Part shown: one piece after another, positions 1-64,000 of the stretch
Layout: each line of letters starts with the position of its first letter
Position numbering within the stretch: position 1 is the first letter of the stretch
From: Cyanophora paradoxa CCMP329
Lineage: Eukaryota > Plantae > Glaucophyta
Direction of reading: 5' to 3'
Length of the DNA stretch: 64,000 bases
Assembly (NCBI GenBank): GCA_004431415.1
Contig: QPMI01000514.1
Location: 248,001 to 312,000 of the forward strand
Notes under the pieces: generated by a model
What the model was told of the DNA's origin: nothing
The model's input: the letters and a program-made list of their open reading frames with translations, nothing else
Database searches by the model: none
Made by a program: the position numbers and the translations under genes

Positions 1-1597
1 CCCCGCATAGAGTGGACCGCCCGGCCCTAGAGAAGCTCGGGGGGTGAGGGGGGAGGGGACGTTAGGGCAGGGATGCCTCGCTGGGCGGCGCTGACAGAGG
101 GGTGGGGGGGCAGTACCACCGGGTGATCGAGAGCTACGCGCAGCTCATCTTCTGCGTCGTCGTCGAGCGCAAGCTCTGGGGTCCGCCCCGCCCCGCCCGA
201 TCGCGATGCATCCCTTGGCCGCCGGGCGAGGCATCGAGCGCCGAGCGCCGAGGGGCGGGGGCGGGGCGTGCAGGGCTCATCACGTGCCACTGCCGTCACC
301 CGCGCTTCGTGCCGGCGGCCTCGCGCAACGCCCTCACGCCCCTCGTGCAAGTCTTTGGCAAGTGCCTCGAGATGGTGCGAGCCGGTCCATCGCGCAAGCA
401 GCTGCTGATCGCCCCGCCCCTTTGCGGCTGCGCTGGGCCGGGCGGATCCGCATCGGAGCCCCTTCAGATCGGCTCCCTTGCGAGCGCTCGCAATTGAGAG
501 CGGCGCGCGCAGATCTACCTGGACCGCAAGCGCGAGGCTGAGATGCGCGTCAAGCGACTCTCGCTCGAGGTGCGCGCGGCGGCGCCGCAGTCGCCGTCCC
601 CGCACCTTCGGCCTTGGTCTGGTCGAACCGCGCCCTCGGGGCAGATGTTCTCGCGGCTGGCGAGCGACCCGGACGGCATCGCCGCCGACCTCTTCCTGCC
701 GCCCGCCGCCCGGCCCCACCCAGAGGTCACGCTTTCCCTCCCCGCCCCGGCCGGCCCCGGAGGCCTCGGCGGCCCCGCCGGCCCCGCCGGCCTCCCGCGC
801 CGGGGGAGCAGCAGCACCAGCAGCAAGATTGATAGGTGCGCGCCCTGCTGGCAAGATGGGCCGGCGCCACGCGACCCACCCGGGTGCGGCAGCATGGAGC
901 GGCACTCGAACACGCTGCTGGACATCGTCGACTGCTGCGGGGCGGCCGTCGTGCAGGCGCTCGCGCCGGCCTCGCCGCCTGGCGGCAGAGAGGGCTGACT
1001 CGGGGCCGGGGGCGCAGGGGGGCCTCATCACCGCGGCGGGGCTCGTCCCCTCCAACGCCGAGATCCTCGCCCTCGGTGCGAGAGCCGCCTCCCGCTTCCG
1101 CCCTGGCCCCGGGCGGGTCGGCCGGCGACGGTGCGCCGGGCGGACGCTCGCCCGTGACGCCGCCCTCGCGGGGGCGCGCAGTCGACGTGATGAAGAGCCT
1201 GCCGGCGGCGAGCCACGAGAGCAGCGAGGAGCAGACCGACATCCTCACCAGCCTCGCCCTGTCCGCCCCGCCCCGCCCTCGCCCTGGGCGCGCCCCGGGC
1301 CCGATGGCGGCGCGGGGGCGCGCAGGCGGTGCGTGTCGGAGGTGCCGAAGCGGACGGCGACGCTCTGGTTCGCTGAAAGCGCCGTCAGCGAGGTGCGCGG
1401 CGCCGAGCGGGGCCGAGGGGGCGGGGCGGTGGGCCTCGCGCCGCTGAGGGACGCCGCGCGGGGCGCCAGATGGCGACGTGCGCGGCGGGGATGGCCCTCG
1501 GGTGGTTCGGTGGCTTCGCCGCCGCCGCCGTCGAGCGCGGCCACGTCCTCTGGGTCCGCCCCGCCCCCCTCCCGCCCCTCCCCGCCCCTCCCCGCTC

Positions 1598-1629
<32 letters not shown>

Positions 1630-4600
1630 GCAGGTCCAGATCTAGCGATCCACCCGCAGCTTCGCGAGGCTATCGCGCATCTTAACCAAACGAACCTGCT
1701 TAGCCAACGAAACCAATTGCAAACTGACTAATACAAACTAACCAAAACATAACTGCCAAGCCAACGAAACCAGTGACAAATGCGAACTGGCTGAACTGAA
1801 CGCTGCGCAGTTCCGCGAGGCGAAGTCGCGGGCCGTGCACTGGGCCGGGGACGTGGGGCCCTACACGGTGCGCGCCTCGTCCCGGCGGCGCCGGGTGCGC
1901 GGGATGGGAGGCGGGTGCGACGTGCGGGCTGGGCGCAGGTGCGGGAGGGGGTGATGGAGGCGCGGGCGAGCCTCGAGATCTGGCGCCAGCTCGTCGCCGA
2001 CCGCTGCCCCGTGCGCGCCCCCGCCCAGCCCCCCTCCACCGGCCGGGGCCTCCGCCCACGCGCTCACCGGAGCCTCGCGCCCGCGCCCCGCGCCCCCTCC
2101 TCCTCACCCCCCTCCCCTGCGCCAGGCGTGGACGGAGACAGACGTCTCCGCTGTCGCCGCCTTCGCCGCCGCCGCGCGCAACGCGTTCGTCCTCATCGGC
2201 GCGCCCCGCCCCGCCCGCCCCGCCCCGCCCCGCCCCGCGCCTCGTGGCTCGGCTCCGTCTGCTTGGGTCTGAGGGGGCGGGCGGGAGGGCAGAGGGCCTC
2301 TCCGCGCGGCGCGCCTACGACCGCCTCAAGGGCATCCAGGTCAGACGGGGCGGACCCCCGGCCTCACTCACTCGAGTTACGACGGGGGCGGGGCTGAGAG
2401 GGGCGGGCCGGGGCGGGGGCGCGCAGGCGCTGACGGCGCAGGAGGAGTACGAGCAGCTGCTGGCGAGCCTCCCCGTCCCCATCGTCATCCTCGACTCGGC
2501 GGTGCGCCCGGGCCCAGACCCAGACCCAGGCCGAGGCCGAGGGCGCCGGGCAGCTGCAGGCCCGGGCGCTCGCTCGCTCGCATCCCCCCGCGGCAGAGCC
2601 GTGCCCTTGCACGTAGAAATCGCCCTAAATGTAGGTCTGCGGGGGCGCATGCGCAGGGCACGGTGCGGCAGTGGAGCGCGAAGATGGTGCGCGCGCGAGC
2701 GGGGGGCGGCTGGGGCGCGTTGGGGTTGGAGCTGAGGGCGGGGCGGGGCCAGGCGGACATTCTGGGGCGGAGCGGGGAGGAGGCGGTGGGGCAGGCGTGC
2801 CTCGCCGCCTTCAACCTCGACGCCGACTCCGAGGCCCGCCCGCCCCCGCCCCCGCCCCGCCCCGCCCGCGCAGCGGCGCTGACGGAGCGCGGGGCGGCGG
2901 GGGCAGGCGTGGCGGACCTTCTCGGACGTGATCCGCAAGGCGAACCTGCACGGCTTCACGACGACCGGCGTGGAGGTCGGCCCCCGCCCCGCCCCATCCG
3001 ATCCGATCGGATCGCAGCGAGCGCCGCGCTGACGGCGCCGCCCCGAACCCCCGGCCCCGCGCGCGCTCGCGGTCGCAGCTGGTGGTGCCCTCGCGCACGC
3101 GGGCCCGCCGCCTTGTGCTCCTCGTCTCCGTCGCCCCGCGCCGCTTCCTCCCACCCCACGTGCCCCCGCCCGCGCCTCTCGGCCCCTTCGCGCAGCACTC
3201 TGATGGCAGCCGGGCGCAGGGGACGCCGGCGGGGGCGCAGGCGGCGGGGCCCTCGCTGGGGTACGGCGCGATCGTACTCTGCCAGGTGCCCGCCGCCGGC
3301 CGCCCCCGCGTAGCCTGCAGCCCCCGCGCCCGCCCCCGCCCCGCGCGCCGCCGTCATCGAGGCGGGCGGGCCGAGCGGGGGGGGAGCGCTCTAGGGTCGC
3401 TGCCGACGGGGATGGTGTGCGTCGGGTGCTGGTGGTGATGGCGGGGCGGGGGCGCGCAGGAGATGACGCGGGAGCGGGAGCTGGTGCAGGCGGCGCGGGC
3501 CCTCGAGGCGCGGGCCCTCGAGGCCTCCACCGCCAAGTCCCTCTTCCTCGCCACCCTCTCCCACGAGGCCCGGCCCCTCTTCCTCCCCTCACTCCCATCC
3601 CTTCCGATCGCATTCGATCTGATCCCGCCCGTGCTCGCACACGCCCACCGCAGATCCGGACGCCCCTCAGTGCGCCGTCGGCCCGGTGGAGGGGGCGGCG
3701 GTGACTGACCTCGCCCCCGCGAGCGCAGACGGATGCCTGGGGATGCTGCAGCTGACGCGCGAGCTGCCGGGCCTGCCCGCCGAGGGCGGCGAGTACCTCG
3801 AGAAGGTGCGCCGCCCTTGCCGCCCGCCGCCGCAGCCGCGCCGGCCCCCCGACCGCCCCCCCGTGCGCGCGCAGGCGGTGCAGTCGTGCGAGATCCTCCA
3901 GACGATGATCTCCTCGGTGCGGCCGTCGGGCGGCCGGCACCTTGTGACCGAGGCCCCTCACCGCCGCCTCGGCCCGGGCCGCCGTGGTGCAGGTGCTGGA
4001 CTGGACGCTGATCGAGGCGGGGCGGCTGGCGCTGCGCACCGTCGAGTTCGACCTGCGCGCCATGGTCGCCGCCGCCGTCGCCATGGTCGCCCCCAAGGCC
4101 CGCCCCCGGCCCCGCCCCCGGCCCCCGCACCTAACCTTCGAGAACTTCCAATATCCGGAGTACCCCCGAGCCCGGCCCAGCGCTGCAGAATTCGAAGCTT
4201 AGCAACGAGCGGCCCCTGGGCGAACTAGGGCTTTAACGGCTTTGATGCAGCAGCTTTGATGCGCGCGGCGGCTCCCGGCCTGGGGCCTCACGCGGGGCGG
4301 GCAGGCGGCAGAGAAGGGCCTAGCGATCGAGCACAGCTTCGCGGACGGCTTCCCTTCCTACGCCGCCGGCGACTGCGACCGCCTCCGCCAGGGTCCGCGT
4401 CCCCGCCCCGCCCCCGCCCCCCGCGCCGGCGCCTGTTGAGGGCGACGGCGGCGCGCGGCAGTGCTTCTGAACGGCTTGACAAACGCGGTCAAGTACAGCG
4501 AGCGCGGCGTCATTGCGGTGAGCGCGGGGCCCGCGCCGGGGACCGCCTCGGGGCCCCCCCGCGGAGCTCGAAGCGCTGGCGTGGCCCCTAGAGCAGCGCA

Positions 4601-6985
4601 GTCGATCCCCGACTCGACCCGGAAGCTGGCGCGCTGACGCGGCGGGGCCGGCGGCAGGTCCGCTGCACGGTGCTGGACGACGACGTCAAGTCGCTCACGA
4701 CCGTCGATTACGTCGGCTTCCGCCTCCGCATCTCCGTCTCCGACCAGGGCCCGCCCCGCTCCCCGCTGCCCCCCCCTGCTCTCCCCCGCTCTGCTTCGGG
4801 CCCTGAGTGCGCGCGTGCAGGGCGGGGCATCGCGGCGGAGAGCATCCCCAAGCTCTTCCGCATCTTCTCCCGCGTCGTCGACGACGACCGCCCCGACCCC
4901 GGCCCGCCCTCCCCCGCCCCGCCCCGCCTCGCTTGGCCGCGCTGACGCGCCCGGCCCTCACAGGCGGCACTGGCCTGGGACTGGCCATTTCGCGCCGCCT
5001 CATGTGAGCTCTGATCTGACTCGGCTCAGCTCAGCTCTAGATTTGATCGGCGCCGCGGCCGCCGCTGACGGCGCCGGGGACGGCAGCGAGCTGCTGGGGG
5101 GGACGGTGGAGGTGGAGAGCGCGGTCGGCGTCGGCAGCACCTTCCACTTCGAGTTCCCCATCACGGTCCCCGGCCCCGGCCGCCCCGCTCTGCCTCCCAG
5201 CCACCGCCCACCCCCGCTCGCGCAGGTGCTCCGGCGCCCCCCGCTGCACGCGACGGTGCAGCGGGCCGAGGGCGCGATCCGCAACGCCGCGCTCCCCCTC
5301 GCGCCCCTCCCGTCCCGCCCCTCGTGCGGCTCTCCGACGGCGGCGGCCGCTCCGGGGGGCGCGACTGCGTCGTCGTCGGAGGCGGCGGGGCGCGGCCGCC
5401 CGGGCGCCGCAGCAGCTGCCCTGGCGAGATCCCGCTCCACCTCCACCCCGACGCCGCCTCGCCCCGTGGCCGGCCGGCCACCTCGCCCCGCCCCGCCGCC
5501 GCCGGGTCCGGAGCCGGGGCGCCAGCCGCCGACGCGAGGCCGGCCGCCGCCTCTCCGCCTGCGGCCTCGGGCGCCCCGCCCCCTACGACCGCCGCCGCGG
5601 CGACTCCGGCCAAGACAGCTGGGGGAAGCCTCAACGCGGCCGATGCGCCGGGCGCTAGCGCCCCGCAGGTCCTCCTTGTCGAGGTGCGCGTTCGATTCCC
5701 GCCCGCGGCTGATTGTCAGCGAGTCTGTAGCTGGGGGCAGTGGCGCGCGGCTCCAACATAGAGCTAGATCAGATCAGCGGTTTACAGGCCGCATTGCAGA
5801 CAGAATCACACCCTGCTGATATCGCTATCCGTCGCCGATACGATATATACGATCTGATGCATAGTGACGGCGGGCGGGGCGGGGCCGGGGGCGCAGGACA
5901 ACAAGCTGAACGCACAGGTGGCGGCGAAGCTGCTGAAGGCCTGCGGCTGCGCCGTCTTCCACGCCTGGGGTGCGGCCGGGCGGCACCGGCCTCCCTGCCC
6001 CTCTGACGACGTCCTCTCTCCCCGCCGCCCCTCAGACGGCGTCGAGGCCGTCGACATGCTCACCACTCCGGTGCCTCTCCGCACCTCTCTCGCCGGGCCT
6101 GCGCCCGCGCCCCCCTCGGCCTTCCCCTTCTCACCTCCCAGCCGCACGGACGCGCAGGACGCCCCCTCTACGTACGACCTGGTCTTCATGGGTGCGAGCC
6201 CGGCACGCCGCGGCGCCGCCCGGCGACTCGGAGCTACATTGCTTTCTCCCGCTTCCGTCCTCCTGCTTGAGGATGCGGGACGAGATTGAAAGAATGTCGG
6301 GGCTCTAGATGTGCTGGCGATGGGTGGAGAGGTTGGGCTCTGCGTGCGTGCGTGCGGGGCGGGCTGACGGGGCGGGGGCGGGGGCAGACGCGATGATGCC
6401 GCGGAAGGACGGCCTGCAGGCGACCCGCGAGGTCCGCGCCCACGAGGCCGCCCTCGGTCCGTCCCATCCGCCCCCCACGCGCCCCGCAACGTAGCCTCCC
6501 TTCTAGAGCCGCCCACGAGGCCGGCCACGGTGCAATGCACTGTCGGTTATAATTACCCCATTCTACGCCTCCGCCCCGCCCTGCTGCCTCCTCCTTCGCA
6601 TTTACATCTCACGCCGGGGGCTGGGCGCGCGCAGGTCTGAAGCCGATGCCGATCGTCGCCCTCACTGCGAACGTGGCGGCCGAGTGCCGCGACGAGGCCC
6701 TCGCCGCCGGCCAGGACGACTGTGCGCCGCCCGCCCCGCCCCGCCCCGCCCCGCCCCGAACCAGACCCTCCCGTTGTTGGAATAGTTCGGACGCCCATAT
6801 AGCCTGCAGAGCGCGTGCTTCGCATCCTCTAGATCTAGCCGGCTTTGGTTCGGCGCGGCCGATCGTGATCGCGGCCCGCCGCAGACCTGACGAAGCCGAT
6901 CCTGAAGAAGGACCTCGCGGCCGCCGTCGCCAAGTACGGCCTCCCCCGCGCCGAGGCGCGCCTCCGCGCCCCCCGCCGCTCCTAG
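1..6985 (+). CDS. Phytochrome-like hybrid histidine kinase PhyX1 (GAF end-PHY-PAS-HisKA-HATPase-REC), multi-exon, 5' part outside window
   Basis: Spliced exons read YHRVIESYAQLIFCVVVERKLWG|LITCHCRHPRFVPAASRNAL (phytochrome GAF end); LW|FREAKSRAVHWAG...MEARASLEIWRQLVADRCP|AWTETDV (PHY tongue); LASLPVPIVILDS (PAS); KSLFLATLSHE|IRTPLNG (H box); NGLTNAVKYS, DQGRGI, GGTGLGL (N, G1, G2); VLLVE|DN, VFMDAMMP, LTANV, LTKP (REC). Stop TAG at 6983-6985. Confidence 0.9.
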
Positions 6986-8817
6986 CCGCCCGCCCCGCCG
7001 CGCCAGTTTGATTTGTTTCCGACTTCCCTCCTCCTCAGCTAGACCTTGTAGATCGCTTGCACGTGCACGCACAGTACTAGTTTGTTCTGCTTTTTCATTT
7101 CGCGCGCGATCGATATCGACGTACGCGTCGCATGTTGTCACGTGAAGTCATAGTGCATCATCTCGAGCTCACTGGCTCATATGCATTATGGCAAGATCAT
7201 GTGAATTGATCATTTGGACTGTTTGATCGCTCTAGTTCCGAATCGGTATCGGTGATTCAGTTCAAACTCTCGCTGCCAGGCAGTCGATTGGCCTATATCT
7301 AGCTTTGGATATCGACGTCGACGTCGTTTAGCCAACTATAATTTTAGCTGTAGTCAGATTATTCTCTGCGCAAGCAGCAGCGGGTATCGCTAGTTGTATT
7401 TTTTTTGGCAATAGGGGCTTCCTTTCTTTGCGGCGCCATATGCATGTGACCAGCTCAGAATGTCTGGCTTAATTATAAGCTTGCGATACACTGACAGCTC
7501 TAGTTGCCGTTGATATAGCTATCGATTTCATGCCAAAAAGCCAAATAATCGATCGCTATACTGAGTAGCTAGTTTCAGTTTCTTTTTGCGATTGAAGATC
7601 AAGATTTTCCTTCATTTCTCTCTTTGCAGCTAGCGCTGTGCGGTGTTTGGCTTCTAGATCTCGAGGTCATGCTAGAATATTAGTGGCACTACATCTAGCT
7701 ATAGATCTGCAAGTTTTCTTGATTTGCAATGAATTAGCTCGCGATCGAAGTTTCGAGCATAGACAAGGAATTGACTCAGTGAAATTTGTCAGATATCGAT
7801 GCGACGGGTTCGGATTTTCAGCTATAGCAACCTTAAGCTTCGGGCACCAAATTGCAATTGCAATATTAATGCCAGATATTAATGTGCACGTGTATATACC
7901 CCAACTTCCCCAAGGCCTGCTTCCAACACATGCGCATGCGCATCCGTGCATTAATATTATTATAAACAAGCGTACGTACGACGTATATACGTGCAGAACA
8001 CGATCGCGAGCTCACGATCGATATCATATGCCCTCCCAAATGCACATAATTGACACTATAGCTAGCTATAGCTATATAATGCCCTTTCTGTCCTCATTGC
8101 CTACTTAATCTTAAATCGACGTTTTCTCCAGCGATAGCAGGGAAAACAATTATATTATTTGATCCATATGAAGCAACGATGTATCAGATAGATTCGAAAT
8201 TTGAATGTTGTTTATATCTGTATTAGTATTGCAGGTTTCACAGGAGTTTATGGCGAGCTGATTATGAATGTACGGCAATGAGGAGGATGAAGCCGAGGCT
8301 AATGACGTCGACAATTTGAAGTGCGACTTACCGACGTATACCGAAAGAATGCGTATAAACTGAACCGCCAGTCCTTGCTAGAGGCCTGCATATGTATATG
8401 ATATCAATTGTCAACTGAAAGGCATCAAGCCCATGCATATGATTGAAGACTAAGAAGCCCAGACTTTGCAGAAAACATGCATATGCGCACTAAGTGATCA
8501 TCAACGAAAGGATATTCACTGAAGCTTTCACTGAAGGATATTCATGAACGAAAACTAGTCAAGCTTTCACTGAAGGATATTCAAGTGAAAGAATTACTAC
8601 GTCATAGAAAAATAAGACTAGCACTGAGTTCGATGCTATATATAGCCACATGATCATGAACAAGACGAACAAACGCTAAAGGATAAATCACGCGATCGAT
8701 ATCGATATCGCCGCGCGCGACGTGGAAGAGATATATATATAGATATAGCAAGACTCTAACTTGGCAATAATAGATGTATATATGCTCTACGTATACCACC
8801 CTACAGCGCGAGCAGCT

Positions 8818-8968
8818 TTTTTTTTGCAAAAGTGGACGTCGCATTGATACACCACGGCACATGTATCAATGTTCTACGTGACGTGCCCTTCCGACCGGTC
8901 AACTATCTAGCCGAAGGTGCTAGCTAGGTGCCGGCCATGGGTCGCTCAATATGGGAGGTTCGCCTGAG
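8818..8968 (-). mobile_element. Short poly(A)-tailed retroposon (SINE or heavily 5'-truncated LINE)
   Basis: Poly-T at the left end; flanked by direct repeat CCTACAGCGCGAGCAGCT at 8800-8817 and 8969-8986 (TSD); 3' end resembles the element at 40053-41203. Confidence 0.8.
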
Positions 8969-9051
8969 CCTACAGCGCGAGCAGCTCGCGATCGCTGGAG
9001 CGCGCCCGCGATCGCTGGCCCTCGAGCCACGTCTAAGCGACGGGCGCCGGC

Positions 9052-9307
9052 TGTCGGATGGGAAGAAGCCCACCCGGTACGCCCTGCGCGGTCTAGCGCA
9101 GGCGGTGGTGATAGCAGGAAGCACAAGTGGTCTATTCACAAGTGTACCCGTACAGGGACGGCGTACCCCTCAGATGGGGCCGCGCCCGGCGCTAAGTCAC
9201 AACACAGAGAGCGCTACAAGCTAGAAGCTTACTAGCGCTAGACTAAGGCTAGAGGCTAACCATAGACTACCAGCTAACCTAGTCCGAGGGCATCGCGGCA
9301 TGCGACA
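9052..9307 (-). repeat. 3' LTR of the Gypsy element
   Basis: Direct repeat of 15964-16219 with TG...CA termini. Confidence 0.95.
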
Positions 9308-9940
9308 ACTCCTCACTCTGCATACGATGCGTCCGCGCATCGGACCGCGCCAAGCTCGTCTGCACGCGCAGCGGGTCTCCCAAATCGCGGCGGCGACGGA
9401 GCAGGAGCTCCACTCGAGGTAGATAGGTCATCATCAGCAACCAGCAGCACCAAGTCGACGAAGTCGGGGTAGATAATAAGGGTAGAGGTAGTAGGATCCG
9501 ATACCAGGTATGCATGTACCTAAGCAACCCTGGCAAAGCTCGAAAGTGCAGAAAAGCATAGTGGCTGAAACCCGTGACTGGCCCAAAACTCGCTCCGTAC
9601 GGCGAGCACCGCAGGAGAGGGGCACGGATGGGAAGTTTCACCGCCTCGGAAGAAAACACGAGGAGGTATCCGGGCCACCCATCAGGCCCAACGAAAGAGC
9701 AGGGCACGATAGAGTGGACCGCCGGCCGTACGCCTTTCTTGGGCCGCACGCGCGCAAGCAAAGCTCACACTCTACCACTCCTCTGAGCTCTGGGCCCATA
9801 CTCCAGAAAAGGGAACGAAAGTCTTCAAGGTGCAAACCGCCACCAACCCACACTTTGCCCGACAAGACAGCACAAGTGTGATCGGCCGACGTCCCTTGAG
9901 AGAGCCAAGGTTGAGGCAAAGCTGGCAAAGAAATCTGCCC

Positions 9941-11600
9941 TCACAATTCTTCCACCAAGATCACATCGGTGTCGCCCTCGGCCGCCCCAACGGGGCCCTC
10001 GGCGCCGACATCAGGGACAATATTTGTGTTTTGGTCAGGTTGCGTAGAGTCCGAAGAGGGGTCGATGGGGTCCACCGTATCCACGTCCGGCTTCCGTGGC
10101 CGACCCAAGCGTGGGCGAGCTTGAGACTCAGAGAGCCGTGGCCGGAAAGGAAGCATGCAGTCGATGTGAGCCACGGTCTCGCGCAGAGGGCGGACCCGGG
10201 TGTCACTCAAGGCCGAATAAGGTTTAGCCGATCCTTTCACCGTGTAGGTGTAACCGCCAGGGTTAACGCCGGTAACCGTGTAGGGACCGACCCACGAATT
10301 GTACAGGCCTTTATCATGGTCACCCATCCAGCACAAGACCTTGTCGCCCACCTGGAAGCGACGGCGATGCGGCGGGTTGCCTGTGCGAGCTACCATACGG
10401 CTCCGATAGAACCGGCGATACTCGCGCGAGGCAGCATCGGTGCTAGCCGCGGCCTTCGTCATAGCGAGGAGGTAGTCGGCTGGATGCGTGTGGTCGGGGT
10501 TCGAGAAGCGAACGCCCGCGCCGAAGCGCACTTCGCAGGGAAGGTGCACATCCACGCCACGGTGCAAGACCATGGGCGAGAAGCCGGTGGCGGAGTGCAC
10601 GGTCGTTCGCAGGGCCAGGACGATGTCCGCATTGTACATGGGCCAGTCAGAGAGAGGCCTCTTGTGCTCGCGGCACATCGCGTAGGCGAGTGTTTTGTAA
10701 ACGCCACCGAGGCGCTCGGCGCCACCGTTGGTAGCGTGGTGGTAGGCAGCAGCATGCACGAAGCGCGTGCCCTTCTCTTTGAAGAACTCGTTCCACAGGC
10801 CCCCACCAGCTGGGAACCGCGGTCCGTGAGGATGCGCGCAGGGACGCCTTCATGCATGTAGAAATCGATCGCGGTGGCCAGTAAAGCCTCGCCAGAGACG
10901 CGGGCTAGCGGATAGATATAGCAGAACTTGGTATACGCGTCGACGTACGCGATAATGTACCGCAGTCCGTCTTCATGCATATCCAAGTGGAAAATATCCA
11001 CCTGCCACAGGTCGCCTCGGCCCGAGGGCTGTATCACTTGGATAGCGGTACGGCGGGGCTTCACTGCCTTCGCAAACTGACAATGGGGGCAGGACCGCAC
11101 GAAGCGCGCGATCGAAGCGTACATGCCAGGCCACCAGAATCGCTGAGCAATACGACGCGCGATCACGTGGGCTCCGCGGTGGGCCCAGCCCTCGTGATAG
11201 GCGTACAGAACTCGGTCGATCCAAGCGTCAGGCAGTACGGGCAGGAACCGGCCGGCAGGCACTAGCGGGTTGCGCTCGATGACGCCGTCTTCAGCGAGGC
11301 TGAAGTCGTCGGCCAGCCTCACGAACCGCTCCTTGGCCGCAGGCAGTGCGCGCACGAGGAAGAGCAGGGGTCTGCCCCTCGTTTGAAGCCACGTGAGCAC
11401 CGAGTCGGATTTTCACCCTTCTCATAGTAGCCCATAAGCTTCTTACAGAGGGGGTCTTCCTTCTGTGCGGCGAGCAGGCGTTCCCGTCTCTCGAGCGGAA
11501 ACATGCGTCGCAGCGAGTCCGGGAGTGCGCCATCAATTGCAGGCGAAGGCCCGCAGGCCCAGGCGTCGAGGACAGTGTCCACAAAGACCGGCTTGCATGG
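9941..11600 (-). CDS. Gypsy integrase (HHCC zinc finger, rve core, GPY/F module), split by apparent frameshifts
   Basis: YHEGWAHRG...CPHCQ; WQVDIF; VDAYTKF; ILTDRGSQ; NGGAER; WVGPYTV, spread over ORFs 11319-12029, 10459-11400 and 9941-10759. Confidence 0.9.
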
Positions 11601-11892
11601 CGGGCGGACTTCCCGACCTCTGGGGTCGAGCTCGACCCACCGCCGCGGGGCCAGCGTCTCCACGGACACCACTTCGGAATCTGGAGCCTGAGGGCTCGGC
11701 CGTGAACGGCCTCCGCGGCGATGCAGCGGCTTCGGGGCGTCGGGCGCGGTAGGTTGCACCCGCATCTGATTCCGCGCCGTCTCGGGAGACAGCGAACGCC
11801 GACGGGACGGTCCCGGGGGCGGCTCCCTCTCGACGGGCTCCGGCTCCCAATCCAAGTGGATCGGCTCCGGCACCTCGCTCTGGTCGGCCGGG

Positions 11893-14106
11893 CTACGCCA
11901 ATGCCTCGTGTTGTGCTCGTCTCGCGGCTGGCGTCTCATGGCCGGGCCACGGGGAAGGATCCCAGAGGGGTGAGCAGGGCGAGGCTCGGCGAAGCCCTTG
12001 CGATCCACCGGCGCGGGCCCGTCCGGCACGCGTCGGCAGTTTCTCGAGCAAGGCTAGCGGAAACCCATCGGCGTCGCACGCGACGTCCGGGTCGGCCTCG
12101 GACGAGCCTTCCGACTCGGACTCGGCGGCGGCCGCCTCGGCGTGCGCGTTCTCTAGTAGCGAAGGGGGCACTCCGTCATCGCCGTCGGCAAGGGCGTCCG
12201 GCATGGGCGAATCGGAGTCCGAGCTAGCGTCGGGATCGCGGGAGCCGGCCGCCGGGCGGCGATCTCGCTTGGCAGGCGGTGGGGACGGAGACCCTGGCGC
12301 CTGGGGCGCGAAGCGCTCCGGGGCGGTTCTCGTCCTCTTTCTCGACTCGTCGTCGCTGGCGGCAGCAGACGCCTTGGCTCCTGCGTAGCCCGCGGAAGCG
12401 GCGAGCTTGGCAAGCTCGCGCGGCACCCGGCGGGTGCGGGCCGAGGCTGGAGCTGGCTCGGGGGGCCGCGACTCCTCCTCTGCATAAGGGGAGCGGCCCG
12501 CCGTCTCCTCGGGCGCGGCTGCCGGGCTCGGCCCGTCGGTGGGCGGGCGGCTTCGCCGCCGGCTCGAGCGGCCGAGGTTTGCAGGTGCCGCGCCTTGGAA
12601 GCCGGCGGAGTCGGCAAGCTTCCGCAGAGCCCGCTCAGTGGGGCCCAGTTGTACGCGGAAGATGCCGAGGGGGACGTCAGGATCCTCGGGCTCGGCGCCC
12701 ACAGCGCGCTGGGGGACGCCGAAGCCTTCGGCTCCCTCGTAGGCCGCTGGCGTCGAGGAAGAGCCATCGGCTCCGCCGGGCTGCCAGACGGGGTGGTCCT
12801 TTGGAAGGCGTGAGCACGCGTCAGGGCCGCCGTTCTGCTTGCCCGGGCGGTAGACGATCTCGAAGTCGTAGGCCTGCAAGAGCAGAGACCAACGGCCGAG
12901 CCGACCTGTTGTCGGGTCCAGGCTTTTCAGCCACTGGAGGGCGTGGTGGTCTGTTCGGACCAGGAACTGGGGCCCGCCCAGCAGATAGTGGCGCCAATAC
13001 TTGATGGCCCAAACTACTGCGAGGCATTCCAATTCCGTGGCGGAGTAGTTCATTTCAGCCGGCAACAACGTGCGGCTGATGAAGGCAAGGGGGCGCTCAA
13101 CGCCGTCCTTGTCCGTCTGACTCAGAATCGCGCCGATAGCGTATGTACTGGCGTCCGTCTGGAGTATGAAGGGCTTAGAGAAGTCCGGGAACCGCAATAT
13201 AATATCGCGGCCCAGCAGTTCTTTCAGCTCCTTAAAGGCGCGGTCGGCGGCACCGCCCTCGGGCCAACTCCAGACGGCGTCCTTCAATAGAAGGCGCTGC
13301 ATGGCGTACACCACCTTGGAGAAGTTCTCTACAAAGCGGCGGTAGTAACCGGCGAGGCCCAAGAACGAGCGGAGCTCGTCCGCATTCTTAGGCGTCTGCC
13401 AGTCCGAGATCACCTTGGTCTTCGCGGGGTCCTGCCGGATCCCTTCGGCGGAGATGCGGTGGCCTAGAAGGTCGATTTCTGGCACGCAAAAGCGGCACTT
13501 CGACGGCTTCAGGCGCAAGTTCGCCTTGGAGATCGTCTCGAAAAGCGCCTTTAAGTCCAAGAGGTGCTGATCGATTGACGGGGAGAACACCGTGATATCA
13601 TCGATATAGGCCACGACACAGGTCGTTAAGAGAGGGCCTAAGATCGCGGTGATCGCGCGGGAGAAGGCCGCGGGGCCATTGGTCACACCGAACGGGGTCA
13701 CGCGCCACTGGAAATGACCCCAGGGTACGACGAACGCAGTGTACGCGCGCGAGCCGGGGTGTAGAGGAAGCTGCCAGAAGCCAGCCGTGGCATCCGCTGT
13801 TGAGAAGACCATCGAGCCGCGCAGGCGCTCGAGCTGGTCGTCGATGCGGGGCAGCGGAAACACGTCGCGTTCAGTGATCTGATTCAGCCGCCTGTAATCT
13901 ACGCAGAAGCGCCAGGTGCCGTCCTTCTTTGGAGCGAGCACCACTGGCGATCCGTACGCAGCTTGCGAGGGCTCGATCAGACCCAGCTCGAGGAGCTTCT
14001 GAATTTCTTTGCGAGCATGCTCTTCAGCGTGTGGATTCATGCGCCGCGGAGGCGTGAACACAGGGAGCCGGCTCGTGAGCCGGATCACGTGCTCGTAATA
14101 GAGCAA
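11893..14106 (-). CDS. Gypsy pol: reverse transcriptase + RNase H, then a low-complexity linker
   Basis: KKDGTWRFCVDYRRLN, LPRIDD, PFGVTNGP, YIDD, QTDASTYAIGAIL, NYSATELECLA, RTDHHAL, DACSR. Confidence 0.95.
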   Translation of the reverse strand: MLYYEHVIRLTSRLPVFTPPRRMNPHAEEHARKEIQKLLELGLIEPSQAAYGSPVVLAPKKDGTWRFCVDYRRLNQITERDVFPLPRIDDQLERLRGSMVFSTADATAGFWQLPLHPGSRAYTAFVVPWGHFQWRVTPFGVTNGPAAFSRAITAILGPLLTTCVVAYIDDITVFSPSIDQHLLDLKALFETISKANLRLKPSKCRFCVPEIDLLGHRISAEGIRQDPAKTKVISDWQTPKNADELRSFLGLAGYYRRFVENFSKVVYAMQRLLLKDAVWSWPEGGAADRAFKELKELLGRDIILRFPDFSKPFILQTDASTYAIGAILSQTDKDGVERPLAFISRTLLPAEMNYSATELECLAVVWAIKYWRHYLLGGPQFLVRTDHHALQWLKSLDPTTGRLGRWSLLLQAYDFEIVYRPGKQNGGPDACSRLPKDHPVWQPGGADGSSSTPAAYEGAEGFGVPQRAVGAEPEDPDVPLGIFRVQLGPTERALRKLADSAGFQGAAPANLGRSSRRRSRPPTDGPSPAAAPEETAGRSPYAEEESRPPEPAPASARTRRVPRELAKLAASAGYAGAKASAAASDDESRKRTRTAPERFAPQAPGSPSPPPAKRDRRPAAGSRDPDASSDSDSPMPDALADGDDGVPPSLLENAHAEAAAAESESEGSSEADPDVACDADGFPLALLEKLPTRAGRARAGGSQGLRRASPCSPLWDPSPWPGHETPAARRAQHEALA

Positions 14107-15421
14107 GTTCGCGCAGGAATTCAGTGATCTTCTGGCGGTAGACCGGATCGTCCGGGCGCGGCGGCGGCGCAGAGGGGGACGGGAAGATCGCGCGGATCAC
14201 AACGTCGACCTCCTCGTCATCGCCCGCGAACGCGTACCGGCAGAACATCACTAGCTCTTCCGTCTGCGCGTCGTGCGCGGAGTCCTCGTCGTGCTCGTGC
14301 GTGCAGCATTCGCAGTGCGTGTGGGCCCGCATCGCGCGCGCGCTCGAGTCCTTGGACCCGCGGGCGCCCGACGGGACGATGGGGACGGCCGGCGGAGCGG
14401 CGGCTGCGACGGCGCGCTGCAGGGACTGGGCCACGCTCGGGGCGCGGGCCGGAACCGCGCTCGGCAGGGCGCTTCGCTTGACGACGTACGCGGAGCCCGG
14501 AACGTTCGAGATATCCGTGTCCCAGGCGCCGAGCTCACGGCAGCGCTGGCGCACGTAGTTGACGAGGCCGACCTCGTCCTTCAGCGTGCCCTCGCGCACG
14601 CGCTGAGCAAGCTCGGCCTGAATCACGGTCAGAATCTCGAGGTTCTTGAGCATGCGGCGCCGGTCGCGCTCTGACAGATCTTTCACGTCATCGAACTCGC
14701 GGAACTCGCCGCGGTTTCGGCGTGTGATCATGTCTTTGAGCTGGCGGACTAGCGCCGTAAGCGAGGTCTCCAGGGGCCGGCGTGCGTCCGGGTGCATGCA
14801 CAGGCGGCAGGTGCGGCGGACGCAAGCCTCCGGGTTCTCGCCTAGGTAGGGAAGGCGCAGGACCTCCTTGAGGTCGTCCGGGTTCCGGTCGCCGGAATCA
14901 GACTCCAGGCGCGCGCGGATCGCGGCGAAGGTGGTCTCGCGCTTAGACGCAGCGATGGCCTCTTCGATTTCCGCGATCTGCTCGCCGAGCCCCTCGAAAA
15001 GCAAACGCTCATGCTCGCTGGCGAAGCCCTCGCGTTCCTTTTCGTCCCTTTCGCTCCGCAGCTTCACGAGCTCGCTCTTACGCGCGCGTTGGCCGGCGTG
15101 AAAGAGTTCGATCTCGCTCCGCACGCTGTGCGCCGGATCTAAAGTTTGGATGAGCGCGAGGCCCGTGTTCTGCTGCTGGCTGTCGCCGGCGTCTTCAGCC
15201 AGATTCAGGATGTTCCGGCTAAGCGCGGCGGCAGCCTCGAAGGCAGCGAGATGGTCCTCGGCCATCTGGCGGTCGGCGCCTGGCTGTAGCAGCGGAATCC
15301 GGCGCAGCATCTCGAGCGCATTCGTCGGAATGCCGCTCAGCGTGCTCGGTTCTGCTGTGAAGGGTGCCAGGTTCGCCATTCGAATGTGATACTCCGCGGA
15401 AGCCCCGGTTCCGGAGGACAT
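14024..15421 (-). CDS. Gag-like ORF of the Gypsy element
   Basis: 465-aa ATG-initiated, helical-looking ORF between the 5' LTR and pol, overlapping pol in another frame. Called on position only. Confidence 0.7.
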   Translation of the reverse strand: MSSGTGASAEYHIRMANLAPFTAEPSTLSGIPTNALEMLRRIPLLQPGADRQMAEDHLAAFEAAAALSRNILNLAEDAGDSQQQNTGLALIQTLDPAHSVRSEIELFHAGQRARKSELVKLRSERDEKEREGFASEHERLLFEGLGEQIAEIEEAIAASKRETTFAAIRARLESDSGDRNPDDLKEVLRLPYLGENPEACVRRTCRLCMHPDARRPLETSLTALVRQLKDMITRRNRGEFREFDDVKDLSERDRRRMLKNLEILTVIQAELAQRVREGTLKDEVGLVNYVRQRCRELGAWDTDISNVPGSAYVVKRSALPSAVPARAPSVAQSLQRAVAAAAPPAVPIVPSGARGSKDSSARAMRAHTHCECCTHEHDEDSAHDAQTEELVMFCRYAFAGDDEEVDVVIRAIFPSPSAPPPRPDDPVYRQKITEFLRELALLRARDPAHEPAPCVHASAAHESTR

Positions 15422-15963
15422 TCTTTCACGAAAAGCTTGCGGCGTAAAGCCAAGCTTATCGATCGGAATGTGCGCGCTCGGGCGCCTTCGAGGTCCGCGG
15501 TCGCGCGACGAGGCTTCTCGAAGCCAAGTCGCTGAGGTCGTCCGAACTCCGTGGAACCCGCGGAGTCAGGCAAGCTACGCAGCGACCACTCAGGGTCCTG
15601 TTTCGCGAGCTCTGCTCTCTGGGCGGCGAGCTACGCGGCGACCGCGAGGGTCCCGTTTCGCAAGCCTTTTCGACTCCGGTCGTTTCGCTCGGTGCCTCTG
15701 GCAGCCGAGGTGAGCAAGCTCACGTCGCACGAAACCGGGACGCCCCCGGATCGTGTTTGCGCTCAGTTTGCGAGAGCAGCACGCCCCAGTTCGTCAACCT
15801 GCTCGCTCAGCCTTTGCGGGCACGGGCGGGGAGCGTCCGCACGCTCCTCGACCTCTTTCGAGGTTCTCCCGTGCGCCGGCTGAGCTGCGGGTGCTGGGTT
15901 GGGCTGGTTGCTGAGGACGGTCGCTGAAGATCGCTGGTTCGTGCTCCGTAGGCACGTGGCGCC

Positions 15964-16219
15964 TGTCGGATGGGAAGAAGCCCACCCGGTACGCCCTGCG
16001 CGGTCTAGCGCAGGCGGTGGTGATAGCAGGAAGCACAAGTGGTCTATTCACAAGTGTACCCGTACAGGGACGGCGTACCCCTCAGATGGGGCCGCGCCCG
16101 GCGCTAAGTCACAACACAGAGAGCGCTACAAGCTAGAAGCTTACTAGCGCTAGACTAAGGCTAGAGGCTAACCATAGACTACCAGCTAACCTAGTCCGAG
16201 GGCATCGCGGCATGCGACA
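15964..16219 (-). repeat. 5' LTR of the Gypsy element
   Basis: Direct repeat of 9052-9307. Confidence 0.95.
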
Positions 16220-19200
16220 CCGGCGCCGGCAACTTGGCGAGGGCGGCGGCGATGGCGGAGGCAAAGACGCGGGCGGCGACGATGTCCTCCTCGTTGAAAT
16301 TCTCGCACCGGTCCCCCACCGCCTCCTTCCACCTGCACACGCGCACGCGCACATCAAATCTAGCTATAGATCTCGACACGCTGCCCTTTTGACAGTTCGA
16401 TTGAGAACACGCACAAAGCGAATGAGTTCCGCGGACCGAGCTTGCCGTCGTCGGTCTCGACGTAGGCGGAGTTTCTGTCGCCCGCCCAGCTGACCTCCTG
16501 CGCAACAATAGTATACGTAAGTATTACAGCGAGACATGACCAATTACGGTCAACGTTGGCGTTTCAATTAAATTGCCGCGTTCAGATTAAGTTGCTTTGC
16601 AAATAGATAAGAGATCTAGATCTAGAGCACCTGCTGTAGAGGCCGCCGGAACCAGAACGCTACCACATCGTTGAAGACCGAGACGGCAATAAAGCCGCCC
16701 TTCCAGGCCAGCGCCCTGCCGCCGACGCCGACGCTCTGCAGGCGGAACCATGGCGACTCAGGAATCAGCTATAGCTGCGCGCGGGGCGTTGTGATCCGGC
16801 TCACGCGCGCCTGTGCGTTCTCCGTTGTCCACACTTGGTGGCCGTCGGAATCCGGATAGCGGCTGCGCGACACGATTCGCGCGCTCATTGCCAAAGTTCA
16901 TCGGTACTAGTTACAAATTTCCAAAACCTGCACCGTGCTTTAGACCTGCCACCACGGAGGACGTCCGCAAGCCATTCCAGCTCAGTCTCTTCGACGACCT
17001 GCCGACGTCGACGGCGGACGTGCATATGCATATCGAACGTCAGACCGAAAGAAACCAGGAATTCGAACGGCGAAGGAAAAAGACACTGCGCACATCTCCG
17101 GCAGAAATCGCGCGCTTCGACGAAGAATCGAAGACGACCGACCCACTTGCGAGACATAACACATCAGAGCCAGACTCGCAAGACTATTGCATCAAATTAA
17201 AAAATGCAAACCTGCACGCAGGAATCATCGCGAGGATCGTAGCGTGGAGCTTGCGGCCGTTGGAATCCTTGTTCGTCCGTGCTAGTGCCCACCGATCGAT
17301 GTCCAGTTTACCGCCCGCAGTTTCAGTTGGGGTTTGCGTTGTCGCATGTTCAGCTGTGATCGGCCGCGGGGTCGCGATGGTGATGAGCAGCTGCAGGCGA
17401 TGCATGCAAGTCAGCCGCGATTTCTGAACCGGTAAGGCCAATGTATATAAATCGCACCTCTGCCGGGGCGAGCATGGCACGCTCTTTTGCGCCGCGCGTC
17501 CGATCTTTGTACACGGACTCCAGGCAGCGAGAAAACAGCTGTGCATGTGCCAAAAGTTAGTGCCTTCGCCAGCGAAATAGTTCTCTTTCTAACAACCTAT
17601 AATTAGTCAGATATCCAGATCATGATCAGAGTTTCTCGGCGCGCATGCGCATGCGCACCTGAACGATGCCGACGAGAGAGGTCCGGGCCTTGTAAGGCAC
17701 GTACACCCCCGTCTGCGCCACGCGGCCGCGGAGGCCAGCGCGATCGACATCAGGGCCGGAAGCGGTTGCGGAGGCAGTGAGCTCGCAGCCGGGCGCACGC
17801 CGTGGTGCAGGGTCACAAGGCCCCATAATTTGTTGTTCACGACGACCTGCCGGAAAGCACCGTTAACATTAAATCTCGTGTGTTTAGAGACCCGATGATT
17901 CCGGGATCCATTGGAGGCCTGAAGCTTAAAATAGCTGCAGTAAAGATATAGATGGCGACATATGCATTTCCATTCGCGTCCATGCAATTGCAAGGTACAA
18001 TCATTCACCGAGTAGACAAGCTGTGACCGCGAGGAAATGTTGAGATGAAACTGCCTGCGCATGCATATGCGCATTGGCGTAAGAATACTAAGAAAATGAT
18101 AGAGCACACAGAGCTGGGCATATGCTGGGTCTTGGACCCCACGTGCACTTGCACGCACGGGCCTCTCCACCTGGCGCGCATGCGCACCTGCAGCACGGCG
18201 TCGGGGCGCGAGCGTTCGAGAAGTACATGTCCAGGGCGCGCTTGGTGTCCGGGTTCAGGTCGGGCAGCAGGCCGACGCCCGCTGATATCGATCGAGGGAG
18301 CGGTGCGTCAACGAAGATCGAATTGAAGACGCGACGACGAATGCCAATGCTGCAGGTGCGCACTGTCGTGGCTGTCGAGCATGAGGCGAGCCCTCGTAGA
18401 GTAGAAAATGGCCCGAGAGAAGATCGGGATGTCGCTGGCTGCAGTGCGGATGCGGGCGCGAATGAGGTTGTGATATCGATGGTTTCGATCCCATGCGAAG
18501 CGGCGATCACTGCTCATGACTGACCGGGAAAGCGGAGGCCGAAGAACGGCGGGAGATTCCGATCGCGAAGCGTCTCACCCATAACTTGGCCGTGCCCCTC
18601 TCTGCGGGAGAGCGTACAAATCAAAATAAGATAACGGGAAGCCTTCATGATCAGGGCTTATTATAAAGTTGCGAATAAAACCTCCGCACTTGGAGAAAGC
18701 GTAACAGCTGCACGCAGAACTTGCATGAGTGCTAATTATAATAGGGACAGACGAAAGGGGCGAGAGAGGCACCAGACGCGGTCGAAGCGGGAGATACTCG
18801 AAAGCACTTCGGTGATAACCTGGCAGAGCTTCGTCTCCTCATACTCGCCTTGAACACGCTCTGCCGAATTCGAACAGACCCAGTCTGAGTGTCAGCACGA
18901 ACGCACACGAACGTTAACGGAGCGACAATGCGTCGAACGGCACCTTTGCCCTTCTGGATCTCGGCCGAGGGGTACGACGCAACTGCCGTGAACCCGGTGG
19001 GGAGGCGCGCATCGGAGGCAATGGCGTCTTTCTCCACAAACGGCTCCAGTTCGAGGACGGCTGCGAACGAGAGGCGATCAAGGTTCACGATCGCCAATTG
19101 CAATCCGAACGCGCGTGTTATCACGATCGCGAGCGATATGTAACTGTCGCCTGGCCTTCGGCCCTCGCACTCGAGCTCGATCTCAAACTCACCGCAACCG

Positions 19201-20244
19201 CTGCGTGACGCGGAGTTCGAAGCTCAAGGGATCAGCAGCAATCCTCGGAGCGCGGAGCACGGGCACGCGCCCTAGCCGCATGCGCACCCGTCGTCGTTCT
19301 CGGCGCCCGGGGGCCGGTGGAGGATGCCGTACCAGCGGGAGCCGTCGTGGGCGCTCACGGTGAGGGGCATCGCCGCCTGGAGCTCCTCGTTGGAGCGCGT
19401 TCCGCGCAGGGCCGAGCGGATGACCTGCACCGACTCCTCCGACACCAGCCCGTCCAGCGTGTCCCCTTGCACGGCCTCGGGTCGCACGCCCAGCAGCGCC
19501 TGTCGGCGAGCGCGGGGAGCGGGGTGAACGAGCCGACAAAGCTGAAGCTTAAGCCGGGACGGGATGGACCCGGGAGAGGCCGCGGGCACCTCGGTGTTGC
19601 GCGAGATCTGCTGCACGACGAGGTCGAGCTCGCGCAGCACAGCCAGGACGCAAAAAGACTGCACGAATCTGCGGCGTGTCAGCTGCGGGCCCCGTGGAGT
19701 CGAGGATCCGGATGAAATACAAATATTGTAAACAGAGCAAGAGTTCGAAAGCGCTAAAGCTCATGCAGACAGGTCACCGGGTACCGATGATGCTATGAAA
19801 GGTTTATCTCTAAATGATATCAATCGGGAAAGGCGCCGCTTTACACAAGAGCAGGCAGGCGCCTGGGGAAAGGCGGCGCTACGCACTGTCCTCTCATCAT
19901 CTCGGCCTCCTGCGCGATGCCGTGACCGTGCACGTGGTGCGCACGTGCGCGTGGATCCCCGAGCATCAGAGCAAATTTTGGTTTTTGAAGCCGGGAGTAT
20001 CACGTGCACGCACGAAGTGCTCGATGTAGGCCGCAGATCGTTTCGGGGGTGCCCGTGGCCCTGTGGGTGACTCCCCAAGAGAGGCGGCGGCTGCGGGCGC
20101 CAGCTTGCGGTCTGCGAGAGCAACCGAGACGAAACCATCGCCGGCGCCAGATTTGGCATTGACGCTGCTGCCTGGGGAGCCCCCTAGGCCTGTCGCTACG
20201 CCTCCTGCAGGCGCTGGCTGCAGCTGGCTAGGACCGCAACCCAT
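16191..20244 (-). CDS. Sensor-only phytochrome PhyX2 (N-terminal extension-PAS-GAF-PHY), multi-exon, Cys-Cys bilin site, no output domain
   Basis: Spliced protein: MGCGPSQ...AAYIEHF|EAEMMRGQ|FVQSFCVLAVLRELDLVVQQISRNTE|ALLGVRPE...LELEP...SRFDRVC|CYAFSK|EGHGQVMGE...PPFFGLRFP|ASDIPIFSR...|...LDMYFSNARAPTPCCR|QFHLNISSRSQLVYS|VVVNNKLWGLVTLHHG|TGVYVPYKAR...FWFRRPLQQ|EVSWAG...LGPRNSFAL|WKEAVGDRCENFNEEDIVAAR...AKLPAP. Colinear with a Cph1-type photosensory core. The current stop lies in the LTR (16191-16193); the pre-insertion stop is at 9033-9035. Confidence 0.92.
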
Positions 20245-20946
20245 GAAGATGAAGCAGATAACGTGCACGGGCCGGCCGCGCCAGGGCGTTCCGAGAATCC
20301 GAGTTCACACGCGCGCGTAGCGGCGCAGCTGCAGGCCAGGCCTAGGCGGCCGCGGTCGCAATTAAACCTCAATGCACCTAAAGCTACTTCTTAAGATTCG
20401 CTGATCGATGCGGCGCTGTGGCAACTGCTTGATTCTGCAGCTGTCGCCGACTCGCCGTGGCACATGAACAGCATACGTAGTGTGAATCTGTGTGATACTG
20501 CCAGGCTGTGCCGCTGGTACCGTCCCCTAGTACCGTAGTACGTACGTACGTTTCAAAGTTTACAGTAACGTACTTTGAGCAGGCCCGGGAATCGCGCGCG
20601 CTGCGCTGCGCGTGCCTGCACATGTGCGCATGCGCGGCCTGCGCCGGCGCCGCGCCGCTGCCGCTGCTGGCCCTTCCGAAGTTCATGAGTCATGAATCAT
20701 GATCACGTGCACGGTGCGGCCCCCACCGTGCGGCACGGGCCGCACGTGCACCGTGGTCCGTGGCCCGCACGGTGCGGGCCGTGCGCATCATCAGCGCATG
20801 CGGCCCGTGCGCAGGGTTCGCCGCCCATAAATTACCGCGGCACCAAATTACCGCGTTTTAACAAACTTTTGGCGCGCCACAAATTACTGCTTTCCAAAAC
20901 TTCTGCGCCGGTAGGCGCTTTACTGCGCTACCAAATTACTGCGTTC

Positions 20947-23772
20947 CGTCGGCCTCGAAAACATACTATTTGGCGCCTTGTCTCCGTCCCGTCTTCCTAA
21001 TCTTGTCGTCCTTCAGTGTTTCCCGATGCTTTGGATCGATGCTCTTTACCGTTTGCATTTCAAATTGTATCGTTTGGGCGAGCAACAGTCGCCCCGCCGT
21101 CGTTTCTGTCGGGTTTGTAATGACGGATCTGCTCGCTCTCACGCGCACGTTTTCTCTGAGTGCCCGCTTTCTCGTTCGTTCTGGGATTTCATTCGTGAGC
21201 GCCTGAATTTCTGGGCTTCTACTCTTCCACCGGATGAGCGTGAAGAGGTCGCAGTGCCTGACCTCTCTCTCTTCCACATCCTCTCGGTTCCGGATTTATC
21301 TGGACCCATTTTGCGCAGTAAAGTTAACCCCGCCTTCTGCCTTCGCTCACTTGGAGCGATCCTTGCTGGCGTATTTTCCATCCAACAGGTTGCTCGCGCT
21401 CGGTGCGATCTTGAGGAGGCTGACATTGATGCACCTTCTTACAACCGCGCCGCGCTTGTTGCCGCCTGGGACAGAAATATGTCGTACCTCGAGTTCACCC
21501 TTCCGCAGGCTTCGGCCTTGTTGGAGGAGCGGCGCGCTCGCTTGGCTGCTGCTGACGCTGATGATCAGGCTGCCTCGGATGATGACGCACATGATTCAGA
21601 GTCTGGTACCGGTTCTCATCGTTCTAGTTCAAGCTCTGATTCTGACTCGTCCGGCGCTCCTTCTTCGGGCGGTGCTGACAACCTCGTCTCTTCGCGTGAC
21701 ATCGATTCTGTCCTCCGGAATCCTGCGGAGTTTGCCGTTCGTGGGAATGTCCCGTTGGGGATCCCTGGTGGTCGCCCGCCTCCTGCGCCGTCCCCTCCTG
21801 CTCTGGCCCTGTAGTGACCCTTGGGCCCATTCCTATTCCTGCTCTCGCTGCCCCTCTCGACGCTCCTTTCCCCCATTCCCTGCGGTCCCGATCCCTGTGC
21901 TCCTTGGCCCTCTGGCCCCGCCTCTGCCTCCTCCCTCCTTACAACTTGCTGTCACGGGCCTCTTCACTTGCCTGTTCCCCGGCAGGTCCCTGGTCATCTT
22001 GCAGCTCCATACCCCTTCTTACCTCTTCCCCTTGCTCCTCCACTTCCGCCCTGCGAGGCCCTCTTTCTGACGTCCTCCTGGTTCAGCCCCTCTTCAGCCC
22101 ATCCTTCTTGCCCCGCTTCTGCAACTGTGACGCTGGGCGGCACTATCTTTTTGCATGCCCTACCGCCTCTACGTCCCCGGTCTCTTTGCATCTGCATCCA
22201 CTTTCCCGGATCCGCTTGCAGGCCCCTCGCCTCCAGAGCTCGCCATCACTTCGGCCTCCCTCGCCTCCGCTCTCGATTCTCCATACCCTTCGAATAGCCG
22301 CCTTCTCTCTCCTCCTCCGCCCTCCCTCCCCCCTCGAGCTCCGGGTCCTCGGCCTCTGCCCGCTTCCGAGTGTTGGCGAGACTGTCCTCTTTTCGGTCTC
22401 CCCGTCATTCCGGCTCCCTGCTCCCCTTCGGCGCCTCGGGTCCCATATGCGGGTCCTATCCCGCTTCCTGGCGCTCGTGAGATTCGCCGCCGGCGCCCTC
22501 GTCGGGCCCTTGCGCCCTCGAGCTCGTCTCTCTCTGCGCCGCCCATGGCCATGACCTCCGTGTCATCTGATCCGGCGCCACCCGACCTTTCTCCAGCTTC
22601 GCTGCCCTCTCTTCGGCGCCGGCAGCGATCCCCGTCACCTGCTCGCGGCCCTTCCCCTGCCTCCGACCCTTCCTCGGCCCCTCCTCGCCTAGGCCTCTTC
22701 CGTCTCGTCGGCCCCCGCCGCATTCCCGTCGGCGGATCTCTCGATCGACCCTGGACTCTCCGCCTGCCACTGTCTGCGGGGTACCTCCGCCGCCGTGTTC
22801 GGCGCCGGCTGTCAGTACTTTGCTCGGTAGCTCCCCGTCGTGGCTCCTCGGGGCCTCTTCGTCGTCGTCGTTCGCTGGGTTCCGGCTCCGGGTCAGATTT
22901 CTCGCCGGGCTTACCTTCTCCTGGCTCTGCTCCTGGGCCCTCAGCTCCGGGACCGGCTTCCCCGATCTCCTCCCGGACTCGTGGTCGTACCCGTCGCCGG
23001 CTTGCCGAGCCTGCGGCTCCTTCTACTTCCCCCGGCGGTTTGCCGGGCCGGACCCTCCGGCCTTTGTTCTTGATACCGGACTGCCGCCTTTGCCTTCGTC
23101 TTCTGCTTCGCTGGTCGCGATCGTATCCCGCCGGCGCCGGCGTACTTCTTCGTCTTCTAGTTTAGTTCGGTCTGGTTCGGATTCTGATCGTAGTGTTGAT
23201 GCTAGAGTTAGTTTCAATACTAGCTATAGTCCTCGTGCTCGACCTGTTGTTCGCCGTCGTTTGCAGTTCGATTGCCCGCCTCGACCCTGGCCGGCTTTAG
23301 TGATTCCTTTGACTGTCCTTTTGCCTGCTCTTGATCCGCCTGCTCCGCCTCCTGTGTCCTCCTCGACCTCGTGCCGTAGCTCTGCCCTTTCGCATCGTCC
23401 TGCTTCGCCTCCGCCTCCATGTCGTCTTGTTGTTCCTCTTACTTGTCTTCTTCCTGTTATTTATCTTTCTCAATTTTGTCCCCGCTTCTTAGTGATGTAA
23501 TTCCTTCTGATATTGATGGTATCTCTAGCTCTGGCTCTTCTTCGTGTCAGTTATCCTCTGTCCCTAGATCTGCTCGATTTATCGTCTCTTCTCGCTATCG
23601 ATCTGTCTCGAGCTCTGTGTCTTTCCTTTTTTATTGTCGATTTTGGCTCTTTGTCTTATCTTTCTTCGTGCTCTTGTCTTAGTTATTTTGCTTTTTTGTC
23701 TTTATGCCCCCTGGGCAGCCCCCGCAGTGCTGGTGTCTAGAGACTGTGGCCGGTAATTCACCAAAAAAAAAA
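20947..23772 (+). mobile_element. L1/Tx1-like LINE, 5'-truncated copy A
   Basis: From 20972 a near-identical reverse complement of 23830-26631; ends GGTAATTCACC+poly(A); flanked by 26-bp direct repeat TACTGCGCTACCAAATTACTGCGTTC (20921-20946, 23776-23801); about 25 extra nt at the 5' junction. Confidence 0.92.
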
Positions 23773-25787
23773 TAATACTGCGCTACCAAATTACTGCGTT
23801 CTAAAAATTTTGAGCGCAGTAATATGGTATTTTTTTTTGGTGAATTACCGGCCACAGTCTCTAGACACCAGCACTGCGGGGGCTGCCCAGGGGGCATAAA
23901 GACAAAAAAGCAAAATAACTAAGACAAGAGCACGAAGAAAGATAAGACAAAGAGCCAAAATCGACAATAAAAAAGGAAAGACACAGAGCTCGAGACAGAT
24001 CGATAGCGAGAAGAGACGATAAATCGAGCAGATCTAGGGACAGAGGATAACTGACACGAAGAAGAGCCAGAGCTAGAGATACCATCAATATCAGAAGGAA
24101 TTACATCACTAAGAAGCGGGGACAAAATTGAGAAAGATAAATAACAGGAAGAAGACAAGTAAGAGGAACAACAAGACGACATGGAGGCGGAGGCGAAGCA
24201 GGACGATGCGAAAGGGCAGAGCTACGGCACGAGGTCGAGGAGGACACAGGAGGCGGAGCAGGCGGATCAAGAGCAGGCAAAAGGACAGTCAAAGGAATCA
24301 CTAAAGCCGGCCAGGGTCGAGGCGGGCAATCGAACTGCAAACGACGGCGAACAACAGGTCGAGCACGAGGACTATAGCTAGTATTGAAACTAACTCTAGC
24401 ATCAACACTACGATCAGAATCCGAACCAGACCGAACTAAACTAGAAGACGAAGAAGTACGCCGGCGCCGGCGGGATACGATCGCGACCAGCGAAGCAGAA
24501 GACGAAGGCAAAGGCGGCAGTCCGGTATCAAGAACAAAGGCCGGAGGGTCCGGCCCGGCAAACCGCCGGGGGAAGTAGAAGGAGCCGCAGGCTCGGCAAG
24601 CCGGCGACGGGTACGACCACGAGTCCGGGAGGAGATCGGGGAAGCCGGTCCCGGAGCTGAGGGCCAGGAGCAGAGCCAGGAGAAGGTAAGCCCGGCGAGA
24701 AATCTGACCCGGAGCCGGAACCCAGCGAACGACGACGACGAAGAGGCCCCCGAGGAGCCACGACGGGGGAGCTACCGAGCAAAGTACTGACAGCCGGCGC
24801 CGAACACGGCGGCGGAGGTACCCCGCAGACAGTGGCAGGCGGAGAGTCCAGGGTCGATCGAGAGATCCGCCGACGGGAATGCGGCGGGGCCGACGAGACG
24901 GAAGAGGCCTAGGCGAGGAGGGGGCCGAGGAAGGGTCGGAGGCAGGGAAGGGCCGCGAGCAGGTGACGGGGATCGCTGCCGGCGCCGAAGAGAGGGCAGC
25001 GAAGCTGGAGAAAGGTCGGGTGGCGCCGGATCAGATGACACGGAGGTCATGGCCATGGGCGGCGCAGAGAGAGACGAGCTCGAGGCGCAAGGGCCCGACG
25101 AGGGCGCCGGCGGCGAATCTCACGAGCGCCAGGAAGCGGGATAGGACCCGCATATGGGACCCGAGGCGCCGAAGGGGAGCAGGGAGCCGGAATGACGGGG
25201 AGACCGAAAAGAGGACAGTCTCGCCAACACTCGGAAGCGGGGCAGAGGCCGAGGACCCGGAGCTCGAGGGGGGAGGGAGGGCGGAGGAGGAGAGAGAAGG
25301 CGGCTATTCGAAGGGTATGGAGAATCGAGAGCGGAGGCGAGGGAGGCCGAAGTGATGGCGAGCTCTGGAGGCGAGGGGCCTGCAAGCGGATCCGGGAAAG
25401 TGGATGCAGATGCAAAGAGACCGGGGACGTAGAGGCGGTAGGGGCATGCAAAAAGATAGTGCCGCCCAGCGTCACAGTTGCAGAAGCGGGGCAAGAAGGA
25501 TGGGCTGAAGAGGGGCTGAACCAGGAGGACGTCAGAAAGAGGGCCTCGCAGGGCGGAAGTGGAGGAGCAAGGGAAGAGGTAAGAAGGGGTATGGAGCTGC
25601 AAGATGACCAGGGACCTGCCGGGGAACAGGCAAGTGAAGAGGCCCCGTGACAGCAAGTTGTAAGGAGGGAGGAGGCAGAGGCGGGGCCAGAGGGCCAAGG
25701 AGCACAGGGATCGGGACCGCAGGGAATGGGGGAAAGGAGCGTCGAGAGGGGCAGCGAGAGCAGGAATAGGAATGGGCCCAAGGGTCA

Positions 25788-28700
25788 CTACAGGGGCCAG
25801 AGCAGGAGGGGACGGCGCAGGAGGCGGGCGACCACCAGGGATCCCCAACGGGACATTCCCACGAACGGCAAACTCCGCAGGATTCCGGAGGACAGAATCG
25901 ATGTCACGCGAAGAGACGAGGTTGTCAGCACCGCCCGAAGAAGGAGCGCCGGACGAGTCAGAATCAGAGCTTGAACTAGAACGATGAGAACCGGTACCAG
26001 ACTCTGAATCATGTGCGTCATCATCCGAGGCAGCCTGATCATCAGCGTCAGCAGCAGCCAAGCGAGCGCGCCGCTCCTCCAACAAGGCCGAAGCCTGCGG
26101 AAGGGTGAACTCGAGGTACGACATATTTCTGTCCCAGGCGGCAACAAGCGCGGCGCGGTTGTAAGAAGGTGCATCAATGTCAGCCTCCTCAAGATCGCAC
26201 CGAGCGCGAGCAACCTGTTGGATGGAAAATACGCCAGCAAGGATCGCTCCAAGTGAGCGAAGGCAGAAGGCGGGGTTAACTTTACTGCGCAAAATGGGTC
26301 CAGATAAATCCGGAACCGAGAGGATGTGGAAGAGAGAGAGGTCAGGCACTGCGACCTCTTCACGCTCATCCGGTGGAAGAGTAGAAGCCCAGAAATTCAG
26401 GCGCTCACGAATGAAATCCCAGAACGAACGAGAAAGCGGGCACTCAGAGAAAACGTGCGCGTGAGAGCGAGCAGATCCGTCATGACAAACCCGACAGAAA
26501 CGACGGCGGGGCGACTGTTGCTCGCCCAAACGATACAATTTGAAATGCAAACGGTAAAGAGCATCGATCCAAAGCATCGGGAAACACTGAAGGACGACAA
26601 GATTAGGAAGACGGGACGGAGACAAGGCGCCGGGAAACCCCCACTTAGCATCGGGCATCTGAGCGTGGCTAGACACATCGCGAAGCCGCTGGACCTCAAG
26701 GCAGTAGAAGCGACGAACAGAGGAGAGGCGGAGAGGGAGCATACGAGCGAAAGTGAACGCAAGATTATCAAGAGAAAGAAAGGCCGAAGGACCTGCGCCA
26801 AGAACAAAAAGGCCAGGCAGGGTCCCGCGACGAAAAGAGAGGAAGACAGCGCTGAAGCAAACATGCAGCGGGAGCAAACGGGACAGAATTGAATTGGAGC
26901 TCGAGGATAGGCCCACAGGGTGGGAAGCCGCAGGGCGGCAAGGAACGCGCGGTACGTAGTCCAGCACCCGTGGAATTATCTGGTTATCGCGAACGGGGAA
27001 GGCAACAAAAGTACCACTTGGGCCTCGAAGGAGAGCAAACGAGGCGTCCGGTCCGGACCACCAGAGATGCTGAGGCGGCGGTGCAGGGCCTCGAGAACCT
27101 GGCGCCAAGTAGCCGGGAGCGCAGAGCACAGACTAGGGAAAAAGGAGTGGAGGGCGGAGGAGGCAGCTGCTGGAGCCCGGAACCCCGGGCAGCACAATCC
27201 CAGATATCGCAGACCCGCAGCAAGCCGGACCGTGCACAGCGACTCCAGTCGACCTCGTCGCCGGGAGTACTGAACAGAGGATTGAAGAAAAGAGGTTGGG
27301 ATAACACTTCGGGAGAGTTACGAGGTTGACACACGCCCTGGCGCTGAGCCCACTCGGAGAGAGTCTGCTTCCAAATAGGAGGCAAGTCAAGTCTGTCAAG
27401 TGGGAGGCGGAGCGAGACAAGGGCGGGGCCATAGGAAAAAGGTGCCAGCTGAGCGTCCAGTTTGCTCAAGAGGTACTCCTTCCAAGGAGCCGAACAAGAG
27501 GGGTCAGCGAGCAAGGCCACCCACTTCATTTTCAGCGATAACGAAAAAGCTCGAATATCCGGGCAGTTGAGACCACCTTGACGCCACGGCAGAGGAGAAA
27601 TATACTTCGAAAGCTGCCCGCTCACGCCAGCAAAAGCGCGAAGCTTCTCTTGCCATGTCGAATACTGAGCATCAGGGGGTCAAGCAAATATAGAGCATAA
27701 TGTAGGGACCCAATAAATACAGCCCAGGCAAGGAGAACGCCGGAACGCATCGGCATGCGATAAGTCTTCGCTTGCTGGACACGGATATCAAGAGCAGCGT
27801 TCTTTTTCCGCCAGAACCGAGACAGATCGGGCTCTAGTGGAAAGCCCAGGTATTTTCGAATTTTTTCAGCGGGAGGGAGATCCGTCACCTGAAGACGCCG
27901 CCAGGGCAGTCCTCGACGCTAGGCCAGGCATGTGCGGGATATCGCGGAGTGGAAGAAGGCTAGATTTCTCGAGATTAATAAGAGCTCCAGAGAGCCGGCA
28001 GTATTTATCAAAGCACTCTTTCCAGAAAGGCAATTCGGTAAAAGACGAGATTAAAGGAACAGTGTCGTCTGCAAACTGGAGCACCTTGCAAAGAGAGCTA
28101 GAGGACAAGCGGACACCTCGTATACGAGCATCAGCATTAATCAAAAGGGCTAAAAGGTGTGTGCACAAATTATATAGATAGGGCGAAAGGGGCCACCCTG
28201 ACGTACACCGCATCGAATGGGGAAAGGGGCGGAGGTCCAGCCGTTAATGTGAACAGAACCCTGCAGATCAGAGTAGAGCAGGCGGACCCACTTGATAAAT
28301 TGGGACCCGAAACCGAACTGTTCGAGCGACCAGAAAAGGAAGCTCCAGTTAACGCGGTCATAGGCTTTTGAAAATCAAGAAATCCGAAGCACAGCTGTTC
28401 GAGTGCAGGATTACCGCCCTCGTAATGCATGAGAAGATAAACAAGCATAACCTGGTGCACTGCGGACCGACGATGAATAAAGCCAGACTGAAAGCGGGAT
28501 ACAAGACCAGACATGAGTGGCGTTAAGCGGTTGGAGAGGGCGCGCTCGACTGCACGCTCTTCGACATTAGAGAGAGAAATTGGGCGGCGATTTGCAATCA
28601 AAGTAGGGTCCGTTGCCGGTTTAGTAATAGGAGTAATGAGGACGTGCCGCAAAGACTCGGACGGCTGCCCAGACTCATACATAGCAGCGATGTAAGCACA

Positions 28701-30271
28701 GAAATCGGGCCAATCTCATCAAAAAAGTGAACGTAGAATTCAGCAGGGAGACCATCGATGCCAGGAGACTTGGCTCCGCCAGACATCTCCTTAAAAGCAC
28801 GAAATAGTTCTCCAGACGATAAGTCAGAGTCAAGATCAGCAGACTCAGTAGGGAGCAGGCGGTGAGGGGAATAGAGAGAGGCAACGCCAGACCGCTCAGC
28901 TAGCGACCGATCAACCACGGCCTGAGCTGCAGCGCCGTCATATAGTTGAGCGTAATAGGCGGAAGAAAGCTCGAGCAAAGTGCGGGGGTCGTCCGACGCG
29001 GCCTCTGGGCCTTCGGTGTCGAGGGCCCGAAGCCCCTCCGTGAACTGAGCATGAGAATCCGGTAAATAATGCTCAAAAAAAGCTTTACTAGACCGTCCAT
29101 CTTGAGTTGCGGCAAAACGAATTTCTTTGCGTGAATGCTGTCTGGCATAGTCAGACACAAGCGAATTCAAGCTGCGCATCATAGAAGTGCGCAGTGTACG
29201 GAAAGCGACATCATCAATAGAGCCAGCGGCGTGGCGACGGATGAGAGCCTCGAGAGCTCGAACAGCGGAGATGTAAGCGTCCTTCCGCCTGCGCTTCTCA
29301 TCAAGCTCCCAGGCCCGAACACGACGCTGGAGCTCGGATTTGAGGGCGTCCCACCGACGGACGCGATCTGTAACTAATGGCCACGCGGCGCGCCAGTCAC
29401 GAATTATAGTAGAAATGAAACCAGAATATTCCGGGCATGTGCCATACGCCGCCCAGTTCATGCGCCAGCGACCGGGGCCACGGCGAGAGATTCCGGGGCT
29501 TTAAGTGTGAGATAGATGCCTATATGATCAGAATTGCGTGGCTCGCCGACTGCAGAGTAAGCCGTCCACGGCCGAAGCGAGACGGCCCAATCGCGGAGGG
29601 AGGACGAGAGGAAAAAATAATCGAGCCGGGACTCAATCGTCCCGCCCGCCGGCCGCGGCCGGCTCCAGGTTTTAAAGCACGCTCTAGTGTGAGGCCCGGC
29701 ATCGAAAAGGCCATAACGAGCTCGGATCAACTCAAAGGCGTCGGGGGAGGGGTTCCACGACTAGGGCCGGGAGCATCAGAGGGAGCTCGTGGAAATTAAA
29801 ATCTCCTCCTAAGATGAGGCGGCTGTCGAAAGGAACCACGGACTCGAGAGTATAAAGAAGAGTTTCATAGAAACCGCGACGCTCGGAATCATCTGTAGGA
29901 GCATATACATTGCAAAAATAAATGGGACCAAATTTGGTCTCGAACAAGAAAAGTTGAAGTCGAGGACTATCAGCTGGAGTCAACAACCGAATTTGAAAAG
30001 GGGAATCACCAGGAAAGAGAGCGGCGACCCCCTGAGTGGCCTGACCACTAGGGTTATGAGACCAAAAAGAGGGGGCCGATCCCCAGGCGCGCGCGAGGCG
30101 CTTGGATAATGAGGAAGAAGAAACATGAGTCTCCTGCAGGAACACAGCTGAATGCCGCGCACTATCGCGGAGGCAATCAAAGAGAAAAGAACGATAAGAT
30201 TTGCCTAATACATCATGAAAAGCTCGATCTAGTTTGCCTGCTACGTTCAGAGAAAGAAACCTAAACGTCAT
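25788..30271 (-). CDS. LINE ORF2: AP endonuclease + reverse transcriptase + C-terminal Cys/His motif, broken by several 1-nt frameshifts
   Basis: SLNVAG, FLQETH, NVYAP, GGDFN, SRLDYF, SDH (APE); KSPGIDGLPAEFY, RPISLSN, QSGF, LDFQK, LSPYLY, QFADDT, KYLG (RT); CRVCH...HVFSEC. Confidence 0.93.
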
Positions 30272-30402
30272 TTACGGGGGTGGTGCAGCTCGAGGGACAA
30301 AGCCCAAGAGCCGGAAGAGAAAACGAGGGCCGGGGCGAGGGGAGGGCCGAGGGATCAACCCCGCCGCGATACGCAGCGGGAATCGATGGGGGCCCGAACG
30401 CC

Positions 30403-31532
30403 TCACGCCGATCCCGAGGGGACGCAGCAGCGGCCTGCAAGATCGAGAAAGTCATGCAAGAGAGAAAGAGAGGAGATCGGATCGATTGCGAGGGGCGGGC
30501 CATGAGGCCGGAAAAGGCCATGAGGCCATCGAGAGTACGAATTGCAAAAGCGAACCTGCGCAGCGCGCTGCAGGTCCTCCTTCCACGGGAAGATGATGTC
30601 GAAGTTGATGGGGTCGTTAGGCCGGCGCATGATCGCGCTGGGGCCGGTCTGGTCGGTCCAGTTCTCGCCGTTGTACTGCTCCAGGGAGCGCGAGCGGCCG
30701 CTGATCGTGACGCCCGTGCGGGTGTGCGGGGCGTGCTCGGAATGCTGCGCGCTGTGACAGCCCGGCCGGTTGCAGAACGCCCAGCTGCCGCTGATCTGAA
30801 CTGTCTCATTGCCGAACTTGTGAGAGAAAGGCAACCGCGCCTGACTGGCGACGGCGGGACCTCCGAGAGAAACACTTTGATCCAGACGCTGTTGCCATTG
30901 ATGCGATGAACTTTGGACGGGCTGAAGCCGCGCTGCACGAGCCAGTTGGAAAAGACACTATGCGCATTGGAGGGAGCTGAATAGAAAGGGCCGAAGCTGA
31001 CGGAGGGATCGCGGAAGCCGGCCTCGCGCGCGGCCTTCGAATCCAGAGGCGGCGGGGGGGCGCCGTTCGCATCGGCCGGAAGCTGAGTGAAGTCGAGGAC
31101 GGGAAGGTACTGGAGCGCTGATTTGCGGAGCAGCTTCTCGGCTGCATCACCGTGCACCGCCTCGATGGTGAGCAGGAGTGCGCTATTCCCGTAGCAGCAC
31201 ACTGCCACGGGGGGGTCGAGGCTAGCCAAGCAGTCGGCTACGCTGTGACGAATCTGGGTTCTGCTGGGCCCCTCGGACAGCGCGCGGAGGGCGTTGGACT
31301 GAGAGGTCGGGGCGGTCAAGCTGAAATATCTGACCGTCTGGCTATAAAGCTGCGCGGGGTCGATTCGGCTCGAACAGCTCGGGCTGATGGTACTAGGGAA
31401 CTGGGCGGCGAATACTGCCGCGGCCGCAGCTACCGGGGGCCGAAAAGTCGGACGACTTCGCATGGGGCCGCGGGCGGGCCCGCCTCCCGGACGACGGGCC
31501 GCTGGGGACACACCGGGGACGAAAGCTAACAT
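30403..31532 (-). CDS. LINE ORF1 (one probable frameshift)
   Basis: ATG 43 nt inside the element 5' end, upstream of ORF2; Cys/His cluster CNRPGCHSAQHSEH in the continuing frame 30403-30834. Confidence 0.7.
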
Positions 31533-31973
31533 GTGGCTGAGGCTGGGGAGGCAGGAAGGTGGAAGACAAGGCGATCGCAGTAATATGGTAGCGCAGTAGT
31601 TATGTCAGCGCGGTAATTAAGTATTACACGGTACAGCCTGTACAGCTCGGTACAGCCTATAGCTACCGTAGTACAGGCTACAGCGGTAGTACAGCCTACA
31701 GCCTACAGGTGCGGCTGAGGTGCCCCGCGGCCGCCGGGCGGCGCCGGCGTGCGCATGCCCGCCGCGGCCGGCGCCCGGGGCCCCGGGCCACCCCGGTCTC
31801 CGAAGGGACACGCCATGTGACGATTCACTGACGAATGGTCACGACTCACGACTCATGAATCGAGTCATGATCACGAATCGATTTTTTTCGTTTAATCATG
31901 ATTGAGTGATCATGAGTCGCCGTCGACTCGCCGAGTGGGATCGATCATCGGTGACATCGGATATCGATCGATA

Positions 31974-32183
31974 CCGCACTTAATTATTGCGCCCCCGAAA
32001 TAATGCGTTTAACGCTGGCAAAACGCATTAGTTTAATTGGGGGCGCATTAATATCGAAGCGCTGAGCCGGCGCTAAGAAAACTGCGTTATGTACCCCCCT
32101 CACGCAGCCAGAAGGCTTCAAAGGGTCCAAGTCCAAAAACGCATTAATTGTAATTACTGGCGCATTACTTAAGTGTTTTACGG
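31974..32183. mobile_element. Tc1/mariner/pogo-like MITE
   Basis: Imperfect TIRs CCGCACTTAATTATTGCGCC ... GGCGCATTACTTAAGTGTTTTACGG, flanked by TA on both sides; AT-rich and noncoding. Confidence 0.55.
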
Positions 32184-32943
32184 TATCGCCGAGTCGACGC
32201 CGACTCGACGCCGAGTCGCCGACTCGACGCCGAGTCGCCGACGACTCGCCGTCCGGTCACGGCGTCGACTCGCCGTCGATCGCGAGTCGTCGACTCGCGA
32301 TCGTCGCCGCAGCCGAGCTCGAGTCGAATCTCCGCAGTCGATTCGATCGGAGGCTTCGGAGCCGCACTGCAGCGGCAGTGCAGCCTGCAGGCGGCATGCG
32401 CAGCCTGCAGGCTGCAGGCTGCTGATGATGCGCAGGCGCCGGCCCGGCCACACCGTTACAAAAAAAAGTCCACACCGTGCCATCATCGATATCACTACTC
32501 CGAGCAGTGAGTCATCGACTCGGTCATCGAGTCATCGCCGGCGATTCGCCGCCCATGTGCCATGTGGGCCCCGATGATGTGGGCCATCCGGCCATGTGGC
32601 CACTGGCCAATGGCCATGTCCACATGGGCGACGAAATGGTGAAAACTCGTGATCGATCGCATAATCGGCCCCGGGGCCCGGGGTACCGGTACATACGCGG
32701 AGGAGGTGGTTTGCAGCTGCGCGCGCGCTGCTGCGGTACCGGTACGTAGGCGGCGGTAGCGCCGGTAGCTATATGTTTCTAGTATAAGATCGGACGACTA
32801 TACGGCTCGACTCTAAGCTTTCGTAGCAGCCAGGAAGCTTTCGTAGGCGCTCCTTGCATCAAGCGGGCGCGCCCAACGTTCCCGGCGGCGCGGGGCAGCT
32901 GCTCCGGCGTGGCGCGACGGCGGAGCGGAGCGAGCTCTCTGGG

Positions 32944-35900
32944 ATGCTCGGCGCCGGCATAAACCTCTGGGATCTCTTCGAGGATGGAGTGTCCCTTCAG
33001 CGCCACGGGGCTTTGCTCTGCGTGCATTGCTCGTCCCTTTGCATCCATTACATGTCGGATGGCGCCTTCGAGTGGCTCGGAGTAGCGCCTGTCCCCCTCG
33101 ACCCGGGCGGCGTTGATATCTTTCACGTCTTCCCCGGCGCGAAGCAGATTCTGAACAATGAGGACTTCAGCTCCTGGAACGCAATCTTGCTCACTACTGC
33201 GTCGGGTCGATCCTTCAAGTGGTGCGGCTACTGCCGGGCTGGGCGGCCCCTTCCGATCTATGTCCGTTTCGACCCGCGCCCGGCACGCAGCTCCGTCCAC
33301 ACGACCGACGACGGTTACTTCGTGCGCTCGCCCGCGAGCTCGCGCGCTCACTGCGCCCGCCACCTCGCCCGCGCCCGCCCGCCGACTCGAGCTCCCGCCT
33401 GCGCGCTCAGGTCCTGGAGCTCGAGGAGCCGCTGGAGGACCCGCCGGCCTTCGTCGACCGCGTCAACGAGGCCTGTGGTGCGCGCCGGCGCCGGCGCCGG
33501 CCCCGAGCGAGCCGAGCCGAGCGGCGTTGCGTGCGCGGCGCAGAGCGGCTGCTGCTGATCGATGGCGAGGAGGAGCTCCTCGAAACGGTCGTCTCGGAGC
33601 TCGCCGCCCTCGCCGAGACCGCGGATCGAATCCTCGTCTACCGCCTCGCTCCGTGCGCACCCTCTGACACGGGGAGGCGGGGCGACCGCCGGCGCCGCCC
33701 CCCCGGGAGGCGCGGGACGTGCGGAGGGGTCCGGGGAGGCGTGCGGCGGGGCCTGCGCCGCGGCTGCTGACCCAAAGGTGGCGGGGGGCAGGGGCGGGGG
33801 GCACGGGCAGGTCGTCGCGGAGCGCCTGAGGCACGCCTCCTGGCCCCCCTACCTGGGCCTCGCCCTGCCCCCGGCCGAGATTCCCGTCCCCGGTCCGCCC
33901 CGCCCCGCCCCGCCCCGCCCAGCCCCGACCCCAAGCCCCTCGCTCCCGTCCGAGCGGCTCACCGAGGCGACTCGCAGCGGCGCGGCACCGCTACATATCG
34001 TTCTCGGAAGGGACGAACAGCCTGGTCCAGGTCGCGCCGAGCGCGCGGCACCCGCCCGACCTCTCCCGCGCCCTCCTGCTCGGCCACACCCCGAGCCAGC
34101 GGCAGTACTACGAGGCGAGCGCGCGCGCCGCGCTGCGGGGCGCCTGCACGGCGCCGTGCCGACGGGGCCCCGCCGGCAGGCCCTCGGGGTCAAGTCCGTA
34201 CTCGTCTACAGCATCGAGCTCCCGGGGCAGGGCGTCTGGGTCCGTCCCCCCTCCCCCCCTGGCCCCCGCCCCGCCCGCGCCGCCACCCTCCCTCTCGTCC
34301 GAGCCGCCCCCGCACCCCCGCAGGGTTACCTGTGCCTGCACGCCGCCTCCGAGGCGCACGTGCCCATCGACAGGCGAAACGGTACGAAGGGGTGCGTGGG
34401 CCGAGGGGCCCTCGTGCGCTGACCGGGGGCGGCGGGGCGCGCGCGCAGCGATGCTGCCCCTCGTGCGCACCTTCTGCGGCACCTTCAAGGGCATCAAGGC
34501 GCGCGCCGGGCCGTGCTCGCGGGGGGACCATGCCCCCATACCCGCTGACCCGCTGACCCGCCCCGGCGCCTGCACCCTCGCCCCCTCCTGCAGGCCCGCC
34601 TGCGCATGCGGGACGAGCACAGGGCCCAGGAGCTTCAGATCAGGGTCTTCTCCCGCATCAAGGTGCCCCCCTTCCGCCCCGCCCGGTCGCCCGCCGACAT
34701 CGCTCCTTGCGCCAGGGCCAGGCGGACCTGCTGGCGGGGCTCCTCGACGGCACCCCCTCCTTCGCGGACGCCGTGCCCTGCTCCGCCTGCGCCGTCATCG
34801 CGAATGGGGCGGTGCGCGCGCGCCCCCGGCCGCCCGCCCCGACCACCCGCCCCGCTCCCTTTCGTATGCCGTACCCGGCAGGTCGCCTGCTCGACGGGGG
34901 CGGCCCTACCCGTCCACTTTCTTGTCCGCGCGTCGAAGGTTCCCGCTTGTTTCTCCCCCTTCCTTTCTCGCTTGTCCCGTTGAGGCGTACCCCCCACAGA
35001 TTCTCCAGGCGTCGACGAACTCCCTGGATGGCGTTTGGGCGTCCGGGTACCCCTCTTCGCACCCCAGTTTCGAGCCCTGCGCGGCAGCTGACTGCCCCCG
35101 CAGGGCCCTGGATGCGGGCCGCCTCTGGGTCCGCCCACCCCTCATCCTCTCCGCCCACCCCTTCCCCCCCCCCTCCCTGATGACGGAACCCCCGCCCCCC
35201 AAAGCTCACCGACCGACTCGGCGAGCTCCTTCCCGACGCGGTCCGCGTACCGCGCTCCGCTTCTCCCCTCCCCGCTCACCTTTCGCCGCAGCCGAACTAC
35301 ACGCCGGTGGCCGCGGGCGCGCTTCTCGTCCAGGTCTCCTGGCGGATGCAGGTTCGGATCCCGCCGCTCCCTTTTCTGTGCCCGCTGACGGCCCTTTCGC
35401 TCAGGTCTACGTGTAAGCGCTTGCCGCCTCCGAACCGCTCGCTCCCTCGTCTCGGCTCCGCACGGGCCCACGCGTCAGTCTCGCAGAATGTGGCTCCGGC
35501 CGGCGGCGGAGGGCCCCGTTCAGTTTGCGGGGATCGAGCCCGGATGCGGGCCTTCCAACCCCGCGCCCCCGGTCACCGAGCGGTCCCCGCCGGCGGCCAA
35601 CGGCGGTGCGCACCGCCTCGGGAGCCCCCTCGCGCCGCGGGCGTCGCGCGCCATGGAGCGAGCGCGTGGGTGGCGTGGGGCGGCGGGGGGGCAGGGCGGA
35701 GGAGCAGCGTGGTGCTGGACCACTGCGAGCCCTGGGAGGAGGCCGCCCTCAACGTCGCCCAGGCGAGAGAGCCCGGCGCGCCCCGCCCCGCCCCCCTCAC
35801 CTCGCCCCGGGCCCCACCCCAGGCCATCGGCCGCACCATGCACGAGGCGCTCCGCATCAACAAGATGATCGCGTGCGCCCCGCCCCGCCCCGCCCCGGGC

Positions 35901-38900
35901 CCTCCCCCTGCGCACGAGCAGCTCTGACGGCGGCTCCTGGGGGCCCGCAGGGGGTCCGCTCAGCGGCTGGACCTGCTCGCCGACCAGATGCACCAGATCA
36001 TCTCGAGCGGCGAGCACGCCTCCCGCCCCGCCCCGCCCCTGCCCGCTGAGGGGGCGGCGCGGGGCGGGCAGTGCCCGTGGTGATCGTGCGGATCGACAAG
36101 GAGTACCGCATCCGCGAGTGGAACCCCGCCGCCGAGGCCCGCCCCCCCTCCCTCCCACCCTCTCCCCTCCCTCTTCACCCGACCCTCCCCCCAGGCCGTG
36201 TTCGGGTACCCCCGGTCGGCGGTGATCGGGGCGGTGGCGATGGAGATCCTGGCCCCCTCCCAGTTCGACGTGGCCGACATCCTCAGGTGAGCCCGGGCCC
36301 GGGCCCGGGCGCCCCCCGTCCTGCTCTGGCCTGCCGCCTCCCATGCACGAACCATCTGTGCTGACCGCCCCCTCAGCTCGATCCTGTGCCGCGCGCTCGA
36401 CGGCATCCAGACGCGCGAGTTCGAGATCGCCCTGCAGCCCCGCCCCAACGTCCCCAGGCGACCCCTCTCCCGGCGCCCCGCCCCGCGCCCTCTTTCCCCC
36501 CTCTCATCCGCCTCGCTTTCCGCGCGCGCAGGCGGCTCTATCTCCTCACGACGGGCGCCGAGGTCCAGCGCGGTGGCAGCATCAACGGGGTACCCCACCG
36601 CCCCCCCCCCCTCTTACCCCTAGTTGAGTACCCCCTCACCTTTTCTCTGGGGCAGGCGATCTGCGTCTTCCAGGACGTCTCGGCCCTCCACCAGGTCCCT
36701 CCTTCCTCGGCCCCGCTCCATCGACGTCTAACCCCCCGCGCCCCCCCGCCCCGCCTCCCTCCCCCGCAGCTGACCGCCGAGAAGAGCGCGAACGCGGCCA
36801 AGGTGCACCCCCCCCCCTCTCCCCCCCCCCCCCCCCCCGAGGCGGGCTCCGCCCGGCGCCTGACACGGCGGGGACACCCCGCGCAGTCGTCTTTCATGGC
36901 GTCGATGTCGCAGAGCATGCGGGCGCCCTCAACGGTGCGGTAGCCCCCTCTTCCACCCCCCCCCCTCTCCGCCCCCCGGCCCCCCGGCCCCCTTACGCTC
37001 CTCCCCGGGCAGGCCTGATTGGGATGCTGTGCCTGGCGTCGGAGACGGAGCTGCCCCAGGATGTGCGCAACTACATGTCCACCGTCCGCCCTCCCGCACG
37101 CCCTCCCCCGCTCTCTTCGCGCCGCCCACCGCGCTTTCCTTCTCTCCCCTCGCTCCCCCGGCAGGCGACGGACTGCGGGGCGTACCTGCAGGAGCTGATC
37201 TCGAACATCCTGGACGTCTCCCTCGCTGAGGCCAAGCGCCTCGTCCTCAAGAAGGCGCGCCCGGCGGCCAAGGGCCGGGGCCCCGCCCCGCCCCGCCCCG
37301 CCCCGGCCTGATCTCCCGGCCGGGCCGCGCCCGTGCAGGAGCCTTTCGACTTGGCCGCCGCCGTCGACTCCGCCGTCTCCGTTGCTACCGCCCGCGTGCG
37401 CGCCGCGCCCCGCGCCGCCCCGGCCGTTCCGCCCCTGCATCTGGAGCGGAGGGGGCAGGCGGGGGCGCGGAGGGGCGACGTGCGGGTCTCGCACGGGGCC
37501 GTCCTAGAGCGCTTCTGCATCGGCGACGCCGGCCGCCTCAAGCAGGTCCGCAGCAACACCGCGTGAACTAGAGGCTTGCGGGGGCATACGCTTCCCCTAC
37601 GCTTTCCACCCCCACTTCCAACCCCTCCCCGCCCCCCCCCCCAGCCTGACGCCCCTCGCCCAGGTGCTGATTAATCTCCTGTCGAACGCGCTGAAGTACT
37701 CTGAAGAAGGCAGCCCCGTCGACGTCGAGGCCCGCCCTGCTTGGCCCCCTTGTGCTCTGCTCCCCTCGGCTCAGCTCGGCTCTGGCAGGTGTCGGCGCCG
37801 CGGGTGGCGGAGGCGCAGGCGACCCTCCGCATCGCCATCACCGACCGTGGCATCGGTGCGCGGCACCGGCGGAGGGGCGAGGTAGAGGGGTGGGTGAGGG
37901 AGGGGGGGGTGTCGATGAAGGGGGACCGGGGCCCTGCCCCGCGTGCGCTCGCCCTCGCCCGCCCTGACCGGCGGCGGCGGCGGGACCAGGCATCAAGCCC
38001 GAGGACCAGGCGCGGCTCTTCCAAGTGCCCCCTTGTTCCCTCCCATCGCCTCCCCGCTTCTCCCCCCCTGACGGGGCCCTTCTGCGTGCGCGCGCGCAGC
38101 TCTACTCGCGGGTGCGGGACCCGGCGGCGGCGGACCCGGGCGGCTGCGGCATCGTGCGCTGCCCGCCCCGCCGCCTCCTCTCCCTCCCCTCCTCACCCCC
38201 CATCGGCGCTCAGGGCCTGTGGCTCTCGCGGGACCTGGCGAGGCTGATGGGGGGCCAGCTCGAGTGCTCCTCCAGACACGGCCAGGCGCGCTGCGCTCCG
38301 CTTTGTTTTGCTTCCCCTTGCCTTGCTCCGCCCTCCACCTCCAACTCTGACCCGGCGCCCCGCAGGGCTCGACGTTCACCCTCACTGTCCCCTTCCCGCT
38401 GCACATCGCCGCGCCGGGCCCGGCCCCCGCCCCCAGCAAGGTCCCGCGCCGCACCTCTCCCATCCCGTTCTCTCTCTCGAGCGCCACCCGCCCCGTCCTG
38501 ACGCCGGCGGGCGGGGCGGGGCAGGCGCAGGCGGCGGCGCAGGCGGCGGGGGCGCGCAAGGGTCAAATCCTGCTAGCGGAGCCTTCGCCCACCTCGGCCC
38601 TTGTTGCCCTGAAGGCGCGCCCAGCGCAGCTCAGGGCAGCTCGAGGCGGGGCGGGGCGTGACGCTCGTGGGGCGCAGTACCTGGAGAAGGCGGGGCACGG
38701 GGTGGTGCACGTGGCGACGGGCCCCGAGGCGGTGGAGGAGCACAGGGAGCGCCTCCAGCGCGGCGAGCCCCTCGACCTCGGTCCGCCGCTAGAGCGCACT
38801 GCTCGGAGCCCGCCCGGCGGCTGCGCGGCCCCTCACCCGCGCCTTCCCCCGCAGTCCTCCTCGACACCGACCTGCCGCAGCTCAGGTGCGCCGCGCCCCC

Positions 38901-39388
38901 CGTGCCCCGCCCCGCCCCCGCCCCGCCTCCGACACGGCCGCGGCGCAGCGGGTACGACGTCGCGCGGCGCATCCGCGAGTACGAGCGGGCGGAGCAGCGC
39001 GTGCGCCCCGCGGCGCCGGCCCCCCGCCCCCCCTCGGCCTCCGCCGCCTGAGGGGACGCCGGGGGCAGCCGCCGGTGCCGATCCTGGCCGTCTCCACGCG
39101 TGTCCTCCGCGAGGACGAGCTCCGCTGCTACGGTCCGCCCCCGCCCGCCCACCTCCCAGCCTTCTTCTCTGTGCCGACGCCCCTCGCCTCCCCTCGGCAG
39201 ACGCGGGGATGTCGGAGCTGCAGACGAAGCCGCTCCAGTGCGAGCGGCTCCTGGAGGCCGTCGCCCGCCTCATCGGCGCCGCCGACCAGCGCCGCCTCTC
39301 CGCCCACGGCCGCCCCAGCCTCGCCCCCGCCCCCGCCCCGCCCGCCGGCCCCGCCCCGGTTCCTCTGTCCGCTCGCCCCGATCACTGA
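32944..39388 (+). CDS. Degenerate phytochrome-like hybrid kinase PhyX3 (PAS-GAF-PHY-PAS-HisKA-like-HATPase-REC) lacking bilin Cys and phospho-His
   Basis: LQRHGALLCV (IQPHG equivalent); VLELEEP; ADRILVYRL; PPYLGLALPPAEIP; DLSRALLLGHTPSQRQYYE|ALGVKS; VW|GYLCLH; WLRP..VQFAG; HCEPWEE; PAS VPVVIVRIDKEYRIREWNPAAE; KSSFMASMSQSMRAP; NLLSNALKYS; DRGIG; GCGIGL; ILLAEPS; VLLDTDLP; QTKP; stop at 39386-39388. Start codon uncertain; one C appears missing near 36926. Confidence 0.88.
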
Positions 39389-40052
39389 TACCGATCGCCG
39401 GATCGACGACGGGCGCCTTCTTTTTGCTTTTTCATTGTGCAGCAGCAGATCGGCGTAGTTTGTTTTTGACTTTCTTTCAATCCGGCGGCTGGCACCAGCG
39501 GCCAGCCCTCAGGGCCTACGGTCACCCAGGAATGCTGATTTTTGCTTTTTCTCTGATGGTTTGCGATCGAAAACAGGATGATTCAAACTCTTTCATCTCA
39601 TCTCTTGCTTCTATGTAGAATTCGATCGAAGTGTTGTGAAACCATGGAAGCGTAAAACTGGCTGGCGCCTATACTACGATAGTTCAGACCGTTCAGATTG
39701 ACAGTGCGTGCTCAAAGCCACATAGTAGTGCGAGTCTCTCATGGTTGCGTTTAGGAGTGCAGTGAATTGTCGCTTAAGCAGCTGAATCAGTGAATCAGGC
39801 TGGGGTGCTGGTTGGACTTTAGCAGTACTAGTACAGAATTCAGGCTAGCCGATTTCATGCTAGCCTAGGCCTGTTTAGAAATCAGGCTGGACCGGAGTCA
39901 GGCTGACGACTTCGCCTGATTCAAGCCTGACTCCGCCCGATTTTTAATCGGGTGCCTGGCGACGTTGTCAGCTGCGCATGCAGGGATGCATATGGGAAAT
40001 CTTGCATGCGCATGCACGTGCACGCGCCCGCGGACCGTATATATATGTACAC

Positions 40053-41203
40053 TTTTTTTTGCAAAAATGACGATATATTGACGGCACTACCACATCAATC
40101 TATCGGGCCCTTCCGAAAGTAGACAAGTCGAATCTACCTAAACCGAAGTTTACCAGTCTGCCTCGCTACGAAGTAGAAAGTAGCAAAACAGCTGGCCATG
40201 AGCCCACCCTAAGAGAGTCCTGTCAATAGACTGCGCGAGCAAGGTTTCTCGTTTTCCGATAGCCTGCCTATCCAGCGAACAGCCTACAACAGGATGCATA
40301 AGAGCACATCCCTCTAAAGGGAGTCAGGAAGCAGGAAAGGATCTGCGAAGAAACCCAACCTCAGAGTAAGGCGGCGATGAAAAAGAAAACGTAGCGTCGC
40401 GCGTGTCGCCTACTCCTACTTCTATATCTAGGGCGAGAGAAAGAGAAAGGAGGGCGACTGCGGGTGGCGTGCTTCGCCCCCAACTCCGCCCGCGGCGACC
40501 CACGAGGGGCCGCCGCTGGAGCGGTTTGCCAGGAGCGAGCCGCCACCGCGCGCCGGAGTCCCTCATCCTCGAGCTCCCGCCGCAGTACGTGAGGATCGAT
40601 GCGCCGCCGCCGAGACCGCGCCCCAGGCCGCCGCGAGCCGCGCCGGATGTTGCCGTCTCCGATCCGCCTGCGAGCGCCCCGGGTGCCCGCGGAGGGGAAG
40701 AGAAGCACGGGCCGCCAAGGGACAAGAACCCGGAGGCGATGCGGAGAGGAGGAACCGCGCGCCGGGAGGGGTTGGTGACGCGAACTGGGAAAGCGCCGGA
40801 TGGCGCGACGGGCCCCCGCGCAGCAGGCGGCGGTGAGGCTGGCGTCAGCTGGCGACTAAGGCGATCCTACTCGCTTCGGCTCTGCAGCCTTCTACTCTGC
40901 TGGACGCTGTTGGATGGTGCGACCGAAGAGCAACCTGCGTGCACGCGGGGGATCCGCCGCGCCCGGGGCGTCCTTACGCGCACGGCGCACGATCCAGGAC
41001 GAGCCCAGATCGGCGCCAGACCCGCCGGGCGCGGCTATCGATCCTTCCCGAGATTGCGCTAGCTGCCAGCGGGCGCGATGTTCCCGGGCTTGCCGGAACG
41101 CCAGCAGGCTGCAGAAGACGAAGCTGCTACGCACTGTCCCCCGCGGGGCGCACGAGGGCGCCGCCAAGGCGGCCCTCGCAACCCCGTACCCCCCCGAGGG
41201 AAT
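40053..41203 (-). mobile_element. 1.15-kb poly(A)-tailed retroposon without recognisable coding domain (large SINE or 3' UTR of a truncated LINE)
   Basis: Perfect 17-bp TSD CGTATATATATGTACAC (40036-40052, 41204-41220); poly-T at the left end. Confidence 0.85.
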
Positions 41204-41776
41204 CGTATATATATGTACACGTCGGACGCAGCCAGCCGCGGCGCGGCCGCGCGCGGCGCCAGCTGCATATGCATGCGCAGCGCTAGCTATAGCGCCCGCT
41301 CGAGCTCGGCCGCAGTACCTATGTACAGCGCTAGCTGCCGCAGTGCAGCGCCGCATATGCATGTGCATGCGCAGACGATTCGGTCGCTCGTCGATATGTA
41401 CATGCATATGTACACGTACAGCTCAGCGGCTCGTGCTCAGCCTCGTGGCCACAGCGCTATATATATAGCTATAGCTAGCGGTGCGGCATGCATATGACAT
41501 GCGCAGCGAGCATGATGCGCTCCGGGGATCCGTAATCGTGGCAACCGCCCCCCCGCCCCCCCGCCCCCCCCCCCCCTCCCCCCCCAAAAAAAACCCTCGC
41601 ATGCCCCTCCCCCCTTCCCGGCCCCCACTTCGTTCTCGCAGGACTCCCCCACGTAGCTAGGTACTGCAAGCAGGCAAAGTGGCGCGCCCCTACGGCGCAG
41701 GAGGAGCGGCACAAGTGAGCGCAATCGATTGCGTGAGCGGCACCGACCGCGCCGGTCTGACTGTCTTGCGCTGCAG

Positions 41777-44590
41777 ATGTCGCCCGTGGTCATAGCCATC
41801 GCTGTGGTGGTGCTCTCCTACGTGGCACAGAAGCTGCTGCGCAGGAAGAAGCCTACCGCCGCCGCGGCCAAGAAGTGCGCTTTGCGTCACGCCCCGGTTG
41901 TCGCCAGCTAACTGGCGTCCGCGCTCGCCGCGGCGCGCGGCCGTAGGGACGCGCCTAAAGCGGCCGCGGCAACGAAGCCGGTGGTGGAGGAACAGAAAGA
42001 GGAGCACGGCTTCCCGCTCCTCATCCTCTTCGGCACGCAGACAGGGAATGCCGAGAACTTCGCGCGCCAGCTCGCGCAGGAGGCGCGCAAGTACTTCTTT
42101 GCGCCGAAGGTCCTCGGCATGAACGAGGTCATGCCTGTGCGCCGTTCCCAGCTCCCGCCCGCTCGATCGCAGCGCTAACCGTGCACCCGCGCGCGGCCCA
42201 GTTCGAGGACATCCCGAAGCGCGCGTCGTTGTGCATCGTTCTGACGTCGACCTTCGGCGAGGGCGAGCCGCCCGACAACGCCGTCGACTTCTGGAAGTGG
42301 GTCGCCGGCGCCGACCGCGCACCGGACACGTTCAAGGGGCTCAAGTTCACCGTGCACCCGCTGGCCGCGCTCGCGCCTCTTGCGTTCCTTTTCCGACGCG
42401 GCGGCGCAGGTTTTCGGGCTCGGCAACAAGCAGTACGAGCACTACCAGGCGATGGGCCGCGGCATGGAGAAGCACTTCGAGCGCCTCGGCGGCGAGATCG
42501 CCTTCGAGCGCGGCGAGGGCGACGACGACGGGACGTGCGTTCCCGCGCCTCCGCCGCTCCCTTTCGGGGCCGCCGCTGAGGCGGGGGCAGCCTGGAGGAG
42601 GACTTCAACAAGTGGAAGGCGCGGCTGTGGCCCGGCATCGCGCACTTCGCGGAGGCGGAGGGCGCGAAGATGAACGGCGCCGCCAACGGCCACGTCGAGG
42701 CCGCGTGCGCGCGCCTCTCCCGCGGCGGCGCGGCGCCAATGGACCAGTTGGGGCGCTGACCTCGGCCGGCGCGCGCGGCAGGCACGCGACGCCGGCGTAC
42801 AAGCTGGTGCTCCACGACGCGGCCACGCACGTGCCGGACGCGAGCGAAGAGGCGGCGGCGCTCGCCGTGCAGCAGCAGCACAGCGTCTCGCTCGCGCGCG
42901 TCGCCGTCAACCGCGAGCTCCACACGCCCGCCTCGGACCGCTCCTGCCGCCACATCGAGATAGAGATCCCGAACCTCTCGTGCGACCCGCGCGGCTCTTC
43001 CCCGCCCCGCCGGCGGCCGACCCGGCGGCGGCGGGCGTTGGGGCAGGTACGAGGCGGGAGACCACCTGGGCGTGCACCCGGAAAACGAGCCGGCGGTGGT
43101 CGAGGCGGCGGCGAGGCGCCTGGGGCTCTCGCTGGACACCGTCTTCTCGCTGGTGCCGGCGGACGAGGCGGCCTCGCAGCACGGGCCCTTCGCGAGCCCG
43201 ATGACGCTGCGGGCGGCGCTGACGCGGCTCGTGGACCTCACCGGGCCGCCCCGCAAGAGCTACTTCAGGGCCCTCGCCGAGTACGCCGAGCACCCTGACG
43301 AGAAGGAGCGCCTCCTCGAGATCGCCTCCAACTCGGTCCGCCCTCGCCCTCGATTCCGATTCGAGCGGATTGTTCGTTCTGAGCCGAGTCCGCCGCGGCA
43401 GGCGGAGTACAACGCGTTCGTCGTGAGCGCGCTGCGGACGCCGGTGGAGGTCCTCTGCGCCTTCTCCTCCGTCATCATACCCCTCGAGGCCTTCCTCCCC
43501 GCCTGCGGCCGCCTCCAGGTGCCCCCCCTTTCCTTTTTGTTCCTTTGCCTTCCTTTCCGACGTCTCCGCCCGCGCAGCCGCGGTACTACTCCATCTCGTC
43601 GTCCCACAAGGCGACCCCCGGGCGCGTCCACATCACCGTGTCGGTCGTCCGGTGAGGCGGCCTCGGCCGGCGCGCCTCGCCTCGCCGTGCCTCACGTGGG
43701 GGCGCGGCTGCTGCGCAGGTACGCGACGCCGACGGGCCGCGCGCACAACGGCGTCTGCTCGACGTGGCTCGCGGCCCTCAAGCCCGGCGCCAAGGTGCCC
43801 CTCTTCGTCCGCCGCTCGGCCTTCAAGCTCCCGCCCTCCATCGCCACGCCCATCGTCATGGTCGGGCCCGGCACCGGTGCCCCCTCGCCAACGACCCCGC
43901 CCCCCCGCCCGCCCTCACCGCCCCCTCCCCGCAGGCCTGGCGCCCTTCCGGGGCTTCCTGTGGGAGCTGCACGCGCTGCAGGCGGCCGGCGCGGCGGCTG
44001 AGGCGCACCTCTACTTCGGCTGCCGCTCCTCCAAGGTCGACTACATCTACCAGGTGCCCCCGGGGCGCCCCCGGCACTCCCCCCCGCGCTCGTCGAACCC
44101 ACCCCGCCTTTTCCTTCCCATAGCGGGGGTAGAGCGCTTTCTACTGACCGCCACGCCCCGCGCAGGAGGAGCTCGAGCGCTTCGTGGCGGCCGGCCTCCT
44201 CAAGAACCTCCGCGTCGCCTTCTCCCGCGAGGGGGTACGCCCCTCGCTCGCCCCTCGGGCGCCCCGGCGGGGGCCGACGCGGGGGCGCGCGCGCAGGCGG
44301 GGAAGGTGTACGTGCAGCACAAGCTCGCGGAGGACGGGCGCCTCCTCTGGCCCCTCCTCCGCGACCGCGGCGCCTACTTCTACGTCTGCGGGTGCGCCCC
44401 CCCTCGAGTTCGAAGCCTTGAATTTGAAGTTTCCAATGCGAACAGGGACGCGCGGGCGATGGCGAAGGACGTGTCGAAGGCGGTGCACGCGGTGGCGGAG
44501 GGCGCCGGCGGCCTCTCCCCCGACGAGGCCGCCGCCTTCGTCAAGCACATGCACGCCTCCGGGCGCTACCAGCAGGACGTCTGGTACTAG
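41777..44590 (+). CDS. POR: NADPH-cytochrome P450 reductase (diflavin reductase with N-terminal membrane anchor), multi-exon
   Basis: MSPVVIAIAVVVLSYV anchor; FGTQTGNAE; STFGEGEPPDNA; VFGLGNKQYEHY; RYYSISSS; GVCSTWL; MVGPGTG|LAPFRGF; LYFGCR; KVYVQH; YVCG|DAR; GRYQQDVWY-stop. Confidence 0.93.
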
Positions 44591-44994
44591 CCGCTCCACC
44601 CCTAGCTAGCCATAGCTTACTAGCCGCCAGCTTATTAGGCCCCAGCTTTCTTTCAGTTGCTTCTTCAGTTATTGTCGGCTGCGAGGACTCGTTGGCTAGC
44701 CGAGTCGCGATGCGGCGGCGACCGGTACCAGCTCTAGGCTGGCCTGCCTCCTTAGGACACGTATGTGCCGCTGTGCCGACAGAGATGCGCTTTAATGCAT
44801 ATGGTAGTTCAGGTTGAACGTGCAGTGCCCCCGTGTATGACCCCCTTCCGGCAGTCATTTCAACGACAATTGAAAGGCAGTACATACGTAGGCTCAAGAT
44901 CAAAATTATTAATATTATTAATTGGAATCTTTTTAAAAAAAAAAAAGATCAAAATTATTAATATTATTAATTGGAATCGCTGCACGTACATGCA

Positions 44995-46326
44995 TTTTTT
45001 TTGGTGAATTACCGGCCACAGTCTCTAGACACCAGCACTGCGGGGGCTGCCCAGGGGGCATAAAGACAAAAAAGCAAAATAACTAAGACAAGAGCACGAA
45101 TTCGAAGAAAGATAAGACAAAGAGCCAAAATCGACAATAAAAAAGGAAAGACACAGAGCTCGAGACAGATCGATTGCGAGAAGAGACGATAAATCGAGCA
45201 GATCTAGGGACAGAGGATAACTGACACGAAGAAGAGCCAGAGCTAGAGGATAACTGACACGAAGAAGAGCCAGAGCTAGAGATACCATCAATATCAGAAG
45301 GAATTACATCACTAAGAAGCGGGGGACAAAATTGAGAAAGATAAATAACAGGAAGAAGACAAGTAAGAGGAACAACAAGACGACATGGAGGCGGAGGCGA
45401 AGCAGGACAATGCGAAAGGGCAGAGCTACGGCACGAGGTCGAGGAGGACACAGGAGGCGGAGCAGGCGGATCAAGAGCAGGCAAAAGAACAGTCAAAGGA
45501 ATCACTAAAGCCGGCCGGGGTCGAGGCGGGCAATCGAACTGCAAACGACGGCGAACAACAGGTCGAGCACGAGGACTATAGCTAGTATTGGAACTAACTC
45601 TAGCATCAACACTACGATCAGAATCCGAACCAGACCGAACTAAACTAGAAGACGAAGAAGTACGCCGGCGCCGGCGGGATACGATCGCGACCAGCGAAGC
45701 AGAAGACGAAGGCAAAGGCGGTAGTCCGGTATCAAGAACAAAGGCCGGAGGGTCCGGCCCGGCAAACCGCCGGGGGGAAGTAGAAGGAGCCGCAGGCTCG
45801 GCAAGCCGGCGACGGGTACGACCACGAGTCCGGAAGGAGATCGGGGAAGCCGGTCCCGGAGCTGAGGGCCCAGGAGCAGAGCCAGGAGAAGGTAAGCCCG
45901 GCGAGAAATCTGACCCGGAGCCGGAACCCAGCGAACGACGACGACGAAGAGGCCCCCGAGGAGCCACGACGGGGAGCTACCGAGCAAAGTACTGACAGCC
46001 GGCGCCGAACACGGCGGCGGAGGTACCCCGCAGACAGTGGCAGGCGGAGAGTCCAGGGTCGATCGAGAGATCCGCCGACGGGAATGCGGCGGGGGCCGAC
46101 GAGACGGAAGAGGCGAGGAGGGGGCCGAGGAAGGGTCGGAGGCAGGGGAAGGGCCGCGAGCAGGTGACGGGGATCGCTGCCGGCGCCGAAGAGAGGGCAG
46201 CGAAGCAGGAGAAAGGTCGGGTGGCGCCGGATCAGATGACACGGAGGTCATGGCCATGGGCGGTGCAGAGAGAGACGAGCTCGAGGGCGCAAGGGCCCGA
46301 CGAGGGCGCCGGCGGCGAATCTCACG
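44995..46326 (-). mobile_element. L1/Tx1-like LINE, 5'-truncated copy C (3' region only)
   Basis: Near-identical to the 3' 1.3 kb of copy B; poly(A); 11-bp TSD ACGTACATGCA (44984-44994, 46327-46337). Confidence 0.93.
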
Positions 46327-47010
46327 ACGTACATGCACAGCGGCCGCAGGCTCCGCAGCCCGACCGCGGCCGGATGCCGGCCCGAAAAACCAAGACTGAA
46401 TTAAGGGGGGATCGATCCGGATTCAATGATTCGGATCCGGAGCTCGGCGCGGAGCTCGAGGATTTCGCACGGGCTGATATCCGATCATGATTTATACGTA
46501 CTGACCATGCCATGATGAGCCAAGCCGGCCCAGTGGAATTCGACAAACTTTGAGAAAGAGCTCGATCGATCGAGAGGGACGGGGACCGTCCCCGGGGACC
46601 CCGCGGGAATTCGAAGGATTGAAATGACATGATCAGGCCCTGATCATGAAGCCGGAGAACGTTAACGGAAATTGGGCCGAATTCGAAGAGGGACGGGTGC
46701 AGATATCGATGTAGACCTGGGGGGCGGGCCCAGCGGGCGCCCCTCCTAATTAGAATTGGAAGGGTCCGGGGCGGCGCTGCGAGCTCGTTGAGCTCGAGGG
46801 CCACGCGATTAATATTAATATTACAGCTATAGCTTGTACATGTTCTGCTATCGGGGCCTGCATGCGCATACCGTCGGCGTCGACAGATCGTGAAGGCGTG
46901 CCTGACGGCGTTCAATTTTTGATTTGCAATTGAGTAGATCTAGAAGTACTTGTGTTCAGGGAAAACAAAGGAACTGCGCACGCGCGTGCAAGTGCAGTGC
47001 ACACATGGAC

Positions 47011-50000
47011 CTAGCTATATAGGGCTGAAAAGGGAGAAGCTGCGACTGCAGGTTGCCCCTCCCCCTCCCCGCTGCTCAGGCCTGTCCCTTGGTCGCCTTT
47101 GTCCTGCCCGCCCCGCCCCGCCCCGCACTCAGATCCTGCTGAGGCCCGGCCTGCGCATGCGCCGGCCCACGGGCGTGAGCGCATGCGGCGACGCACCAGC
47201 CCATCGCTAGCGCTGGACTTTGCCTTGCGCTTGCGCTTGCGCCCGGCGCGGTGCCGGCCGGGCGGCTCGGGATCGAGGGCGAGGCCGAAGCCGGCGAGGA
47301 AGGCGGTGACGCGGCCCCGCCACTCGCGGTCCCTCGGGGCGCGGTCGTGCACCCCGACCCGCGGCCGCTCCCCCTCCGCCCCCCCGAACAGCGCTCGGTA
47401 GAATGGCTCCTCCTGGTAGGCTGCGGGGCCGGCGCAAGGATGTGAACGAACGGAGGTCGACAGCGGATGCGCGACGCGCCGCGCGGCACGGGGCGGGCCC
47501 CAGAGGCCTAGGGAGAGCATCGCACCCTCGAGCTGGTAGCAGAGGCCGCGGAGCGCAGCTTCGCGGGGCCCCATCACTGTCCCGGGCCCCGGCGCCCCCT
47601 CGCTCGCAGCGACGGCGGAATCGACGAGGCGCGGCGGGCGCACTGGCGAGGAGAGTGGCGTCGCGGGCGCGGCGGGCCGCGAAGAGGCGCACCCCGGCGG
47701 GCAGCCAAAAGTAGTGCTGCCGGAGGGGGCCGGGCGGTCAGCGCTGAGGAAGGGCCGAGGCGGCGGCGAAAGGCGGAGGGGGCGGCCGCGGGGATCACCT
47801 CCTCCCGGTGCCAGCGGAAGCGGATGCCGAAGCGCGGCGGGTCGCCCCGAACGATGACGTCGGGGGGCAGCGGGCCGCCCGTCTCCAGGGGAGCGTTCTC
47901 CGGCACCTCGTCGTCGGGCTCGGGGGGCCGCGCGGGGCCCACCTGCTTCAAGCGGCCGCCAAAGCGGTGGCGAAGAGTGCCGTCGTCGGCCAACCGCGGC
48001 CCCCGGGGGCCCCCGTACTGCCGCCGGGGAGGGCCCGCCTCTTGCGGGCGATGATGCGGCCCCTCCCCCTTTTCACTGCTCGGCCCGTCGTTCTGCCCGC
48101 CCCGTGAATCAGTCGCAATCTTTCGCTCTCAAACCGGCGTGTGCGTAGGCGCCGGGCACCTGCGGGGCGGCGGAGAGGGCGAGGGCCCTCCGCAGGCCGT
48201 GGTGCACCTCGATGTCGATGCCGCAGCGCACGAGGAAGGTCCGGAGGCGGTTCTTCCCGTCGCGCGAGCTCAGCTCGGGGTCGAGCACCCCGACGGCCGG
48301 CCGCCCACCCTCGGCCTCTGGACCTCCGGTGCCGAAGAGGGCCTGGTAGAACGGCTCGACGTGGTACTCTGCGGATGACGATGCGGTGAGCGGGAACTCT
48401 CTCGCTGGCCGCTGTGGCCGGCATGCGGATGCCCATCGCGATCGGGCGCCGGGCCCCGGGGCGGGCACCCTCGAGGCGGTAGCAGAGGCCGCGGAGAGCA
48501 GCCTCCTCGGGCCCCAGCACTGCCCCCGCCCCCGCGTGAGTCTTCAACGGCGGGCAGCCAGCGGCGGCAGGCGGCGGGCGGTGCGCGTACGTGCGATGAG
48601 GATGCTGTCGCGCACCCGGCGGGCAGCAAAGAGGCGCATGCCGACCGGTAGAGTAAATTTGTACTGTGCGGGCGGTCATGCCGAATTTTTTTTTGTGTGT
48701 GTGGAGGGGCGGGGGGGGGGGGGGGGGGGGGGGGGGGCAGGGGGAGGGGGGCTATTTATGAGGAGCAAGAGATTCTGAGATGGGAGCGCACAGTTGCGCC
48801 GTCGACCGCGAAGCAGACTTCGAAGCGACCGCGATCGGAGAGTCGTTTGATGTTAGGGGGGAGCGCCAGCTGCAGCTGGGCCTGGGCGCCCTCCGGCTCG
48901 AGCTCCTCCAGGGGGACGTTCTCCGGCACCGCGTCGTCGGCCTCGGGCGGCAGCGCCGCCTCCGCCTGCTGCGCATGCCCCGACCCGAGCGTGAGCTTCG
49001 AGCTCTGCCCGCGGAAGCTGAGGGCCTAGGGCTGGCCCGCGCCGCGCTGCACCTTGCCTTTCTTCCTCACGCGGCGCCGGCGCCGCGGCTGGCGCTGGGG
49101 CGGGGCTTCTTCCCCCCCCTGGTCCCCGGGCCTTGGGCGGCCCTTCGGAGAGGAATCCACGTTCCCTCGGGGGCCTGAGGAGGGCCCAGCGGCGTCCTGC
49201 TGGCTGGAAGGCGCGCCCCCATCCGCGGCGCTCCACTCTCCCTCCGAATCCTCGCTGCTTGGCCCGCGGCCGTCGCCCTGTACATGTCCATCCGCCACAT
49301 TAAAATTTGAACGATATCGAACAACGGATGGGGCTCGGGGTGACGCATGCTCACCCGGCTGTAGCTACCGCTTGAGGCGACAGCTTTGGGCATGCGGCCC
49401 GTCTTACGACCACGGCCCTCGATGATGCCGGAGAGGGCGAGAAATGCGCGGAGTCGCTTTCGCCCGTCGGTCGTCTTTAAATCTGGGTCGCGCACTCCGA
49501 CCCGCGGGGGCTCTTCCTGCCCAAAGAGAGCGGTGTAGAATGGCTCCGCCTGGTACTCTGCGGGTGCACAGGCAATGAGCAGAAGTAATCGATGAAAGAG
49601 ACGCGCGCGCGCGTCGGTGCCGCGCTCCAGATCCTATTGCAAGCCGCACCCGCCAGTCCGTTGCAGAGGCCACGGCGAACCGCCTCATCGGGGCCCGCCA
49701 CTGCGCCGGAGCTCTCGTTCAGATGGCGCCTCAAGACGTCAAGCGGGTGCCGGTGGCGGGCGCACGCGTGATGAGAATACTGTCGCGGATGCGGCGGGCT
49801 GCGAAGAGGCGCACGCCGGCAGGAAGGGTGTAATCGAACTGAGGAGCGGCCCATGAACAGCGCAGCGGGCGGCGGGCGGCGAGGCCGGCGCACCGAGAAG
49901 TTTTCCTTGAGGAATCGGAGCTGGAACCGCTGCGGGGCGCCGACGGGGGTGCCTGGTCGAAGGAAAACGTTGGGGGGCAGCGGCACCCCGTCCCCCAGCG

Positions 50001-52573
50001 GCCGGTCCTCTTGAGCGTCTGCCTCGTTGCCTGTATGGACGACCGGCCGCAGCTCGCCCGCCCGCCCGCGCCAGCTCGAGATCGTGTTCGGCGGCCCAAT
50101 GCGGTTGTTCCAGGGGGGCGGAGCGATGGAGCTGCAGCGGTCCGAGAGCCAGCGCACGAGCCGCAGGCGGGCCTCCGGCGAGCCCGGCTCGGGATCGTGC
50201 ACGCCGACGCGCGGCGCGTCCCCCTCCTCGAACAGCTCCCCGTAGAAGAGCTCCCCAGCGTACTCTGCCGCCCGCGCGCCCCGCCCGTCAGAGCGTCCGG
50301 CACGCGGATCTAGAGTAGGCAGAGCCCGAGCGAGCGAGCGCGGGCACCCTCGAGGGGGCGGCAGAGGCCGGCGCCCGGGCGGACGGCGGCGGCGGGCCCG
50401 AAGAGGGCGAGGGCGACGCGGTCCCGGGCCCGCGCGAGGCTCTCGGCGTCCTCCACGCCCTCCCGCACGCCCACGCGCACCTGCGCGGAGGCCGTCGGCC
50501 GTGGGCGCCCGCCCGCCCCCGCCCGGGGCCTGCGCGCGGCCGGCTCGCCTGCTGCTGGAGGTCCCCCCACAGGAAGCTGATCTCGATGCGGCGCTTGCCC
50601 GGCCCCAGCCTCCAAGAGTTCCTCACCCGATGCACGTTCGGCGGGAGCGCGGGTGCCCCCGCCTTCGCTGCCGCGTCGGGCCCGGCGGTGCATGCAGAGA
50701 CGCCCGGCGGGCATGGAAGGGCCCCGCAGGAGCGGAGGAAGGCGCGGAGGCGGCGACGGGCGGCGCGCGTGCCGGGCTGCGGGTCGCGCGGGCCGACCTC
50801 GACGGGCGGGCTCCCGCCGGGGCCGAAGAGGGCGCGAAAGAAGAGCTCGTGTGCGTAGTCCTCGACGGGGAAGCTGAGGCCGTGCCCCGCGGCCGCGCCG
50901 GGGCCGTGCAGCGCCAGCAGCGCCCGATCCCGCCACTGCAGGAAGGCCTGCGGGCCGGGGAGCGTGAGCCGGGAGGCGCGGCGGGCTCGGGTCGGGCCGG
51001 GCCGGGGCGGGGCGCCTGTGCGTCGGTGCCGGCGCCGAGGACGACACGGAAGGGCGCGGCGCCCCACTCGAGGTCGAGGTGGTCGAGCCCGCCGGGGGCG
51101 ACCGCCCACTGGGGCAGGGGCCCCCGGGGCCACCCCTCCGCCCCCTCCCCCTCGCTCTCCTCCTCGCCGGCGCCCGCTGGGGCGGCCGGCGCCTCCGTGC
51201 GCTCCTCCAGCCGCTCGTCTTCGTACGGCTCCTGCGAGCTCGAGGGGCAGCGATCGGCTGGCGCCCGGCCCGGAGAGGGCGGCGGGGCGCGGCGTGGGGC
51301 GGGGCGCACGGGGCGGCCCTCGAAGGCGCCGACGCGGCGCAGGTACGCCACGAGGCGCCTGCGGGCGGCGAGCGCGCCCGGCTCCCGGTCGTGCAGCCCG
51401 ACCTGCGCCCCGCCCCGCAGGCCCCGCCACGCTCGGCGCACGGCCGGCGCAGCCCGGGGCGGGCCGGCTGCAGCGCCGGCACCTTGGGCGGGTCGGCCGA
51501 GTCGAACATCTCCTTGTAGAAGCGCTCCGAGGCGTACTCTGCCCCCCGAATCGGAGGGCGCCGCGCTGGTCGCGAGCCGGAGGGCGCCGGGCCGGGGGGG
51601 ACGGACGGGCGAGGGGGTGCACGAGGCGCGCGCCAGCCTCCGCGGGGCCGTAGCAGGCGATGACCAGGCGGTCCCTCTCCCGCGTCGCCTCCTGCGCGGC
51701 CGCGCGCGCCTCAGCGGGGGCCCCGCGCGCCGGCGCAGCGCGCAGGGCGATCTCGACGCGCCTCGAGGCCGCACTGGAGGTTGTAGCTGAACTGCGGCCG
51801 CGCGACGGCGTGGGCACCGGCGTGGCAGGTGCCAAAGGGCGCGCGCACGTTCTCGCCCCGCCACTTGAGCTTGACGTAGTAGCGCCGCTTGGCGTAGAAA
51901 AGGTTTCGGGGGAGCGGGGCCCCCCGCTCGTCCAGGCAGAACCTTCTGCCCTTCGTGCTCGCCTGCGCCCCCCGCCTCGCCCATTCAGAGCCTCGGCGCA
52001 AGGCCCGGGGCCCGCGCACGGCCGGCGGGTGCGCGCACCGGTTCCGCCTTCCGGTCCTGCCCCTTGCCGCGTGCAGCTGCAGAGCGCCGCCCATCCTTCC
52101 GGCCGCCGGCCCGCGGTCGGGCAGAAGCGTCTGCTGGCGGGGCGCCGCCGGCCCCGTTAACGTTGGCCTCCGAATGCGCATCCGCACACGCGTCTTCCTC
52201 TTCCCCCTCGAGCTCCCCCTCTTCTTCCTCGATCGTCGGCCCGGTCTCATCATCAGGGCCACGGCCAGCTACGCGTATACGTACTGTACATGTTCCAGCG
52301 AAGCTCGCTGCGGCAGCCGCTGCGGCAGCCGCGGACGCCGCGGTCACCGCCGCAGCCGCCTGCTTGCGCGCAAAGCGTCAGCGCTGCTGCACGCGCTGAG
52401 CGCGGGCCCGCGGCCGGCCGCGGCCCGCGCGCGCCGTGACGCGACGAAATCGTCGGAGACCGCAGCGCACCGCTCACCTCGCTGTTCACTGCAGATGCGA
52501 TCTGAAGCGACGAGGGCTCCCAATCTGGGTCCCAGTCATCGTATTCATGATCATCGACGCCAATGTCCTGCAT
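47011..52573 (-). CDS. Multi-exon protein with six tandem divergent AP2-like repeats (putative DNA-binding protein); ends approximate
   Basis: Six copies of (E/D)Y..E.F(Y/F)..LF...(R/K)VG..D(P/R)......RL..(F/Y/W)L near 51540, 50860, 50265, 49555, 48365 and 47415. Preceding segments such as ARARDRVALALFGPAA and WRDRALLALHGPGAAAGHGLSFPVEDY resemble the AP2 helix AARAYDxAAxxxxGxxAxLNFPxxxY. Acidic N-terminus; basic NLS-like RKRKRK. Confidence 0.6.
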
Positions 52574-53590
52574 GCATGTGATCGATACCTGCGCGCACGG
52601 CGATTTGCGGCGGGCATTAGCGATTCGAGAGTTATAAAGGCGCGTTCAAAAGCTTGCCTCACTCCCTCGGGGCGGATTCGATCGTTCAAAACTTTGGGCG
52701 CTGCACCCTGCAGCAAGCGCTGACGGCGGCCGCCCCGCCTCTAGTTTGTATCCGCAGCCTGCAGGCTAGATCTTCCGAGTGCGCGCTCCTGCGCCGCTGT
52801 GCGGCAGTGATGTTGAGCTACAACGCTGTACCCCAGCCGAGGGCCTTCACCGATATCCGAATATTAATCGACGTCGACGTCGACTCGGCCTATACTAGTA
52901 TAGCGCCGCTAGCGGCCCCCGCGCACCGGCGCCCCGCGCCGGGCCCGACGTATATACAACTTACAATTATATAATATATACAAGGCAGCTGGGAACTTCG
53001 CAAGCCTGGGATCCCGGATCCTGGGCCGGATGAGCCGGAGCTATAGCTAGCGCTCGAGGCTGGGCCGGCGCCCCGGCCCCCAGGCGCCGGCCGATATCGA
53101 TCCACCTGCAGCTGGCCATGGCCCCGCAGCGCTAGCGCTAGCCTGGCAGTGCACGTGGCCATGGACCGTGATGCAAATGGACGACCCAGCTTCCAGCAGT
53201 TGCAAGTTGCAACCTCAATTCAATGCGGCTGAAATTGCGCAGGTTCAAATAGCGGGCTCGCGCGCGATCGCCGGCGCCGGCCGCGAGGGGCCGGGAGGGC
53301 AGGCTGTACATATGACGGCAGACGCTGTCCCCATTCGAATTTAGACTAAACGAAAATGAAAGAATACTATCAACAATGCTATTACTTCGAATTCGGGTTT
53401 CTATTAGAGAAAGCGTCCACGCGAACGTAGCGGACTTTTGGCGTACGCGTCGACGGAACAGGGGGGGTACCGGGTTCGCGGGGAGAATCGGAAGTGTCGC
53501 CGGGGGGTCGGTGGGGCGGGGGGCGGGCATCGGCGCTGCTGCGAGCACGCGGGGGACCAGGAGGCGGGGAGGGGGGCCGGGTCATGGCTC

Positions 53591-56500
53591 CTAGGGCAGA
53601 GGGGCCCAGGCCATCCCCGCCACCGCGTTCAAGCGAAAGAGGACGGGGGTACGAGACGTCGGATCTGAGACGCGGCGCACGATTAGGCAAGAGCAAACAG
53701 TACCCCCGAAGCACCAGGAGTTCGCGTACCCCGCGAGAGCGGCGGCCAGGCGGCCGGCAAGGAGCGTAGCGCGCTTCTTTGTAGTCACGCTGCGGGGTAA
53801 ATGTACAGGCCGTCGCGCGAAACAGTCAAGGCGCACGGATGAAGGGGAGGGGGTGTGTGTGTGTGTGTGTGTGGAGGGGGGGGGGGGGGGGGGGGGGGGG
53901 GCGGGTTCGCACGTCGCGATGGCGATCTGCTGGGCGCGGTAGGGCCCCAATACGAGCGCAAGCTCGCGGGCTCGAGTCAGGGCAGTGTAGAAAAGGTTTC
54001 GGTTGAGCTGTTCGCGGGGTACAGTGAGCGAGAAGCCGTAGGGTACGGTGAATGGGTCATGAGGGTACCATCACGTAGTGGGAGGGGTGCAGGACGAGGG
54101 CAACGGCGGGGTACTCGCTCCCCTGCGACTTGCTGCGGGACGCTCAGACGGGGAGGCTCCTGTAGCCTTCCCCGCGGCCGCCCGCGTGGACGAGGGGGTA
54201 CGGCGCACTGTATGGAGATGGCCCAGGCGAGCTGGAGCTCGGCGAGGTCGCCGGCGTCCCTAAAGTAGAGCACCTCCCGCTCCTGCGCGCCCCGCCGGCG
54301 CCGTCGGCGGCAGCGGCGGAGGGCGCAGCCGCGGAGACCGGAGGCGGAAGGTGCAGGGGGATCCGTCGTAAGAAGGGAGCCCGCGCTCACAACAGGCCTA
54401 GGAGGCCACCCGAAACGTTTAGCGCACGCTTGAGCCCTCGCATCCCCCCTCGCATCGTCGCTCAGGCAGGGGAAGCGGGAACGGGGGCGGGGGCGGGGGG
54501 AGAATCGGGCGCGGGTACGGTGCGCGTTTGGGGCCCAACTTTGGGCGGGGGCGGGGAGCGGGAGGTGCACCGGGTAGAGGAAGCGAACGACGAGTGCCTC
54601 GCGGTGCCGCGCCCCGCCGCGCCCCGCCTCAATCAGCGACGCCGGCCGCTGCGGCGCGGCGCCCCGTACACCGTGATCAGCAGCGGGGCCGACGACTCGG
54701 CAGAGGAAGTCCGGTGGACCGGAGGTGAGGTCGTCCAGCCTAGAGCTTAAAAGCAGGGCCTCCCCCGGTAGCAAGGTGCGAGCAGCCTCGGGCCAGGCGC
54801 GCCGGCGCTCAAAGAGCGGCGGGCCCCGCCGCGGGCCCCGACATGCGGATGTGCAGGCGAGGCGAGCGGCGACTCGGTCGGTGGGGTCGCACCGGGGCGA
54901 TGCGCTCGATGCGGTCGACGACGCCGACCTCGCCGTTGAAGACCCGCTTCCCCGCCTCGTAGTTGTTCACCTGCACGCGCGCGAGGGGCGTCCGAGGGGA
55001 GAGAACAACGGTTGGATGATTGCAAGACGACCGCAGCATTTCATGAGCTTGATCGAGAATCTAACGAGAAACAGCTGCTTCGAATTCGCACCGTCTGGAT
55101 GACACGGTCCCCCACCCTGAAGACCGTCCTCGCCCCCGCTGCGGCCTGCCCACGCGGCGCCACCGCTGCCTCCGCCGCCGCCCCGCCGCCCTGGCACGAG
55201 AGGAGAGGTGAGCGTGAGCGGGAGGGGAAGGGGGCAGGGCGCTGGTACCAGGCGGATCTCGGGGAGGTCGGGGCGCGGGGGGTTGAGGGCCTCCTGCGGG
55301 GCGGTGAGGAGGGTGGAGGAGGCGAGGGGCGGGCGGGGGGCGGGGGGCGGGCCTGGAGGAGGGCGTTGAGGCTGCGCACGCCGAGCCGGCCGGCCTTCAT
55401 GGGGGCCAGCACCTGCCCCGCCCCCGCCCCGCCCTCAGCGCACGCCTCCACGCCCCGCGTCGCCTCTGGAGCTCCGTGCGGGAGAGGTCGCGGGGAGGCA
55501 CGCTGCGGCGGGGCGGGGTCGGACCTGGAGGTCGCGGCGGGGGTGGAAGCCGAGGGCGCCGGCCGCCTCCGCCGCGAAGCGCCGCAGCCGCTCCAGGATC
55601 GCCTCCGCCTCCTGCCCGGCGAGCTCGAGCCTGAGCACGCCGGTCGTGCCGCAAGGCGGAATGGAGGAGATGGAAGGGGAGGAAGAAGAAGCGGGGCGGT
55701 GCGGGGCGGGGCGGGGGGCGCGGGGGGCGGGCCTCGGCGGGGAAGGCGACGCAGTCGGAGGGGAGGCCCCGCGAGACGTCCTCCGGCAGCTCCTCCATGC
55801 GCGGCGCCTCCCCTGAGGCCCCGGCGCAGGTAAGAGTGGCTCGGCGCGCGTTGGTAACGATGGTAACGCTCGGTGCGGCGCAGGAGGCGCACCGCGGTTG
55901 ATGCGGTGCGCGTTGGTCACGATGCGCGAGCGCTCTGCCTGCCGGAAGATCTGCGGGGGGACGCGAGTTCAGGGGCGCGAGGAGGGGCGCGGGGGCGGAT
56001 GGGCGGATGGCGGGTGCCTTCGAGAGGCGGACGACGGGGAGGAGGCGGGAGTCACAGAGCTCGCCGAAGACGCGCCCGGGGCCCACGCTGCCGGCGGGGT
56101 CAGCGGGCGGCGCAGCGCCGGGGCGCCGGCGGGGCGCACGAGGGGAGCTGGTCGACGTCGCCGACGAGCAGGAGGCGCGTGCCCGCCGCGCAGGCGCGCA
56201 GCAGCGCGTTCGCGAGGAAGAGGTCCACCATCGAGGACCTGCCCCGCGCTCAGGACGAAAGGGCCCCGGCCGGAGTCGAGCCGGGGCCGCCCGCACTCGT
56301 CGACGACGATGGCGTCAGCCGACAGGGGCCGCGCCTCGTTGCGTCGGAAGCCGCCCCTACCCCCTTGCCCCGCGTACCTGGAAGGTACACGATCAGCAAG
56401 AGGTCGAGGGAGCGGGGAGGGGTACCGCTCGCTTGCTGGAGGCGGCGTCCGCTTGCTTTTTTGGGCTCTGCTCGAACCTGCACGCGCGAAAGAATATCAA

Positions 56501-59500
56501 TCAGCGGTCGAGCAGGTGCATCTAAGATGTATGGGAAGAACGATATAGACGTTAATGGTCCTCAACTTTATGAGCCATCGCTCTAAAATCTAGTTCTAAC
56601 GTTTATGCCAAGTCCACATCTAATATAAATCGCACCTGCTGGCGCCGCCAGCGCCGTCCTCGCCCCCCGCGGGAACCGGCGCGTCGTCGTCGCCTCCGCC
56701 GAACCTGGGGGCCCCGGCCCCGGCCGGCCGGCGGCATCGGACGAGGGCGCGCCCATGGCGAGGCGAGGGCGCCGGGGGAGACGCTGGGCGCACTCGAGGA
56801 GGCGGTGAAGCGTGGTGGCGCCGCCCGCGCACACCTGCCGCCCCCCTCGCATCGCGCCGGGCGCTGGCCGCGCGCCCGCCCCGCCTCGGGCGCCGGCAAC
56901 GGTACCTCGGAGAGGCGGAGGGCGGCGCGGCCGGTGGGGGCGGCGGCGGCAACGGAGAGGCCCATGTCCCGCCAGAGCGCCACCACCGCCCGCGTCGTGT
57001 ACGTCTGAGGCGTGCCGTGAGGCGAGGCGTGCCGAACGCAGAGGCTACGGCCGACGACCGGCTAGATCTAGAAACAGAAACAGAAACCGCGCGGGGAGGG
57101 CGGGGCGGACCTTGCCGCAACCGGGGCCGCCCGTCAGCAGCAGCACGCCCTCCCGCGCCGCCTAACAAGAGGACGATCAGGCGGAGCGCGGGCGAGCTCG
57201 AAGGGGCCGCCCGGCCGTGGACGTGCCCTTCTGACGGCGTCGCGCTGCTCGTCGGAAAGGGGGCCCGCCCCGTCCCGCTCGTACCCCTCCAGCCACGCCT
57301 CCACCTGCGGGCCCGGGGCGGCTGAGGCCAAAGCAAGCCCAGCTCGAGTTGGAGCGCTGGGCGCACGCGCTCTGGGGGCCAGGCGGAGCTCGAGGAGCTC
57401 GAGGCGTCGAAGGAGCGCTGGAGCTCGGCCAGCCTCACAGCCACCGCCCGCTGCCCGGCGAAGCCGCCGTTGCGCGTCGATTTGGCCAGGGGGGCGGCGA
57501 AGCGCGCCGAGGGCCAGGGGGGCAGAGGAGGCGCCGCGGGCGCCGCGGGGCGCACTTCAGTGAGGAACGTCGGCCGCAGGTGTACCCGCACGTCCTCCGC
57601 CTCCCCGGGCCCCTGCACACACGAAGCGAGCCGCCCGGTTTAAACTTAGAAGTTGCCATTGAAAGCACTAGCGTCCCCGCTGCGATTCGAACCGCGACGT
57701 TTTCGAGGACAAGGTCCCCCGCGGCCTCCAGCTCCAGAACTTCCCTGCGCGGACTCGAGCCCGGAGCGGCCCGGCGCAGGGCGCGGGCCCTCGCCTGCGG
57801 ATGGAATCCTCGTCCGGGAAGAAGGGGGCGGCCGCCCCGCCCTCCTCCTCGGCCCCCGCCTCCTCCCCCCCGTCCTCCTCGTCGTCTTCCTCCTCCTTCT
57901 CCGCGTGAAGGACCTCCTCCTGTACCCCCCGAGTTCACGCCAGGCCCGAAGGGGGGTACAGCGGAGAGGCGCACGGCGGCGGCGACGAGTCGGGGGAGGG
58001 GCAGGTGGCAGTGCCCGCCCGTCTCCTCCGCCTGCGGGCGGGCGGCGTCGGCCTGGACGAGAGGGGCGGGGGGAGGGGGCGGGGGGGTACGGGGACCTTC
58101 CAGAGGGCGTGCTTGATCGCGGCGCGGTAGCGGTGGGGAGAGGAGAGGGGCACGCCGAGCGCCCGGGCGATCTTGTCGGCGGCCTTGAAGCCCACCCCCC
58201 GCACCTCCTCCGCCAGCCTGCCGTCACATCAGATCAGATTCGATCTGATCTGATCTGAACTACCGGTACGGGTTCTGCCGGATCTGAGCGATGGCGGTGC
58301 GGGGCGCGAGCTTCTTGCGCTCGCACGCCCGCTGCACCCGCGCCGCCCCATTGGGTCCCAGGCCAAGCCCCTGCGCCGGTCGGACCGGGGATCAGAGCCC
58401 CTGAACGGGCGGCGGCGCTCGGCGGAGAGGGCGGGGGGTACGAGGAGGAAGAGGAGGAGCTCGCGGCCGCCCTGGCCGGCGCGCCAGCCCTCCAGGATCG
58501 CCGCCGCCCGCCGCTCCCCGATCCCCGGCACCTGCCCCCGCCCCACCCCGTCAGCCCCCGTCCCGTCGCGTCCCGGCTGGAAAACGGTTGAGACGCTCAG
58601 TTAAGAGAGGAGGCGGCTTTCGGATGGACGCTCATGTGAGCGGGAGGGTAGGCCGGGGGCAGCGTCAGAGGCGGCTCGGGGGTGCAAGCGGAAGGCTTCG
58701 CGGGAGAGGGGAGGGGCTCAGATGGAGGCGGAGGCGTGGGGCGGACCCGCATGAGGGCGGCGGCGTCGCCCTCGTCGAGGGCGCGGCGGAGGCCCGCCTC
58801 GCCCAGCCGCCCGACCAGCCGCCCAGCGATCTCCGCGCCGGCACCTGCACACCGGGCTCAGGGGGAAGGCGGGCCGAGGGGGCGAGGAGCTTAGCCCGCT
58901 TAGATTGGCCCGCCCCTGCCCAGCTAGCTTGGGGGGGGGGGGGGGGGTATGGCACCGGTCACGGCGGCCGCGATGTACCTCTGGAGGCCCGCGGCGTCCC
59001 CGGGCGGCGCCTGCACGGGGGGGTACGAGTCATATCGAGACGACGCCGTGGCCCCCCGGGCCCCGGCCCCTCTAGGGGTACGGTCACCTCCGCCTGGTCA
59101 ACGTCCCACTCGGTCACCTGCGCGGATGGCAGAAAGAATTGAGGAAGGGGTTCGGGGGCGGCGGGGGGGTACGGGGACCTTGAAAGCCCTGCCGTACTTC
59201 GTCTGATGCTCCCAGGTCCCGTAAATCTTCATCGGCTCCCCCTTGCGCAGCTTCAAAAAGGTCCCGATGACCTGCCCGGTGTTTCTGCGGCTCAGCTGTC
59301 GCGTTAACGTTCTCGGGGCGCGCGCGGGCGGCCGGGGTGCGCCTTCTCCCAGCGCCCGGGGCGGTCGAGGGAGGGCGTCGAGCTCCGGGAGACGCTCAGC
59401 AGGAGCACGGTGAAGCCTGCGCGCGGGATCAGCGATAAGCTCTCTCGGGCCGGAGCGCTGGCGCGCGTCTGAAAGCGCTATAGCTATCCTCCGGGAACGG

Positions 59501-59826
59501 CGCGGGACGGCGCGGGACGCCGCACCCGACACTTCGTTAGCGTACAGAATTTTGGCAACCTTCCCCTCAAGCCAGTCCCTCGCGCCCTTGGCATCGCCCG
59601 CTACAGCTGCGCCCGACGACGCCGCGGCCGCGGCCAGGCTGCGTGTATGCCACCGAAACGGACAGGCTAGCGCCTTCCACGCTATCTGTGGACAGCGTGC
59701 GCTCGCGCGCTGGATCTGCAGGCCGACCGCCGGGTGCCGGGGTGCCGGGGCGAGCGCAGGCCGCTTATGCTGAGCCACCATGCACGCTCCACTGCTTCGG
59801 ATGAAGCGCAGCGCTCCCGGCCGCAT
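53591..59826 (-). CDS. recD2: RecD2-like SF1B DNA helicase, multi-exon, with probable organellar targeting peptide
   Basis: GTWEHQTKYG; HhH motifs VPGIGERRA and VRGVGFKAADKIA; LSDEQRDAV; TGGPGCGKT; AAPTGRAA; TLHRLLE; VGDVDQLP|SVGPG; IFRQAERSRIVTNAH; FRVGDRVIQ; VFNGEVG; AISIH|KSQGSEY; RNLFYTALTRAR. Confidence 0.9.
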
Positions 59827-59910
59827 CGGAACGAGCAAGAACAACAGTAAGGGGGGGCCAACCGGCCGGGGGTACTAGTTCGTTCGATTTATCCACCGCG
59901 CAAAGCAGTC

Positions 59911-63210
<3,300 letters not shown>

Positions 63211-64000
63211 GCGCCCGTCTGGCACAGCGTAGGCAGACTAGGCAGGCTCCCTCCCTCTTGTTTCAAGCAGAACCCATTCTCGATCGCATGAGGCCCTAGG
63301 GCGGTGTCCAAGCTCATGGTCTCGGTCTCGCTGCCCAGGCGGCTGAAGGTCGAGAGCAGGCGCGCGGTGCTGCAGTGCTGCAAGCACCAAACCCTTGTCC
63401 TCCCCCAGGCCCTCGCCCCGTCTAGATCTCCTCCTGCGCCGGGCGCCTCTGTGATCTGCCCGCCTCCAGCTCAGCTCCCCCCGCCTCGAGCACCCGTCTC
63501 TGCCCCGCCGGGCGCCGGCGCCGGCCTTCAAGTACTAGTACTAGTTCAGACACCGGCCCACCCCCCCTCGGGCCCCTCCGCACGGTGCCGTCGCGATCGG
63601 AAAAGGCCTCCGAAATTCGAAAAGGCACTAGAGAGTACTCAGTACTACCCCGGTATTAACTGTCGGACCTTTTTTTTTCAACTGTCAGAGACTCCGACAG
63701 ACTCGTAATTTAGACGAATTTTAGAGTCGTAAGCGTACGAGTTAACGGTACACCGGTACCTGACACCTATACTGTGACTCTGTGAGGCTATACTGTCTGA
63801 GCTTATACATGTGCATGTCAGCAAAGACTTGAATATATGCATATACATGTATAGCAAAGAAAAGATCGAAAAAATATTTTTTTAATAAAAAGTGATCTCA
63901 ATTTTATCAGGTATGATACATATATATTTACATAAAGAATACATAAATAGAACAGTTTGAAAGTTTTCGAAATACATTTTACATTTACGGGAAAATACAT

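Follow-up and report, generated by a model that had tools for sequence, protein, structure and literature searches.

The analysed window is a 64,000-nt stretch of the Cyanophora paradoxa CCMP329 genome (contig QPMI01000514.1, positions 248,001 to 312,000), and it contains three phytochrome genes that are direct neighbours. The first of them, X1 (positions 114-6985, plus strand), is a gene for a hybrid phytochrome kinase of which only the 3' part falls in the window, with 37 exons encoding 896 aa there. It is followed by X2 (20244-16191, minus strand; 22 exons, 642 aa; EukProt tig00020943_g16304), encoding a PAS-GAF-PHY sensor-only phytochrome, and X3 (32944-39388, plus strand; 44 exons, about 1,067 aa), encoding a pseudo-phytochrome of PAS-GAF-PHY-PAS-HisKA-HATPase-REC architecture. 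All introns are of the GT/GC..AG type and there are no internal stop codons; the proposal of the initial annotation that three phytochrome genes lie within 40 kb was thus borne out by adjacent, cleanly spliced models. Neither another host gene between X1, X2 and X3 nor a fourth phytochrome gene was found in the window. By chance, 1e-6 to 2e-4 runs of three adjacent family members would be expected (for family sizes of 10-50), and the cluster is therefore non-random.

Transposable elements within the cluster

Three transposons are present within 25 kb at the phytochrome cluster, one of them inside the last exon of X2. This is a Ty3/gypsy LTR retrotransposon of 7,168 nt (9052-16219, minus strand; reverse transcriptase, RNase H and integrase), which sits between X1 and X2 in the same sense as X2 and had been absent from the earlier reading of this interval. 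Its two LTRs (256 nt each) are 100% identical. The element splits X2 four codons ahead of the old stop and supplies the present last 8 codons and stop codon, while the detached ancestral 3' end is found at 9033-9051 (minus strand), with the old stop at 9033-9035 and a copy of the 5-bp target duplication at 9047-9051. Truncation of X2 by the element was rejected, since the old stop is only four codons beyond the insertion. This very recent insertion has displaced the X2 3' UTR and could affect expression in this strain.

X2 and X3 are arranged head-to-head. A 5'-truncated LINE copy (20947-23775, plus strand; 26-bp target duplication at 20921-20946 and 23776-23801) and a long, frameshifted copy with an APE endonuclease and reverse transcriptase (23830-31575, minus strand; 15-bp target duplication at 23815-23829 and 31576-31590) lie between them. 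Because the two copies are flanked by different target duplications, a read fold-back was rejected as the source of the 2.8-kb inverted repeat. When both LINEs are removed, the ATG-ATG distance is 2,084 nt, in agreement with the divergent arrangement and the spacing of ~2.1 kb annotated initially. The mean intergenic distance in this genome is 770 bp (PMC6704402); the gap corresponds to 2.7 times this mean, so the two genes are not unusually close.

Domain content and diagnostic residues of X1, X2 and X3

The part of X1 within the window encodes the GAF C-terminus, PHY, PAS, HisKA, HATPase and REC domains. A residue check confirmed that the gene retains the H-box His (3562-3564, plus strand, in SHEIRTPLNG), the N, G1 and G2 ATP boxes and a canonical receiver. 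Its description as complete holds for the kinase and receiver, but not for the sensor, since the 5' part (PAS, DIP and bilin Cys) lies before base 1, outside the window, and the tongue motif is altered (ARASL instead of PRxSF). The linker at 5226-5683 is ambiguous and can be read as an intron or with one frameshift. The equivalents of Tyr263-His264 are located at 114-119 (plus strand), and His264 is a signature of tandem-Cys phytochromes. With a single PAS, a His-retaining kinase and a receiver, X1 shows the GPS layout; an alignment-based search for full-length GPS proteins returned bacterial matches only, and found neither the X1 N-terminus nor an ortholog of X3.

In the case of X2, the DIP Asp is present (18431-18433, minus strand), and the canonical bilin Cys is followed by a second Cys in place of His260 (18190-18195, minus strand). 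The tandem-Cys residues Cys259-Cys260, His264 and Val274 are all found, and 38 of 55 conserved core positions are retained. The gene had been credited with all photosensory motifs and an end after PHY. The stop codon does follow PHY, in both the present and the pre-insertion allele, and the PAS-kinase-receiver output of GPS is lacking, but the motifs depart from the canonical ones (His260 to Cys, Tyr263 to Phe and Tyr198 to Phe). Splicing of X2 onto a nearby kinase module was rejected, as kinase exons occur in the window only in X1 and X3. The modelled start, MGCGPS, is a predicted acylation signal; the public gene model begins further downstream.

The closest relatives of X2 are two sensor-only paralogs (54.8% and 60.0% identity) with the same end point after PHY, which are unlinked to it (contigs tig00000178 and tig00021133) and form one clade with it (support 100/100). 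For the paralog g12773, which also carries Cys259-Cys260, His264 and Val274, a complete PAS-GAF-PHY core was predicted (pLDDT 88.6), with PsBphP and Cph1 as PDB matches (TM 0.77-0.80). Length-limited, word-based searches found no ortholog of the clade in another species. Since the architecture of X2 is common to two unlinked paralogs, its origin does not lie in a partnership with X3.

In the sensor of X3, the DIP Asp is replaced by Glu (Asp207 to Glu; 33877-33879, plus strand) and the bilin Cys-His pair by Ser-Gln (Cys259 to Ser, His260 to Gln; 34094-34099, plus strand). The bilin-binding GAF Cys of GPS is absent and no knot Cys was seen in the N-terminal extension; PRxSF, WxE and Arg254 are also missing. 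The GAF and PHY fold is nevertheless kept (170 bits against the core profile), with 32 of 50 conserved core positions. The N, G1 and G2 boxes are intact and the kinase fold is kept, as expected of a pseudo-histidine kinase, while in the receiver Asp13 is replaced by Pro, and Asp57 and Lys109 are retained. Identity to X1 reaches 41% in the DHp, 40% in the ATP domain and 33% in the REC, compared with only 21-23% in the sensor.

The full architecture ascribed to X3 was thus recovered, together with two of its three reported losses; the third, of the H-box His, applies in the favoured reading. The H-box exon (36887-36934, plus strand) is one base short, so that the residue at the His position has to be read from sequence that is faulty at this point. 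The best-scoring reading places Gln at the His position: against X1 the Gln reading of this exon scores 81 and the His reading 74, whereas against bacterial H-boxes the respective scores are 14.6 and 15.5. The exon comes after a long poly-C intron tract, and a comparison of the two LINE copies shows 12 indels, all of them in C/G runs, which is why the missing base is probably an assembly error.

Probable origin of the cluster and proposed roles of its members

The sensors of X1, X2 and X3 are 21-29% identical to one another (25-29% for the cores), and each pair has 1-3 intron positions in common. A recent tandem triplication was rejected on these grounds. These values, together with frames and splice sites that are nevertheless intact, also fit poorly with the suggestion of decay after tandem duplication. 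Five Cyanophora sequences separated from the bacterial ones with support of 97/99, in a tree with long branches and without CparGPS or Gloeochaete sequences. X3 forms the longest branch in both trees; despite a branch of 3.0 substitutions, it has 43 canonical introns and a GC3 of 0.92, and 3.2 kb of coding sequence free of stops. Both X2 and X3 look maintained rather than decayed.

We favour, with a probability of roughly 0.55, the view that old local duplications in a large Cyanophora GPS-type phytochrome family left this locus behind, and that the family members specialised afterwards. X1 would then be a hybrid histidine kinase under light control, and probably a tandem-Cys phytochrome; its relay residues are in place, and its bilin site is presumed. 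X2 would be one of at least three sensor-only phytochromes, and its motifs suggest that it binds a phycobilin through two cysteines and has a blue/violet-shifted dark state. It may be N-terminally acylated and anchored, and may bind other proteins in a light-dependent manner through its intact tongue. X3 would be a maintained light-blind pseudokinase that probably binds ATP and dimerises through its DHp, without His phosphorylation. By analogy with DivL, it would most likely modulate or scaffold an intact hybrid kinase without catalytic activity of its own, X1 being one candidate partner.

Alternatively, X3 (perhaps also X2) could be a decaying duplicate or a recent pseudogene, as suggested by the -1 frameshift in the H-box exon, the losses in three domains, the long branch and the transposons in and around the cluster. 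We regard this as unlikely, given that all 86 splice sites and the remaining frame of X3 are intact, together with the ATP boxes and the receiver residues Asp57 and Lys109. In addition, the missing base matches the C/G-run indels typical of the assembly errors, and the LTR element alters only the last residues of X2.

It is similarly improbable that X3 is blind yet catalytically active, a light-independent hybrid kinase with a true H-box His that senses something else. One possible single-base insertion does yield His-Glu at the H-box with a score near that of the Gln reading, and the ATP boxes and Asp57 would permit activity. That insertion, however, does not fall in a C/G run and would cost the H-box its conserved Arg and Pro, the receiver Asp13 has been lost independently, and replacement of His by Gln is a frequent natural loss (PMC5361649).

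Still more doubtful is a combinatorial network. Here X2 and its two paralogs, as lipid-anchored sensor-only receptors of the tandem-Cys type, would signal in trans to blind or catalytically dead X3-like output subunits, which would in turn tune an intact X1-like kinase, and selection for co-regulation would have kept the cluster together.

The least probable of these readings is the split phytochrome proposed in the initial annotation, in which the photosensory core of membrane-bound X2 would pair with that of X3 (or X1), and the light signal would pass to the partner's output. The head-to-head orientation, the adjacency of all three genes and the retained GAF and PHY fold of X3 are compatible with it; moreover, activation of one protomer is enough to switch a phytochrome dimer, and in plants phyC and phyE function only as heterodimers with phyB (PMC6005682). 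The losses are not complementary, however: with X3 in its favoured reading, a dimer of X2 and X3 would lack a phospho-His altogether and contain a single DHp hairpin, with the receiver Asp13 also gone, and would therefore not rebuild the His-Asp relay. The final helix of X2 ends a few residues past PHY, and so forms no coiled coil like the signal carrier of IsPadC, while X3 lacks the tongue and pocket residues that would pass on the partner's signal. The low identity of the two cores, the X2-like genes away from X3 and an X2-X3 gap above the genome mean also speak against such a pair. The adjacency of X1, X2 and X3 is best read as duplication history and not as an obligate X2:X3 pair.

Comparison with known systems

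Several GPS genes were listed for C. paradoxa by Li et al., including CparGPS1 (KF597305) and GPS2 (KF615870), and their kinase His was described as kept (PMC4525182). X1 and X3 share the PAS-GAF-PHY-PAS-HK-REC layout with these proteins of the same organism, and X1 keeps the His; X3 differs in lacking it in the favoured reading, and X2 in lacking the output. A limited literature search found no paper describing a sensor-only subfamily or a blind pseudokinase in this alga. The residues at 259-260, 264 and 274 of X2 and g12773, and His264 of X1, are shared with TCCP/TCEP proteins (PMC11880981, PMC7332365). In contrast to TCCPs, Gln and Thr occupy the positions of the signature Leu/Ile/Met272 and Ser288, and X2 additionally has Phe263 and no output domain. 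Such natural sensor-only cores should be easy to express and offer a test of phytochrome signalling without an output domain.

A precedent for X3 is charophyte PHYX1, an algal phytochrome without the known bilin cysteines, in some cases with a receiver, although it belongs to another lineage and a cluster with a sensor-only gene was not reported there (PMC4525182). The working model for X3 and X1 is Caulobacter DivL, in which a His-less kinase fold with sensor domains modulates and localises the hybrid kinase CckA (PMC5361649). DivL differs from X3 in being bacterial, with a PAS-only sensor, Tyr in place of His and no receiver, and the comparison extends no further than the kinase fold. RpBphP4 of Rhodopseudomonas palustris is reportedly a chromophore-less phytochrome that is still active as a sensor kinase (a redox sensor); it is said to have lost bilin binding, as predicted for X3, but is an active kinase, whereas X3 appears to be without the His. 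With X1 and X3, the tuning of a eukaryotic phytochrome by a pseudo-histidine kinase could be tested directly.

Plant phyC/phyE and asymmetric IsPadC show that signalling is possible from phytochrome dimers that are mixed or only half activated (PMC6005682). Unlike X2 and X3, the protomers of these dimers are both full length, similar in sequence and bilin-binding. The glaucophyte phytochromes described so far are a small number of hybrid kinases that retain the His, and a sensor-only tandem-Cys trio and a probable blind pseudokinase would widen this picture.

Gene models and neighbouring genes

The Cyanophora paradoxa genome is a PacBio assembly of 25,831 genes, with introns averaging 86 bp and intergenic distances averaging 770 bp; PacBio sequence was left in it where Illumina cover was absent (Price et al. 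2019; PMC6704402). The window is GC-rich, with numerous short introns. Models of its three phytochrome-like genes, PhyX1, PhyX2 and PhyX3 (X1-X3), were hand-built from splice signals and then checked. The hybrid kinase X1 (114-6985, plus strand) has 37 exons in the window, covering the GAF end, PHY, PAS, HisKA, HATPase and receiver; its model is ambiguous at a low-complexity linker (5226-5683). One X1 intron (1680-1800) contains 28 consecutive G residues and an A/C-rich segment that differs from its flanks, possibly a small insertion. X2 (20244-16191, minus strand) has 22 exons and 642 residues, and X3 (32944-39388, plus strand) 44 exons and about 1,067 residues. All three models have GT/GC donors throughout, CAG/AAG acceptors and no internal stops, with GC3 values of 0.96, 0.78 and 0.92 (X1, X2, X3) against a GC2 near 0.5. 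A photosensory-core profile of 80 bacterial cores scored 255 bits for X2, 170 for X3 and 95 for the partial X1, and no further phytochrome or kinase exons were found in the window.

A natural two-exon frame within X2 gave a 99% identical match to the protein tig00020943_g16304.t1 (EukProt, Cyanophora paradoxa). Despite its place between the other two genes, X2 has lower GC3 (0.78 versus 0.92-0.96) and intron GC (0.54 versus 0.77-0.79). Micro-exons of 8 nt occur in X2 (19193-19200) and X3 (35405-35412); the public X2 model keeps the intron adjoining the micro-exon and has a premature stop (371 aa).

X3 is directly followed by a complete NADPH-cytochrome P450 reductase gene (41778-44589, plus strand). 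Such reductases can supply haem oxygenases producing biliverdin; the adjacency may be due to chance. An apparent RecD-like helicase (about 53300-58600, minus strand) and an apparent chaperonin-60 (59900-63300, plus strand) were recognized by eye from translations, and single-frame Pfam scans of both gave no match.

Residue status of X1, X2 and X3

Residue positions follow the Cph1 numbering of PMC11880981. The initial annotation described X1 as having the H-box His, ATP boxes and a canonical receiver, which agrees with the hand-built model: the H-box His-Glu and N/G1/G2 boxes are intact, and the receiver Glu-Asp, Asp, Thr and Lys-Pro are present. The DIP motif and Cys fall upstream of window base 1; the earliest residues in the window are Tyr263-His264, His264 being a tandem-Cys phytochrome signature (PMC11880981). 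The tongue PRxSF lacks its Pro and Phe.

X2 retains Arg172, Tyr176, Asp207, Arg222, Arg254, Cys259, His290, WAG, PRNSF and WxE, but the claim that it keeps every photosensory motif has to be corrected, as it differs at Cys260, Phe263 and Phe198. Because of these residues it is classed as tandem-Cys type, with a predicted non-canonical pocket. Its exon 1, missing from the public model, contains a single in-frame Met, and the start reads MGCGPS; among 1,041 ATG contexts in the window, X2 alone has a start of this type.

X3 has Glu207, Leu254, Ser259 and Gln260, and in the hand-built model the Arg222 segment, PRxSF and WxE are all absent. The ATP boxes are intact, and the receiver retains Asp57 and Lys109, with Asp13 replaced by Pro. 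The reported losses of the bilin Cys (Ser259) and DIP Asp (Glu207) therefore stand, while that of the H-box His is only probable, since the exon is one base short (36887-36934; 48 nt versus 49 required). A long poly-C tract directly precedes this exon. When every single-base insertion was scored against X1, the top one (score 81) fell in a C-run and gave Gln-Ser-Met-Arg-Ala-Pro-Leu-Asn-Gly; an alternative insertion restored His-Glu but lost Arg and Pro (score 74). Two LINE copies, compared over 2.8 kb, differ by one mismatch and 12 one-base indels, all 12 in C/G runs, which identifies C/G-run indels as the assembly's error type. The rate between the LINE copies predicts 8.5 indels for X3, against one observed; unique DNA is therefore better polished. 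A local polishing lapse at the H-box exon is plausible, and the frameshift is probably an assembly error. On this reconstruction the His has probably been truly lost (about 80%). P0005, a phytochrome kinase of bacterial type encoded on a Logan contig, has Gln at the H-box His and no GAF Cys-His, so His-less phytochromes exist outside algae.

Relatives and mobile elements

By sequence comparison, X1, X2 and X3 are old paralogs, with 28-29% identity (BLAST) and one, two or three exact intron positions in common per pair, of 10-38. An expected-run calculation showed that chance does not account for three adjacent family members; local duplication or selection therefore holds them together, and of the two, duplication in place among the members of a large family would be the simpler explanation. 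The cluster is real and its members are unusual, within the known phytochrome family; possibly they have already been named in the glaucophyte phytochrome literature.

The closest relatives of X2 are tig00021133_g18910 (570 aa, 60%, Cys-Val) and tig00000178_g12773 (530 aa, 55%, Cys-Cys), whose models stop directly after PHY and contain only PAS_2, GAF and PHY (Pfam). With X2 they form a fully supported clade on a long stem, and no member from other species was found among the 290-1,000 aa proteins searched. The predicted structure of g12773 (pLDDT 88.6) matches the solved cores of PsBphP, Cph1 and RpBphP3. Extra cysteines occur in the first GAF strand (RVC) of the sensor-only clade (P0001, P0002, P0004), and g18910 and g12773 carry them immediately ahead of the bilin loop as well. 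These cysteines might influence how bilin is attached or how the protein responds to redox state.

The two LINE insertions proposed between X2 and X3 were recovered with APE and RT domains and separate target duplications (26 and 15 bp, same motif), and the ATG-ATG distance at the empty site, 2,084 nt, matches the proposed 2.1 kb. Both copies of this APE-RT LINE lie tail to tail (20921-31590) at the same short motif, found again near 31985, and the element looks target-site specific. A Ty3/gypsy element (9052-16219, same sense as X2; 7,168 nt, identical 256-nt LTRs, 5-bp target duplication) had been overlooked. Its insertion in the last X2 exon is very recent, and it may now be the source of the X2 polyadenylation site. 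The insertion point lies four codons ahead of the old X2 stop (2.05 kb from the X1 stop), so X2 ended after PHY, as had been claimed, and was sensor-only already before the insertion.

Possible modes of action

Hybrid kinases require a His on the DHp four-helix bundle, and cis versus trans action varies among kinases of this type. In phytochromes, refolding of the tongue transmits the signal to the coiled coil that follows PHY, and a single activated protomer can be enough (PMC6005682). A split system, in which the sensor X2 pairs with X3 as output subunit, is unlikely. The domain content and residue status of X1-X3, visible directly in the sequence, speak against it, as X2 and X3 together probably supply no phospho-His; moreover, sensor-only genes also occur unlinked (g18910, g12773). 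An X2:X3 dimer would probably lack the His, would form only half of the bundle and would gain no coiled coil from X2, so that it would not rebuild a kinase under light control.

More plausible, we infer, is an X2-type membrane photoswitch alongside a DivL-like pseudokinase X3. X2-type proteins would be membrane-bound and bind partners in a light-dependent manner. The X3 ATP domain could phosphorylate a partner's His in trans, or X3 could instead damp the relay; its adjacency and a DHp identity of 41% are the two grounds for naming X1 as a candidate partner. X3 would dimerise with or bind an intact kinase, by analogy with the pseudokinase DivL, which serves as the model for it (PMC5361649).

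What the first reader, a model, noticed from the sequence alone, without database searches (positions are those of the whole stretch)
16191..20244. Output-less phytochrome starting with MGCGPS: predicted myristoylated/palmitoylated membrane-anchored photoreceptor
Seen: the ATG at 20244 gives MGCGPSQLQ, then a Gly/Ala/Ser-rich linker and an intact PAS-GAF-PHY core. The frame stops about 20 residues after PHY both with the LTR (16191) and in the reconstructed pre-insertion allele (9033), so the missing output predates the transposon. I saw no kinase exons in 7000-9030. Established: M-G-C-x-x-S is a typical dual N-acylation signal, and characterised eukaryotic phytochromes are mostly soluble with C-terminal kinase-like modules. 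Inference: a lipid-anchored light sensor signalling by protein-protein interaction.
Basis: partly seen in the sequence, partly recalled or inferred. Interest (0 to 1): 0.85.

Follow-up and report, generated by a model that had tools for sequence, protein, structure and literature searches.

The report
Sensor-only algal phytochrome, start unproven
This is an intact 22-exon gene of the alga Cyanophora paradoxa for a phytochrome light sensor that naturally lacks any output domain, as do two sister genes, but the proposed lipid-anchor start (MGCGPS) and expression of the gene remain unproven.

Summary
On the minus strand, 20244 to 16191, lies a 22-exon gene with GT-AG introns only and no stop or frameshift. 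It encodes 77 low-complexity residues starting MGCGPS, then PAS-GAF-PHY (644 aa; 639 aa before the transposon).

A Ty3/gypsy LTR element (9052-16219, identical 256-bp LTRs, duplicated target CCGGC) replaced only the last four codons.

The missing output is ancestral. Two paralogues elsewhere in the Cyanophora paradoxa genome (P0002, P0004; 57% and 62% identical) end at the same helix after PHY. There is also no room for kinase exons: a convergent plus-strand phytochrome-kinase gene fills about 1-7000.

The bilin site reads Cys-Cys instead of Cys-His.

The lipid anchor is not shown:
- MGCGPS fits the N-myristoylation pattern and is the only ATG in its exon frame.
- That exon has only weak coding signal and no significant homology to the paralogue N-terminus.
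- A rival start (ATG 19966, MLGD...) exists.
- The public gene model uses neither start.
- Three RNA-labelled runs showed no transcript.

The scan noted similar output-less, possibly lipid-anchored Cyanophora phytochromes before on other DNA (s1-534766, s1-570382).

Verdict: a real sensor-only, tandem-Cys phytochrome, a new variant of a known kind. Membrane anchoring is a plausible hypothesis, at about one in three.

The parts
20014..20244 (-). Candidate exon 1: ATG 20244-20242, MGCGPS... then 77 low-complexity residues ending ...KRSAAYIEHF; donor GTGCGT, phase 0
   Evidence: Coding score +0.14 bit/codon in this frame against -0.14 and -0.09 in the other two. No Pfam family. No RNA support.
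19910..20013 (-). Proposed intron 1 (104 nt, GTGCGT...GCGCAG). It holds the stop of the unspliced MGC frame and the rival start ATG 19966-19964 (MLGDPRARAHHVHGHGIAQ), which overlap as TGATG
19887..19909 (-). Exon 2, 23 nt: EAEMMRG(Q), matching EAEMMTAQ of P0004 and MREQ of P0002
19590..19668 (-). Exon 3: (Q)FVQSFCVLAVLRELDLVVQQISRNTE, start of PAS
19288..19499 (-). Exon 4: rest of PAS (ALLGVRPEAV...HRPPGAENDD)
   Evidence: Pfam PAS_2, E 6e-7 and E 0.002 on the exon alone
19193..19200 (-). Exon 5, 8-nt micro-exon (gGC)
   Evidence: It restores GGCAVLELEP as in P0004. The public model P0001 retains the intron here.
18944..19060 (-). Exon 6: AVLELEPF... (PAS-GAF junction)
18773..18860 (-). Exon 7: ERVQGEYEETKLCQVITEVLSSISRFDRV (GAF)
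18690..18707 (-). Exon 8, 18-nt micro-exon (cCYAFS)
18525..18601 (-). Exon 9: KEGHGQVMGETLRDRNLPPFFGLRFP
18364..18438 (-). Exon 10: ASDIPIFSRAIFYSTRARLMLDSHD; the conserved D-I-P motif is at 18425-18433
18188..18281 (-). Exon 11: ...SNARAPTPCC; the bilin-site Cys-Cys codons are at 18190-18195
   Evidence: The first Cys aligns with the Cys of the Cys-His pair in solved FiDCB, and the second with that His (via P0004).
18009..18054 (-). Exon 12: RQFHLNISSRSQLVYS
17799..17846 (-). Exon 13: VVVNNKLWGLVTLHHG
17659..17712 (-). Exon 14: TGVYVPYKARTSLVGIVQ (end of GAF)
17458..17538 (-). Exon 15: LFSRCLESVYKDRTRGAKERAMLAPAE (helix linking GAF to PHY)
   Evidence: The 3' boundary was set by hand at GAG|GTGCGA.
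17212..17390 (-). Exon 16: LLITIATPRPIT...ILAMIPAC (variable part of PHY)
   Evidence: This is the least certain exon boundary; the region is poorly conserved.
17094..17145 (-). Exon 17: SGSVVFDSSSKRAISAGD
16934..16998 (-). Exon 18: VVEETELEWLADVLRGGRSKA
16805..16862 (-). Exon 19: RRYPDSDGHQVWTTENAQAR
16631..16735 (-). Exon 20: ...ALAWKGGFIAVSVFNDVVAFWFRRPLQQ
16415..16497 (-). Exon 21: EVSWAGDRNSAYVETDDGKLGPRNSFA (PHY tongue; PRNSF at 16420-16434)
   Evidence: Pfam PHY, E 2e-4 on this exon alone
16191..16332 (-). Exon 22: LWKEAVGDRCENFNEEDIVAARVFASAIAAALAKLPAP is host sequence down to 16220. The tail VSHAAMPSD and the stop 16191-16193 are read from the LTR.
16220..16224 (.). Target-site duplication CCGGC, right copy
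9047..9051 (.). Target-site duplication CCGGC, left copy
9052..16219 (-). Ty3/gypsy-type LTR retrotransposon in the same orientation as the gene. LTRs lie at 15964-16219 (5') and 9052-9307 (3'). RT and RNase H lie in 11896-14106, integrase in 10459-11397. A purine-rich tract lies next to the 3' LTR.
   Evidence: LTR depth is about 6 times that of the gene in the 2012 DNA run.
9033..9035 (-). TAG that ended the frame before the insertion (...AKLPAPAPVA*)

Best explanation
The locus is an intact gene of Cyanophora paradoxa for a sensor-only phytochrome: a PAS-GAF-PHY bilin photosensory core that ends about 20 residues after the PHY domain, with no kinase or other output.

- This architecture is inherited, not made by the transposon. 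It is shared with two paralogues at other loci, and this copy has changed least of the three.
- A very recent Ty3/gypsy insertion, with identical LTRs, swapped only the last four residues and the 3' untranslated region.
- The bilin site keeps the GAF cysteine. The neighbouring conserved histidine is a second cysteine (Cys-Cys). By inference, this could form a second link to the bilin and shift absorption to the blue or violet, as in dual-cysteine photoreceptors.
- With no enzymatic output, any signal must pass through binding to another protein. This too is inference.
- The N-terminus is unresolved. My favoured model (about 55%) starts at MGCGPS and splices a 77-residue disordered leader onto the core. 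In that case N-myristoylation of Gly2 and palmitoylation of Cys3 are plausible but untested.
For: - Gene model: 22 exons, all GT-AG, donors mostly GTGCG, introns 65-218 nt, no stop or frameshift.
- Identity: 61.6% to P0004 and 57.4% to P0002 over more than 520 columns.
- Organism and paralogues: the listing of cluster members gives Cyanophora paradoxa EukProt models tig00020943_g16304 (this locus), tig00000178_g12773 and tig00021133_g18910.
- Domains: Pfam PAS_2, GAF and PHY score above their cutoffs in both paralogues. PAS_2 and PHY also hit single exons of this locus.
- Closest solved structures: the cyanobacterial phytochromes FiDCB and Cph1, E about 1e-37.
- Shared C-terminus: all three proteins stop within 20 residues after the last PHY helix.
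- Constraint: this copy has the shortest branch, with 34 singleton changes against 64 and 95.
- No kinase on the minus strand downstream, while kinase boxes lie on the plus strand at 4462-4580 and 4808-4873.
- LTR element and target duplication.
- The 2012 DNA contig is identical over 16190-20857.
- MGC start: it is the only ATG in the frame, the donor and acceptor are consensus and in phase, and this is the best-scoring of the three frames.
- A second GAF cysteine giving blue-violet photocycles in tandem-cysteine cyanobacterial phytochromes: PMC7332365 and PMC8707292.
Against: - No transcript evidence. Seventeen RNA-labelled runs of the species hold next to none of the sampled words, and three of them laid on the locus gave no contig over the gene.
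- The gene sits among transposons and now has an LTR as its 3' end.
- The public model differs at both ends.
- Exon 1 lacks the GC3-rich codon profile of the other exons (GC3 0.62 against 0.80), has no Pfam hit, and shows no significant similarity to the N-terminus of P0004.
- The conserved histidine next to the bilin cysteine is missing, and several pocket residues differ (NMG is NIS here), so bilin binding and photoconversion are assumed, not shown.
- The paralogue ends come from automatic gene models that I could not check on DNA.
Confidence: 0.75

Rival explanations
1. One reading: translation starts at MGCGPS, Gly2 is myristoylated and Cys3 palmitoylated, and the sensor-only phytochrome works at a membrane through partner proteins.
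For: - GCGPSQ fits the PROSITE N-myristoylation pattern G-{EDRKHPFYW}-x(2)-[STAGCN]-{P}. Cys3 is the usual palmitoylation partner, as in Lck, G-alpha-i and plant CBL1 (established knowledge, not tested here).
- MGC is the only in-frame ATG of an exon that splices in phase through consensus sites.
- The MGC frame scores best of the three frames.
- Leads only: earlier scan notes report other short Cyanophora phytochromes with MGC-type starts (s1-534766, s1-570382).
Against: - No RNA evidence.
- MGC is absent from the public N-termini of P0004 (MSMQ...) and P0002 (MREQ...).
- Exon 1 is low-complexity, with a weak coding signal.
- Open frames of 75-140 codons occur in all three frames of this GC-rich stretch.
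- No acylation predictor or assay was available.
Confidence: 0.33
2. The protein starts at ATG 19966 (MLGDPRARAHHVHGHGIAQ-EAEMM...) or at a Met of exon 2 and is a soluble sensor-only phytochrome. The MGC frame is then an untranslated leader, an upstream ORF or untranscribed DNA.
For: - This start leaves 28 residues before the VQSFC motif, close to the 26 in the P0004 model.
- It needs no extra intron.
- Those 19 codons have GC3 of about 0.79, counted by hand from the sequence, like the other exons.
- Its alignment to the P0004 N-terminus scores higher than model A's (12 against 2), though neither is significant.
- The stop of the MGC frame overlaps this ATG (TGATG).
Against: - If the 20244 ATG is in the mRNA, a scanning ribosome meets it first.
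- The consensus donor and acceptor around 20013-19910 would be coincidental.
- The coding score of the 19 codons is only +0.07, and another frame of the same stretch scores higher.
Confidence: 0.33
3. The copy is silent or newly disabled. The reading frame is still intact, but the gene is not expressed, for example because the LTR insertion replaced its 3' end or because it lies in transposon-rich chromatin.
For: - No RNA contigs in three runs, and about zero sampled words in 17 RNA-labelled runs.
- The LTR element sits at the stop codon.
- Repeat DNA lies within 600 bp upstream, where depth jumps at about 20770.
- The automatic gene model is poor, as expected without RNA hints.
Against: - All 22 exons and 42 splice sites are intact.
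- It has the shortest branch of the three paralogues.
- The insertion is very young (identical LTRs) and changes only four residues.
- Assembled contigs drop rare transcripts, and photoreceptor mRNAs are often rare.
Confidence: 0.2
4. An output module exists but was missed: exons beyond the LTR element, or elsewhere.
For: None found. The only donor-like site before the pre-insertion stop is a weak GTCGCT.
Against: - No Pfam hit in any open segment of 6612-8865 on the minus strand.
- The spliced search with a histidine-kinase query found only low-complexity noise on the minus strand of 1-9046, while it found kinase boxes on the plus strand.
- Both paralogue models end at the same place.
Confidence: 0.03

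Closest known systems
Cph1-type cyanobacterial phytochromes (solved: Cph1 2VEA/3ZQ5, FiDCB 9JRY)
   Same: PAS-GAF-PHY order; bilin cysteine in GAF; D-I-P motif; PHY tongue motifs WxG and PRxSF. They are the best solved-structure matches to the paralogue P0004, E about 1e-37.
   Different: Cph1 carries a histidine-kinase output and a Cys-His bilin site. This protein stops after PHY and has Cys-Cys. Identity is only about 25-35%.
CparGPS1 and other glaucophyte phytochrome sensors
   Same: Same organism. CparGPS1 has an unusual blue/far-red photocycle without a red-absorbing dark state (PMC12420706, PMC12558739). This suggests that non-canonical bilin chemistry is common in this alga's phytochromes.
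   Different: The Cyanophora phytochrome catalogued in PMC6324907 is a histidine kinase. I could not obtain the CparGPS1 sequence, so the relation to this subfamily is untested. No significant similarity was found between this gene's exons and the other phytochrome genes in the window.
Tandem-cysteine cyanobacterial phytochromes (TCCP)
   Same: PAS-GAF-PHY proteins with a second GAF cysteine that attacks bilin C10 and gives violet or blue dark states (PMC8707292, PMC7332365). This locus and P0002 have two adjacent cysteines at the bilin site.
   Different: I could not check whether the second cysteine sits at the same position as in TCCPs, because the primary paper is not held. Phylogenetic relation is untested. 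Paralogue P0004 has Cys-Val.
Bacterial PAS-GAF-PHY-only proteins (e.g. Pontibacter, P0006, P0007, P0011)
   Same: Natural phytochromes of 516-535 aa that end at the same helix after PHY with no output domain.
   Different: Bacterial; they carry the N-terminal biliverdin-type cysteine and Val-His at the GAF site. Identity to this protein is 22-28%.
Dually acylated signalling proteins (Src-family kinases such as Lck, G-alpha-i, plant CBL1)
   Same: The N-terminal M-G-C-x-x-S/T motif (own knowledge).
   Different: Unrelated folds. Here neither the start codon nor the acylation is demonstrated.
Earlier scan findings s1-534766 and s1-570382 (other DNA of the same genome)
   Same: Output-less Cyanophora phytochromes read as possibly lipid-anchored.
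   Different: s1-534766 is described as PAS-GAF only. I could not read either locus, so their relation to this gene and its paralogues is unknown.

Membership tests
Phytochrome photosensory core (PAS-GAF-PHY) | PAS_2 domain at the N-terminus of the core | tested here: met
   Pfam PAS_2, E 6e-7 on the PAS segment and 1.3e-10 on the public model of this locus
Phytochrome photosensory core (PAS-GAF-PHY) | GAF domain with the D-I-P motif and a bilin-binding cysteine | tested here: met
   ASDIP and RAPTPCC are present. Pfam GAF scores above its cutoff in P0004 and P0002 and just below it (20.9 against 22.4 bits) in the flawed public model of this locus.
Phytochrome photosensory core (PAS-GAF-PHY) | Conserved histidine directly after the bilin cysteine | tested here: not met
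   It is Cys here and in P0002, and Val in P0004. The bacterial homologues and FiDCB have His.
Phytochrome photosensory core (PAS-GAF-PHY) | PHY domain with tongue motifs (WxG, PRxSF) | tested here: met
   WAGD and PRNSF are in exon 21. Pfam PHY gives E 2e-4 on that exon alone and 47-68 bits in the paralogues.
Phytochrome photosensory core (PAS-GAF-PHY) | Covalent bilin binding and reversible photoconversion | not testable with these tools
   Needs recombinant protein and spectroscopy.
Canonical eukaryotic or Cph1-type phytochrome (sensor plus kinase-type output) | C-terminal histidine kinase or kinase-related module | tested here: not met
   The frame stops 4 codons (pre-insertion) or 9 codons (with the LTR) after ...AKLPAP. 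No kinase exons lie downstream on this strand. The paralogues end alike.
Dual-cysteine (tandem-Cys) phytochromes | Second cysteine in GAF placed to reach bilin C10 | tested here: inconclusive
   Two adjacent cysteines are present, the second at the conserved His position. Equivalence to the TCCP position and reactivity could not be checked.
N-myristoylated and palmitoylated proteins | Gly2 within the N-myristoyltransferase pattern, plus Cys3 | tested here: met
   GCGPSQ fits PROSITE PS00008, and Cys is at position 3 (sequence; pattern from own knowledge).
N-myristoylated and palmitoylated proteins | The motif lies at the true translation start of an expressed protein | tested here: inconclusive
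   It is the only ATG in the frame and the splice is in phase. There is no RNA, the coding signal is weak, a rival start exists at 19966, and there is no N-terminal homology.
Ty3/gypsy LTR retrotransposon | Identical TG...CA LTRs, a 5-bp target duplication, and pol order RT - RNase H - integrase | tested here: met
   The primer-binding site was not examined.

The most novel reading that the evidence does not exclude
Cyanophora holds a small family of sensor-only phytochromes with a Cys-Cys (blue-shifted, dual-linkage) bilin site. At least this member is tethered to a membrane by N-terminal myristate and palmitate through a 60-residue flexible leader. It signals by light-dependent binding to partner proteins, perhaps the full-length phytochrome kinases encoded beside it.
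Probability: 0.22. Interest if true: 0.7.

Novelty: new variant of a known kind. Interest (0 to 1): 0.47.

Why it matters
Phytochromes of eukaryotes are described as sensor plus kinase-type output. In two length-limited protein searches (candidates of about 290-1000 aa) I found this sensor-only form in no other eukaryote, and full-text searches found no paper describing such a eukaryotic phytochrome.

A conserved three-gene family of sensor-only phytochromes in a glaucophyte would show that the photosensory core can be kept on its own for a long time. That implies signalling by protein binding alone.

The Cys-Cys, Cys-Cys and Cys-Val variation at the bilin site among the three paralogues is a natural series for colour tuning.

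If the MGC start is real, it would be, as far as my searches show, among the first phytochromes predicted to be lipid-anchored.

The corrected 22-exon model, including 8-, 18- and 23-nt exons, also shows that the public gene model of this locus is wrong at both ends.

Tried and rejected
- Pfam on raw stop-free segments gave almost nothing, because the exons are short.
- tblastn of all open segments against the rest of the window found no paralogue at E 1e-3. The only trace is a 21-residue GAF match at 33808-33870.
- The look-up of encoding contigs has neither paralogue on record. Their DNA, true N-termini, C-terminal exons and dN/dS could therefore not be examined.
- My first impression that ...IEHF|EAEMM matches P0004 ...SEHA|EAEMM did not survive a shuffle test. 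Neither start model is significantly similar to the P0004 N-terminus.
- An apparent PRRAPGCE match after LHH in another frame was rejected. The paralogues show an intron there instead.
- RNA evidence: none found. This is not proof of silence.
- A 33-nt match of RNA contigs at 20637-20669 belongs to other GC-rich transcripts.
- Rockwell 2014, Rockwell and Lagarias 2017 and Song 2020 are not held.
- Full-text searches found no paper on lipid-anchored or output-less eukaryotic phytochromes.
- No other eukaryotic homologue of 290-1000 aa was found. Longer proteins are outside that search by design.
- Left out on purpose: the joined 644-aa model was used only inside my scripts for alignment. It was not sent to Pfam, structure prediction, fold search or any database. 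Those steps were done exon by exon or with the stored paralogues.
- No complex prediction was run, because no specific partner is claimed.


Full report
**What is there.** The window is GC-rich eukaryotic DNA. A protein search with the PAS exon returned a 99%-identical public model (P0001, 371 aa) and a 57%-identical paralogue (P0002, 530 aa). Both are EukProt models of Cyanophora paradoxa: tig00020943_g16304 and tig00000178_g12773. A search with P0002 added a third member, P0004 (tig00021133_g18910, 570 aa).

**Gene model.** I wrote a spliced protein-to-DNA aligner and aligned P0002 and P0004 to the minus strand. One boundary was set by hand. The result:
- 22 exons from 20244 to 16191.
- 21 GT-AG introns of 65-218 nt.
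- Donors mostly GTGCG, acceptors mostly (C/G)CAG.
- Micro-exons of 23, 8 and 18 nt.
- No stop or frameshift.

The product is 644 aa, 61.6% identical to P0004 and 57.4% to P0002. By domain, identity to P0004 is 74% in PAS, 66% in GAF and 54% in PHY.

The public model P0001 is wrong at both ends. It starts with an 11-nt exon at 20474, skips exons 1-2, retains two introns, and reads through the donor after ...GIVQ.

**Family membership.**
- Pfam finds PAS_2 on the PAS exon and PHY on exon 21 alone.
- Pfam finds PAS_2, GAF and PHY above their cutoffs in both paralogues.
- The nearest solved structures are the cyanobacterial phytochromes FiDCB and Cph1.
- The D-I-P motif, the GAF cysteine, LWGL...HH, and the tongue motifs WAGD and PRNSF are all present.
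- The histidine that normally follows the bilin cysteine is a second cysteine here and in P0002, and valine in P0004.

A second GAF cysteine gives blue-violet dark states in tandem-cysteine cyanobacterial phytochromes. Cyanophora is cited as showing similarly widened colour sensing (PMC7332365, PMC8707292). CparGPS1 has a blue/far-red cycle (PMC12420706). Whether this protein behaves in the same way is inference.

**The missing output.** The last exon reads ...NEEDIVAARVFASAIAAALAKLPAP.

The transposon:
- A retrotransposon sits at exactly this point. Its LTRs (256 bp, TG...CA) lie at 9052-9307 and 15964-16219 and are 100% identical. The flanking target duplication is CCGGC.
- Its reverse transcriptase, RNase H and integrase lie in that order on the minus strand, so it is Ty3/gypsy-type. 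A purine-rich tract lies next to the 3' LTR.
- With the element, the frame ends VSHAAMPSD, with the stop at 16191-16193. Without it, the frame ends APVA, with TAG at 9033-9035. The insertion therefore changed four residues and the 3' untranslated region, not the architecture.

Evidence that no output was ever there:
- P0002 and P0004 end at the same helix (...FASSIGTALAAASARPAP and ...FASAIASAIAKKQ).
- Downstream on the minus strand nothing resembles a kinase.
- The plus strand of about 1-7000 carries a convergent phytochrome-kinase gene, with an N-box at 4462-4580 and a G1-like box at 4808-4873.

Bacterial PAS-GAF-PHY-only proteins exist too (Pontibacter), so the architecture is not unheard of. 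I found no eukaryotic counterpart outside Cyanophora in two length-limited searches, and no paper on one.

**Is it a live gene?**
- For: all exons and splice sites are intact, and this copy has the shortest branch of the three paralogues, with 34 singleton changes against 64 and 95. The insertion is very young.
- Against: 17 RNA-labelled runs of the species hold almost none of the locus's sampled words. Three of them gave no contig on the gene. These are assembled contigs, which lose rare transcripts.
- A 2012 DNA run has an identical contig over 16190-20857. It reaches 30 nt into the LTR, just short of the tool's 31-letter bridging rule, so the insertion was probably already present in that sample.

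**The N-terminus.** ATG 20244 opens MGCGPSQLQ... It is the only ATG in that frame, and a TGA lies 20 codons upstream.

Model A (MGC start):
- The frame reaches a consensus donor (CAC TTC|GTGCGT, last exon base 20014).
- That donor is in phase with a consensus acceptor (tcgcgcag|GAG) at 19909.
- The join adds 77 residues (60% Gly, Ala, Ser and Pro) to exon 2 (EAEMMRGQ), which is clearly homologous to both paralogues.
- A codon-usage score trained on exons 2-22 gives +0.14 bit per codon for the MGC frame. The other two frames score -0.14 and -0.09, real exons 0.32 +/- 0.23 and introns -0.44 +/- 0.25. This is modest support.

Against model A:
- Exon 1 lacks the GC3 excess of the other exons.
- Open frames are common in this stretch.
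- Its similarity to the P0004 N-terminus is not significant.

Model B (rival start): ATG 19966, inside the proposed intron 1, gives MLGDPRARAHHVHGHGIAQ-EAEMM... This leaves 28 residues before the VQSFC motif against 26 in P0004, and needs no extra intron. The public paralogue models start MSMQ... and MREQ..., not MGC, but I could not check their DNA.

I put the MGC start at about 55%. The sequence GCGPSQ fits the PROSITE N-myristoylation pattern, with Cys3 for palmitoylation (own knowledge). Acylation itself is untested, so the full membrane-anchor reading stands at about one in three.

**Earlier notes of this scan** (leads only; I could not read those loci):
- s1-534766 reports an expressed MGCxxSK PAS-GAF-only phytochrome, and s1-570382 an output-less, possibly lipid-anchored phytochrome, both on other DNA of the same genome. 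The idea has therefore been raised before in this genome.
- s1-603041, s1-576328 and s1-603190 describe the neighbouring phytochrome genes in this window. I confirmed the plus-strand kinase gene only in part.

**Limits.**
- The joined protein model was used only inside scripts. It was not sent to any search or fold tool; searches were made exon by exon or with the stored paralogues.

Noticed in passing
window 1-7000, + strand: A convergent phytochrome-histidine-kinase gene runs in from before the window. The GAF end (…VVVERKLWG, then LITCHCRHPRFVP) lies in 66-494. A kinase N-box (LLNGLTNAVKYSERG) lies at 4462-4580 and a G1-like box (GRGIAAESIPKLFRIFSR) at 4808-4873. A receiver-like stretch (PIVALTANV...AAGQDDC) lies in 6553-7008. 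Pfam on the raw segments found nothing, because the exons are short.
   Followed up: partly
window 19964-19970, - strand: The stop (TGA) of the unspliced MGC reading frame overlaps the next-frame ATG by one base (TGATG). If intron 1 were retained, the 92-codon MGC frame would be an upstream ORF ending exactly on the alternative start.
   Followed up: partly
window 19929-20007, - strand: Three CACGTG palindromes (G-box/E-box core) lie within about 80 bp around the alternative start. Two of them fall in the His/Val codons of the MLGD...HHVHGH reading. Probably chance, but earlier notes report a phytochrome-bHLH fusion in this genome.
   Followed up: no
window 19193-19200, 18690-18707, 19887-19909: Micro-exons of 8, 18 and 23 nt have perfect splice sites, and their residues are conserved in both paralogues. 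The public model P0001 misses the 8-nt and 23-nt exons.
   Followed up: yes
window 20770-21814: Repeat DNA begins about 550 bp upstream of ATG 20244. Depth in the 2012 DNA run jumps from about 6 to about 218 at 20769-20900. A 278-codon + strand ORF (20978-21814) has a Cys/His pattern that, by eye, resembles the zinc-binding tail of non-LTR reverse transcriptases. Pfam found no family.
   Followed up: partly
window 9052-16219: LTR depth in the 2012 DNA run is about 38-43 against 6.4 for the gene, so the LTR family has several copies. A contig leaves the LTR at 16219 into sequence identical to that after the other LTR (9308 onward).
   Followed up: partly
window 33808-33870, + strand: This is the only trace of similarity between this gene and the third phytochrome gene of the window (32944-39388): a 21-residue GAF match (QVVAERLRHASWPPYLGLALP). 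The clustered genes are very divergent, so this is not a recent tandem duplication.
   Followed up: no
P0006, P0007, P0011 (Pontibacter and relatives): The best-scoring hits outside Cyanophora for P0002 include natural bacterial PAS-GAF-PHY-only proteins that end at the same helix. For P0004 the best hits are Cph1-type kinases, some from cyanobacteria.
   Followed up: partly
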